A DNA stretch of 64,000 bases from Chiloscyllium plagiosum (Eukaryota): NCBI RefSeq assembly GCF_004010195.1, contig NC_057719.1:32556537-32620536 (forward strand), written 5' to 3'. The notes beneath the pieces are model-generated. The model did not search any database. It was not told where the DNA came from and was given only the letters and a program-made list of their open reading frames with translations. Made by a program: the position numbers and the translations under genes. This document shows positions 1 through 64,000 of this stretch, piece after piece. Numbering within the stretch: the stretch's first letter is position 1; each line of letters starts with the position of its first letter.

Positions 1-183
1 ACCTGCGTAATCCCTCTTGAGCTCCTCAATGTTTCCCGGGGTCAACAGCTTTGTGTTCAGCTTCCACGTTCCCTTACCAGCCCGCTGCTCATCCTGTAGG
101 TGACAGTCGGCCAGCAGGAGTCAGTGGTCAGAGAAGAACACCGGCTTGACGTCGGTGGATCTGACCGAGAGCGTTCGGGAACA
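1..183 (-). mobile_element. Tx1/L1-clade LINE ORF2 fragment (end of APE endonuclease)
   Basis: Minus-strand translation SRTLSVRSTDVKPVFFSDH*LLLADCHLQDEQRAGKGTWKLNTKLL contains the SDH and WKLN motifs of L1/Tx1 ORF2; runs off the window edge. Confidence 0.75.
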
Positions 184-220
184 GATACTCCAGATAATGC
201 TCCAATGTAACTCTTATCTA

Positions 221-556
221 GGGGCTGCATAATGGTTCAGTGGGCCCACAGCACCAGCGACTTGAGTTTGATTCTAGCTATGGTGACTGTCTGTGTGAAG
301 TTTGCACATTCTCTCCGTATCTGCGTAGGTTTCCTCTGGTTGTTCCGGTTTCCTCCCATGCTCCAAAAATTGCAGATTAGGCGGATTGGCCATACTATAT
401 TGCACATAGTGTCCAGGGATGTGCAAATTAGTGGATTAACCCTGGGGAATGCAGGATTACAGGGATAGGGTAGGATGATGATTATGGTTGGGATGCACTT
501 CAGAAGGTCGATGTGGACTCAATGGGCCAAATGGACTGCTTCCACATTGTAGGGAC
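221..556 (+). mobile_element. Degraded HE1-type (V-SINE) tRNA-derived SINE
   Basis: Diverged match to the younger copies: tgtgtgaagtttgcacattctc...ggtttcctccc core and gtggactcaatgggccaaatgg...ttccacattgtaggga 3' end. Confidence 0.75.
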
Positions 557-3409
557 TAGTGATCAGACCAGAAGAGGTTATGAGAGAAGAAAAGGGGTCT
601 GTGCCCAACCCCATGAATGCACAGTTCTGTGGGTTGTGAACCTGTGGGTAATGAGGGGTGTACACATTATTGTTACTATGCAATGTGGAAGCATTGGATC
701 CTACTAGGATTAGTTATTTATGTCATAATATCATTGAATCCCTATACTGCCATTTGGCCTATCAAGTCTGCACCAACCGTTTGAAGAGCAACCCATTCCG
801 ATCCACTGTAGGACACTCCAGGAGCCAGATGAAAGCTGAAGTTCCACGATGATGTAATAACAGGAGGTCCCAGGATTTTATCTTAGAAAGAATGAGTAGA
901 AGGTAGTGTATGTCCAAACCAGGAAACAACGCACAGCGATTAGATGGGAATTTCAAGCTAATCATGTTTCCATGATAGTAGCACAGTCAGATACCCTCAT
1001 AGTTCCTTCTTTGTTATATCCTTAGATTAATGCCAAAGCATAAGTCACCTAAAGAATTAGATATATTCTATTACTCGCAAATTAGCAAGGAAAGAATAAT
1101 CTTCAATGAGTACAAAGTTTAGCTTTTTAAATAATGAGATGACATGTTAAAGGGCCTAAACCAGTTACCAATGTTTTGGTACATGTAAAATGCAATGATC
1201 TGCTTAAGAACAAATTACTTTAAAATTGGATTTTGGTGCAATTAAGAAACTCTGCAAAATGCCTTGAATTAATATTGCTGTCATATTCAATTCATATTTG
1301 CTCCATTGGATTTCTGACAATTACCAAGGACTTGAAAAAAAGCCTTGTGAACTAGACAAAGGAATATTCCATATCTTTGACATTTACTAAATATAACCAT
1401 CTTAGGCAAGTGACGAAAGGGGTGCTATCTCTTTACAGTCATTTATTGATTCACCATGTGCAGTTGTTGTTATTAAATGCAGCCTGCACACTTCCTTTAT
1501 TTTCTGTAACCTCTGCAATTACAATACCATTTCAAAGCAGAAATGAAGGTCAGACTATCAAATGACTTACACAACACACAACGTGAGTTGAATTGCATCT
1601 TCCTTTCTCATGTAAATAGTAGCAATATCAGCTATCGTATTTTAAAACATGTACAGCAACAGTTTGGCATGTTTATGTGACTCTCATTTCTTTCCCTGAC
1701 TTCTAGAGAACAATAGAGCTCTTTGGATCTTCTACCTATTTACCAAAAAAATGTGCATGTTCATAGCTACATGGCAGGGATGACAAATGAGCTGCCTTGC
1801 TGTATCACTGAAACTATAAATAAGGAGTGATTATTTGAGGAATGCAGTAAAGAGCTAAGCTAAAAAGCTGACAGTAGTCTCTGTCCAAATTGTCAGTGTA
1901 ACAAATAGAAAATGTCGTAAAGATGAGCCTGAAAAGACCTTTGAATCGAGCATTTTCACAATAAAGGAAATATAACAAAACCACTTCTGTATCCAAGAGA
2001 AAATATTTATAGAATTTGAAATTGAATCCTAAGGTAGAATCATTACTTTAAGAATGTGTAATAGAAAATCATGAACATTGACAATGATGCACGGTTTAAT
2101 TCAAATAATGTTCCTATGGCACTCTGCCTCCAAATTCAAGAAGCTCAAAGGCAATATTATAAAGGATGTGGAAATATTTGTGGTTCATTTAGCTCGAATT
2201 GCAGTAGTTATAAGTGTTTAGTGTTTAAATATTCCCTGAAGGGATGTGGATTCTCCTGATCAACCACAATACATTCCCAACCTGTAGAAAGGGCTGAAAG
2301 AAAATCATAAAGACCATTTAAATAGTTCAGGCTGATTTTCAAAGGAGCGGCAATCACAGTCAGATTGCAATGCTGCTCCTTAAAACCAACCATGTGCTGG
2401 AGCTCCATGTTTCTGGTGTGAATTTCCTGCCTCTGCAGACATGTGGAGCATTCCTGTTCTGGCAGCCTTCCACAGCAGGATCAGCACTGAAGGCCAAACC
2501 ATGACCCCTTTTCAGTGCAGTAACTGTCCTCTGACAGAGTTCAAAGATTCAAAGCCTCTTTGACAAGTAAGGAAAGTATGTGTGTAAGCTAAGAGGGAGT
2601 CAGTGGGGGGGGGGGAGGGTGGATGACAAGGTGAGGTGGAAGATGGATAAGCGCGTAACAATGAACGGAACCATGAGGTTATGCGAGAGGGTAAGGTGGT
2701 AGATGAGCAAGAAGTTAGGGTGCCCGGTGAATGAGAGAGTGTAGATGGCAGCTACATGGTTGAGAGGGTACTGTGTTTGTGTCAGATGGTGTAGGCTTTC
2801 AGGGTGTTAGTTTTGGGTAAGTGTTGGGGGGGAGGGGTCACATGTTGGGAAGGGTCAGTGAAGGTGCTGAGTTATTGATGGCTTTAAACCACCTAATGCT
2901 TCCTAGATATGTTTTAATTTATGTAAGTCCGAGCCCACCAAGTTCTCTACCTCTAGGTTTTGAAGGTTTTCAGTTGCTGAGTAATCAGAAGTTTGAACTT
3001 ACAGGTATTTATTGCAGAGAGATGGTGCCAGGATTTCCAAAGGACCCAACATTCAACTGTCAGGTATGGCTGCTCTCACTATCTGTGGACTAGGAGATCT
3101 GGACCGTTGTTGGGGATTCTATAGCTAAGTCTTTCAGTTCCTTGTTTGGGTGTGTAGAGGCTGGAGGATGCCCCAGAATTTAAAAGTTGCCAACTGCACT
3201 TCCATTGTGGGTCTGGGTTGGGTAAATTGGATTGGGAGATGGGCTAAGTGTTGTGATGAGGGATGGGGCTGTCATTTCCCAAGGCAAGCTGGGCAGATAA
3301 TTTAGGACAAGTACTGAGAATGCTGGAGAAACTCAGCAGATCTGGCAGCATTTGATATTGAGAAAGCAGAGTTAATGTTTCGGGTCTGGTATGACTCCTC
3401 ATTCTGTAA

Positions 3410-3845
3410 TCATACCCCAGTCTCAACCGTCTGGAGAAACGCCTGGCACTGTAGGAAGAAGGTCATTGCCCTTCTCCATTTTGCCAGTGTAAATGCCATC
3501 ATCTTCTCTCCAATGTCTCCCACCTACTGTGTCTCTGCTAATGTATCCACCTCCTACCAAGGCACATGCTCTATCACTCTCACTATTGCCTGTGATATAT
3601 TCTCTTACTCACACAAGTCTCCAACACAACTAACCCTGCATGGCCTCTGAATTGGCCAACGCACTCACTCAGGACATCTCCCACCTGCACCAACAATAAC
3701 GGTTATGCCACCCACTTTCCTTTCATGTATTATCTGCCTTTCTCTCATTCCGGGAGGAAATCAGCTCATTATAAAGCAGTAAAGAACAAGACGGGTGGTG
3801 GGTTACCTGTAATTTGGCTCCTCACTCTTTAAGAAGGAATCCTTA
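3410..3845 (+). mobile_element. PIF/Harbinger transposon remnant, Myb/SANT-like gene pieces
   Basis: WHCRKKVIALLHFAS (~3445-3490) and KSAHYKAVKNKTGGGLPVIWLLTL*E (~3760-3838) resemble the two exons of Harbinger Myb/SANT proteins (QCRKKxNDL / AHN...TGGG...LT..EE); degraded. Confidence 0.55.
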
Positions 3846-4727
3846 CTCTGGTGACCCTGGCAGGTTTTGGATTCGTAACAGAGACTGTCCTTGGACTACT
3901 GAACTGGGAACCCCTGAGCGAAGGCTATTCCTCTTGACTTGACTGAGGGATGCTGACAACAACAAGCTTCCTGACTTTCTGCCTGTCCTAAATGACAATG
4001 GAAGACAACAATAGTATGAGCTCTGGATAAGGGGGAAAAGCACTAAAAGGCAGGGAAGATGTGAATATCTGTAGGCTCAGAGAGAGTAAGCACTAACAGT
4101 GAATGAAGAGCTCGGAGCTGCAACTTGGTCCGGGGCACAGTATCCTTGCTGCATCATTACAATGAGAGTTAGTGCAACCTGAAGTACAGCATTGAAGTGT
4201 GGAAGTGGCTGTAAGTGAGTCAGGGAAATGCAAAGAGGTTTTTAGAGGCTGGCACATGGTCGATGCCAGTAGGTGTGAACATAGCATGCATGTAGCAGTG
4301 AGCATGGACCCTGCCCTGAGATACTGGTGTCTGAAGTCATTCATAACGAGCAGCAAGCTGAATCCACCAGATGCTTGTTGTGGTTTCCTTATTGAGTTCT
4401 CCTGATATCCACTGTGCTTGGTGAGTTTGGTAAAACTGAGGTGTGGATATTAATTATAATGTTAACAAGACTTTCCCAAGTGTTAATTCCTCTCAGCTGA
4501 TATTTCACCTCTGCATTGTGAGAATTTTACCATTTAACTTGTGAAAACCATAAATGGTGGAATGAGATGAACATAGTGTGACTTGCTGCACTTGTTTCTC
4601 CATTCTTCTAGACTTCTACCATAGCTCATGCCATCAGACCCTGAAAAGATTCTGTCCTATAACATCCCTCTGAATTTCAACCCCTCATTCTTAAAACTTT
4701 AACCATGTCAACTCATGTTTTACAATG

Positions 4728-5610
4728 AGGTAAAAACAATGACTGTAGATGCTGGAAACCAGATTCTGGATTAGTGGTGCTGGAAGAGCTGAGCTGGAAG
4801 TTTGGAACTAGGGTGAGGTGGGGGAAGGGGAAATGAGGAAACTGTTGAAGTCCATATTGATGCCTGGGGTTGTAGTGTTCCCAGGCGGAAGATGAGGCAT
4901 TCTTCCTCCAGGCGTCTGGTGGTGAGGGAGCGGCGGTGAAGGAGGCCCAGGACCTCCATGTCCTCGGCAGAGTGGGAGGGGGAGTTGAAATGTTGGGCCT
5001 GTTCGGTTCCGAACTCTGCTAGTTTAAAGGTGTTCCGGAGTCCGTGTGGGATGAGTTGGTTATGGAGGCAGGCACTAAGGAAGCAAATAAACCAGCAGAG
5101 TTCGGAACCTAACAGGCCCAACATTTCAACTCCCCCTCCCACTCTGCCGAGGACATGGAGGTCCTGGGCCTCCTTCACCGCCGCTCCCTCACCACCAGAC
5201 GCCTGGAGGAAGAATGCTTCATCTTCCGCCTCGGAACTCTTCAACCCCAGGGCATCAATGTGGACTTCAACAGTTTCCTCATTTCCCCTTCCCCCACTTC
5301 ACCCTTGTTCCAAACTTCCAGCTCAGCACTGTCCCATGACTTGTCTGGACTTGTCCTACCTGCCTATCTCCTTTTCCACCTATCCACTCCACCCTCTCTT
5401 CCCTGATCTATCACCTTCATCCCCTCCCCCATTCACCCACTGTACTCTATGCTACTTTCTCCCCACCCTCACCCTCCTCTAGCTTATCTCTCCATGCTTC
5501 AGGCTCACTGCCTTTATTCCTGATGAAGGGCTTTTGCCCGAAACGTCGATTTCGAAGCTTCTTGGATGCTGCCTGAACTGCTGTGCTCTTCCAGCACCAC
5601 TAATCCAGAA
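4728..5610. mobile_element. Fold-back, internally deleted Penelope-like element with GIY-YIG C-terminus and hammerhead motif
   Basis: Inverted arms (~4790-5026 vs 5088-5325) both encode AQHFNSPSHSAEDMEVLGLLHRRSLTTRRLEEEC.IFRLGTLQP (PLE GIY-YIG end); TSD tcatgttttacaatg 4713-4727 / tcatgttttataatg 5611-5625. Confidence 0.85.
5516..5551 (+). ncRNA. Minimal type I hammerhead ribozyme motif in PLE pLTR
   Basis: CTGATGA (5520-5526), A, stem II GGGC-TTTT-GCCC, GAAA, CG, TC; palindromic ACGT at stem III; weak stem I. Confidence 0.7.
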
Positions 5611-6039
5611 TCATGTTTTATAATGCGCTGTGACTGCCCTCATGAACCCACAGCATTCGTACCAACTTAGGCTTATCTAACCATCCTTCATAGCCCCTTA
5701 AACCTTCATGGCTCAATTCATATTATAGCTCTTATCCTAACTCACCAATTCATCACCCTAAGCTCCACCTTTGCCATTCCCTCTTCATGCCAATTTAGCT
5801 AATATCCACCAAAAGCATACCTCAGGATGCTGACAGAAAATAAATTGATTTGCTAATTAATGACACTATTGAATAAACACTCTCGTTGTTACAAAAACTA
5901 TTCAGTACATTAGATTAATATATTCAACTGATCCCTTATGAAAACAAACATTTAGGTTGTTAATTCCTAATTTAAAAAACACTTCCATTCTATAGATAGT
6001 TGGAGCAATCCATCAAATTGCTCACTGTTGGCTCACAAT

Positions 6040-7320
6040 TTAGAATGTTCCATTATACTCTTAACTTGTGCCTTGTAGATGGTGGATGGTGTTTCGGTTA
6101 TCAGGTGATGAGTTACTTGCCACAGTATTCCTAATTTGTCACTTGCTCTTGTAGCAACTATGTTTATATGGGACTCTAGTTGAGCATCTCGTTAATGGTA
6201 ATTCCTAGGATGTTCATGGTGGCTTGAGGTGGGGTGGGGGTGGGGGGTGGTTTCAGTCATGGTTAGATCGTCTCTTCACCTTGGTGGTGGACATTGCAAT
6301 TCCCCATCCAGAGTCGATTTTGTGCCCTTTCATTGTCAGTGCTTCTTCTAGGGGTTAGGCAGAAATGGGTACTGCAGATGCTGGAGATTAGAGTCAAGGT
6401 TAGGGTGGTGCTGGAAAAGCACAGCAGGTCAGGGAGCATCCAAGGAGCAGGAAAATTAATGTTCTGGGCAAAAGTCCTTCATCAGGAATTCCTTTTGCCC
6501 GAAACGTCGATTTTGCTATTCCTTGGATGCTGCCTGACCTGCTGTGCTTTTCCAGCACCACTCTTCTTCTAGGGGTTGTCCAACATGAAGGAGTACTGAT
6601 TAATCGGAAAGAGAGCAGTACATGTTAACCAGCAGTTGGTTTCCTTCCCCATATTTAACCTGAAACCTTGAGACTTTAAGGTGTTTGGAGTCAATGTTGA
6701 GGACTCCAAAGCAACTTTCTGTCGACTACATAGCACTGTGCTGCCCCTTCTGCTGGGTCTGTCCTGCCACTGGGATAGGATATATTAGGGATAATGATGG
6801 TGGTGTCTGGGACATTGTGAGGTATGAGTCTGTGAGTATGACTATGTCAGATTGTTGCTTGACTAATCTGTGAGATAGCTCTCCCAATTTTGGCAATAGC
6901 GCCCAGGTGTTGGTAAGGAGGACTTTGCAGGGTTGACAGGGCTGTTTCTACTGTTGTCCTTTCCGGTGCCAAGGTGGATACCAAGTGGTCTGTCCAGTTT
7001 CATTCCTTTGTTGAGACTTTGTAGCGATTGGTACAACTGAGCAGCTTGCTAGGCCTTTTTGGACAGCAGTTGAAAGTCAACTACATTGCTGTGGGTTTAG
7101 AGTCTCATGTAGGCTAGACCTGGTGAAGATGGAAGATTTCCTTCCCTGAAAAGCATGAGTGAGCTAGATGAGTTTTTCTGACAATTGGCAATGGCTATCA
7201 GCAGATTTTTAATTCCGGATTTTTAAAATTGAATTCTGCCGTGATGGAATATGAACCCAGGTGTCCAGACCATTATCTGAGTTCTAGCATTAACAATACC
7301 ACAAGGCCATTGCCTCTCTT
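6040..7320 (-). mobile_element. Old internally deleted CR1/L2-like LINE with tRNA-like 5' head (same family as 38815-39935)
   Basis: 6040-6215 is the reverse complement of ~39290-39450; 7010-7320 is the reverse complement of the SINE head at 19940-20200; interrupted by a hairpin PLE. Confidence 0.6.
6357..6562. mobile_element. Hairpin mini-PLE (inverted pLTR only), family A
   Basis: Arms gtggtgctggaaaagcacagcaggtcagg... / ...cctgacctgctgtgcttttccagcaccac; perfect 15-bp TSD cttcttctaggggtt 6342-6356 / 6563-6577. Confidence 0.85.
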
Positions 7321-8414
7321 ATTCTGAGCACTGCAAACCAGTTAAAAGTAACAGGACAAAGGAATCTCAACAAATAAGAAAAACAGAAGCTCAAAAATGA
7401 CCGTTCAACTACCAGCCACAATGCTATCAATAACCTCCACTCCAAAAGCCGTAATACTCAACTATCTGCTCTTTACTAACAATCAGAGATGGTACCATAA
7501 CTTATTCAATCTTCTTTTCTTTTGGATTCACCTCTTATCACTGATCTGCATGTATCAGTGTTGCATTATTTCTTCTTCCATTTCGTTATTAATAAACACA
7601 CTGTTTCTCATAAGGTGTAAAAGCCTGGTTAAATTAGCTCCTTTTAAATCATAAGCTCTTCTGGATCTGGGGGAATAGTCCTCAGTCACCAAATAATCTC
7701 AGACCCTTTCCTTACCTCATCTCTACTCTTGTGCCTTTGTTCCTTCCAGAAACAAAGAACAATCACCTGGTCAGAATTAGTGCAGGAGTGTGAAGCACAA
7801 GAGAAACAAAAGATAATAATGAAGAAAGCAGCTACTCAGTCTCCCTTGTGCAGCCAGAATGACAGGCACAGACACTGTCTATACTTTAAGAGGAGAGCAT
7901 AGAGGTGGGAACTGAATGGCTTGCTCGGCCATTTCAGAGGGCAATTGAGAGTCAACCACATTGCTTTGGTCAAGGCAGGAGGAAAGGGTATTACAGGATC
8001 AAAAATCCTGAAAAGGATTCCCCCTGGTTCTCAAATTGCCAAGTAAAACTGATAGCTTTTCAGAACTTGAGGAGGCTTGGGATCCTAATATCCCTTAACT
8101 AAATCCATCAACTCTTAAAAGGTTTTCACATATGGCTGTAATAACTGAAAAAAGCTGTCAGGAAAATTACTTATGCTTTTCATCTGTCCTAATGTCATTT
8201 GCCAAGAAATAAAAATGCATTCTTTCCACATACTAGGTTAAGCCTTCAATGGCAGGATCAAACAAGTCAACCTTCCCTGCCAGAAATGCTTACCCCAACT
8301 CAAAGACAATAGTTGTGAGTGAATTTCTTCAGCATGCTTTTCTCTTGTCACCACATGTAATGCCTCCACAGAGGCTGATATCCCATCACCAAGTCACCCT
8401 TTATTTACACATTA

Positions 8415-8734
8415 TTAGATTAGATTAGATTACTTACAGTGTGGAAACAGGCCCTTCGGCCCAACAAGTCCACACCGACCCGCCGAAGCGTAACCCACCC
8501 ATACCCCTACATTTATCCCTTTAACCTAACACTACGGGCAATTTAGCATGGCCAATTCACCTGACTTGCACATCTTTTGGAGTGTGGGAGGAAACCGGAG
8601 CATCCGGAGGAAACCCACGCAGACACGGGGAGAATGTGCAAACTCCACACAGTCAGTCGCCTGAGGCGGGAATTGAACCCGGGTCTCTGGCGCTGCGAGG
8701 CAGCAGTGCTAACCACTGTGCCACCGTGCCGCCC
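8415..8734 (-). mobile_element. HE1 SINE, full length
   Basis: Minus strand gggcggcacggtggcacagtggttagc (box A) ... gggttcaattccc (box B), V-SINE core, (taatc)n tail. Confidence 0.92.
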
Positions 8735-8741
8735 ACATGGA

Positions 8742-9043
8742 GAGTCATAGAGTCAGACAATTGTACAGTATGTAAACAGATCCTTCAGTCCAATGTGTTC
8801 ATGGCAAACAGATCTCCTACATTCATCCAATTCAATTTGCCAGCTTTTAGCCCATAACCCTCCAAACCCTTCCTATTCAAATACCCATTCAGATGCCTTT
8901 TAAATGTTGCAATTATACCAGCCTCCACTATTTCCTCTGGCACCACCCTCTGTGTGAAAACATTGCCCCATAGGTCTCTTTTCTATCTTTCCCCTTTCAC
9001 CTTAAACCTATGCCCTCTAGATTTTGACACCCCTACCCTGGGG
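8742..9043 (-). mobile_element. CR1/HER1 LINE 3' fragment
   Basis: Matches the 3' ends at 17453-17760 and 45336-45640 (agtcatagag tail; ccagcctccactatttcctctggca). Confidence 0.8.
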
Positions 9044-9347
9044 ATCTTGACACTGATCCAACTTCCTCACAGCCAGCTCTTGGAGTGAACAAACCTCTGA
9101 CACTCCTGTTAACATCTCTAAGCCAGAGCAAACTGATTGAAGTGATTAACAGCCTCATATCCATGTGGTTGACCTGGCTGATCTTGTTAAATCACTACAA
9201 AGGCAAGTTCATGAAAGTGGGATTAGAATAGTTAGGTGATTGTTTTTGACTCAATGGGCTGAGGGCCTTTTTTCTGTACTGTAGACCTCTATGACTCTAT
9301 GATAATTTTCTTTATTGAGGAAAATCTATTGTCGTCCTTGGCCTAGC

Positions 9348-11397
9348 CTACATAGAACATAGAACAATACAGTGCAGAACAGGCCCTTCGACCCTCGATG
9401 TTGCGCCGACCTGTGAACTATTCTCAGCTCATCCCCCTACACTATCCCAAAATCATCCATGTGTTTATGTAAGGATTGTTTAAATCTCCCTAATGTGGCT
9501 GAGTTGACTACATTAGCAGGTAGGGCATTCCACACCCTTACCACTCTCTGCATAAAGAATCTGCCTCTGACATCTGCCTTAAATCTATCACCCCTCAATT
9601 TGTAGTTATGCCCCCTCGTACACGCTGATGTCATCATCCTAGAAAAAGGACATTCACTGTTGACCCTATCTAATCCTCTGATCATCTTGTATGTCTCTAT
9701 CAAATCCCCTCTTAACCTTCTTCTTGCCAATGAGAACAGGTTCAAGTCTCTCAGCCTTTCCTCATAAGACCTTCCTTCCAGACTAGGCAACATCCTGGTA
9801 AATATCCTCTGCACCTTTTCCAATGTTTCCACATCCTTCCCCAAATATGGGGACCAAAACTGTACACAATACTCCAAGTGTGGCCGCACCAGCATTTTGT
9901 ATAATTGCAGCATGATATTGCGGCTCCGAAACTCAATCCCTCTACCAATGAAACCTAACACACCAAATGCCTTCTTCACAGCACTATCCATCTGGGTGGC
10001 AACTTTCAGGGATCTATGTACATGGACTCCAAGATCCCTCTGCACATCCACTCTACCAAGAATCTTTCCATTGACCCAGTACTCTGCCTTCCTGTTATGC
10101 TTCCCAAAGTGCATCACCTCACATTTAGCTGCATTGAACTCCATTTGCCACCTCTCAGCCCAATTCTGCAGTTTATCCAAGTCCCCCTGCAACCTGTAAC
10201 ATTCTTCCACACTGTCCACTATTCCACCGACTTTAGTGTCATCTGCAAACTTACTAATCCATCCACCTATGCCTGTGCCTAAGTCATTTATAAAAATGAC
10301 ATACAGCAGTGGTCCCAAAACAGATCCTTGTGGCACACCACTAGTAACCGGACTCCAGGCTGAATATTTTCCATTAACCACCACTCACTGCCTTCTTTCA
10401 GAAAGCCAGTTTCTCATCCAAACTGCTAAATCACCCCCAACTCCCATGCCTCTGCATTTTCTCCAATAGCCTACCATGTGGAACCTTATCAAAGGCTTTA
10501 CTGAAGTTCATGTATACCACGTCAACTGCCCTACCCTCATGTAAATGCTTGATCACCTTCTCAAAAAATTCAATGAGGTTTGTGAGATATGACCTGTTCT
10601 TGACGAAACCATGTTGACTATCTGAAATCAAATTGTTGCTTGCTAGATGATTATAAATGTTATCTCTTATAATCCTTTCCAAAACCTTTCCTACAACAGA
10701 AGTAAGGTTCACTGGTCTATAATTACCTGGGTCACCTCTACTACCCTTCTTGAACAAGGGCACAACATTTGCAATCCTCCAGTCCTCTGGTACCCAACCT
10801 GTAGACAATGATGACTCAAATATCAAAGCCAAAGGCTCTGCTATCTCCTCCCTAGCTTCCCAGAGAATTCTCAGATAAATCCCATCTGACGCAGGGGACT
10901 TGTCTACTTTCACTCCTTCTAGAATTGATAACACCTGTTTATAACTAACCTCGATCCTTTCTAGTCTAATATCTCGTACCTCATTCTTCTCATCTGTAAT
11001 AGTTTCCTTTTCCTGAGTGAAAACTGATGAGAAATGTTCGTTTAACACCTCTCCGATCTCTACAGGGTCTACACTCAATTTCCCACTTCTGTCTTTGATT
11101 GGCCCTATTCCTACCCTAATCATCCTTTTACACCTCATATACCAATAGAAAACTTTAGGGTTCTCCTTTATTCTATTTGCTAAAGACTGTTTGTGTCCTC
11201 TCTTTGCTCTTCTTAGCTCTCTCTTTAAATCCTTCCTCGCTGATCTGTAACTCTCCATCGCCTCATTTGAACCATCTTGCCTCTTCAACACATAAGCCTC
11301 CTTCTTCTTCATAACAAGAGATGCAATTTTTGTCGTAAACCATGGTTCCCTCACCTTATCACTTCCTCCCTGCCTGATAGGGACATACCTATCGACA
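9348..11397 (-). mobile_element. 5'-truncated CR1 LINE, relatively young; ORF2 RT in two frames (10431-11426, 9437-10384)
   Basis: VVPLFKKG...[52 protein letters not shown] motifs; (ttctatg)n tail at ~9348-9366. Confidence 0.95.
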
Positions 11398-11401
11398 TAC
11401 A

Positions 11402-11512
11402 TATAGAACATAGAACAGTACAGCACGGCATAGGCCCTTCGGCCCTCAATGTTGTGCCAGCCTTTTATCCTACTCTAAGATCAGACTATCCTATATATCC
11501 TTCATTGTACTA
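11402..11512 (-). mobile_element. CR1 3' UTR fragment abutting the truncated 5' end of the previous CR1
   Basis: atagaacatagaacagtacagcac...aggcccttcggccctcaatgttgtgcc, same tail type as 9348-9410. Confidence 0.75.
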
Positions 11513-11517
11513 AATTA

Positions 11518-11785
11518 TATGTGACTCCAGATCCACAGAAATGTGGTTAACTCTAAAGTAGTTTAGCAAGCTAAACAGTTGTATCAAATTGCTACAGAAA
11601 AGTCAATAAGGAGTGAAAATGGACAGGCCATTTGTGATCACTTTGGCATTGTATACACACCATAGACTGCAGTGGTTCAAAAAAGTGGCTCACTACCAAC
11701 TTGTCAAAAGGAATTAGGATACACAATAAATGCTGGTCTAATAATCGAAACCCACATTCCATTAAAACTGTTTAATAAAAAAAAA
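11518..11785 (+). mobile_element. Bipartite LINE-derived SINE-like element (first part at ~9315-9350, split by CR1)
   Basis: tgtgactccag...atgtggtt head segment joined to a 3' end matching 39800-39930 (ctgcagtggttcaa...caataaatgctgg). Confidence 0.55.
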
Positions 11786-13164
11786 TATTTATGCTCAGAG
11801 TCCCTGCAAACAGCACTGCTCAGCCATTAACTGGTTCATTATGATGTTGACCTGCACTTTCAGGAGTGAATAAAATTTTAGGTCAGAGTGCCATTGAATT
11901 GATGACTGAAACTCAGGACTCTATGGGATTACTTTCTTCTCCTTTAGTGATGGGTATGTTCAAGGCCTGTAATCAGACTCTACTGTAGGTAATATATTTC
12001 TGCAAAAATATATTTAAAATATCCTTGTGCTGAAATTCAGCATTTTTTTTTAGTTTTAATATTGTTTGCAGGTTGAGACAACATAAAATAATCCTCAGTG
12101 ATTAATTTCTGTAAATAGAAATACATCATCAATGCTGACCAACATTTTGTAAAATATATTCTACCAGCAAGTAAGATGAACTCTTCCCACTCAATAATGT
12201 TGTTTGATTATTCTTTCCATTTCTGTTAATAACACATCATGTGATGATAATAATTCTTTAGTTGCTTTGCTCTCTTCCTATCTTTTGCTTTTTCTTGAAT
12301 TACTGGGATGTAGTTATTATCATTTTTTGGAAATCAATGAAGAATTGCCTATTATCCCCTGTTTCAGGTCTCCATGCTCAGCCCAGATGTAATTATTATT
12401 GTCATAGTAATACAGTAACATTCTCAAAGGTTTTGAAATTCTTCTTTGAACTCATTGAGAATTGTTCCTCCCTGTCAATACTCACAACATACAGAATGTT
12501 TCTCAATTATTTCTGAAGAAGCACTCCAGGGAGCTAGAGAGTTACTAGAGGTTAGGACAGCCAATGCTTCATTACTATCTTGCAAGCTGTTGACTTTTAA
12601 ATTAGTTAAAATGTGTAAACAGAAGTATAATTTAAATTTCCCATTACAGCTTTGCTTTGTGTTGGGGCTTTCGTTGGCCAATTTTTTCTGTACTGTCATG
12701 GGTATGCCATGATTGCAAATATGCCCATTACACACTTTGTCTGATCAATTGAAATAAAATTCATAACTTTATAATAAATTGTATTCATTCATTTTTCTTG
12801 AAGATTGATAATCAAAGGTCACAAAGAATCAAATTCCAAGAGTACTGCATATTTATGTCAATAGATCAACAAGTCAAGGATATGGATCACATGGAGATTC
12901 TTTCAGAACTGAAGCCTCACTGAAATCTTTTTTTTCCAAACCATTCTATGTTGGTGATAACTGACCTTACATTTGGATAGCTGTTAGTTACGCTACTTTA
13001 ATTGTGTAAATGAGTTTTTCTGACTTTCAATATGTCCTCAGTTGCGTTTCCTATTAGTAACCTCTACTGTCATATTTGTAGGAGGTCAACATTAGTCAGA
13101 CTCACTCGGAGGGAATCCAGCTGAATTCAAATTGGGTTCAGCATTCTGTCTATGTTAGTTCCTT

Positions 13165-13880
13165 GTTTAAAAGCAAAGTACTGTGAATGGTGAGATGGAG
13201 AATTAAAACAGAAAATGCTGGAGAAATTGAGCGGGTTTCGCCACATCTTTGGCAACTGAAACAAAATTAACACTGATTCCAATATACTGACCCTTCTTTG
13301 GAACACTTCCAAATCATTTGAAAGTGATTGGGTTGGGGAGAGGGGAGAGAGGACATGATAATTAAATGTAACAAGCTAACAGAAAGGGAAGAAATGCTTC
13401 ACAATTTGAAGGTGTCGAACTCAATATTAAGTCCAGAAGGCTGTAAAGTGCCTAGTCTGATGATGAGATGTTGTTCCTCCGGTTTGCACTGTGATTCACT
13501 GGAACACTGCAGATGCCGCGTATAGATTAGATTACTTACAGTGTGGAAACAGGCCCTTCAGCCCAACAAGTCCACACCCACCCGCCAAAGCACAACCCAC
13601 CCAGACCCGTTCCCCTACATTTACCCCTTCACCTAACACTACAGGCAATTTAGCATGGCCAATTCACCTGACCTGCACATTTTTGGACTGTGGGAGGAAA
13701 CCGGAGCACCCAGAGGAAACCCACGCAGACACGGGGAGAATGTGCAAACTCCACACAGACAGTCACCTGAGGCAGGAATTGAACCCGGGTCTCTAGCGCT
13801 GTGAGGCAGCAGTGCTAACCACTGTGCCACTGTGCTGCCCACTGCGGCATGTGGGCATGCGATCAGGATGCTGTGTTAAA
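13165..13880 (-). mobile_element. Degraded PLE 3' fragment, interrupted by HE1
   Basis: 13330-13510 is highly similar to 15230-15405 (GIY-YIG C-terminal region on minus strand); pLTR-like gaaaatgctggagaaattgagcggg. Confidence 0.65.
13523..13840 (-). mobile_element. HE1 SINE, full length
   Basis: Near-identical to the 8415-8734 copy; boxes A/B and tail present. Confidence 0.92.
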
Positions 13881-14829
13881 GCATTAACTTTGCTACTCCT
13901 TTTCTGCTCCTTCTGAGCCAATACATGAATTTTCTAGTTCAAAATTATCCACTAATAGATTGTGTCATCCAAACTGCAATTATCACATCCAACAAAGTTT
14001 GTGGTGTCTGTGCAACTGTGGGTGGATTCTCTGCTCGCCTGCTCCTCCCAGCTAACAGTTGATAGGGAGACTGCCCAATAAAAGGTGGTGGTCCTGCAGC
14101 CACGTTGTACTAGAAGCAATGTTCAGTTACTAAGACCGTGACTTCCACTCCATTTACAAAAGAAGACCTGCCTTCCAGAACTGCCAGCCAATCTAATTGA
14201 GTAGCAGCTCTGTAACAATTAGATTCAAATGCTGGCCATTGCTGGGATCACAGACAAAACTCAACTAAGTGGAGGTTACCTTCAAAGCAAGAGTCGAGAG
14301 TGCGGTGCTGGAAAAGCACAGCAGGTCAGGCAGCATTGAGGAGCAGGAGAATCCAATGCAAGTTGGGGCTGGCAGTGTGGCTTGGCTGACCCAAAGACTA
14401 GAATCAGCCCAAGACAAGAGGGGGAGCCCAATGGCTGACAACAGATTCTGAAACACCAGCAAACCCTCAAAGACTGAGGAACATCCTGTATAACTCTTAT
14501 TGAACAGACATTATCAGTACTTGCAGGCCAAAGGTTCTGCTGCAGTGGTAGGACCTGTGGATAGGGTGTAGCAAATATTCAAAAGCATGTGTCAAAAGCA
14601 GATAGGCTCAAATCTATAATACCTGTGTACTTAGAGCTATAAGGCTGTCTACTGAAAAGTCCTATGAAAGAGATGGTTGAGTTTGATGCAGTCTAATTAA
14701 AGTACAATGGTAGAGTCTGATAAATATTACATTGCCTTGTGTTCAATAAGGTTGTGTTGGAAATTCCCCTGACTCTTGTCCCCTTTGTCTTTCTCACTGC
14801 ATAACAAGCCTGAGTTAAAAAGGGTTACT

Positions 14830-15832
14830 GCGAACAGGTCAGACAGCATCCATGGAGAGAATGCAAGCTTATGTTTCACATCTAGATGACTCTTCATCAG
14901 AACTGAAGGGGAGTGTGGAGGGGGGCAGCATTGATACTGTAGTTTGGTGGGAGAGGTTGTCAGGGGATTGGTGTAGAGGTTGAATGCTGGTGGAAAAAAA
15001 TGTGATAGTTCAGATTAAGTGATCGGAATGGGAGAATGGTAGAACAGTGGTGTGTCTCCTGACAACCACCTGGTGAAGGAGCGGCGCTGTGAAAGCTAGT
15101 GCTTCCAATTAAACCTGTTGGACTATAAACTGGTGTTGCATAATTTTTAACTTTGTACACCCCAGTCCAACACCAGCATCTCCAAATTGTGTCTCCTGCC
15201 AGACTTAGAAAGGACAGACAGTCCTACTGGTGAGGGGGGAGAGAACATGATAACAGAATGTAACAAGCTAAAAGAAAGGGAAGAAATGATTCACAATTTG
15301 AAGGTGTTGAACTCAATATTGAGTTCAGAAGGGTGTAAAGTACCTAGTTTGAAGATGAGATGTTGTTCCTCCAGTTTGCACTGTGATTCACTGGAATACA
15401 GCAGCATGCCGTGGACAGACTTGTGGGTACACAAGTAGGACACTGTGTTAAAATGACCAACTGTGGGAAGATTAGGGTCCTGCTAATGCACAGGTCAGAG
15501 GTGTTCCTCAAAGTGGTCATTCAGTCTCCAATGTAGAGTAGACCACATTGGGTGGCAGTGGATACAATACACAAGTTTGGAGGAGGTACGGGTGAACTGC
15601 TGCTTCACCTGGAAAGACTGCTTCACCATGGAAAGGTCCTTGGATGGTGAGCAGGGAGGAATTGAAGGGGCAGTTTTGCACCTTCTGCTGTTTCATGGAA
15701 AGGTGCAGTGGAGAATGAGGCACAGTGTTGGTGTCTGTGGAATGGACTAGGATGTCCCAGACGGAATGAGTCCTGTGAAATGCAGACAGGGGGAATGAAG
15801 GGAAGATGTGTTTAGTAGTGGCATTCTGCATC
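14830..15832 (-). mobile_element. PLE 3' fragment (GIY-YIG region plus pLTR), degraded
   Basis: Minus translation ATTKHIFPSFPLSAFHRTHSVWDILVHS, then frameshifted GIY-YIG remnants; hammerhead-like ctgatgaagagtcatctagatgtgaaacata on minus strand ~14870-14900. Confidence 0.7.
15062..15187 (+). mobile_element. Single pLTR+tail insertion, PLE family B, nested in another PLE
   Basis: Matches the arms of 35482-35702; TSD tgtgtctcctg 15051-15061 / 15188-15198; hammerhead core degenerate (ctggtga). Confidence 0.8.
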
Positions 15833-15899
15833 CAAGGGCCAACTTTATTAACTTGATTGAATCTGTCCAGATCTGTCAAATTCGTTCAGGTCCCATATT

Positions 15900-17148
15900 C
15901 TGGAATTTTTGAGGATGTAACTCTGAAGATGGACAAGGGAGATTCAGTGGATGTAGTATACCTGGACTTTTAGACAGCCTTTGATAAAGTACCACATAGG
16001 AGGTTAGTGAGCAAACTTAGGGCACATGGTATTAGGGGCAAAATACTGACATGGATTGAAAATTGGTTGGCTGACAAGAAATTGATAAACGGCTCCCTTT
16101 CAGAATGGCAGGCAGTGACCAGTGGTGTGCCGCAGGGATCAGTGCTGGGACCGCAGCTTTTTACAATGTACATTAATGATACAGATGAAGGTACTAAAAG
16201 TAATATTAGCAAATTTACTGATGACACAAAGCTGTGGCAGAGTGAAATGTGAGGAGGATGTTAGGAGAATACAGGGTGACCTGGACAGGCTAGGTGAGTG
16301 GACAGATGCATGGCAGATGCAGTTTAATTTGGATAAATGTGTGGTTATCCACTTTTGGTGGCAAGAACGGGAAAGCAGATTACTACCTAAATGGAGTCGT
16401 TAGGTAAAGGGGCAGTACAATGAGATCTAGGTGTTCTTGTACATCAGTCAATGAAAGCAAGCATGCAGGTACAGCAGGCAGTGAAGAAAGCTAATAGCAT
16501 GCTGGCCTTCATAACAAGAGGAATTGAGTATAGAAGCAAAGAGGTCCTTCTGCAGCTGTACAGAGCCCTGGTGAGACTGCACCTGGAATATTGTGTGCAG
16601 ATTTGGTCTCCAAATTTGAGGAAAGACATTCTGGCTATTGAGGGAGTGCAGCGTAGGTTCACGAGGTCAATTCCCGGAATGGTGGGACTATCTTACGCTG
16701 AAAGATTGGAGCGACTGGGCTTGTATACACTTGAGTTTAGAAGGCTGACAGGGGATCTTATTGAGACGGATAGGATTTTTAAAGGATTGGATACTCTGGA
16801 GGCAGGAAGCATGTTTCCGCTGATGGGTGAGTCCCGAACCAGAGGACACAGTTTAAAAATAAGGGGTAGGCCACTTAGAACACAGTTGAGGAGAAACCTC
16901 TTCACCCATACAGTGGTGGGTGTGTGGAATGCTCTGCCCCAGAAGGCTGTGGAGGCCAAGTCTCTGGATACTTTCAAGAAAGAGTTGGATAGAGCTCTTC
17001 AGGATAGTGGAATCAAGGGTTATGGGGATAAGGTAGGAATACGATACTGATTGGGGATGATCAGCCATGATCATAATGAATGGTGGTGCTGGCTCAAAAG
17101 GCAGAATTGCTTACTCCTGCACCTATTGCCTATTGTCTATTGTCTATA
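15900..17148 (+). mobile_element. 5'-truncated CR1 LINE (RT C-terminal half)
   Basis: [37 protein letters not shown] motifs with frameshifts; tail ctattgcctattgtctattgtctat. Confidence 0.92.
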
Positions 17149-17452
17149 TACGAACCATTCAGATCCCAGACCTCTGCCCCCAGTCTGTTACAAAGTTGAG
17201 TTAAAGATGCTATGTACCGGTCACTAATATTTCACACGTACTGTTCATAGATGTAATGTCCACTTGGAGTTCAAAGCACATCTTCAAACCTTTTAAAATT
17301 CCTGCTGTATATCTTTCTGCTTTTCAGCGAGATCTAGGATGGAATATGCTTTGTAAAACAGATTCTATCTAACAGTAATAAAGATATTGTGACTTCTAGT
17401 TGTTATGGTTTGCTCAGCAAGGCTGTTTCATAATTTTGCCAGTCCAGGCTTG

Positions 17453-18378
17453 GAGTCATAGAGATGTACAGCATGGAAACAGATCCTTCGGTCCACCTTG
17501 TTCATGCCGACCAGATATCCCAACCCAATCTAGTCCCACCTGCCAGCACCTGGCCCTTAACCTTCCAAACCCTTCCTATTCATACACCAGATGCCTTTTA
17601 AATGTTGCAATTGTACCAGCCTCTACCACTTCCTCTGGCAGCTCATTCCATACACGTACCACCTTCTGTGAAAAAGTTGCCCCTTAAATCTCTTTTACAT
17701 CTTTCCCCTCTCACCCTAAACTTATGCCCTGTTGTTCTGGACTCCCCCACACCAGGGAATAGACCTTGCCTATTTATCCTATCTATGCCCCTCATGATTT
17801 TATAGATCTCTACAAGGTCACCCCTCAGCCTCCAACGCTCCGGGGAAAAGACCCTAGTCTATTCAACCTCTCCCTTTAGCTCAAATCCTCCAACCCTGGC
17901 AACATCCTTGTAAATCTTTTCTGAACCGTTTCAAGTTTTACAACATCTTTACGATAGAAAGGAGACCAGAAATGCATGCAATATTCCAACAGTGGCCTAA
18001 CCGATGTCCTGTACAGCTGCAACATGACCTCCCAACTCCCGTACTCAATACTCTGACCAATAAAGGAAAGCATACCAAATGCCGTCTTCACTAACCTATC
18101 TATCTGCAACTCCACTTTCAAGGAGCTATGAACCTGCACTCCAAGGCCTCTTTGTTCAGCAACATTCCCTCGGACCTTACCATTAAGTGTATAAGTCCTG
18201 CTAAGATTTGATTTACCAAAATGCAGCACCTCACATTTATCTAAATTAAACATTATCTGCCAGTTCTCAGCCCATTGGCCCATCTGATTAAGATCCCATT
18301 GTAATCTGAGGTAACCTTCTTTGCTGTCCATTACACCTCTATTTTTGGTATCATCTGCAAACTTACTAACTATACCTC
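17453..18378 (-). mobile_element. 5'-truncated CR1/HER1 LINE
   Basis: ORF 17876-18331 (FNLDKCEVLHFG, VRPLLEYC); 3' UTR ending ctctatgactc. Confidence 0.92.
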
Positions 18379-18634
18379 ACATCCTTGTTTTATAACCCTT
18401 ATCATATTGCATAACTCAACTCACAGAAACCTTTGAATTTACAAAATTATAAGATTAGTTAATCAAAAATATAATTGTCTTAGGCGAATGAGACCATTTT
18501 GTGTCAATATAATTTTGAAAGGAAGGAGCTCTGACCCCAAAGAAGTTTATAAACATATGCAGATGCGTGAGCACAAACATGGAAGAACAGCAGTGTTTGT
18601 CCACAAGTAGCTCAGAGCTATTCACTGTGTTCTT

Positions 18635-19270
18635 CCCATCCAAGATGACGGTGGAGTAGGACTCGAGTGCCAGAGTTCATCTGCAGCAACTGCTTTTCTT
18701 TTTCTTTTTTGCTCCCATCTCTTTTTCTTCACTTACTCACATTGTCCTGAGCTTGGATGGCATCAGCAGTGAGAGCCCAGTACTTGGACTTCGAGTAGGC
18801 CCAACACAGAGTGAGTCAGCCCCTACTTATTTTTCTGGAGTAAGAATAGGACCTGGGAATTGGCAGCTGCTACATTGCCAGAAGCAACAACAGCGAGATA
18901 GACCTAGCCGCAAAAGATGGGCCTGAGGATTGATGACTTTGTTGTTGGTTGGGCCCAGCGCTGGTGGTGGTGGAAAGACAGCATGGTAACATTGATGAGG
19001 TGGGCCCACTGGTGAGAGACATGACTCTGGTGTAGGTTGGTCCAGCGCAGAAGGCGGTGAGGCATTGGCGGAGGATGGCAGCACAGGTGTCGTTGATTGT
19101 AACGAGCTGGTTCAGGGTTGATGGACTCTCTCAAGCTATATCTTTTTTTTCCTTATTCTGACATCATTAAAAACAGAACTGTTTCAGGGTGATAAATGAA
19201 AGCTTTTCATTTTGTATTATTATATTCTTACTGTAAAATACAAATGATAATAAAATCAAAATCGAAATTA
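18635..19270 (+). repeat. Unclassified non-autonomous retroelement-like repeat
   Basis: Starts caagatgacgg, GC-rich interior, ends aataaaatcaaaatcgaaatt like a LINE tail; similar architecture at ~56400-57380. Confidence 0.35.
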
Positions 19271-19939
19271 AAAAATACCATTTCTACAGAAATTGACAGG
19301 GGAACCATTTTCTCTTAGTCAGTGTTATAACTGTGGCTTGTTTCTTTGTTCTTATATTATTTTAGTTTGATTTAGTGACCTCCAACCTCAGTTTCATTTC
19401 TGACACCGCAATGTGAGTGTACAACATGGCAGTGTGTTTGATGTGAGGTCTTAAATGAACTGAGTCTTAATCTGTCTGCAGTGTGTATATGGCATTAATG
19501 CATGATTGCATTTCAATCCAAACTATGCTTCTATTTATAACACCCAGGATGCCTTTTTAATCACTTTATTCTACAAATATTCTATGATTCATGTAGATAT
19601 ACCCCAGGTCTCTTTGCTCTACTGCTCCTTTTTGAATTATATCCTTTATATCGTAATGCCCTTCCCAGTTATTCCTAACAAAATGTATCAAGCAATTCTT
19701 TAAACTGTGCCCTGCACTCTCAAGTCAAGGTCATTAATATATATCCAAAAAAACAGTGGTGCTGGAATGGACCCCTGTGAACCCCAGTGTATACTTTCCT
19801 TCAGTCAGAAGAGTAAAGAATTACTATACTCTCTGTTCCCTGTCATTCAGCCAACTTTGCATCCATGCTATTGTCCATGGTCAATTGGATATATTCTCAC
19901 AATGTACTGCACAGGTCCACAACACAATGGGGTTCTTAA

Positions 19940-20270
19940 GAGGGGAGGTGCCGGCCTGGTGCGTATTGTTGCTGGACTGTTAATCCAGCGACCTAGTTAA
20001 TGTCCTGGGAATGAAGGTTTAAATTCTGCCACGGCAAGTGGTGGAATTTGAATTCAATAAAAATCTGGAATTACGAGTCTAATGATGACCCCAAATCCAT
20101 TGCCAATTGTCAGGAAAAACCCATCTGGTTCACTAATGTCCTTTAGGAAAGGAAACTGTCATCTCACATGTAACTCATAGCAATGTGGTTGACTCTTAAC
20201 TGCCTGCTGAGCAACAAATACTGACCCAGCTGGTGATACTTTCATTCTGTAAATAAATTTTTAAAAATCT
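19940..20270 (+). mobile_element. tRNA-headed SINE sharing its head with 7010-7320 and its tail with LINE 38815-39935
   Basis: ggaggtg...ggtttaaattctgccacggc head, catctggttcactaatgtcctttaggaaaggaaa core, gcaacaaatactgacc...aaataaatttt tail; related copies ~33420-33590 and ~36585-36930. Confidence 0.65.
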
Positions 20271-22699
20271 GAGCTCATGGGCTGTGTGTGGTCCTGATGA
20301 AGCTTCCAGGTTCGGTCCAGTCTCTAAAGGGCTGTGATAATGTGGCTATATTTTTGCGCAAGGTCACTTTAGGATCTTTACCATGTTTTCTTTATAGTTC
20401 TGATTGAGAGATCAAGGGTTAAATCCACATATCCTTCCTGCTGTACAGAGATAAATGCTAAAGCACTGTAATGTTGGCTCTCACTTGTAGCACAGTTCCT
20501 ACTAACAGAGCAGGATTGCCAAACTTAAAAAAAAAGCTATATTTCATTAACAAAGTATAAAATAGAGATGAGAAACAGAATTCTCTGTTAGTCCTGGTAT
20601 GGCTGATTGATATGGAAATGAGTCAGGATGTTGGAGCTTGGTTCTCAATGCTTATTAAATTGTACATGGTCAATGCATTAACAGTGCCTCAGGAACTCGA
20701 TGGCCCCCGAGTACTGGGTCAGTAACATTTTAAGCAATAGTTTGCATAATTTTATTTTTAATTATGGATGATTGACAGTTATAATTCTGGTTGCTTTTGA
20801 CCTGTTTAAATATTGAGCAATTTTTTTTCATAAGATCAGAATTTTAACCAGAACTGAACCTATTACAAACCTCTCTTTGTGCTGAATTTTCTGTAGGGCG
20901 GGACATCTGCTATCTCCCCTTATTTCCTCCAGCCCAGAATCAGCTTATTGGATTAGACCTATTATGTATACACGAAAGCACCCGCCAGAATTTCCACTCT
21001 CGTGTTGGATATGACCAGCACACAGGAAATGTGGCATGGCAACATAAAGGGTCAGAATCAACTCAATGATTGGATATGTGTTGAAGCTGCAGGGCTCAGC
21101 CATGACCAACCTTCTGCCATGTACAGTCCTGGGGACAAGTGTTCCATTGAACAACCAGAGGATTAGACCCAAGGCTGGTAAGGGTGGAGATGTTGGCTAC
21201 TGAGAGCCAACCCCTGCCCTTGCTTTCAACCCGCTGCCTTTCTTCTCCTCCAACCACAACCCCAGAGCACCTTCACTCTGACCCAGCTCCCAAGAGGCAT
21301 TTACCTGGATCTTGTCATCTTGGTTGGCATTCCGGAAGTAACCAAGGCCTTCTGGGTCGTTTCACTTAGGGAAAAGTAGAAACGATGCAGTGAGATACTC
21401 TCAATGCAGTCAAAGGCTTCACCAGAGTTCTCATCCAATTCTGCCTCAAATTTCATCCATGTCGCATAGACTCCTTTAAGGTTCCACCTAATGAATCACT
21501 TCTGCTAAAGCAGAAAACCTACTAAATTATGTCAGCAAATTTATTAATTATTGTGGCTATCACAGTGCTTATGCTTGGCCCTGTTTTAGTCTGAGAGAAA
21601 CAATGCTAATTTACATCTAATTTTTAGTTGGTTACAAAATTTAAACAAAAAATTAGACATTAGAGACTGATCAACCCTTAAAATCCCTTCACTCACCCAA
21701 ATCGTGTCCCATACAATGTTCTTCATACGCAAATTGCCTTTCTGATATGAGCACAATATTGGAGAACATTCCCAAACTGAGAGATTTCTCCTTACGTCAA
21801 ATGTGAAAATGTATGTTCAAAATTTCCTTGGATCAGTTCCCATTCGACAAACTGGACTTCTCCAGAAGTGGGGCTAACAGAAAAACCATTTATTTATACA
21901 ACGTATTCTCATGCTTCAGTGTTTCAAGATATATCACTTTCATTTTGGAAGACATTGATCCACACACAGATCTAAAGAATAAACACTTCATCAGAAATAT
22001 GAGTTTAAAGGAGCAGCCTAAGGGAAACACAATAGAGAGGAGAAATGATTTAAGGATGTTCGAGAATTTAACACCAGTGCAGCAGAATGCACAGCTGTCA
22101 GTGATAGAACAATGGAGGTTGTCGTGACACGAGGTCAGAACTGGAGCAGGAGAAGCAACTACTATTTACACACATGAGATTAAAAAATTAGATCACATGG
22201 CTTGGTGCATATAATCTTATACTTTCTGGTAATCAGTACAGGAAACCACTCAGAACACCGGATGATTTGTTTTAAGAAATCCCTATTAGGTAGCATCCAG
22301 TTCTGTTCCAGAGATTTGATTCAGTTTTTAAAAAAAAGTTTCATCTGCAAAGTAACTTTTGGAAGGTAACCTTTGAAAGTAAAAATAATGGGCAATGGGA
22401 AATTGTAAACATTATTTTATGAATAGATTGAGGCATAAATAGGAAATTAAAGAATCTTACTCCAAGCATAGTTTTTTTTAGAAAGAACAACTTCGCTACT
22501 ACTTTGTATCGATGTCAGCTTGTATAGTTGTTTGTACCTTAATCTATGACACGAATATTAATATGAAACAAGAATCTTTTTTAAAAATAGTGACAATGTG
22601 CATTAATGCATGAATTGAATTTTGTCAACTGAATAAAGCTGTGAATGTGGAACCACAATTCAATTAAAAAGAAAATTGGGCATTCAAGCCCTACATGAG

Positions 22700-24645
22700 C
22701 TAATGATGGACAAGTCTCCTACCCCTGATGGAATGCATCCCGGGTACTAACAGAGATGGTGGGAGAAACAGCAAATGCACTTGTAGTAATTTTCCAAAAT
22801 TTGCTAGATTCTGGGGCAGTTCCAGCAGATTGGAAAACAGCAAATGTGTCGCCACTGTTTAAAAAAAAAGGTAGACAAGAGGTAGGGAATTATAGATCAG
22901 TTAGCTTAACTTCTGTAGTGGGGAAGATGCTTGAGTCTATTATCAAGGAAGAAATAGCAAGACATCGAGACAGAAATTGTCCCAGTGGGCAGATGCAGCA
23001 TGGGTTCATGAAGGGCAGGCCATGTTTAACTAATCTTTTGGAATTCTACAAAGACATTACGAGCAGAGTGGACAACGGGGACCCAGTAGATGTGGTAGGT
23101 TGAGGCATAAATAGGAAATTAAAAAAATCATACTCCAAGCATAATTTTGTTCAGAAAGAACAATGTCACTTCTACTTGGCATTGTTCCAAAAGGCCTTCG
23201 ACAAGATGCCACACAAGAGGCTGCTGTGTTTGACAAAGATGCATGGCATTATGGGTTAAGTATTAGTATGGTTGGCTAACAGGAAGCAAAGAATGGGGAT
23301 AAATGAGTGTTATTCTGTTTGGCGATTGGTAACTAGGGTGTGTCTCAGGGATCAGTGATGGGACTGCAATTATTCACAATTTACATAGAAGTTTTGGAGT
23401 TGGGCGGCACGGTGGCACAGTGGTTAGCACTGTTGCCATACAGCGCCAGAGACCCGGGTTCAATTCCCGCCTCAGGCGACTGACTGTGTGGAGTTTGCAC
23501 GTTCTCCCCGTGTCTGCGTGGGTTTCCTCCGGGTGCTCCAGTTTCCTCCCACAGTCCAAAGATGTGCAGGTAAGATGAATTGGCCATGCTAAATCGCCTG
23601 TAGTGTTAGGTAAGGGGTAAATGTAGGGGTATGGGTGGGTTGCGCTTCGGCGGGTGGGTGTGGACTTGTTGGGCCGAAGGGCCTGTTTCCACACTGTAAT
23701 GTAATCATGTAGTGGGTCAAAGTTTGCAGATGATATTAAGATGAGTGGCAGAGAAAAGTGTGCAGAGGATTGTGAAACTTTGCAAAGGGACATAGATACT
23801 TTAAGTGATTGGGCAAAGGTCTTGTTGGTGGAATACAATGTTAATAAATGTGATGTCATCCATTTTGGTAGGAGTAACAGTAAAAAGGATTTTTACTTGA
23901 ATGATTGAAAGTTGCAGCATGCTGCTATGCAGAGGGACATTGTGCGTGAATCACAGAAAGTTGGTCTGCAGGTGCAACAGGTACTTAGGAAGGCAAATGG
24001 AATTTTGTCCTTCATTGTTAAAGAGATTGAGATTAAAAACAGGGAGGTTATGTTGCAGCTGCATAGGATACTAGTGAGGCCACACCTGGAGTACTGCGTG
24101 CAGTTTTGGTCTCCTTACTTGAGAAAAGATATACTGGCACTGGAGGGGTGCAGAGGGGGTTCACTAGGTTGATTCCGGAGTTGAGGGGGTTGCCTAAAGA
24201 GGCGAGACTGAGTAGACTGGGATTATATTCATTGGAATTCAGAATAATGAGGGGGGATCTTATGGAAACATATAAAATTATGGAGGGATTGGATAAGACA
24301 GACGTAGAGAGAATGTTTCCACTGGCGAGTGAAACTAGAACAAAAGGGCATAGCCTCAAAATTAGGGGGAGCAGATTTAGGACTGAATTGAGAAGGAACT
24401 TCTTCACTCAGAGGGTTGTGAATCTGTGTAATTCCCTGCCCAGTGAAGTAGTTGACGCCAATTCAGTAAATGGTTTTCAAGGTAAGATCTTTTTTTTTAT
24501 ATATAAATGAAGGAGTTCAGGATTACGTTGAGAGGGAGGGTAAGTGGAGCTGAGGCCACAAAAAGATCAGCCATGGTCTTATTGAACAGCGGAGCAGGCT
24601 TGAGGCTCAGAGGGTCTACTGCTCCTGTTTCTTATGATCTTATGT
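22700..24645 (+). mobile_element. 5'-truncated CR1 LINE with nested HE1 and a copied host segment
   Basis: ORFs 22756-23103 (PLFKKKG...NYRSVSLTS, QHGF), 23912-24172, 24106-24510; tail tcttatgatcttatg. Confidence 0.92.
23402..23706 (+). mobile_element. HE1 SINE, full length, nested in CR1
   Basis: gggcggcacggtggcacagtggttagc...gggttcaattccc...cctgtttccacactgtaatgtaatc. Confidence 0.93.
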
Positions 24646-25636
24646 GAGGATATTAAACCACCCCTCACTAGCTTGAAAGCCAGTGCTCCTTTAGATAGGA
24701 GTCAAAATGAGGAACTATCTACCATACTTTCAGAGACATTTTACTAAATTAATATTGTTTTCAACAATAGATATAAAGCAGAATTGTATGTTTTTTAGAA
24801 GTAACTATTTTTCAGCACTATCTGACCTTTAAATGCAAAAACCAAACTTACGAAAGAATAGCTGATCTATGCTGCTCTAACTGCATCGCTGCAGAAACAC
24901 TTTCTCACACACAGATCCAAACCAAGTGAGTGATGATGAAGCCCATTGCACAATTATATTGGCACGTTCTTCCCTTTTCCTAGACTACAGCAAGCATGTG
25001 GACTTTTCCCTTCTGTGCAGCTTTGCTGTGATCTTTCTAATCTACCTCTCCCAGCAAGTCAAATTGCTCAGAAAGAAATATGTGCTCACCACTCTTACCA
25101 AATTGCTTTTCAAATTGACTGTATAACATATTAAACTGCCTCTGCAAGATTCCTCCTGTACCTCATTCCATATTCATCTTGGTTTGATACTTTGCTGCTT
25201 GACATAAACATTACAATCGTAAAAAGGATCGGTGGAACAATAATATGGATTCTTCTTTTGAAGTCAAGGCTATATATCGATAAACTGCTTTGGGAGTAAA
25301 ATGTGACACATCTGATCTCTAACTTCATGCTTACCGAAACACTACAAGTCATGCAATTAATAAATCATATCACATGAAACATGAAATGATTCACGGTAGT
25401 TTAAGATACAAGGAACACATGCCATCATATCACAGCACCTTCCTTATTTTCAAACTAGAGGTTTACTTTTAAGGAATCAAACTATTTAATAGACTCCAAG
25501 GAAAATAATATTGCCTCTGAATAAACTATTTACACACAGCAATAAGCTTACAAGGATCTGAAATGTAAAGGTAGCACAGTCATGGTGATTTTTGTGGTAG
25601 GCTGATGTGTATTTTCAGAATGCCAGCTTAGCTCAC

Positions 25637-25754
25637 CTTGTGGGTCATGCTAGTCTGCAAATACCTGATCCTGTCTGATCTCAGAAACTAAGCAGATTCA
25701 GGCCTGGTTAATCTTGGATGGGAGACTGACTTGGAATACAAGGTGCAGTAGGCT
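25637..25754 (+). pseudogene. 5S rRNA-derived sequence (pseudogene or SINE3 head)
   Basis: Colinear over ~118 nt with 5S rRNA: tctgatctcagaaactaagcag...ggcctggtta.tcttggatgggagact...ggaatacaaggtgcagtaggct; many substitutions, no oligo-T terminator. Confidence 0.88.
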
Positions 25755-25760
25755 AAGTGC

Positions 25761-25972
25761 CCTCTTGTGGCACAATGGTAATGTCCTTACACTTAGATTG
25801 AGAGGCCCAGGTTCAAATCACACCTACTCCTGATGTGTGCAGTAACATGACTGATTAGGAACAATATGTTAAATTCAAAGCAAAAAAAAGGCTTCTCTAT
25901 CTCTGAGCCTTGGTTCATGTCCCACCTGTTCTGGAGGTGTGTAATAATATCTGTGAATGGGTTGGTTAGGAA
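25761..25972 (+). mobile_element. Two tandem degraded tRNA-like SINE modules directly following the 5S copy
   Basis: gtggcacaatggtaatgtcc...ccaggttcaaatcacacctactcc then an A-run (~25882-25888); second copy ggttcatgtcccacctgttctggaggtgtgtaataa. Confidence 0.55.
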
Positions 25973-26011
25973 CTTAGTTTAGGTTTAACCTTGTTTATGT
26001 TGTATTTCAGG

Positions 26012-26218
26012 AGAAAGTGAGGTCTGCAGATGCTGGAGATCAGAGCTGAAAATGTGTTGCTGGAAAAGCGCAGCAGGTCAGGCAGCATCCAGGGACAGGA
26101 GAATCGACGTTTCGGGCATAAGCCCTTCCTGAAGAAGGGCTTATGCCCGAAACGTCGATTCTCCTGTTCCCTGGATGCTGCCTGACCTGCTGCGCTTTTC
26201 CAGCAACACATTTTCAGC
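26012..26218. mobile_element. Hairpin mini-PLE, family A, young
   Basis: Near-perfect ~85-bp inverted arms around 26130; perfect 16-bp TSD tatgttgtatttcagg 25996-26011 / 26219-26234. Confidence 0.9.
26125..26160 (+). ncRNA. Minimal hammerhead ribozyme motif
   Basis: CTGAAGA 26129-26135, A, GGGC-TTAT-GCCC, GAAA 26149-26152, CG, TC. Confidence 0.65.
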
Positions 26219-27980
26219 TATGTTGTATTTCAGGCCATGTTCTTGTAATACAATGGTAACACTACTTTTTTTCTGCCTTGTCGCATTGCCATGCTGTTCA
26301 GTATGCGTATTTGCTATGATTTTGGTTCCGGACATAAGCTGACAATTTCTCATGGGTTCCAGGGACCATCAGTTGTGTTTTTTTACTCAAACTCCAATGT
26401 TCAGGTTAGGTAATTTTGTAACATAGATAATGACAGTGTGGACATGTTCATTTTCCCTTGTTTTACAAGTGATGCATTACATATTCCATGATTACCACAA
26501 AATGACACCTGAGAAGGCTGGTCCAAACTGGTCTGCCAAATGATAATTCTATTTTTTTTCACAATACAATGTTTGCTCGGTAGAAATGGGTTCAGTTCGC
26601 TTCAGTTCCAACAGCATCATGTAGTCGGATGGTTGATGATCTGAACTTCAGCATTAAGTGATTCATTCCTAGTTTAATCACAGGATTATCTCCGGTCTGC
26701 ATTATTTACTTCGCAATACCATATGCACGGACTACGGACAGGATTTTGTAGATCAGTAAGCCTGAGATCACCACAACTGAGATATCCATAATATAAAACT
26801 TCTTGGGTGACTATAGTGAGCATTAGTGTGACCCTTGATTAAACTAGGTCTCTGGAATGGAATCTCGAGGTCTCTGCATATGATGAGTCGGTCGAATTAT
26901 CACTTGCCTCTTCTATGAGCTGATACATTTCAGTTTCTGACATTTGCAGTGGAATACAGTGGGCATCTTCAGGGTACATTCTGGATATCAGACTCCCTGA
27001 CCTGCATACCTTCCTAAGCTTAATTCTATTAGCCATCATGCCAATGGGAAATAGATCATGCATAGTTTAGACTCTGACAATGCCTTTGTACTTGGGTCAT
27101 TTTTTCAAACTGCATCATTTAGGTAATTCCAAGATGTATTTTTGGAAACATGGAAACATAGAAAATAGGAGCAGGGGTAGGCCATTCTGCCCATCAAGTC
27201 TGCTTCATTATTCAATATGGCCATGGCTGATCATCTCACTCAGTCCCCTGTTTCTGTTTTCTCCCTGACTCTTTAAAACCTTTAGTCTCAATAACTATAT
27301 CTCACTCCTTCTTGAAAACTTTCAATATTTTGGTCACAGCTTCTTTCTGTGGCAGAAAATTCCAGAGGCTCACCACTCTCCAGGTGAAAAAATATTCGCC
27401 TCCTCTCAGTCCCAAATGGCTTATCCCGTATCCTTAAATTGCGAGTGCTGGTTATGGAATCCTCGGTTATCAGGACATTGTTCCTGTGTACATTCTGTCT
27501 AATTCTGTTATAAATAAGTTTCGATGAGATTCCCCCATGTTTTTTAAAATCTCTCTCCATGCAACAGTCCTGCCATCCCAGGAATCAGTGTTATGCATTC
27601 ACCCTAGCTAGAACAGTCATTCCTAGGCAAGGAGACCAAGAATGAACATAATAATGTCTCACTAAGGTCTAGTATAATTGTAGCAACATATTTCAGTTCC
27701 TGTTCTCCAATCCTCTCATTATGAAGGCCAACACACCATTTGTCTTCTTCATTGCTTGTTGTACCTGTATGCTTACTTTCAGCAACTGGTATGAATGGAT
27801 ACCCATGTCTCATTGTACCTCCCCCTTTCCTAATACATCACTATTCAGATAATAATCTGCTTTTCTATTTTGCTAACCTCATATTTATCCACTTTATACT
27901 TCATCAACTGTGCATTTGCCCAGTCATTCAACTTGTTCAAATCACAGTGAATCAGCTCTGCAATCTCCTCACAGTTCACC

Positions 27981-29505
27981 TGTGTAGGAGCAAAACTGCT
28001 GACCGAGAACAAAGACTTGGGAAGCAGGCATAATTCAGGCACATGACAGTTTTTATTCAAGCAGTCACCAAATCATGCCTGGAGAGGGCCAGAGACTAGC
28101 CATGAATTTGGCATCGATGTGAGGACTCAATTGTCTCCTTAATCTTTGGTTCAGATAAGAAGAGAGGTCAATAATGCTCTGATTTTTCCAGTGCGATACA
28201 GTATTTTTATACATTTTATGTTACAATAATCACATACAATGTGGTCACAGTGCCTCCCTCATTATTCTGTAAGTCCAATCCAGTGAAATAACTAATCAAT
28301 GATGGATACTCCTATGGACAGCCCTAGGCTCCCCATGATCTCATAATGTTTTAACAGACGTAATAATCATTGGGTCTTTAGATCTTTCAATGCATCTTAT
28401 TAATTTGCATTCCAAAGTTACTGGCTATACTCTTTAGACATGACCCAGACTTGCTTATCTCTAAGTACCACTTGTATTCTGCTATTCATTGTATTCATTG
28501 CTCTCCCTATCAAATTCTGTTACTCATCTTATATTTCCCACAGTCCTAATTATAAAAGATACAAAAGGTTCTTTTGTAACTTGGTATTTACTAACTGCTA
28601 TAAGATTTATAATTTTAGTTCTACTATAAGGTTAGTAAAGTTTTATATGTACCTCTACGGTTAGCATTCTTTAACTAATGTGTTGTGAACAATTTGTTTC
28701 TCACTGTGTATACCAGGCACCCCAATCTTTATCTTCATGTGTCTCAGGCTACTTCCCACTGTCTGCTAGTCTTCTGTGTCTTCGGTTCATTTCTTCCTTT
28801 TAATGATAAGTGAGCTGGTTTACTGTCTGAGACTGGTTAACATTCATATTTTCACTTGAATTTTTTTCTCTAATGCTTTTAGAGATTTTTGTATTTTGTA
28901 CATATGTATATCTGTAAGTACTATAATCTATCGCTGTGATTATCTCAAGTGTCTTTAACCAGAACCTAATTGCAGTGACATGTCTTTATCTGATGTTTTC
29001 ACAGCTGCATCTATGCTGATCACATACGGTCTTCTGGGATGAGATTTACTGCCCATGTCCTGACTAACTCTTTTCACCTAATGGAACCATCTCTTTTTTC
29101 ATTGATAAGACTAAAACTCAATCACTTTCACAACTTGCTGAACGTTTGGTCTCCTCATTTTTTATGAGCCACAATCCCATTAGTTCACCTGTGTTTGTTA
29201 TTGTGGGAGCTTGCTTTTCCCTTCAATGTTTGTTACAAATTTTCAAGCTGTCTGTCCTTGGACGATTCTTATCAAACTGTCTCTAATGGACCTTTTGCAG
29301 CTGCTGTTTGTGTAGAACTCCCATTTACCTTTGAATAACTTCTGCTTAAAGGTACCATTTTGTCAACTCTTGATCTCACTTAAATGCTGGATCAGACTTT
29401 TAATTCTGTTTAACCATTGTCAGTCATTTTGTGTCTCTGAGTTATGGACAGTCCTAACATAGCCATTTTGTGTCTGTGTCCACTTATATTTGTGCCTTTT
29501 GCACA
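27981..29505 (-). mobile_element. ERV/LTR-element remnant: LTR plus degraded internal region
   Basis: TG terminus 27981-27984; minus-strand AATAAA (28052-28057) and TATAAA (28206-28211); minus KGKWEFYTNSSCKR (~29291-29332) resembles the RNase H YTDGS motif. Confidence 0.5.
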
Positions 29506-29532
29506 TGTAGAGATTGTGTTCCCTCATCTAAA

Positions 29533-29843
29533 TTAGATTAAATTACTTACAGTATGGAAACAGGCCCTTCATCCCAACAAGTCCCTCTGAAGAGCAACCC
29601 ACCCAGACCCATTCCCCTACATTTACCCCTTCACCTAACATTACGGGCAATTTCGCATGGCCAATTCACCTAACCTGCACATTTTTGGACTGTGGGAGGA
29701 AACCGGAGCACCCGGAGGAAATCCACGCAGACACAGGGAGAATGTGAAAACTCCATACAGACAGTTGCATGAGGTGGGAATTGAACCCGGGTCTCTGCCA
29801 CTGTGGGGCAGCAGTGCTAACCACTGTGCCACCATGCCACCCC
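29533..29843 (-). mobile_element. HE1 SINE
   Basis: Same boxes, core and tail as other copies. Confidence 0.9.
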
Positions 29844-30974
29844 TTTAATATATATTGTGAATAATAAACACAGACCTCTGCAGTACCCACTAATCACTGC
29901 CTGTCACTCAGAACAAGACCAGCTTACTCTTACTGTTTGTTTCCTGTCTAACAACCTATTCTTTATTCATGCCAGTTCATGACTGCCAATGCAAAATTAG
30001 TGTTGCATGCTAATCTCTTCCATCAAACCATATCAAAAGCCTTCTGAAGGTCTAAGTAAGCCTCATCCATTGGCTCTCCCTTATCTTGAAGAATTCCAGT
30101 AGGTTTACCAAGCCAGATTTCCCCGTTATAATGCCATGCTGACTCTGTCTGGTCCTGTCAGGCTTTCTTTGGGCTAGATGGTATCATGAACTCAATTATT
30201 CTTGCAGCTAGCTCTGTTTCCTGAAGTCACAATCATTACCACGTCTCTACATCGACTCATGAACTGATCAATCATTCCTGTCCGTTGTTGCCTGAGAGCC
30301 TTGAATTCCAGATGATGTATTCTGAAGTAAAATTTCTTTTATAATTAATCTTTATGTGCTGGCCATATATTTTCTGGATTTTTAAATTGATATCAGTCTA
30401 TGGAGGCCTTCGCTGCCTGCAGCAATTTTCTTTCTAATAGCTTGACTATCTGATATATAAATATTGAGTCAATACAATACAGAACACCACAATGGTTAAA
30501 TTCAGGCAGTTGCTCCATGGCCTTCCAGTTGAGTGTTAAAAGTATTGTTGTCATCGTTTTGCTTTTGGCAAGAAATATAATGCATTTGGACAATTATTTA
30601 AGTTTCCTTAAATTCCGTTAAAGTTAAGTTAGATCTAAGATACAGCACATTGAATAGCCACTGCCTTTAGCTGGTCATAGGTCACTGCAATGGCCACTCT
30701 GTTGAGCTCTTTACAATTATTTTGAGTTTCAGCTCTAATCTTACTCACTGATTTTGGTGGGAAAAGTAACTGTAGCCTTTGAATATGAAAAAGCAAATAG
30801 TGGAAAAAGCTTTCTTTTAAACATGATCTTATTTCCTGCTCCGAGCTTTACTAGATAGATTCTTCCTCTCAATCCAATCTGTAGTATTTCACTTCAGCAC
30901 TTATTGATTCTTCTGTTCCTGAATAATGATTAAAACACCTCTACTTTGAAGTCTACTGTTTAATATCTGTCCCT

Positions 30975-31580
30975 GTTAGACCTTGCAGCAAGTAGCTGCA
31001 GAAAGCTACAACACACAATGTTTGGGATTCATAAAATGTTAGTCTACAGTTTGAGTAGGTACAGGGGAAGCCAAATGGAATAATGGCCTTTTCAAAGAGA
31101 ATGGAGTATAAACACAGAGAGGTCTTGCTAAAGCAAATACCAGTCAGATCACAGCTGAAATACTTTAAACAGTTTTGGGCACTTTTTCTAAGGAAAGATA
31201 ATGCTAGCACTTGAGGCAGTCCAGAGAATGTTCAGTATGTCGATCCTGGATATGGAAGTGGAGAGGTCTTAAGAGGAGCAGTTGAGTAAGTTGGGCATGT
31301 ACCCATTGGAGTTTAGAAGAATGAGAGGTGACTTTACTGAAACATTCAAGATTCTTCGAGAATTTGACAGGGGGGTAGATGCAGTTGTTTCCCTTTGTGG
31401 GAGAGTCTGGCATCAAAGGGCATAATCTCATACTTACGACAGTGATGAGAAGGAATTCTACAGACTCGCTACTTTCTCAGAGAAGAAATTCCTCCCCTTT
31501 TTTGTCTTAAAGGGGTGACCCCTTATTCTGAGAGTATGAACACCCTGGTACTAGACTCTCTCACAAGGGGAATTAACTTT
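30975..31580. mobile_element. Two degraded CR1 fragments in opposite orientation
   Basis: Plus-strand CR1 to ~31460 (gagtttagaagaatgagaggtgac...gatgagaaggaatt), then minus-strand fragment covering the same region (agaagaaattcctc...tagactctctcacaagggg). Confidence 0.65.
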
Positions 31581-31634
31581 GGCTGAACATTTATGTTCTG
31601 TCCATAAAAATGACCCTGGACTTTCAGTTGCCTA

Positions 31635-32165
31635 TCAATTCAACATATTGCCATGTTCCCATGCCAACATTTGTCTCAGGCCTTCTGCAGAGCTTCAGCA
31701 ACACTCAGTGTAAGCTGGAGAAACAACACTTTATCTTCCACTTGGAGCCTTTCTACCTTTAGAATGCAACATTGAATTTAACCCTCTTTCTTGTCTATCA
31801 CTAATGCCCACATCCCAGGATGTGTCACGAAATGGTTTGCTTTCTTGGGATTAGCCAACCCATTTTCAATTACCCCCATTATTACCTATCTAGATTGTCT
31901 TCTTCCCTGTCTTACTATCAACAATCCCTTTGTCTGCCTCCCCTTTTTCCAATGTTATCTCTGGGCTCCCTCTCCACCTATCTGCTCACTCCTTCTCCCT
32001 TTAACCCCCATTATTTCTCAGTTGTTATCAATTCTGAAGAAGAGACACTAGGCCAAAACATTAACTGTGTTTGCCCTCCACAGATGCTGCCAAACATGCT
32101 GAGTTTTTCCAACAATTGGGTACTTTTGTTTGTTTCGATCTCCAGCATCCACAGCTTCCATTCGT
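31635..32165 (+). mobile_element. Old PLE 3' fragment
   Basis: aagctggagaaacaacactttatcttccacttgg (KLEKQHFIFHLG, GIY-YIG end); ctgaagaag...aaaacatt hammerhead relic; gatgctgcc...tgctgagtttttcc pLTR. Confidence 0.6.
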
Positions 32166-32439
32166 TTCATGAAAGAAGTGATAAAGTGCTAAAGTTACTT
32201 TAGTGTTACTTTAAGAGCTGGATATGCAAATGAACCAAGGGCCATGTGGTTGGATTCACTTACAGAAATAAGAATGAAATTTAAATGGGGGAGAGTTAGA
32301 GCTCAAATTCTTCACAGTTCATGAAATACAGTTTCAAAAATAAGGTGAGGAACACAATCTTGCAAATTATGCACCTACTAATTTGACAACCTATAGTTCA
32401 AAACTGAAGATGACTTCCTTCTACTGTGGAGTTGTGGAT

Positions 32440-32940
32440 TCTGAGCTGACGAACCTGTCCAATGTTGGGTCTGAACACACAGCCACAAGTGCTGAGGGTG
32501 GCATTTGAAGAACTGGGTGACAAAGAGCAGGTATTTGCTTGGATTTTTCAATGCTTCTCCCACTGTTTGCTCTTGGCTTCCACCTGAACCTGTTGGAGAC
32601 ACTCAAGATGGTTTGCCATTCTTAGATGTTTCTTATCTGGGTGTGTGCTCTTGGGCAAAATGTTCCCATGTGTTGGTGGAAGCACTGCATTTTTTCAGGG
32701 GGCTTTGGGGATTGCTTTGAGGTGTTTTCTCTGCCTTCGTGGTAACCATTTGCTGTGATGGAGCTCAGTTCAGAGACCTTATTTTGGAAGTCTTGTATCA
32801 GGCATGAAGACAATGTGGCCCATTTAAAGCTGGTAACAAAGAATAAACAATGCTTCAATACTGGCAATAATAGCCTGAGAAAGGACACATTTTGGAGTAT
32901 CTATTTTGACATTGGATTTGCATGATTGTAGGAAAGCTGC
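32440..32940 (-). mobile_element. RTE-clade LINE 3' fragment, degraded
   Basis: Minus QL*MGHIVFMPDTRLPK...ELHHSK resembles RTE QLRWAGHxxRMxDxRLPK...YSEL. Confidence 0.65.
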
Positions 32941-33029
32941 TGTTAAAGAGTTAATGTAATCTTACATAAAATGTTGCATTATTGCTCAAAAAATAGCACT
33001 CACAATGACGATCCTCAAAAGCATTGGCA

Positions 33030-33375
33030 TAATAAGACATAGCAGTAGAAGTTGGCCATTCAGCCCATTGAGTCTCTGTACCATTTAATGAGATCATGGC
33101 TAGTCAATGAGATGATGATCATCAATTCCACTTTCCTGCCTGTCTCCTCATACCTTAATTCCCTTCATAATTAAAAATCTGTCTCAATCCTGAATGTACT
33201 TAATAACTCAGACTCGACAGCCCTCTCCAGGAAAGGATCCCACTGATTCACTACCATGTGAGAGAAAAAAGTTCCTCACCATCTCTATCTGAGCTGGGCA
33301 ACCCCATTCTTCCAACTCTGAGACTGTACCCTTTGGTCCTAGGCTCTTCCACAGAGAGAAACAGCCTCTCCGCAT
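33030..33375 (-). mobile_element. CR1 3' fragment
   Basis: ataagacatagcagtagaagttggccattcagcccattgag tail and CR1 3' UTR-like sequence. Confidence 0.7.
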
Positions 33376-34069
33376 CAGAACTAACCATCTGTGTTAGTGG
33401 ATTGCCTTAGCTGCCAGTGACTTTTGACTTTTAGGGAAGGAAATCAGCCATCCCCACATGGTCTGGCCAACATGTGACTCTAGACCCATAGCAATATGAT
33501 TGACTCTTAACTACTCTTGGATTCATTAAGGTCAAAGACAATTTGGCAAAATAAAATGGCCTTGATTGTGACACCCACAACTCATGAAACAAAATGTGCA
33601 ATTATGGTAATTAAATGTAACCAATTAATAAAACATACAGATGCTGATGGCTAGAGGAAATCTGAAACCTGAAAAAAAACTTGATAAATTATCTTCTTGA
33701 GTACAAATAAAAACCAAATCAATGCAGGCTCTAGTGGAATATAGAAATTGCATGGGGATATCTTAAGAAAGCAATTAGGAGCATAAAGACAGGGAATGAA
33801 AAGGTACTGGTGGGTAAGATTAGGGAGAATCCCAAGATATTCTACAAATATATCAAGGGGAAGAAGGTAGGTAGAGCAAGAGCATTAGTCACCAAAGAAG
33901 CAATCCTTCAGGGAGCCAGCGGATATTGGTAGGGTATTAAATGAGTACTTTACTTCTGTTCTCACCCGGGAGAAAGAGGATGTTGGTACAGAATCTGGGG
34001 ATGTGATGTTCTTTAGCAGTTTGGCTTAGGAAATGAGGAGGTTTTGGTGGGCTTAGAAGTCACCAAATC

Positions 34070-34295
34070 AGTATGTAAGTTAGCTCGCTGAGTTGGAGGG
34101 TTTGTTTTCAGATGTTTCGTCACCATGACTCGGTAACATTCGTGAGGGTTTCTGGTGAAGCGCTTCACTGGAGACTCTCACTGATGATGTTATCTAGTCA
34201 TGACGATGCAACATCTGAAAACAAACCTTCCAGCTCAGTGAGCTAACTGACATAATTTTCATCAACCTGAGCTACAAATCTTCTCAAACATCGCT
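34070..34295. mobile_element. Hairpin mini-PLE, family C, degraded
   Basis: Arms tatgtaagttagctcgctgagttggagggtttgttttcagatg / catctgaaaacaaaccttccagctcagtgagctaactgacata, plus right-hand tail tcaacctgagctacaaatcttctcaaa; similar to 46934-47350; TSD eroded. Confidence 0.75.
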
Positions 34296-35481
34296 AGCCC
34301 ACAAATTCTTAGGTCTGGATGAATTGTAGCCCAGGCTGCTTTGGGAAAATGAGGGAGCAAAGTAAAGTCTCTGTCTCAAATTTTTAATTCCTCTCTGGCC
34401 ACAGGAGAGATTCCAGAGGACTGTAGAACAGCTAAGTTGTTCCACATTTCAGGAAGTGCAGTAGCGCTGAGCCAGGCAATAATAGAGCAGTAAATCTCAC
34501 ATCAGTGGCAGGGAATCTATTGGATAAAAATTCAAAGAGGAGAATTTTCACTTGAAACATCAAGGTTTAATCAAGGATACTTAGCATGGTTTGTCAAAGG
34601 GAGGTCACACCGAAAAAATTTGTTTTGAGTTTTTTGAGATTTGGTCTATAGATGAGGGTAGTGCTGTTGGTGTAGTTTATATAGTTTTCAGTAAAGGCTT
34701 TGACCGGTTCCCACATGGGATGGTGAAAGACACCAGCAGCATATCAGAACCTCAAGAGAGTTGGGGACAGAGTTGAGTGTAGTGGCCATCACGAAGGAGA
34801 AGGTGCTGGGGAAGCTGAAAGGTTTGAAGGTGCATACATTACCCAGATTAGATGAACTACACCCCAGGGTTCTGAAGGAGATAGCAAAGGAATTTGTGGA
34901 GATATTGTTGGTGACCTTTCAGGAATCACTTGAGTCAGAGAGGATTCTGACTCATGCAAAACATTAATGTAACACCACCTTTTTAAGAAGGAAGTGGGGC
35001 AGAAGACAGGAAACTATAGGTTGGTTAGCTTGGCCTCCATTATAATGGATAAGATTGCAGTGTACTTGGAAATGTATGGTAATATAGGGCTGAGTCAGCA
35101 CAGCAGAGATAACTAGTTTTTAATTAGTAAGGGGATCAAGGGTTACAGGCAGAAGGCAGGAGAATGGGGTTGAGAAACATATCATGCTATGATTAAATGG
35201 TGGAGCAGACCTAATGGGCTGAATGACTTCTTTCTGCTCCAATACCAAATGGTTTGATGGTCAAAGGAAACTGCTGAAGAAGCTAAAGGCAGATGGAATC
35301 TAGGGTGATTTGGCAAGTTGAATCCAACATTGACTTCATGGTAAGAGTCAGAGACTGGTGGTAAAAGGCTGTTTGTGTGACAGGAGGCTGGTGTGCCTTG
35401 GTGTACCACAGGAATCAGTGCTGGGTCCCTTACCCTTGTGATATATATGAAGGAAATAGAAGAAACTCTGAGGTGGGATGA

Positions 35482-35702
35482 TTCGGAGATGCCGGTGTTG
35501 GACTGGGGTGTACAAAGTTAAAAATCACACAACACCAGGTTATAGTCCAACAGGTTTAATTGGAAGCACACTAGCTTTCGGAGCGACGCTCCTTCAGCAG
35601 GTGATTGCACAATCACCTGATGAGGGAGCGTCGCTCCGAAAGCTAGTGTGCTTCCAATTCAACCTGTTGGACTATAACCTAGTGTTGTGTGATTTTTAAC
35701 CT
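35482..35702. mobile_element. Hairpin mini-PLE, family B
   Basis: ~90-bp inverted arms around 35608; 13-bp TSD tgaggtgggatga 35469-35481 / 35703-35715. Confidence 0.9.
35613..35649 (+). ncRNA. Minimal hammerhead ribozyme motif
   Basis: cac, CTGATGA 35617-35623, G, GGAGC-GTC-GCTCC, GAAA 35638-35641, GC, TA, gtg; palindromic AGCT stem III; stem I cac/gtg. Confidence 0.72.
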
Positions 35703-36227
35703 TGAGGTGGGATGAGTAGGTTTGATACCAGGTAGTTTGCAGAGAGGAAGAAAGTCTTAGGCTACAAGAGAATATGGACAGATTGATCAGATGGGTGGAT
35801 CAGTGGGAGATGGAATTTAACCCCAACAAGTATGAAGTGATGCACTTTGTAAGAAAAACAAGGCAAGGGAGTATTCAATGAATGGCAGGTAGCGAGGAAG
35901 CTCGAGGGACCTTAGGCTTGAGCATGATCCCTGAAGGCAGCAGGACGTAGATTATAAGACCTTGGAGATTATGTTAGAGCTGTACAGGACTTTGGTTATG
36001 CCACAGCTGGACTACTGTGTGCAGGTTTTGACACACCACTTTAGAAAGGATGCAATGGAACTGGAGAGAACATGAAGGGGTTTCACTAGGATATTGCCTG
36101 GGATGTCTTATTTGAAGGGAGAATAACAAGGGGGCAGAAGTTTAAGGGGAAAAGCAGGAAGTTTAGAGGGAATTTTAGGAAAAGTGCTGACCCAGATGTG
36201 GTGGGTATCTGAAATATGTTGGTGCCT

Positions 36228-36409
36228 AGATTAGAGTGGTGCTGGAAAAGCACAGCTGGTCAGGCAGCATCCGAGGTGCAGGAAAATCGACGTCTCAGGC
36301 AAACGTCGATTTTCCTGCTCCTCGGATGCTGCCTGACCAACTGTGCTTTTCCAGCATCACTCTGATTTAGACTCTGATTTCCAGCATCTGCAGTCCTCAC
36401 TTTTGCCTG
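36228..36409. mobile_element. Hairpin mini-PLE, family A (tail on right)
   Basis: Inverted arms around ~36298; duplicated tctgaaatat 36208-36217 / 36410-36419; hammerhead core deleted at the apex. Confidence 0.8.
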
Positions 36410-38814
36410 TCTGAAATATTTTGCCTGGGAGAGTATTCAAGGCTGGAAACCTCACAACCCTTAAAAATTATTTGGGTGAGCATTTGAAATGTGATAACAT
36501 TCAAGGCAATAGACCAAGTGCTGGAAAGTGAAACTAACGTAGATTTAGAATAGTTTTTTCAGTCTCATCTGCACTGTATGATCATCAAGCAGCTGGTAAA
36601 TTGAATTTAACCAATTAGTTAAAATAAAGAATCTAACATAGTCTTGGATTAGCAAGATTTCCAAGGTACCAGATTGTCACTTTTAAAATTCAAACTACCA
36701 GGTTTATTGATTTCTTATGGCATTCAATTATTGTTCCACCTTCTGGCTTATACAAAACTCCAAGCCTACAGCAGTCAGTTTGATTATTCTTAACTGTCCT
36801 CTGAAATAACCAATCAAGTCACTTTCTACCCAAGTAGTTGATTCACCATTACCTTCTTGGCTATTAGAAGTGAGCAATAAATTAGGCAATTAGCTCGCGA
36901 TGCCTACAACCTGTGACTGAGAAATAAAAATTGTGTTCTCCAAAGGATTCTGTAAACGTTTTGCTGTAAGAAGAAATATTTTGTCAAACCTTTTCATCTT
37001 ACATTAATGTTAGATGCAGGTAAGTCCAACACAGCATCCATTATTAGATGTGTTCTTTGCAGACAGAAAACATGTACATATACACTGCAACTGTTTAAAC
37101 ACAACAAAATAAACAATAGCCATTCAGTTATTGGTTCATTTCTCAGGTGATGACCTGACCAACCTGCCTGATTTAAAATTAAACAAAACCTGTCTGTCAA
37201 CTGTCAATCAGCATTAATGGATGCATTCTCCATGAAAACACCTTTACTAATCAGAGTTCACTTGCCAACCAATCAGCACTTCACAGATAATATAAATGTT
37301 GAGTTGCCCCTTAAATTGGTATTCTTGTGAATTATCCTGATGAGTGCAAGACATAAAGCTTCAACAAAGTCTTTTCGGCAATACTCAAGTTCTGTGCTAC
37401 TAAGTGACTATTTGATTCTGTAAGAAAGAAAGGACATTTATACATCACGTTTTATACCTCAGGACTTTCCAACACTTAATCAAGCACTAATATATCAAAG
37501 CCACTATTCTAATGTAGGGAGTATGTAAGCCATTTCAACAATAAATTTCCAATAAAATGCATCAAGGTAAATGATCAGACAATCACATAAAAGATGTTTA
37601 TTGGGGAATAAATGATGGCCAGGAGACTATTGTTCATTGATTTAGTGCTATTGGATTTTTTTAGCCGAGTCACTAGGATAGATGGGAACTTGGTTTAAAG
37701 TCTTATTCAAAAAATGGCAGCTATGACAATAGAGTATTCCCTCAGTACTGCAGAAATACAACAGAATCATGGGAAGAGAATAAAAGATGGGAAAACCAAT
37801 TGGGCTCTTGGTCTTATCATTTTGTCCATCATTAACACTGTTATGGAACAAACTGTCACTGATCTTGATCATAGAGAGGAATTGGGTAGTGATTAGAGTA
37901 GTGATCCTCCATTGACTGAACCCAAGCTGTCAAAGGAGCCCAGTCACAAAGAAAGGAAAATCTAGTAGTTTACTTCTTAAATCTCTATTATTAACACCAG
38001 TGGAATTTATTTGAATCCTTAGTTTTTGAATCCATTAGATAACCATCAGTGTGACAAAACATTAAGCATTTATTTAATTTGTTAAGACTATTTTTGAAAT
38101 ACAACTTGCTGAGTTTCCAAGAAGAGACTATTTATTGCAACATGCTATTTTTAAGAGATATGAAAAGTGTGACTAAACCTTGTCACTATTTGCCAATGTA
38201 GTTTATCTGGAATGAATCTAATGCAGAATCCCTGCTGTGTTTGCTAAACTTTCATGTTACACCAAATTCATACTTACAGCTGACAGCAGTAACAACTTGA
38301 CATATCCCTGGGGTCCCTGACAGAGGGAAAGCTGAGCATTAGTCAACACATTTTAAACACTTTTCTGCATTCTCTGACTTTCCATGTGCTGTCCACTGGT
38401 TCAACTGGTATTGGTGATACAACACAGAGTTTTTGACACTGAGTTATTTGAATGCACATCATAAATCACAACTGCACACTGGTTTACATATACAGATATG
38501 ATGTAAATTAAATATAGACACAGTTAGTGTTTGTATTCTGACTGGGAGAAATAGTAACATGACCAGAACCAAATTACCCAACGTTTTGTACAGTAGATGA
38601 CAAATATTAATTAAGCAGAAGTGATTACTTCAGGTAAAATTCATACAGTACAGGGCTTAGATATTTGATTATCCACTATTCAGAAGCACTGAATGGGCAG
38701 CTAAATCTTAAATACAGCAGGCAGGAAATATAAACTGATTAAAGACCAGAAATGTTGGCCTGCATTAAACTATAGAAGTTCAGGGTCAGGCACCTATTGC
38801 AGTCTCTGGCTTAA

Positions 38815-39935
38815 AACGAGGTTGCTATTTGAGAAAGCAATGTCTGCACTTAGCCTAGCATTTGACATCAAGGCCACATTTGACTGGGTGTGACATCAAG
38901 GAGCCTTAGCCATATTGCAATTAATAGGAATCAGGGAGATGATGGATCTGTTGCTTGAGGTCAGTCATCTCAGCTCCAGAACATCTCTTCAAATGTTCCT
39001 CAGGGTAATGTCCTAGGCCCAACAATCATCAGCTGCTTCATCAATGACCTTCCCGCTATCATAAGGTCAGATCATAAATTTGCTGGTGATTGTGCAATAT
39101 TCAGCACCCTTCATAATTGCTCAGATATTGAAACAGTCCATGACCAAATGCAACAAGACCTGGACAATATCCAAGTTTGGACTGAAAAGTGACAAGTAAC
39201 ATTTGAGCCACAGAAATGCTAAATAATGACCATCGCCAACAAAAGAGAATTGAGACCACTTCTTGACATTCAGTGCTGTTATCATCCTGGGGTTACCATT
39301 CACCAGTAATTGAACTAGACTCACCATACGATTGCTGTGGCTAAAAGAGCAGGTCAACATTTAGGAATCCTGCAATGAGTAACTCAGCTCCTGACTCCCC
39401 AAAGCCCATCCACCATCTACAAGGCATGTCAGTAGTGTGGTGGAATACTCCAAACTTTCCTAAATGGGTGCAGCTCCAACAGCACTCAAGAAGCTTGACA
39501 TCATCAAGGACAAAATAGCATGCTTGATTGGCACCAAATTCACAAGCATCCACTCCCTCCATCACTGATACACAGCAATAGCAATGTGCATTATCTATGG
39601 GATTTGCTGCAGAAATTCACCAAAGATCCTTAGACAACACCCTTCAAACCCACAACCACTACCATCTTAAAGGACAAAGACAGCAAATACATTGGAATAC
39701 CACAACCTTGAAACTCCTCTGAGAGCCTACTGTCCTGACTTGGAAATATATTACCATTCCTTCCCGTTACTGAATCAAAATCATGGAATTTCTTCCTTAA
39801 CGGTATTGTGTGCTTATCTACATCAAGTGATGTGCAGTGGTTCAAGGAGGCAGCTCAATGATTGGCCATAAGGATGGGCAATAAATGCTAGCGAAGATAG
39901 TAATGGCCACATCTCATGAGTTATTTAAAAAAATG
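38815..39935 (+). mobile_element. Old CR1/L2-like LINE, RT C-terminal half to 3' end
   Basis: FDIKATFDWV*HQGAL, VPQGNVLGPTIISCFINDLP, KFAGD motifs; ends gggcaataaatgctag...ccacatctcatgag plus A-run. Confidence 0.75.
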
Positions 39936-40306
39936 CCTGCATGAAAACAGCAGTGAAAGTGGTTTCAAACACTTGTGATTGAAGTGTTGTGAGGAGCAGG
40001 GGTGCGCATCTTTGCTCACCATTCAAATTAGAAGCCATAGTCGCCTAACAATCACATTGCATCGTTGCTGCTTCCAAACCCCCTCAGTAAGCTTCTTTCT
40101 GTCAGTCACTCTGATCACCAGAGATCCATGACAAAGAGTGCAGAACAATCATAGAATTGTTACAGTGTAGAGCAGGCCATACACTCCAGGTGTGCCTGCT
40201 CCAGTTCTACAACCTAGTGACAATCTTCTACTTTTTTTGCCCATCCCTGCATACCATTTGAATCCAAGTAATTATCCAATACCCTCTTGAATGCCTGTTG
40301 AATAAG

Positions 40307-41191
40307 GAGAAAGTGAGGACTGCAGATGCTGGAGATCAGAGTCGAGAGTGTGGTGCTGGAAAAGCACAGCCGGTCAGGCATCATCCGAGGAGCAGGAGAA
40401 TCGATATTTTGGGCATAAGCTCTTCATTGGGAATGAGGCTTGTGCATGGGGGTTGAGAGATAAAAGGATGAGGGGGTGGGGTTGGGAGGATGTAGCTGGG
40501 AAAGCGATAAGTGGATGAAGGTAAGGGAGAAGGTGATAGGTCAGAGGGGGCGGTGCTGGACGGGTCCAGAGGGTGGTGAAAATTGGAGGCTTGGGACTGG
40601 GATAATGTGGGGGAAGGGGAAATGATGAAGCTAATGAAATCCGCATCTGTCCTGTGTGGTTGTAGGATCACAAGGCAGAATATGAGTCATTCCTCTTCCA
40701 GGTGTTGGATGGTAATGGTTTGGTGGTGGAGGAGGCCCAGGATCTGCATGTCCTTGATGGAGTGGGAGGGGGAGTTGAAGTGTTCAGTCATGGGGCAATG
40801 GAGTTGGTGGATTGGGTGTCCCAAAGATGTTCTCTGAAACAAACTGTAAAAAGGCCCCCGATCTCCCCGATGTAGTAATTAACATTCTCAGACTGACCAA
40901 TTTGACAATCATGGTCTTACGTTATAATGGGTTTCAATTGATTACGGGTCACTAGTGTGTTCAATTTGTTAATTACTGCAGCAGAGAAGGACACAAATAT
41001 AAAGCTCTGATTCACAGTTGGTCAGAAGTCTAATGTATCGAGGGCAGATCAATTGACTATAAATTGGCATTTATTATAATTGAAAATTATTGCAACAGCG
41101 GAAAGAGAAACATACCAGGAGTAATTGAAGAGACTTCTGCATACTCGGTGCAATGGATGCAGTAGATGACATTGGTAGAGGTACAGGTAAA
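40307..41191 (-). mobile_element. 5'-truncated PLE (family A) containing a 269-bp copy of nearby host DNA
   Basis: pLTR/tail at 40307-40435, GIY-YIG end 40600-40875, PLE sequence resumes 41146-41191; TSD ttgaataag 40298-40306 / 41192-41200. Confidence 0.8.
40877..41145 (+). repeat. Direct duplicate of 42705-42975
   Basis: cattctcagactgaccaatttgac...gagacttctgcatact present twice, about 8 substitutions. Confidence 0.95.
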
Positions 41192-44070
41192 TTGAATAAG
41201 AACATGTATTCACTTCAATTGTGCACATTTTGAAGTGAGTTGTTAAATTGTTAAAATACTGGTTTAAATGTAATCCAACATCACTAAAAGAGAGAATATT
41301 TATATCTAATGCAGCAAGGATTGAAAGTTACCTCAGCTTTTTGGAAAGATCCAGAAACATCTCTATTAAGTCATGAATAGAAGAACAAAGATCATGTTAG
41401 ATGTGGACATGAAGTTCCTAATTCATGGCATTTTTAAGTGCAAACAGAGATTCTGTATAGATTTGATCCATCTATAACTCTGTTGAATTAAGAATCTGCC
41501 CATTTCATATTAGAAATCATTAACTGGAAGTGCTTGTCAGAAATGTATTTTATGCTAATAAATCTAAATTTGAAGAGGTTGCTTCAGTTATTTTTAGTTA
41601 TAATTATAAGACAGATCAAACACTTCACAGAATCCCAAAGATCAATGCCCATCAGGTCTGATTGTCAAAAGCTTAGTGTTTAACATCAAAGTTCAGTGAG
41701 ATTATTTAGCAAACTGCTGAACTGATATGAACAGCAAAGTAACGCAGGTAACCAAAGGGATTTAATGTATTTTGAAAAATATAAGTTATTTATAAAATTT
41801 GTGAGCACATTAGATAACCATTCAAAGTTAATAGTACATGAAGTGCAAACCAGATTGGTTTCTTGATATATGTCACTCAATACAATTACAGTTACACTTC
41901 ATATTTATTACAATCATTTGATATCCAGTTACAGTTTGAGAGAGGTCTTATAATTTCCAGATGCTCGATATACTTGGCTGAACTGCCTTAGACAGTGGCC
42001 TTTCTTCACTGCACTGTTGCAGCAGCAATCTCAAATTGTGGTTTGTGCCTCAGCACTCAGATCTGGGCCTTAGAACGTGCCAGTCTGAAACATTGGACAG
42101 TTCTTTGCACTGAAAGAGTGATAGATTTCAGGGAGACTAAAGAGCATCTCTGATGGTGCTGTACTCCAACTGCAGCTAATGTTTTTGTAGAGTGCATGGG
42201 TTGGGCAAAAGCATATCTGGGAAAAAAATGATGCATTACAAATGCTACATAACACGCACAATTATTTTTAAAACTTGTAATCAATGGAAAACTAAATTTT
42301 ATCTAACATTCCCACAACTTTTATGGACAAGAATCCCACATTTTGGAATATTATGAATGTCAGCACAACCAAAGTGCAAATAGCATTTTGAAAAAAGAGC
42401 TTTGTTTTTTCCAAAAAAAAATTTACTCTATGTTCTTTTTCATTTTGAACTTACTGATATGGAGTCATTGCACTTTTCACTCACATCATGTTGGAAGAGA
42501 TTATGTAAAATATGTGCCATTACAGTGAACAAATATCTGGGTTTTGAAATGAAGATCATAAATAAGTTTCCTCATAAACTTATTAGTGTGAACCCAAATA
42601 TAAAATTAACAATGAATCATTACAATCAATTTCATAATTGAACTTAATGGATCTGGGGCCAGAATAGGGTCTACTTCAACATCACTCACAAATGGATTGC
42701 CAGGAATTTAACCATTCTCAGACTGACCAATTTGACAATCATGGTCTTACATTATAATGGGTTTCAATTGATTACGGGTCACTAGTGTGTTCAATTTGTT
42801 AATTACTGCAGCAGAGAAGGATGCAACTATAAAGCTCTGATTCACTGTTGGTCAGAAGTATAATGTATTGAGGGCAGATCAATTGACTATAAATTGGCAT
42901 TTATTATAATTGAAAGTTATTGCAACAGCGGAAAGAGAAACATACCAGGAGTAATTGAAGAGACTTCTGCATACTGCAGATCTGCTGATTAATCCATTAT
43001 TAATGTGATCAAAAGTGCCAGTGTGCCCAAGAATCTGGGCAAAAAATAATGAATCATTTCTGTATTGTTAGGCTGAAAGTAGATGATGATTTTTTAAGGT
43101 CTGACCAAAATGTTTACAAGAAGGCATGTGGGCTTTCTGGTAAAGCAAATGTATTGACTTAATTTATACATACTGCTATATCGCATGTTTCTTCAACACA
43201 AATTGTCTTTAATGTGATTGAAAATGTTAGACCATTTTTTGTAGGATACAAGCCTTCCTTATCTGTATTGACTATAATGCGATTCTGGTCCCATTACTTT
43301 AAATGGTGCAGCGATTGTACGATTTTCTTACAATATTTACAATTATCACACAAGAATGGAACTACCGTGTTATATCAGAACCTACTACATACAAACCTAT
43401 GAGAAACCCTATTAACTTAAACTACATAATATGATTTATTAAGGATATATGCAGCCGACTGAGTGAATTAAACAATGGCTGGTTTGGAGAACTTGGAGTT
43501 CCTGGCTCCGTTCGTGATTCCTGTCTGAGCTGAAGTCCACTGAGTGGGACAAAGTCCCTGGTATTAGTATTATTCTGAATCTAAGATTACATGCTGTATC
43601 ACCATTTCGTAGTACTTTCCCAGGCATTGCATTATACAGAAAACATCATCTGGGTGGCTCCATGTTGTCCATATAAAAGAATGGTTCCCACACACAAATC
43701 AGTGTCACAGGGTAACCTTTCACTCAAAACATGCTGTTAGAGCATTAGATCTGTTTTTCACGTACTTTTCCACTTTATTTCAATTGATCATGGTCATGTC
43801 GAATTAACCCTTTATAATTAACCCTGAATGGTCTGGTTTGAAGACAGTTTTTTCCTGTCTACCTGTGACTCCACTCTCCAAACTCTATCTTTTATCTTTT
43901 TTCCTAAAACTTTATTAACATTGCCCATACTGTACAATTTATGCCATGGGAAGTTGTTACATAAAAAAAATTGCAAGATTACTCCAGTGTGCTAAAGTGC
44001 TTAAAAAAACACATTCATTTTTCATCCGACACCTTTAGAAAATAAAGGACCCTACATTTCCTTTTAATTC

Positions 44071-44886
44071 ACAGATGGAGTTTAATTTAGATAAATGTGA
44101 AGTGTTGCATTTTGGTGGGGCAAGTCAGGGCAGGACTTATGCACTTAATGGTAATGTCCTAGGGAGTGGTTCTGAACAAAGAGACCTTGGAGCGCAGATT
44201 CATAGTACCTTGAAAGCAATGCCACAGGTAGACAGAATGGTGAGGAAGGCGTTTGGTATGCTTGCCTTAATTGGTCAGTGCATTGACCATAGGAGTTGGG
44301 AGATCGTGTTATTATGGTACAGGATACTGGTTACTCACCTTTTGAATACTGTATTCAATTCTGGTCTTCCTGCTGTAAGAAAGATGTTGTGAAAGTTGAA
44401 AGGGTTCAGGAAAGATCTACGAAGATGTTGCCAGTGTTGGAATGTTTGAGCTATAGGGAGAGGTTGAATAGGCTGGGGTTGTTTTCCCTGGAGCATCAGA
44501 GGCTGAGGGGTGACCTTATAGCGGTTTATAACATCATGCAAGGCATGGATAGGGTGAATAACCAAAGTCTTTTTCCCAGGGTAGGTGAATCCAAAACTAG
44601 AGGGCATAGGTTTAAGTTGAGAGGAGAAAGATTTAAAGAGGACCTAAAGGGCAACTTTTTCACACAGAGGGTAGTACGTGTATGGAATGAGCTGCCAGAG
44701 GAAGTGGTGGAGGCTGGTACAATTACAACATTTACATGCATCTGGATGGGTATATGAATAGGAAGGGTTTAGCTAGATATGGGCCAAATGCTGGCAAATG
44801 GGAGTAGATTGATTTCGGATATCTGGTTGACATGGACATGTTGGACTGAAGGTTTGATTTCCATGCTGTACAACTCTATGACTCTA
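44071..44886 (+). mobile_element. 5'-truncated CR1/HER1 LINE
   Basis: ORFs 44075-44392 (MEFNLDKCEVLHFG) and 44296-44757 (RLRGDLI, TRGH, WNELP); tail ctctatgactcta. Confidence 0.92.
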
Positions 44887-45335
44887 CAAAAACCTACAGT
44901 CCATAACCCTTCCACCAACATTTTGCTGCGACTAGTGCCAGACCAAACCAATGTTGAAGCTGCTGTTCCTCAGGGACCGCCTTTCAACTGTGGGCATACC
45001 TCACTGACATTGCCTCTGCTGATGTAGCAGCCAATGCTGGGTCCCATGTTCATCCCTTTGCCAGCTGCCTTCTCACTGCCGAATACCAACGTCTCGCGCT
45101 GGGCTCACCAGCCACCACCACGCTCCAGACCTTGACAAAGTTGTTTTCCTGTCACCTTTCTCATCGATGTCATCGCTGTGATGCTGCCACAACTGAGCTC
45201 TCTCCAAAAGGTAAGTAGTACAAAAACTAACAAAAAGAGAAAAGAAGAACAGGAAAGAAAAAAAGGAAAAGCAGACAGAGTCTCTCTCCACGAGCAGAAA
45301 TGCCACCACCTTCTTTCCTATACCTCATACTTACA

Positions 45336-45640
45336 GAATCATAGAGTCTCAGAGATGTACAGCACAGAAACAGACCCTTCAGTCCCATTAGTTTATGCCA
45401 ACCAGGCATCCTAAATTAATCTAGTCCCATTAGCCACCACTTGTCCCATATCCCTCAAAACACTTTCTATACATCCATCCAGATGCCTTTTAAATGTTGT
45501 AATTGTACCAGCCTCCACCACTTCCTCTGGCAGCTCATTCCATACATGCACCACCGTCTGTATGAAAAAGTTGCCCCTTCGGTCCATTTTAATCTCTTTC
45601 TCCTCTCACCCTAAACCTATGCCCTCTAGTTCTGGACTCT
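45336..45640 (-). mobile_element. CR1/HER1 3' fragment
   Basis: Reverse-complement match to 44590-44886. Confidence 0.85.
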
Positions 45641-46249
45641 TATTCTCACTCTTTCTCTGCTACTGTATCCATGTCCCACAAAGGCACATTCTTTACCAGT
45701 CTTACTATTGCCTGCTATATCTTCCCTCAGCTGATATCACCCACCCAAATCCTCGACTACACCAAGTCTGCATTCACACTGCATAGGAAACTCACTTGCT
45801 CAGCACACTTGCCCACCTGTACCAAGCAAAATCATCAGTAATACCTGCCTCTCCCACCATGAAGAAAGAAGCATCCAGCAGGAAACACACAGTGAAGACG
45901 AATGGTGGCCTACCTGATATTCAGCTCTATACCTCTTACATCCTGTCTCGGAGCACCTGGGTGACTGACTGATTGTGACCTTGAACTAGTATTGGAAACT
46001 GACCTTATCTTTCTATGCTGGGACAGTGAAGGCTATCCCTCTTGATTTGACTGAGGCCTGCTGACAACCCTCTGCCTTTGTGTCTGTGGTAAACAGCAAG
46101 GTAACACAGAAGTAACTTGATCCTGGTATCTCTGCCAGAGGGAGCAAAGCACTAAAAGTCAAGCAAGTCAGAAAAAATGTGTGCATCCAGGTATGATTCG
46201 AATGAGTGAGGGCTTTGTCAGTGACCCAAGACTGGACCAGCTTGTATCT

Positions 46250-46830
46250 CTGGGCTCTATGAGCTGGGTATATGTTTCTGAGCACATTGTCCTTGCTGTA
46301 GCATTACAATGGTAGAAGGCGCAATTACTGAAGTGCAGAAATGTCCTGCAAGGACTGGAGATGAGCCGTGAGAGTTTGTAGAGGCAAGATGATGTATTTC
46401 CACAGGACGACTAAGAGATTTATGGTTCAATGTGAGAACAGAGTGGGAGTGGGATAGGATGGCCTGAAAAGTTTACCCTACAAAATCGACCCGAGGGCCT
46501 CACAGCAGTGCTACAACAAGTCGACAACATGACCTCACCTCTGTGATCAAGATCATGAAATTACAGTCATGTGACAGCTCCAACATATTGGCCCCAGTCA
46601 CTCACCAATAGCACTCCCGTGCACTCAGGACTCCAATCAGATGTCTGACCATCACCTGCCTTCAAATGTCTGCCATGACAGGTGTATCACACAAACACAA
46701 AAATTAGCCCTCTCTTCTACAGGACAAATTGGTAAACAACAAAGGGAAGAAGAGCATAACTGATGAGTGACAATGATGTCTGTATCTCCTGAGCCCTTTG
46801 GAGGAGATGAATGATATTCACATCACTGTG
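46250..46830 (+). mobile_element. Possible Harbinger Myb/SANT remnant
   Basis: ctctcttctacag then DKLVNNKGKKSITDE*...YLLSPLEEM, analogous to the 3760-3838 segment; very degraded. Confidence 0.35.
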
Positions 46831-46971
46831 CTCATCAAATGAAAGCAGTCCACTTCTTACTTCCCTACTTCCATGACTCATGATTTGGAGCAATTTATAA
46901 TGAGGTTATTAAAGTTTAGGAAGAAGGTTCATCTGGATGTAAATTTGCTCGCTGAGCTGGAAGGTTCATTT

Positions 46972-47011
46972 TCAGACGTTTCATCACCATACTAGGTAAT
47001 ATCTTCAGTGA
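46972..47011 (-). ncRNA. Minimal hammerhead ribozyme motif (left arm)
   Basis: Minus: tca CTGAAGA t ATTACC-tagtat-GGTGAT GAAA CG TC tga; stem II 6 bp, stem I tca/tga. Confidence 0.72.
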
Positions 47012-47233
47012 GCCCCCAGACGAAGCATTGCTGATGATTCCTGCTTTCTATTTATATGTTTGGGTTTCTTTGGGTTGGCAATGTCATTTCCTGTGATGAT
47101 GTCATTTCCTATGGTGATGGTGTCATTTCACCATCGGAAATTACATCACCACCAGAAATGACATCGCCAATCCAAAGAAACCCAAACATATAAATAGAAA
47201 GCAGGAATCATCAGCAATGCTTCGTCCGGAGGC

Positions 47234-47273
47234 TCACTGAAGATGTTACTTAGTATGGTGATGAAACGTCTGA
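47234..47273 (+). ncRNA. Minimal hammerhead ribozyme motif (right arm)
   Basis: tca CTGAAGA (47237-47243) t GTTACT-tagtat-GGTGAT GAAA (47263-47266) CG TC tga. Confidence 0.68.
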
Positions 47274-47559
47274 AAATGAACTTTTCAGCTCAGCGAGCAA
47301 ACCTACATCCAGAACCTCAACCTGAGCTGCAAATCTTCTCAAAACTCACTAAGAAGTTTCATCACTGGCAAATAAGTCAATGTGTTTCATCTTTTAAAAT
47401 TCCTCCCTTTACTCAGAAAGACTTTCCTCTCAGTGGGAAACTTTTCAAATCCCATTCTCTCTGCTGAGTGACAACTGGATTCAGATCTAATGGAAAAACT
47501 CACATAGGAGTCAACAGTTTTATTAATGATTAAGATTTGTCTCTAATTTATATAATTTC

Positions 47560-49935
47560 ATTATACAGTCATACAGCACTGAAGAGGCTTTTCAGCCCAT
47601 CAATTCTGCACTAACCTATCAACACCAATCCCACGTTTCAGCATTTGACCCACAGCCTTGAATGTTATGACATTTCATATGCTCATTCACATAAAGACTT
47701 CCTGCTGTGACTACCTTTCCAAATAGTGTATTACAGATTCCCACCTCCCCAGAGTGAATTTATTTCCTCAAATCTCCTCAAGTTCTTTTGCCTTTTACCT
47801 TAAAACTGTGCTCCATAATTATTGATTAAATAATTAGGGACCAGCTAGTTTCTGTCCACCCTGCCCATGCCCCTCATAATGTTATGTATCTCAGTCAGGT
47901 TCTCTTTAGCTTTATCAACTCTAAAGGAAACAATCTGATCTTTATTAGATTAGATTCTCTACAGTGTGGAAACAGGCCCTTCGGCCCAACAAGTCCCTAC
48001 CAACCCTCCGAACAGTAACCCACCCAGTCCCATTTCCCTCTGATGAATGCACCTAACACTATGGGCAATTTCGCATTGCCAATTTACCTGACCTGCACAT
48101 CTTTGGACTGTGGGAGGAAACCAGAGCACCCGGAGGAAAACCATGCAGGCACAGGGAGAATGCACAAACTCCACACAGGCAGTCGCCCCGAGGCTGGAAT
48201 CTAACCTGGGACACTGGCACTGTGAGGCAGCAGTGCTAACCACTGAGCCACTGAACTCCTTTACTGAGTTATCGAGTTTCCCTTTATAATTGAAATGCTC
48301 CATTTACAGTAACATCCTGGTGAATCTCCTCTGCACCCCATCTAGTGCAATTTTGTCCTTCCTATAGTGTAGTGACTAGAACTGCATGCAGTAATCCAGC
48401 TATCGTGTAGTCAAAGTTTTATACATCTCCAACATTATCATCCTGTTCTTATAATCTATGCCAAGACTGGTAAACATAAATGTGCTGTATGTCTTCTTAA
48501 ACATCCTCTTAAATTGTCCAGTTGCTTTCAGGGAAATGTGGACAAGCCCCCCAAGATCTGTCTTCCTCTGCGCTTCCAGTATCCTCCCATTTATTGTCTT
48601 GTTATTTCTTCCAAAGTACATCACCTCGCACTATTCCATCTTTCACCGATTTGCTCATCTGACCAATGCAATTATATCCTCCTATAAACTAGGACCTTGT
48701 TTTTTTACTATTAAACAACCGTGCAATCTTCATGTCATCCAGAACCCTACTTATCATCCCCCCTCCTCAACATTCTCATCTGTACCATGAACAATCAGGG
48801 ACCGACACTGGACACTGGTCTCCAATCACACAAACAACTTTTCACCAGCACATTCTGTTTCCTAGCACTAAACCAATTTTGGATCCATCTTGTGAAGTTA
48901 CGCTGGATCCCATATGTTTTACCTTCTTTATCAGTCTCCCATGTGGGGCCTTGTGAAAACTTTTGCTGAAATCCACATAAACTATGTCAACAGCACTACC
49001 CTCATCTGCACGCTCATCACCTCATCAAAAACTTAAATCAAATGTGTAAGGCATGACCTTCCTCTGACACAGCCATGTTGCCTATCCCTGATCAAATCTT
49101 GCCCCCTCAAATGGAGATTAATTCTTTCCTTCAGACCTTTTCTAATACTTTGCCAACTACTAATGTAAGACTCACTGGTCTCTCATTCCTTGGTTTCTCT
49201 CCACTTTCTTGAAAAGTGGAATCACATTTGCCATCCTCCAGTCCTCTGGTACTTCTCCTGTGTCTAGAGAGGAATTAGAAAATTATGACAGAGTCCCTGT
49301 AATTTTCTGCCTTGATTTCTACAGTAGCCTGGGATACAACCCATCCAGACCTGGGAATTTGTTGACTTTTAAGCCCACAAAAATCTCCTCACTCCCTAAG
49401 CCAATCTGTTCAAGAACATCACATCCAAAGCCTCAAATTCTGTATGTGTATCTTCTTTCTCTCGAGTGAAGATGGGAGTCAAGTACTCATTTAAGGCTCT
49501 ACCTCCAGCTCCACACTCAGGTTGTCCTTAATAAGCCATACTGTTTCCCTGGTTATCCTCTTGCCCTTGATATACTTATAGAATATCCTTGGATTCGCCC
49601 CAATTTTACCCACCAGTGTTTTCTTATACTGTCGTGTTGCTGTCCTGATTGCTTTCTTAAGATCCTCCCTATACTCCACTATACTTTTAATTACCTCCTT
49701 TTAAACTTGCCTTTAAACCTTCTTATCCAGTCCTGAATATTTCTGAGGTTTTCTGGGTTTGTTGCTCTGACATTTCTCCCTAAAGAGTGAATGTTGGGCC
49801 TGTACTCTCACCAATTCCATTTGGAACCACCCCCAACTGTTCTGCTGTCGATCTTCCCCCAAATTACTGTTCCCAGTTGACTTTGGCCAAATCCTGCCTC
49901 ATTTTAGTAAAAGATTACCTCTTTCCCTAGTGCAA
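47560..49935 (-). mobile_element. Old CR1 LINE interrupted by HE1
   Basis: Minus ORF remnants KIGANPRIFYKYIKGKR (49491-49679) and MYFGRNNK (48400-48624); VDIVYVDFSK at ~48960-48990. Confidence 0.8.
47945..48253 (-). mobile_element. HE1 SINE (variant subfamily)
   Basis: V-SINE core and tail; gatgaatgcacctaacact variant segment as in the 58219 copy. Confidence 0.88.
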
Positions 49936-50012
49936 AATCCTTTTTTACACATGCTTTATCCACAAGGCTATGTTTTGATTACATCACACAGAATTACAAC
50001 TTTAAAGGGCAA

Positions 50013-50252
50013 TCAGGCGACTGTGTGGAGTTTCCACATTCTCCCCGTGTCTGTGTGGGTTTCCTCCGGGTGGCTCCGGTTTCCTCCCACAGTCCAAAAA
50101 TGTGCAGGTTAGGTGAATTGGCCACGCTAAATTGCCCGTAGTGTTAGGTGAAGGGGTAAATGTAGGGGAATGGGTCTGGGTGGGTTGCGCTTCGGCGGGT
50201 CGGTGTGGACTTGTTGGGCTGAAGGGCCTGTTTCCACACTGTAACTAATCTA
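50013..50252 (+). mobile_element. 5'-truncated HE1 SINE
   Basis: Starts at tcaggcgactgtgtggag, lacks tRNA head; intact 3' end. Confidence 0.9.
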
Positions 50253-51625
50253 CATCTTAATTCAATAATTGTTGTCAGCAATCTGAGCAACAATGTACAT
50301 TTGAGAGATATAGGTTAGGGTTGGGCAAAATACAGTAAAACACCAAACCTGTGGATTTGTCTTTTTTGAGTAAATGACAAAGTAAAGTTTTTTCAGTGAG
50401 AGAGGTACATATATTGAGAATAATTTCAGCTTCTATAATTGTTTTTTTTTATTAAAACATGTATGGCTCTTCAGCCTAATTTTACTCAGCCCAGTGATTA
50501 GGCACTTCACTGGCTCACTTTAATAGCTGTGTCGTGGAGCAATAAGGCATTTGACATAAAACAATATGTTTAAACATCGCTTCATCAGATTGTTTCAGAA
50601 ATCTTTTCATTTTGTGTTTTTACTGACAATGACTGTGGAAAGGCACCCAGAGAAAAGGCAAATCGTAACACACAGTTCAAGATACAAATTCTTTTGCTAA
50701 TTTTTTTACGGTAAAGTTTTTTTTCATAGAGCTAGTGCGCAGTATTCTATTTGGTGAATTAAAACTCAGGAATACCACTTTATACCAATGAATACAATTG
50801 TCCTAAAATACTTTATGAAGAAAATGGGAAAATTAGAAAACATTTGTTTACATTGCCATAGCAATTTAGTTTCAATGACTACAATTTGTTACAGCCATCT
50901 TTTGAAAGAGAGTCTTTTGGCTGCAGTGCGCATTGAGCATTCAGTAGTGTGAAAACTTTTCTGTTCACAGATATTGCAAGATGTTCATATCAATGGCTAT
51001 TTAATGGATTTATAATCAGTGTTCTCACAGCTTACATAAGCATTATCCTTTGCTTGTTCTGATACGTACTTAAACATTAAATGTGCGTTTCTGAATAACT
51101 AGTTTACTTTTGACAATTTAAAGCAAGTTATGATTATTTTTCCCTCTAGCAGATCTTTTAAGAATTCCGTTCTGACACAAACTAATTGGGATAAAACATT
51201 AGCCATTTGCTTCATTACAGGCACTCCTTGAATTGCTGAGTATTCCCAGCAAAATCTCTTCTTTTTGTTACATATTATTCAAAATGTGTGCCTTACAAGA
51301 TGAAGGTTATCATGAGCAAATGATTGTCAGTAAAACGTGTGTGTAATCTCAGATACAGTTAAGCATGATTAAATGCTGATAATTAGGCTAAGAAGCAAAG
51401 CAAAAAAAAATTGTGGATCTGAAATTGCCAACAATTTCAATAAACAAAATGGTTAAGCAAAAATGAACTGGGCTTCAGGGAGTCATGGTCAGAACACAGC
51501 CTTGTCGAGTACAGAAGTCCTCTTTTTGTTCCCACAGGCTCTGGTAAATATTGTATTTTGTAAAACCTTGGGCTGAATTTTCCAAATCAAGGCCACTTTG
51601 GTCCATTTCTCTTTCCTGTCCCAGT

Positions 51626-52012
51626 GGGCGGCATGGTGGCACAGTGTGGGCGGCATGGTGGCACAGTGTGGGCGGCATGGTGGCACAGTGGTTAGCGCTG
51701 CTGCCTCACAGCGCTAGAGACCCGGGTTCAATTCCCGCCTCAGGCGACTGTGTGGAGTTTGCACGTTCTCCCCGTGTCTGCGTGGGTTTCCTCCGGGTGC
51801 TCCGGTTTCCTCCCACAGTCCAAAGATGTGCAGGTCAGGTGAAGTGGCCATGCTAAATTGCCCGTAGTGTTAGGTAAGGGGTAAATGTAGGGGTATGGGT
51901 GGGTTGCGCTTTGGTGGGGCGGTGTGGGCTTGTTGGGCCGAAGGGCCTGTTTCCATACTGTAAGTAATCTAATCTAATCTAATCTAATCTAATCTAATCT
52001 AATCTAATCTAA
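51626..52012 (+). mobile_element. HE1 SINE with triplicated 5' end and long (taatc)n tail
   Basis: 22-bp unit gtgggcggcatggtggcacagt x3 (51624-51689); about 9 taatc repeats 51965-52012. Confidence 0.93.
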
Positions 52013-52229
52013 ACTCAGCATGTCTGCAATTAAATGCAGGTCTGTCCAATGATGCTGACATTCTAAGAATTAATTGTTTAAAAACTAGGTGACGGTTTTG
52101 GGTGAAAGACAAGCAAGAGGAGTAGGTTGGGTGTGTGGTTAGCTGGGTGAGAGACAGATAGTTGGTAAGTAGGCCAGGGGTAGAGTCATGGGATGGGTTA
52201 GGGGGATGCAGGGAGGTGGCATTTCCGAC

Positions 52230-52420
52230 GCCCCTCCCCCAAGTCCCTCCTCCCTTCCTTTTATCTTAGCCTGCTGGACAAACTTTCCTCATTCCTGAAG
52301 AAGGGCTTATGCCCGAAACGTCGATTCTCCTGTGCCCTGGATGCTGCCTGACCTGCTGCGCTTTTCCAGCAACACATTTTCAGCTCTGATCTCCAGCATC
52401 TGCAGACCTCAATTTCTCCT
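52230..52420 (+). mobile_element. PLE family A pLTR+tail with intact hammerhead core
   Basis: CTGAAGA 52295-52301, GGGC-TTAT-GCCC, GAAACGTC; ends ctccagcatctgcagacctcaatttctcct. Confidence 0.85.
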
Positions 52421-53411
52421 ACTCCCATCCAACACTAGCATCTCCACATCACGCCTCAAGAATGTTCAACTTACCATCTTACCAAACAAGCTGACATCAA
52501 GAAATCTCAAAATGGAAATCAGAATAGATACCTGGTAGCAGCTGGTTGCTTCATAGAACTTGCTCCAAAGGACCTCCATGTTAGATACCAGGCACCAGCA
52601 TCTCAGGACATCACCCATGGGCATGTCACACATACCCATGTCTATAGACCTTGGCATTTGATATGTGTCACCCTCTAAGAATCCTCATGACAGATCTCTG
52701 ATCTACATACAGGATACTTCTGCACTTCAATACTGTGCCTTAGACTACACCAACAACTAGCATTGTAATGCTGCAGCAAGGATAGGCAACAACACCCAGC
52801 TCATGAACTGGACCAGGTGACACCTCTGGGTTCTTTGCTCACTGTCATGGAGCTTACTCACTCTGAGCGGGCCTACATGCTTACAGCATCCCTGCCTTGC
52901 GTTGCTTTGTCAATTTTTTAATGCTTTGCTCTCTCATCCAGTGCTACCAGGCTCATACCATTTTTGGACTTATCATGCCTTTCCTTGGAGATACAAAACC
53001 CTAGAAACTTGTCATGTATGTTAGCAAACCTCAGTTAATTTAAGGGAGACAGTCTTTCCTCAGGGGATCCCAACTCCGTAAGTTAGGGGCAGCCTCTGCT
53101 ACCAGCCCTGGGCCTGGCATATGGTTAGTCAGCTGTTCAGACAGGCCACAGTCAGGATACTAACATAAAGAGCTGAATGACAGGCAGCCCACAATGTGAC
53201 TCTTTCTGTGCTATTATGGGTTGTTTTCCTCCTGGAATGAGAGAAGGACAGGTATTAAAGGAGATGCAAGTGCACTGTACAGATGTTATTTTTGATGCAA
53301 ATGGGGATGAGTTCCAAATGAGTGAGTTAGGAAGCGCTGAGGGCATGGTAAGTTGTCAAGGTTGGGATGGGTGAGCGTGAGTGGGGAAGATGTTGCTGGC
53401 AATAGCAAGGG

Positions 53412-53952
53412 TTATGATGTAGAGGTGCCAATGTTGGACTAGGTGGATAAGGTTCCAAGTTACGAAACACCAGTCCAACAGGCTTATTTGAAACCATAAG
53501 CTTTCGGAGCACTGCTCCTTCATCAGGTGGAGTGAAAAGAAGCATTAAGGCACATAATATATAGGCAGAATGCACAAACGGTGAGAGTGGAGTGTCGACA
53601 AGCTGATTAATAAATATCTGCAGGTGCTCAAAAGTGTCAGACAGTGGGTAAAGTGTCAATAGTAAAGTAAGTGAAGGGGATGACCTATAATCCAATTAAT
53701 TGAGATAGAGAGATAATTACAAAAAAAATTAAAAATAATGTGGTGCTGGAAACAAACCAAATGGCTAGTAGAAGAGTTGCATGCCGTGGGTCTAACCAAA
53801 GTTACAAGTAGTCTAAAACTGTACAAACTAATTAAGGTACAGAGATCATAACAAGTTATCAAGATGATGGTGTCAAAACAGGACAGTAAGGAAGATTTTC
53901 CAGATACAGAACAGTATGATGGAGTTACATGTAGTGCGACATGAACCCAAGA
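53412..53952 (-). mobile_element. PLE family B-related 3' fragment with hammerhead core
   Basis: Minus cacCTGATGAaGGAGCagtGCTCCGAAAgctt (53498-53529); agtccaacattggcacctctacatca terminus. Confidence 0.75.
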
Positions 53953-54041
53953 TGATGAGTCTGACTACAGAAAGGAGATAGAGGGCTTGGTGATGTGGTG
54001 CAATGAGAACAACCTCTCTCTCAACATCGGCAAAATTAAAG
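53951..54041 (+). mobile_element. Rex1/Babar LINE RT fragment
   Basis: DDESDYRKEIEGLVMWCNENNLSLNIGKIK. Confidence 0.7.
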
Positions 54042-56414
54042 TACAAGTGATGGGTGCGGTAGCAGAGATAGAGTAGGTGGGAGGTATTGGAGAACAGTTG
54101 GTAGCACTTATCATGGCAGAGTGTAAGACTTTGACCTTCCTCCTACAGTATTGGCCATTCCCCAGATGGCTGAAACTGCATTGATCCTTTTTGTAATATC
54201 AAGCCAGACTGACGTGGTCTGGGTTCACAGCCTCCACTGCTGGTCCTGGGGGAAGAGGAAGTCCAGCATGTATATTGTGTAAAGACTGTATCTTTTTATG
54301 TTTTTCTGTTTCTTTGATTGTGGACTAAAATGGGAGAAAGGATTGTTTTACTGACCAATCTGTGTGCAAAAGATTCCTCCACTTTTTATAGGCAAGTTAT
54401 CTGCACTTATTGTAAATATTGTATGCTGTTACTTGTTTAATCAGTGGGGGAGGTTTCGTTGAACTGGCTTCAGGAGTGTGTCCACAATAAGATTTGTTTT
54501 GGGAACAAGGAGTGGAGCGGTGATCAGTTGTCAATGACAAAAACCTCAGCCCTGCCAACAACTACAGGATTGAATCCTAAATAGCTGAATAGTTTGTGGG
54601 TAAGAATAGTATAGCCAGAAGCCTTTAGCCCTCTGAAATGGATGGTGCTACCTCTCTCTGTAGTGAAAAATATGCCTGAGGTCTGAAGAGAGCCAATTTA
54701 TTTTCCCTCATCAGTTGCTGTAAGCTGTGTCGATTAACCAGTAGCTAAGAGATTTTGCAATTTGTGAGCTAGTCATCCTGTGCCTTCTGAAAGAAAGTGA
54801 AAAGTACATGGAGGAGAGCAAAGCAGGCCAACATCTTCCCCCTGCATGCCATATCTTGGTTAAATATCAGACACCGTGTTTGGCAGATTCATATTAACCC
54901 TGTCTGTCTGTGCTCACAGAGGACTTTGGCACGGATGGGAGATCTCCTTGTCTTTTGGCAGATACCCATTAAGTGGTGAGTTGTTCTGGGAACAGCACGT
55001 GGTAAGATGAAACTTTAATTTGACAAGTGGGACAGCTTAGGAGAAGTGTAAACTTCCCAGACAATTCCCGGGTAGTTGCTGCATAGTACTTTGGAAAAGT
55101 CCCAAAAAGCATCTTTTGTACATTGTTTCGACGACTAGCTTCCAAATGGAAGATCTTGGCCCAAATTGTACAAGAGAAGAACTTGCATTTGTTACGGTCA
55201 TTGAGCATCACGCAGAAACATGCTTTGCATGTTTAGCAGAGTAAGGTAGAAACTACTGTTTAAAGAATAACCGACAGTGATCACAATGCGATTCATTATT
55301 TAATTTTATCTCTATCTAATGACCACATAATCACCTTTCAGTCCTACTGGTCAATTCAATTACAGCTTAATGTAGTTATATATTAAAGTCTATGCTCAAA
55401 CTGGCAAGCGGTTAACTTATATAACAGTCACTTTGAGACTCTGAAATGATCCAGTTTTTCTTTAATTATCCACATGCAAATTTGGTTTAAGTAATAATTG
55501 CTTATCCAATTGAATTAAACACAAATGAGGATCACTTCCAATTATAAATTGAAATTATGAAACTTTTTAAAGAGGGTGCTGAAAAAGTCAAGCAGCGCAA
55601 TGATTGAAGTAACTGTCTCATAAAGGCTTGTATATATCTGGAGCCCTAAAGCCGAATTGATCTGGAGAGAAGAAGTGAAATTCGCTCATACTGATACCTG
55701 GAATATGCTGACCCTCTTGATCCAGTGCATATTTCTTATCAAGACAGGTCTTAATCTGACTTATCCATTTTGACTTAGATACTTAAGGTGACTGTGGAGA
55801 ACAGGGCATCACTTTCAATGTTGCAAAGGACAAAATGAGTAGCTATTGTGTAGCGTTTGGGGAACCTTCTCCAAAAGATAATAGGTAACTTCTGGTATTG
55901 TTGTTGCAATTTCCAGTGGCTGGCCTTTGATTCAAAACACCATTAAATGGAGATTTATAGAACTGTTGGAGAAGTTTGAAATGACTTGTACAAAAAGTCC
56001 TGTAAAGGGGTATCGCTGGCATTGCTTCTGACCTCCAGCATGTTCTTAGTGTTTTTTTACTTCATTGTCTAAAAATAAAAGTCTTTCTGAATTATTTTAA
56101 CATGGATACAATCGCTGATGTGATGGAATTTCTGGACAATATCTATAGTTGAGACAGAACAGTTCTTTTTCGACTATGCATGCCTAATGTGTGGGGTGTC
56201 AGGAAGTAAGTTGCAGAAACAATTCACAAGATGAAATTGAAAATCCAAGCACTCATTGATAATAGAACACAGTGGGATCAAATACGAAGCAACCAATGCA
56301 ATGTGAACTTTTGATCCATCTGTCTGATCTTTTCTGAAACAGTGAGGCAAAATTAGGTTTAATGGTTTGAATAATTATCTGATGCTTAGATTAAGAGCGG
56401 AACCTGGACTGTAT

Positions 56415-56922
56415 GCCCGGAGCGGTGTCGGCCGTGGGCCCGGAGCGGTGTCGGCTGTGGGCCCGGGGTGGTGTCGGCTGTGGGCCCGGGGTGGTGTTGG
56501 CTGTGGGCCCGGAGCGGTGGTGGCCGTGGGCCCGGAGCGGTGGTGGCCGTGGGCCCAGAGCGGTGTCGGCTGTGGGCCCGGAGCGGTGTCGGCTGTGGGC
56601 CTGGGGTGGTGTTGGCTGTGGGCCCAGAGTGGTGGTGGCTGTGGGCCCAGAGCGGTATCGGCCGTGGCCCAGGGCTGTGGTGGCCGTGGGCCCAGGGCGG
56701 TATTGGCTGTGGGCCATGAGTGGTTGTGGCCCTGGGCCCAGGGCAGTATCGGCTTTGGGCCCGGAGTGGTTGTGGCCCTGGGCCCAGGGCAGTATCGGCT
56801 GTGGGCCCGGAGTGGTTGTGGCCCTGGGCCCAGGGCAGTATCAGCTGTGGGCCCGGAGTGGTTGTGGCCGTGGGCCCTGGGCAGTGGTGGACGTGGGCCC
56901 GGAGCAGAGTGTTGGCTGTGGG
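56415..56922. repeat. GC-rich 23-bp minisatellite, about 22 units
   Basis: Unit gcccggagcggtgtcggctgtgg with variants; no spacers. Confidence 0.95.
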
Positions 56923-57419
56923 TCCAGTGCATAGAAGCAGCTGTGGTCCTGTGCTCAAGATGTTTAGGGCGAGCCCGAAGTGTTGGTGAGGGAAGTCCCC
57001 CGACGTCTGAAAAGTCAACAGCAGAAAGCCTGAGGTTTTCCCAGAGAGCAGGTCAAAGCGGAGGAAACCATTCCCTGCCAGGAAGTGCAGTTAATAAAGA
57101 CTGTTGAACTTTGAACTTTATTCCTTTATTTTTCCATTTAATACTAGGAAGAACTCTCATGTTAACTTTTCACTTTATTTCTTTATTTTTCTACTTATAC
57201 TGATGCATTACTTTTAACTTTACTTCTCTATGTTACTGCTTGTACCTACATTTTGTACCTAGCTATTTTCGTACTCAAGGTGGCAGTATATGTGTGGCGT
57301 TATTGTACGCTTTTCAATGTATTCCTGTACTTCTGTACTTGAGTACATGAGACAACAAAGTTTAAATAAATCAAACTAAATTAATACACTATTCTCATTA
57401 GGGCAGCAATTTCAGAGGC

Positions 57420-58100
57420 CGGGGAACAGCAAAGGACTCTCGGTTGCTCACTCAGCCCAGGGAGGATTCCCCAGTATTAGGGACAGGGAACTGTTACAGT
57501 TACATAGACGTAAGAATGTCGGTAAGAGGTTTGAGTTGCTGTCATCATTGACCTTGCTGTTTCCTAGATAGATTACTTGGGCTTTAGCAATCTCGCTGTT
57601 TATGAGATTGACCACTAGGTCAGTTGACTGTACTTTCTGGACGAAGGCTCCTTTTGCTCTGTGTCCATTTCCCAGGTGTCGCTGTACACTAGGACTGGCC
57701 TTTGATCAAAGTTCTGATCTTAATTACCTTGGTGTAGTCTTTTAACTTTGCACATGATAGAACTTTAAATCTTCAAAAATAACTTCCCATAATTCTACTT
57801 GGATTGTGCTGGCTTTAAAAACAGCAAACCTAAGAAAGCCCTTTGCAGGTTTTTTTTCTCAAATTGCTTTCAAAGCAACAATTTACCCAATTATATTCGT
57901 ACATTCTGTCGGGGGCTTTAAATTGAGCTCCCAGTTTGATTCAAGCAGTCCCCAGGCTGTGTCCCCCAATTTCATATGAATGCAGGGAGGATGCCTTACA
58001 AACCCCTGGGTAAGGAGTGATGAGCTGACATCCCTTTCTTTGATCGCCCACCACTTTGATTGGTTGCAAAAAGGTTAATTTGATAAGTATTCTCCCTTTG
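57420..58100 (-). mobile_element. Very old Gypsy pol remnant
   Basis: Minus DYTKVI, YSDTWE and LVVNLINSEIAKAQVIYL resemble Gypsy RT DYRKVN / YSxTWE / LVINLAKSEF...VTYLG. Confidence 0.55.
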
Positions 58101-58218
58101 TGGTACTTTTTTCCCAGACCTTATAAATTTACTTTAAATAAGAAGCTTTATTTAGTTAACAAAGCACTGTTTTTATTAGTGACTGAATGTGAGAAGAATC
58201 AATAAGACAACGCCCATA

Positions 58219-58542
58219 GGAGCAGCACGGTGGCTCAGTGGTTAGCACTGTTGCCTCACAGCGCCAGGGACCCGGATTCAATTCCTGCCTCGGTCAACTG
58301 TCTGGACTTTGCACATTCTCCCCGTGTCTGCGTGGGTTTCCTCCGGGTGCTCCGGTTTCCTCCCACAGTCCAAAGATGTGCAGGTTAGGTGAATTGGCCA
58401 TGCTAAATTGCCCGTAGTGTTAGGTGCATTAGTCAGAGGGAAATGTAAGGGAATGGTTCTGGGTGGGTTGCTCTTCAGAGGGTCAGTGTGGACTTGTTGG
58501 GCCAAAGGGCCTGTTTCCACACTGTAGGGAATCTAATCTAAT
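58219..58542 (+). mobile_element. HE1 SINE, full length (variant subfamily)
   Basis: Box A tggctcagtgg, box B gattcaattcc, core, aatctaatcta tail. Confidence 0.9.
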
Positions 58543-59431
58543 AACAAGTGAGACTAAACAAGATAAAAGTTTCAAAAAAAGATATACAGACCAGTCTTTT
58601 ATGTCAATTGTGCAGAGCAAATAGTACAATGTTGCAAATGTTACAATGTACAGTATTTGTGGTATTGATGCTGCTGGTTGAACAGTCAATTTAAAGATCC
58701 TTGGCTTTACAGATTGCTTCCTTTTCAAAGTAAATAGCTGGAGGGTTCAAAGTGAGTTGAACAGTTTTCCTTTCTTTACTTGCAGTGTGGGAGGTATATA
58801 ATGGCTGTTTCCAAATCTGTGAGCATCAATGTACGTTTGTCCATACATTAGTACATCAAGCCATTAACACAGAGACCAGGAATTGAGTTGCTTTTGAACT
58901 CCTTTTTTTTAGATCCCTTGGAAGGAAAAATAATAAACTTGTTTGCAGGAGATGACTTCCTGCTGAGAGAGGGTTGAGTTGTCAGCGTCTTGTTGTCTTT
59001 TCCCTTGGTAATCTTCTTGCTCGCTATCGCCCTGACTCTGTACAGATGTGAAATTTCATGGGTCCACATAGGATTCTGAAGACAAAATGAATCTAGATCC
59101 ACAATCATCTTTTTAGCTGTAGCAGTCCTCTTTAAGAAAGAAATATGTGGCATTAAAATTTGGATATGTCAATAAGTCCTCAGAGTTCTGTCCAATCCAT
59201 TGCCATGATACAGCCGATTTACAAAATCGTCTGAGCAGGATCAGATAATGTTCTTATACAAGTAACATCAAAAGGATATATTGATAGAAGAAAAATAGCT
59301 GCCTTTCACATAAGAGCTTTTCAGAATTCTGAAATCGCTGTGTATGAATGGATCAGAAAATTTTCTATCACATGTTTTTCACTCACTCATCATTGGCTAA
59401 ACCAGCTTCATTCCTCGTCCCTAATTGCTCA

Positions 59432-60595
59432 GTGTGACCATACTATGGCTTCAAGAGGTGTACTTTGCTCTGGTCTTTTTTTTTATGAAGAGAAGTTGCG
59501 ACAGAGGTAATGAGTAATCTACTCGAAGCCGATAAAGTAGACAGCTTTTTTTAAAAGTTGGAATAATAGAAGTTCCTGAATGGGTGGGGTCAAGCTCCCA
59601 CAGATCTATGGTTTTTAGTTAAGCTTTCAGAAGCAGTTACTGGGGTCTTGAAATGGGATGTAGAAACACTTACTCCTCTCTCTGTTACAGCTAAAATCTG
59701 CAGTTCTCTTCCTGCTGCTAGAATTGCAAGTGAGTCAATCTATTTTACTGAATTTGCCTTTGCCAAGGGTGTGTTAATGGGATGATACTATGTTGGAATG
59801 GTTGATGAGTAGTTTATTATTTTAAGTATTTTAATAGAGTTACAATAAAGCCAATTATTTTCTTTTCCTTTTTATTTTGTCTATATTTTAACAATAGTGT
59901 GTGAAAAAGGTCTGTAGCATTCAAGCCTGGCAGTTTGACCAATCAAATTGCATTTGAAACACAACAATCATAGAGTCATAAAGTCACATAGCACAGAAAA
60001 AGTCCAACTAGTCCATGCCAACCATAATTCCAAACTAAACTACTGCCACCTGCCTGCTCCTGGCCCATATTCTTCCCAGCCTTTCCTATTCAATGTACCT
60101 ATCTCCTTTAAATCATTCTGCTCTCACCTTAAAAATGTGATCCCTGGTCTTGAATTCCCCCATCCTCGGGAAAGGACAACTGCCATTAATTCTATCTATG
60201 CTCCTCATTATTTTATAAAAATGGGACCTGTATAAGTTTGTCTGTCAACCTCCTGCACTCCAGTGAAAAACATCCCAGCCTACCCAGCCTTTCTTTATAA
60301 TTCAAACCCTCCATTCCCAGCTACATCCTGGTACATCTCTTCTGAACCTTCTCCAGCTTAATAATATCCTTCCAATAAGTGGGTGAGTCGAACTGGGCAC
60401 AGTACTCCAGGAGAGGCCTCACCAATGTCCTGTACAATCTCAACGTGACTTCCCAACTCCTATACTCAAATGCCTGAGCAATGAAGGCAATTGTGCCAAA
60501 TGGTCACCTGGCACTTGCTTTTAAAAGAAGGAAACGATAGGGTCCAGGCTGTCTCCTTGATACGTTTTAAGGGGGATTTCGGCTGGTCCATAAAA
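59432..60595 (+). mobile_element. Possible solo LTR interrupted by CR1
   Basis: Begins tgtgac, contains AATAAA (~59844), non-CR1 sequence resumes after 60500 ending ggtccataaaa; no TSD verified. Confidence 0.35.
59965..60500 (-). mobile_element. CR1 3' fragment
   Basis: aatcatagagtcataaagtcac tail; acagtactccaggagaggcctcaccaatgtcctgtaca (YRTLVRPLLEYC on minus). Confidence 0.85.
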
Positions 60596-62427
60596 CTAGA
60601 GAGCAATTAAAAGTCAGTCACATTACTGTGTGTCTGGAGTCACATGTAGGCCAGACCCATAGAGTATCTCTACGGTTATATCGATAATAATAAAAGCGCT
60701 GCAAATGTAGTTGATTGTATAGGTGCTTTAAACTGCAAATGGTTCTCTGTTGCCCAGACCTGCACTGGATACCAGAACTGCACCAGCAATCCTGTACAAA
60801 ATAAAAATCAATTGGCATATTCCTAAATTTTTGTGGGCAATTATAATACAGCCTATTCCATATCTCCAACTTGGCTATTGGCTAGATTTTGATTTTGAAA
60901 TAGCTAGCTTGATTTAGATATTTCCTAAGTTGGAGGGTGTACCTCAATATAAAGTATCCCAAAGCGTGCGATTTTCTCTCTGGTGGGTGAGTGTTGGCTA
61001 GAGTTGGGCCTGCCAACCCTGGAAGCAGATCCTAGGCAGGGGTGAGTGAATACCAAAGTGAATAGCTACAAGGCCCACCTCTGTTTGACTCAATCCCATT
61101 GGCCCTCACACTTCATTTCCATGGGTGTCCATACCCTTTGTGCCATTTCCCGAGCCACTCTCATGCGTAGGCCTCAGGAGGAACGTAGAGTTGATAACAA
61201 TCTAACATAGCTCTTGCTTCTACACATTTGATGGTAATAGAAATTCCCACTCTTAAAATACTTTCAGTGAATTTTAAATCTCCTGAACAGGTTAATCACC
61301 CATACAAACAAACACACACTTGGATTTTACAGTCCACTGTGTTCATCACACTCCATGACTGAAATGTTGGGTTGGAGCCTGACCATGAGAACATCTGGCT
61401 GTCCTGCTGTCATTTTACACTCATGTGAATGGCAGCTTTTTAGCACCAGCAGCTCCAGATTCAAGATGTTGCCTTGGCTGGGATTATGGCTTGTCTCTGA
61501 AGAAAGGGAGGCTATGGAGGAGGTACATGTCATATTTACTAAGATTATCTTGGAGTTTCAACTTCAAGTGGTGGAAAATATTGACCAGATTTTGATATTC
61601 TATCCCCAAAGCAAATAACCTGCATTTCAATGATCTGAACCCCAGAGTATTTACAGACATGTGTTACCTTTAATTCCAAAATGTATATCTTTAAAGGCAA
61701 CTACAGAAAGAAAGCTGCAGCTATAAATTTCAAAAAGGCCATGTGTAAAACAATTGTAAAGCACCATGGAAACTTCAAACAGAAAGGGACTTACCATGAA
61801 GAGCCTTCTATTACAAACCATGCCTGTTTACCCCTCAAGGAATATACAAATAAGTGTTAAACACTGACTGCAACATAAGTCTCTGTGTTATTGGCTGTCT
61901 TAGCGTGTGAACCAAGATGGTGAGGGCTGCAGTTTTGCGAATAGCTATTTTAAACACTCTGGTGATGCTGGTAAAACAGAAGCTAAAGACTCTCTCACTC
62001 TGAAATTCGTTCACTGTCAAAAGGAATCAAAACAATGGAATATTTGTGAACCTTTAAAACAAAACTCTCAAAATTGCTCTTAACTATTCACATCAATGCT
62101 AGTGGTTCTACTCAACAATGGCTGCAACATTGTCACTTGTATTTTCCTGAGCAATTCAGAGGCTGATCCATGTATTTCTATTTTTGCTTTTATCTTTTTG
62201 GACTATCTTTCATTCTACTGTGTATATGTACGTTGCATTATTATTCTTCCTTGCATTGAATAATTAATAAAAAGAGACAGTTTATTACTTGAAGAAACCT
62301 AATCAAATTGGTATCTTTTAAAACATAAGCTAATTTGGAACTGAGAGAAATGTATCAACAAGGAAAGGGCTGCATTTTTAATTAATCTTGTTGCAGCCAA
62401 CTGAGAAAGTGGATGATTAACCAGTTG

Positions 62428-62754
62428 GAATCCCTACAGTACAGAAAGACACTATTTAGCTCATCAAGTTGCGCTGACCCTCTGAAGAGCAACCCACCAG
62501 CCAAGCCCCCACCCTATCCCCAGAACCCCACATTAACCATGGCTATTCCACCTTGGCTGCACATTCCTGGACACCACAGGACCAATTCACCCAACCTGCA
62601 TATCTTTGGACGTGGGAGGTAACTGGACCATATGATGGAAACCCATGCAGCCACAGGGAGTAAGTGCAAACTCCATGCAGACAGTCACCCAATTGACCCT
62701 AGATTCCTGGCACTGTGAGGCAGAAGTGATAACTACTAAAGCACCATGCCATCC
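62428..62754 (-). mobile_element. Degraded HE1-type SINE
   Basis: ccctctgaagagcaacccacc...acctgcatatctttggac...ggcactgtgaggcag. Confidence 0.75.
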
Positions 62755-63388
62755 TTGATATGGTGAATTCATATCAAGGATGGCAGGAACTTAACAATGT
62801 AGGATATTCCAGCTGGAACAGTAGCACATTTTTGTCTAGAGTCTATTCCTAATACCTAACACAGCCTTTGTTAAATTGATAATATGCCCTTTTTAATAGG
62901 AGAATTAAATGGATGGTTGTGCAATGTGAGGTTACCTGTGAGAATCGTGTTCATGCAAGTGATAATAATTGCTATGTCTTCAAGTAGATGAAAATAGTAG
63001 GTCCCCAATCACTATTAATGAGGCTAGTTACTGTACTGAAAACTGTTCCGAAATTGTTTCCTGAGAGAAATGGAATAGGAACCATTTGTAATAATGGCAA
63101 ACCAGTGAGATCATTTTTGTTTTATTGTGCTAACACTTTGGTTCAAATGATAAAAATCAAAAGTAATATTGGCAGGTGCTGTCCAGCTGTACATGGCAGA
63201 AAAATGTACCATGAGCTATTGAGTATTTTAATTGGATAATACATCTTAAGGTTCACAGTATTGTCAAGTTGCCCAATGTTTCCTCTCATGGTTTATTATT
63301 ACGTCTGAATCCTTTAGTATAATATGTTTTTTGTGGACATTTTAAAAACCCTGCTCTCATATTCATTATATGCCTAGGATTTTCCAGG

Positions 63389-63555
63389 AGAAAGTGAGGA
63401 CCGCAGATGCTGGAGATCAGAGCTGAAAATGTGTTGCTGGAAAAGCGCAGCAGGTCAGGCAGCATCCAAGGAGCAGGAGAATCGACGTTTCGGGCATGAG
63501 CCTGCTCCTTGGATGCTGCCTGACCTGCTGCGCTTTTCCAGCAACACATTTTCAG
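63389..63555. mobile_element. Hairpin mini-PLE, family A, young
   Basis: Same ends as 26012-26218; TSD ctaggattttccagg 63374-63388 / ctaggatttcccagg 63556-63570; hammerhead CTGANGA absent. Confidence 0.9.
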
Positions 63556-64000
63556 CTAGGATTTCCCAGGGTTTATTTCAGTGAGGAAGGGCAGCCAACA
63601 AATGGGGAAAATTATTATTTTAACAGGTTGATCTTATTTCAAATGCAGGTGCCAGAGATGAAAGGGCAGCGTTTGCATTTGGCAGACCTGAAAATTATCA
63701 GAAAGTTTGCTTCCAATGAATTTTCTTTGGGCCAGAAAAATAATAGTGGGAATGACAATAGGTTATGGTTTTTGTTCATGTTATATTGCTTTCATTTTTT
63801 GTCACAATACCTTTTACAACCTCGTCACAACAAATATTTAGTCCTCCAGGACTTTCATCAATCATAAATTCTAACAGTTTCTTTCCTCACTGGACCCTGT
63901 CATATTTTCGAGATGCTCTGATAGCTTTCTGAGAGACAGAGGCTTTGTCAGGTTTCCAAACCTCTTGTGGCATCTATCATTGGTGACAGACTTCATATGC

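Follow-up and report, generated by a model that had tools for sequence, protein, structure and literature searches.

Eight fold-back insertions of Penelope-like element ends in a 64-kb stretch of shark DNA and their possible origin from paired target priming

What kind of event leaves a short hairpin made of two inverted copies of one retrotransposon end, and leaves it repeatedly in a single stretch of shark DNA? The stretch analysed here, which we call the window, is 64 kb long, and a sequence-only reading had listed eight hairpin inserts in it. Self-comparison of the window recovered inverted pairs at all eight positions. When a fold-back is defined by arms of at least 50 nt with centres within 400 nt, the window contains nine sites, namely the eight inserts and a minisatellite at 56.8 kb that is not a Penelope insert. 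The same definition gave no site in any of 20 first-order Markov sequences. Two further inverted pairs, at 44587-45639 and 8745-9302, are not fold-backs; each consists of two facing CR1-like ends. In position order the inserts measure 883, 206, 207, 227, 221, 181, 417 and 167 bp, together 2509 bp or 3.9% of the window. They account for eight of its 18 element-end loci, the remaining ten being single-ended, and their density of 8 per 64 kb has a Poisson 95% interval of 3.5-15.8, for what is one selected window.

All eight share one architecture, in which an element 3' end is present twice, head to head, one arm is longer than the other, and arm identity ranges from 82 to 100% across the inserts. 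The extra length, or tail, is confined to one arm in every case (36, 47, 36, 37, 40, 37, 40 and 40 nt), so the asymmetry described earlier holds throughout, at a measured 36-47 nt in place of the 34-45 nt first estimated. Family A comprises five inserts (all inserts are listed without strand): 4728..5610 (insert 1, with an antisense left arm whose 36-nt tail is 4728-4763), 6357..6562 (insert 2, left-arm tail of 47 nt, arms 83% identical), 26012..26218 (insert 3, left-arm tail of 36 nt, arms identical at 84 of 84 aligned bases), 36228..36409 (insert 6, right-arm tail of 40 nt, arms 91%) and 63389..63555 (insert 8, left-arm tail of 37 nt, arms 55/55). Family B has one, 35482..35702 (insert 5, left-arm tail of 33-37 nt, arms 95%), and family C has two, 34070..34296 (insert 4) and 46934..47350 (insert 7), both with right-arm tails of 40 nt and with arms 82% and 92% identical. 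The arms of insert 2 are not each other's best match, at 83% to one another and up to 89% to others.

From which elements do these ends come? Family A is firmly tied, by predicted protein, to the Neptune-type Penelope-like elements. Insert 1 carries the endonuclease C-terminus in both arms, as a GIY-YIG frame at 5116..5337 (+ strand; 72% over 60 aa to shark protein P0003) and as a mirror copy in the left arm at about 4797-4998 (- strand), and its arms match the C-termini of shark proteins P0001-P0003 at 64-72%. The right arm is sense, with the complete 3' UTR and a hammerhead-like core at 5520, and the left arm has a 259-bp deletion, the counterpart of 5326-5584, with GC at both ends. P0001 and P0003 match RVT_1 and GIY-YIG, for the most part with scores under the curated cut-offs. 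In Neptune-type elements, according to the sections of PMC8557442 that treat them, the linker preceding the endonuclease contains a CX2-5CxxC motif. This motif is present in P0001, P0003, P0007 and P0008 and in 112 of the 156 Neptune-side proteins compared; a pattern search gave no match in P0002. The window holds no intact reverse transcriptase/endonuclease reading frame, and seven of the eight inserts, 167-417 bp long, have no protein match, as had been claimed for seven non-coding inserts of about 170-420 bp.

For the other two families the earlier attribution to Penelope-like ends holds less tightly. Family B is weakly placed among these elements: a tblastn comparison gave no match, and a diverged single-ended copy at 53414..53950 (- strand, 72-75% to insert 5) has at its upstream end a short frame ending LGFMSHYM-stop that resembles the C-termini of P0097 and P0113 over eight residues only. 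Family C would be Penelope-like, of the Poseidon type, only by its motifs and by a likeness to the layout of the lizard Anolis carolinensis element. A blastx comparison with the 156 Neptune-side proteins gave no match for it, and a 42-aa frame through the tail gave three candidates, none at E<=10. A hammerhead core-plus-stem pattern, drawn from the consensus, matched five places in the window, all in families A-C, with 0.13 expected per simulated window. The predicted hammerhead is intact in four of the eight inserts (in insert 5 by inspection), degenerate in two and cut away in two; insert 7 has a hammerhead-like core in both arms. A search of Rfam turned up one 5S match and otherwise generic hairpins that scored below threshold; hammerhead families were not among the matches at E<=5. 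Minimal hammerhead motifs cleave poorly alone, according to the sections of PMC4209133 concerned with them. The family A motif was found at 0 loci in prokaryote genomes and 0 in viral contigs, and four metagenome loci were taken as chance, since their matches span only 22-25 nt.

Is each hairpin one insertion or two? Clear target duplications of 13-16 bp with 0-1 mismatches flank seven inserts, bearing out the seven direct repeats of 10-16 bp reported earlier, and their scores were matched by 0-4 of 1500 random boundary pairs. The two copies lie at 4713..4727 (+ strand) and 5611-5625 for insert 1 (15 bp, 1 mismatch), 6342-6356 and 6563-6577 for insert 2 (15/15), 25996-26011 and 26219-26234 for insert 3 (16/16), 35469-35481 and 35703-35715 for insert 5 (13/13), 46921-46933 and 47351-47363 for insert 7 (12/13), and 63374-63388 and 63556-63570 for insert 8 (14/15). 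Those of insert 6, at 36208-36221 and 36410-36423 (13/14), leave six extra bases at the left, or form a gapped 17-20 bp repeat. For insert 4 the boundary scan finds no duplication (848 of 1500 random pairs score as high). Its host sequence is a CR1-like LINE, of which a paralogue near 49360 is uninterrupted, with a single 12-nt site; against this the filled locus has 11 extra bases and two decayed site copies of about 12 bp, at 34059-34069 and 34297-34308. At insert 6 comparison with a paralogue at 47.7 kb favours one target copy, and three more distant paralogues score equal or higher with both copies kept. The paralogue comparison scores for insert 5, 49.5 v 47.0 and 48.5 v 50.5, favour neither reading. 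The window offers no two-sided paralogue of the flanks for inserts 1, 2, 7 and 8, and none that is useful for insert 3. The single target copy expected of empty sites was seen at two paralogous ones. A single duplication, in one case decayed, encloses both arms of all eight inserts, and by eye the nine target sites share no single motif.

These observations bear on the idea that two insertions happened independently next to each other, that inverted copies recombined, or that sequencing or assembly produced the fold-backs as artefacts. With 18 element-end loci packed into the window and two inserts with identical arms, the idea deserves a hearing, but it is hardly conceivable given one duplication round both arms, arms drawn from one subfamily though several coexist, an arm identity of 82 to 100%, flanks that are not inverted, and paralogues with one target copy.

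The outer ends of the inserts are fixed. The same CCT marks the end of the tail in all five fold-backs of family A, and also in the single-ended copies at 40306 and 52277. The short arms of family A end no more than about 12 nt apart, and those of the two family C inserts share one column. The eight centres are all distinct, even between inserts 3 and 8, which are 96-98% alike. Fixed outer ends with variable apices had been named in advance as support for paired priming. Could the hairpins instead be families that multiply as complete units, by transcription and renewed insertion, as a MITE or retrozyme would? The inserts are small, non-coding, repeated and flanked by duplications, and both MITEs and retrozymes are likewise small, non-coding repeats that form hairpins or bear hammerheads. 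Non-autonomous Penelope derivatives do exist (bioRxiv 10.64898/2026.07.22.740005), and the centre of insert 1 could derive from a particular source locus. That said, such self-propagation is very improbable and already largely refuted, as no two of the eight inserts have a centre in common, even where nearly identical, and ten loci carry these ends in single-ended form. Duplications of about 11 to 16 bp with unequal ends are unlike transposase products. MITEs have equal terminal inverted repeats, a fixed duplication length and uniform copies, whereas here one end is 36-47 nt longer in 8/8, the clear and decayed duplications run from about 12 to 16 bp, and every centre is different. Retrozymes are head-to-tail arrays, those of the non-LTR class being tandem units, in contrast to the head-to-head pairs seen here; no head-to-tail hammerhead array was present among the 10 tandem-repeat rows of the window. 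The proposal that these are single integrations of Penelope ends and not DNA-transposon MITEs is upheld.

The centre of insert 1 is a separate matter. It is 115 bp of non-Penelope sequence (5000..5114, listed without strand), single copy in the window, with 27-bp inverted ends (25/27) that start TGT and end ACA, and with GGCC on both sides. Ginger-type elements have TGTNR ends, inverted repeats of 40-270 bp and a 4-bp duplication of CCGG/CCGT or AT-rich sequence (PMC2836005). The centre fits TGTNR at one end and not at the other, its inverted repeat is 27 bp, and the flanking GGCC has the 4-bp length and is neither published target.

The other centres add evidence of their own. In three of the seven scorable cases the tailless arm reaches further toward the element 5' side, by 8 nt with a 3-nt overlap in both insert 3 and insert 6 and by about 12 nt in insert 7. 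The near-blunt centre of insert 5 has its tailless arm longer inward by 2 nt, the tailed arm of insert 8 is 25 nt further in with a 2-nt overlap, and insert 2 fits both readings. No loop is present at the centres of inserts 4 and 2, which are palindromes at short self-complementary sites, AGCGCT in insert 4 and the GGAATTCC palindrome in insert 2, whose right arm has an 11-nt gap. The overlaps at the centres are 2, 3, 3, 2, 0, 2 and 2 nt (P=0.002, or P=0.009 without the two least certain), and those between short arm and target, in six inserts with clean duplications, are 2, 2, 1, 2, 2 and 2 nt (P=0.01). Both were read by eye against reference copies within the window and judged by a two-sided null that omits the short-arm boundaries of inserts 4 and 6, which were not set independently, and insert 1 with its foreign centre; the overlap in insert 7 depends on an 18-nt repeat unit that belongs to the element itself. 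A perfect 6-9 bp stem spans the short-arm end in all eight inserts and in three independent families; in seven inserts 4-14 of 300 tail shuffles reach it, in the remaining one 43/300. Over the whole end, families A and C fold no better than shuffles (z -0.76 to +0.35), and family B gives z -2.55 and -1.79.

How might two such arms have been joined? Snap-back self-priming is the leading alternative. A tail-primed cDNA would fold back on its own 3' end and serve as template for a second arm, which would stop or be cut 36-47 nt short and be joined to the other target end; repair or a later deletion would then trim the centre. It explains why exactly one arm is tailed in 8/8 and why the two arms never come from different subfamilies, and insert 8 has the predicted loop in its tailed arm. 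The sections of the literature devoted to such insertions describe a self-priming variant with an antisense template (PMC3846280), interpret palindromes at inverted junctions in Adineta in this way, and attribute the tail to endonuclease resolution of an intermediate (PMC8557442). However, where the tailless arm is further in, simple snap-back is excluded, because a fold-back copy cannot contain what the tailed cDNA lacks. An extra centre-deleting event would be required in 3-4 of 7 inserts, among them insert 3 with its identical arms and perfect 16-bp duplication, loop-less centres are not possible as primary products, and both outer ends match in kind the measured starts of reverse transcription. 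Palindromes are unstable, and an asymmetric deletion at a hairpin centre could leave short overlaps and a loop in either arm. Snap-back followed by a central deletion can therefore yield the same junctions, and we regard it as unlikely rather than remote.

We favour paired priming, in which each hairpin was probably made by a single integration that joined two target-primed cDNAs in mid-insert. A Penelope-like reverse transcriptase-endonuclease would integrate once per hairpin, cutting the target strands with a stagger that the duplication lengths put at 11-16 bp. The element RNA would then be copied with both 3' target ends as primers, one start lying at the outermost base of the tail and the other 36-47 nt upstream, in the loop of the stem formed by the tail and upstream sequence, perhaps aided by 1-2 nt of pairing with the target. 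Both cDNAs would terminate early, mostly close to the hammerhead fold, and be joined through 2-3 nt of chance complementarity and filled in; the loop-less centres of inserts 2 and 4 suit annealing between two strands. The hairpin would be made anew at each landing and not copied as a hairpin. Since no insert departs from the pattern of one tailed and one tailless arm, the primings would have to be coordinated, most simply, perhaps, by one enzyme dimer on one RNA. The strict pattern in 8/8 would arise in 0.4% of cases if primers chose freely at equal odds; it is natural under a first-strand/second-strand model and needs an extra assumption for two primers. The steps are ones that we infer from end products alone.

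There is a parallel in LINE-1 twin priming, in which the second target nick primes a second cDNA and microhomology joins the two, leaving an inversion inside one duplication. LINE-1 starts on its poly(A) tail and makes its second start far upstream, which keeps the two parts from overlapping; in the shark inserts both starts lie within 47 nt and the same sequence is copied twice, which gives a palindrome. Another parallel is the Anolis Poseidon element, whose protein in vitro cuts and extends both target strands and begins reverse transcription at either boundary of the tail, at one of them in an AC-rich stem-loop; the protein is predicted to be a dimer and prefers AT-rich targets (PMC11167929). 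Family C resembles this element in having ATG where hammerhead stem II begins and in placing the short-arm end within an AC-rich loop. The in vitro system is a lizard Poseidon, whereas family A is of the Neptune type. The study draws no link to inverted copies, using 'inverted' once, of a blocking nucleotide (PMC11167929). The earlier proposal that both nicks primed is our best reading, in accord with the junctions and the in vitro data, and it stays at that strength.

The ten single-ended copies have no inverted partner within 1.5 kb. A family A copy without tail (14292..14353, - strand) starts at the base after the predicted hammerhead cut, and its candidate 9-bp duplication is no better than expected by chance, being equalled by 109 of 1500 random boundary pairs. 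Such a tailless copy implies that the inner site can end an insertion without a hairpin. A tailed family B copy (15062..15187, + strand) has a perfect 11-bp duplication and starts within 1 nt of the start of both insert 5 arms. Two family A copies are tailed, one extending into endonuclease coding sequence (40306..40887, - strand) and one 98-99% identical to the insert 3 arms (52220..52420, + strand), for which a target duplication was sought and not found.

The layout of inverted copy, tail and duplication is already known, and has more precedent than the sequence-only reading implied. Penelope-like complex insertions with inverted pseudo-LTRs and an optional tail are described in sections of PMC3846280 and PMC8557442, and share with our inserts the head-to-head 3' ends, a 30-40 nt tail at one end, a single duplication and a palindromic or overlapping junction. 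Compared with what those sections report, the duplications are 9-10 bp in Adineta and about 11-16 bp here, both halves are here cut to 55-200 nt in 7/8, leaving the hairpin alone, and 8/18 ends in the window take hairpin form. In Schistosoma mansoni, paired minimal hammerheads that lie 100-700 bp from each other on opposite strands are ascribed to truncated elements (PMC4209133). These are hammerhead-bearing Penelope ends of similar size, and receive in the sections concerned one sentence that treats no tails, duplications, junctions or mechanism. A literature search found no stated two-primer model and no shark fold-backs, and the older subscription literature may hold more precedent. The class itself is ordinary; what these inserts add is junction evidence on mechanism.

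The origin of Penelope inverted copies and tails is a long-standing question, for which the published readings are self-priming and endonuclease resolution. Stumps that retain all four junctions within about 200 bp are a useful mechanistic handle. If the density of the window is general they would also be an annotation trap, as repeat tools could file them as MITEs or microRNA precursors; five of the eight drew Rfam microRNA-family matches below threshold. Penelope inserts make up 8/9 of the short fold-backs in the window, and under the same condition they would supply a large amount of cruciform-prone DNA and, if transcribed, of hairpin RNA. More tentatively, and with rather less confidence than we place in the origin of these eight hairpins, coordinated two-nick priming might be a routine Penelope-like route that explains the inverted copy and tail in both Neptune and Poseidon types, yields a palindrome in about four of ten insertions and is the main source of short palindromes in shark genomes.

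The window is repeat-rich vertebrate DNA with a GC content of 35-48%, and all eight inverted pairs claimed by the sequence-only reading were found in their places. We name these inserts by their start positions and assign them to three families: A (4728, 6357, 26012, 36228 and 63389), B (35482) and C (34070 and 46934). Together with one minisatellite they make up the nine fold-backs of at least 50 nt in the window; none of 20 simulated sequences contained any. The flanks are not inverted, therefore the hairpins are not fold-back read artefacts. Profiles of the element ends, made from window copies, identified 18 loci at E<0.01, and a reversed control gave none at this threshold. These loci are the eight fold-backs and 10 single-ended copies, none of which has an inverted partner within 1.5 kb. 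Fold-backs are thus one of two results that this machinery commonly gives. For eight fold-backs per 64 kb the Poisson interval is 3.5-15.8, and because the window was chosen for these hairpins, a density of one per 8 kb does not stand for the genome.

Seven of the eight inserts, the number first claimed, are surrounded by direct repeats of 13-16 bp with at most one mismatch, whose scores were matched in 0-4 of 1500 randomly drawn pairs of boundaries. For the remaining insert, 34070-34296, the score was reached by 848 of 1500. This insert is located in a CR1-like LINE. A paralogue of the LINE near 49360 is uninterrupted; at the point where the filled locus shows 11 additional bases and a decayed pair of copies, it has a single 12-nt site. 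The expectation that empty sites carry one target copy thus held for 34070. It was favoured by the nearest paralogue of 36228, with three more distant ones favouring neither side, and the comparison for 35482 favoured neither one copy nor two. The LINE itself, a single old element at 33760-36530, contains three of the eight hairpins (34070, 35482 and 36228) within 2.4 kb, and its paralogue lies on the opposite strand at about 47630-49660. Arm identity ranges from 82 to 100% across the inserts, which means that such insertions have kept happening over a long period.

Family A can be placed by its protein. Both arms of 4728-5610 code for the GIY-YIG endonuclease end, with 72% identity over 60 aa to P0003, a related shark protein. 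The protein relatives of this family match reverse transcriptase and GIY-YIG domains and carry a CX2-5CxxC linker, described as a mark of the Neptune and Nematis clades (PMC8557442). The Penelope-like protein fragment has its closest named relatives in Chiloscyllium punctatum, Rhincodon typus and Stegostoma tigrinum, which points to an elasmobranch host, probably a carpet shark. Penelope-like elements are reported to have expanded in whale shark introns (10.1101/443036; PMC8455134). Family B gave no protein match; the upstream end of a diverged single-ended copy holds eight residues that resemble the C-termini of two homologues, a weak link. Protein searches found no link for family C. In layout this family resembles the Anolis Poseidon element described in PMC11167929: its hammerhead stem II opens with an ATG, and about 70 nt further downstream lies a loop rich in AC. 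The hammerhead core pattern occurs at five places, all within families A-C, against 0.13 per simulated window; across the eight inserts the core is intact in four, degenerate in two and lost in two. An Rfam search of the window did not return a hammerhead.

The outer ends of the inserts are fixed and the apices variable, the pattern which the sequence-only reading said would support paired priming. One arm is longer in all eight, by 36-47 nt rather than the 34-45 nt first given. This tail ends at the same CCT in all five family A fold-backs and two single-ended copies, and the short-arm ends lie within about 12 nt of each other in family A and coincide in family C. In all eight inserts the tail can fold back across the short-arm end in a stem of 6-9 bp. 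This stem is present in six of nine minimum-energy folds, and whole ends fold better than shuffles in family B only. All eight centres, where the arms meet, are different, and six lie within 35 nt of the hammerhead core. Arm starts were counted by hand on alignments from the first base of this core. For the tailed and tailless arms, respectively, they are +6 and -3 in 26012, +22 and +14 in 36228, +10 and +35 in 63389, -7 and -9 in 35482, and -109 and -121 in 46934. Both arms start at about -21 in 34070, at -405 in 4728, and at -4 with an 11-nt gap in 6357 (alternatively +12 with two added bases).

If both target nicks primed reverse transcription, two antisense cDNAs would stand on opposite ends of the break and could join only via short chance complementarity. 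Short overlaps are what this joining predicts, and the centres show them: 14 nt in sum at seven centres, where 4.7 were expected (P=0.002, two-sided null; P=0.009 without the two least certain). At six clean junctions, short-arm/target overlaps come to 11 against 4 expected (P=0.01, two-sided null). Left out of these counts were 4728, for its foreign centre, and 36228 and 34070, whose short-arm boundary had not been set independently, each where this applied. The outer ends also behave like the two measured reverse-transcription starts of the Anolis element, whose protein is reported to cut and extend both target strands and is a predicted dimer (PMC11167929).

The main alternative is that a single tail-primed cDNA snapped back and was copied, which comes near to the interpretation by self-priming in PMC3846280. 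This explains the one-sided tail without further assumption. Unpaired central sequence should then always belong to the tailed arm, which is true of 63389 but fails for 26012, 36228, 46934 and, marginally, 35482; nor can snap-back produce centres without a loop, as in 34070 and 6357. Deletion at the centre after insertion could rescue the misfits, yet 26012 is very young. We find snap-back copying rather doubtful, and hold copying from two primers, as the sequence-only reading supposed for each insert, to be reasonably probable. A hairpin family that copies itself is unlikely, because the near-identical 26012 and 63389 differ in their centres.

Insert 4728 is composite. Its foreign centre (5000-5114) is a non-Penelope stretch of 115 bp that starts with TGT, finishes with ACA and has inverted ends of 27 bp, with GGCC on either side; the window holds no second copy. 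This centre may be a small transposon, possibly undescribed, inserted into either the apex or the source element, or it may be flanking sequence that was read through from a source cut short. The rules for Ginger transposons, as set out in PMC2836005, describe it only in part. The left arm of the same insert is missing 259 bp between two GC dinucleotides.

Single-ended copies offer further observations. The tailed family B copy at 15062, flanked by a perfect duplication of 11 bp, is nested in one of a set of older Neptune-type fragments and fourth-family element ends, all single-ended (3284-3409, 13182-13545, 14824-15825, 32026-32170, 41144-41239 and 51180-51254). Three family B cDNA ends (15062, 35607 and 35608) lie at -7, -8 and -9 relative to the hammerhead core, which suggests that copying stops, or the RNA begins, at a defined point there. 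A tailless family A copy (14292-14353) has its 5' end directly behind the predicted hammerhead cleavage site; in this one case it looks as though copying had run to the end of a self-cleaved RNA. Adjoining its tail, the family A copy at 52220-52420 has 24-32 nt that resemble the family B tail (52421-52452; weak profile match, E 0.38).

Other repeats share the window. A GC-rich minisatellite of 23/46-bp units (56409-56949) has several frames open on both strands and also a weak inverted match. Facing CR1-like 3' ends at 44072-45639 and 8745-9302, 450-900 bp apart, were rejected as not Penelope-like. A SINE-like repeat of roughly 300 bp has eight copies at 80-95% identity (8414-8737, 13523-13842, 23401-23706, 29523-29865, 47942-48251, 50013-50269, 51667-51983 and 58214-58542), one with a TAATC microsatellite at its end (51965-52012). 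The 5S rRNA-like sequence at 25636-25754 exceeds the Rfam threshold (55.5 bits) and is probably a pseudogene or SINE head. A short open frame behind a possible splice acceptor (63646-63762), with no Pfam match, may be an exon or chance.

An inverted copy with a one-sided 31-nt tail and an enclosing duplication has already been described in Adineta (PMC3846280), this combination is given as typical of the Penelope-like class (PMC8557442), and opposite-strand hammerhead pairs 100-700 bp apart are reported from Schistosoma (PMC4209133). In our searches of the open-access literature we found no statement of the two-primer model, or of such hairpins in sharks. The layout of these elements is thus known; what draws interest is their junctions, by which a long-standing question on Penelope integration can be tested through counting.
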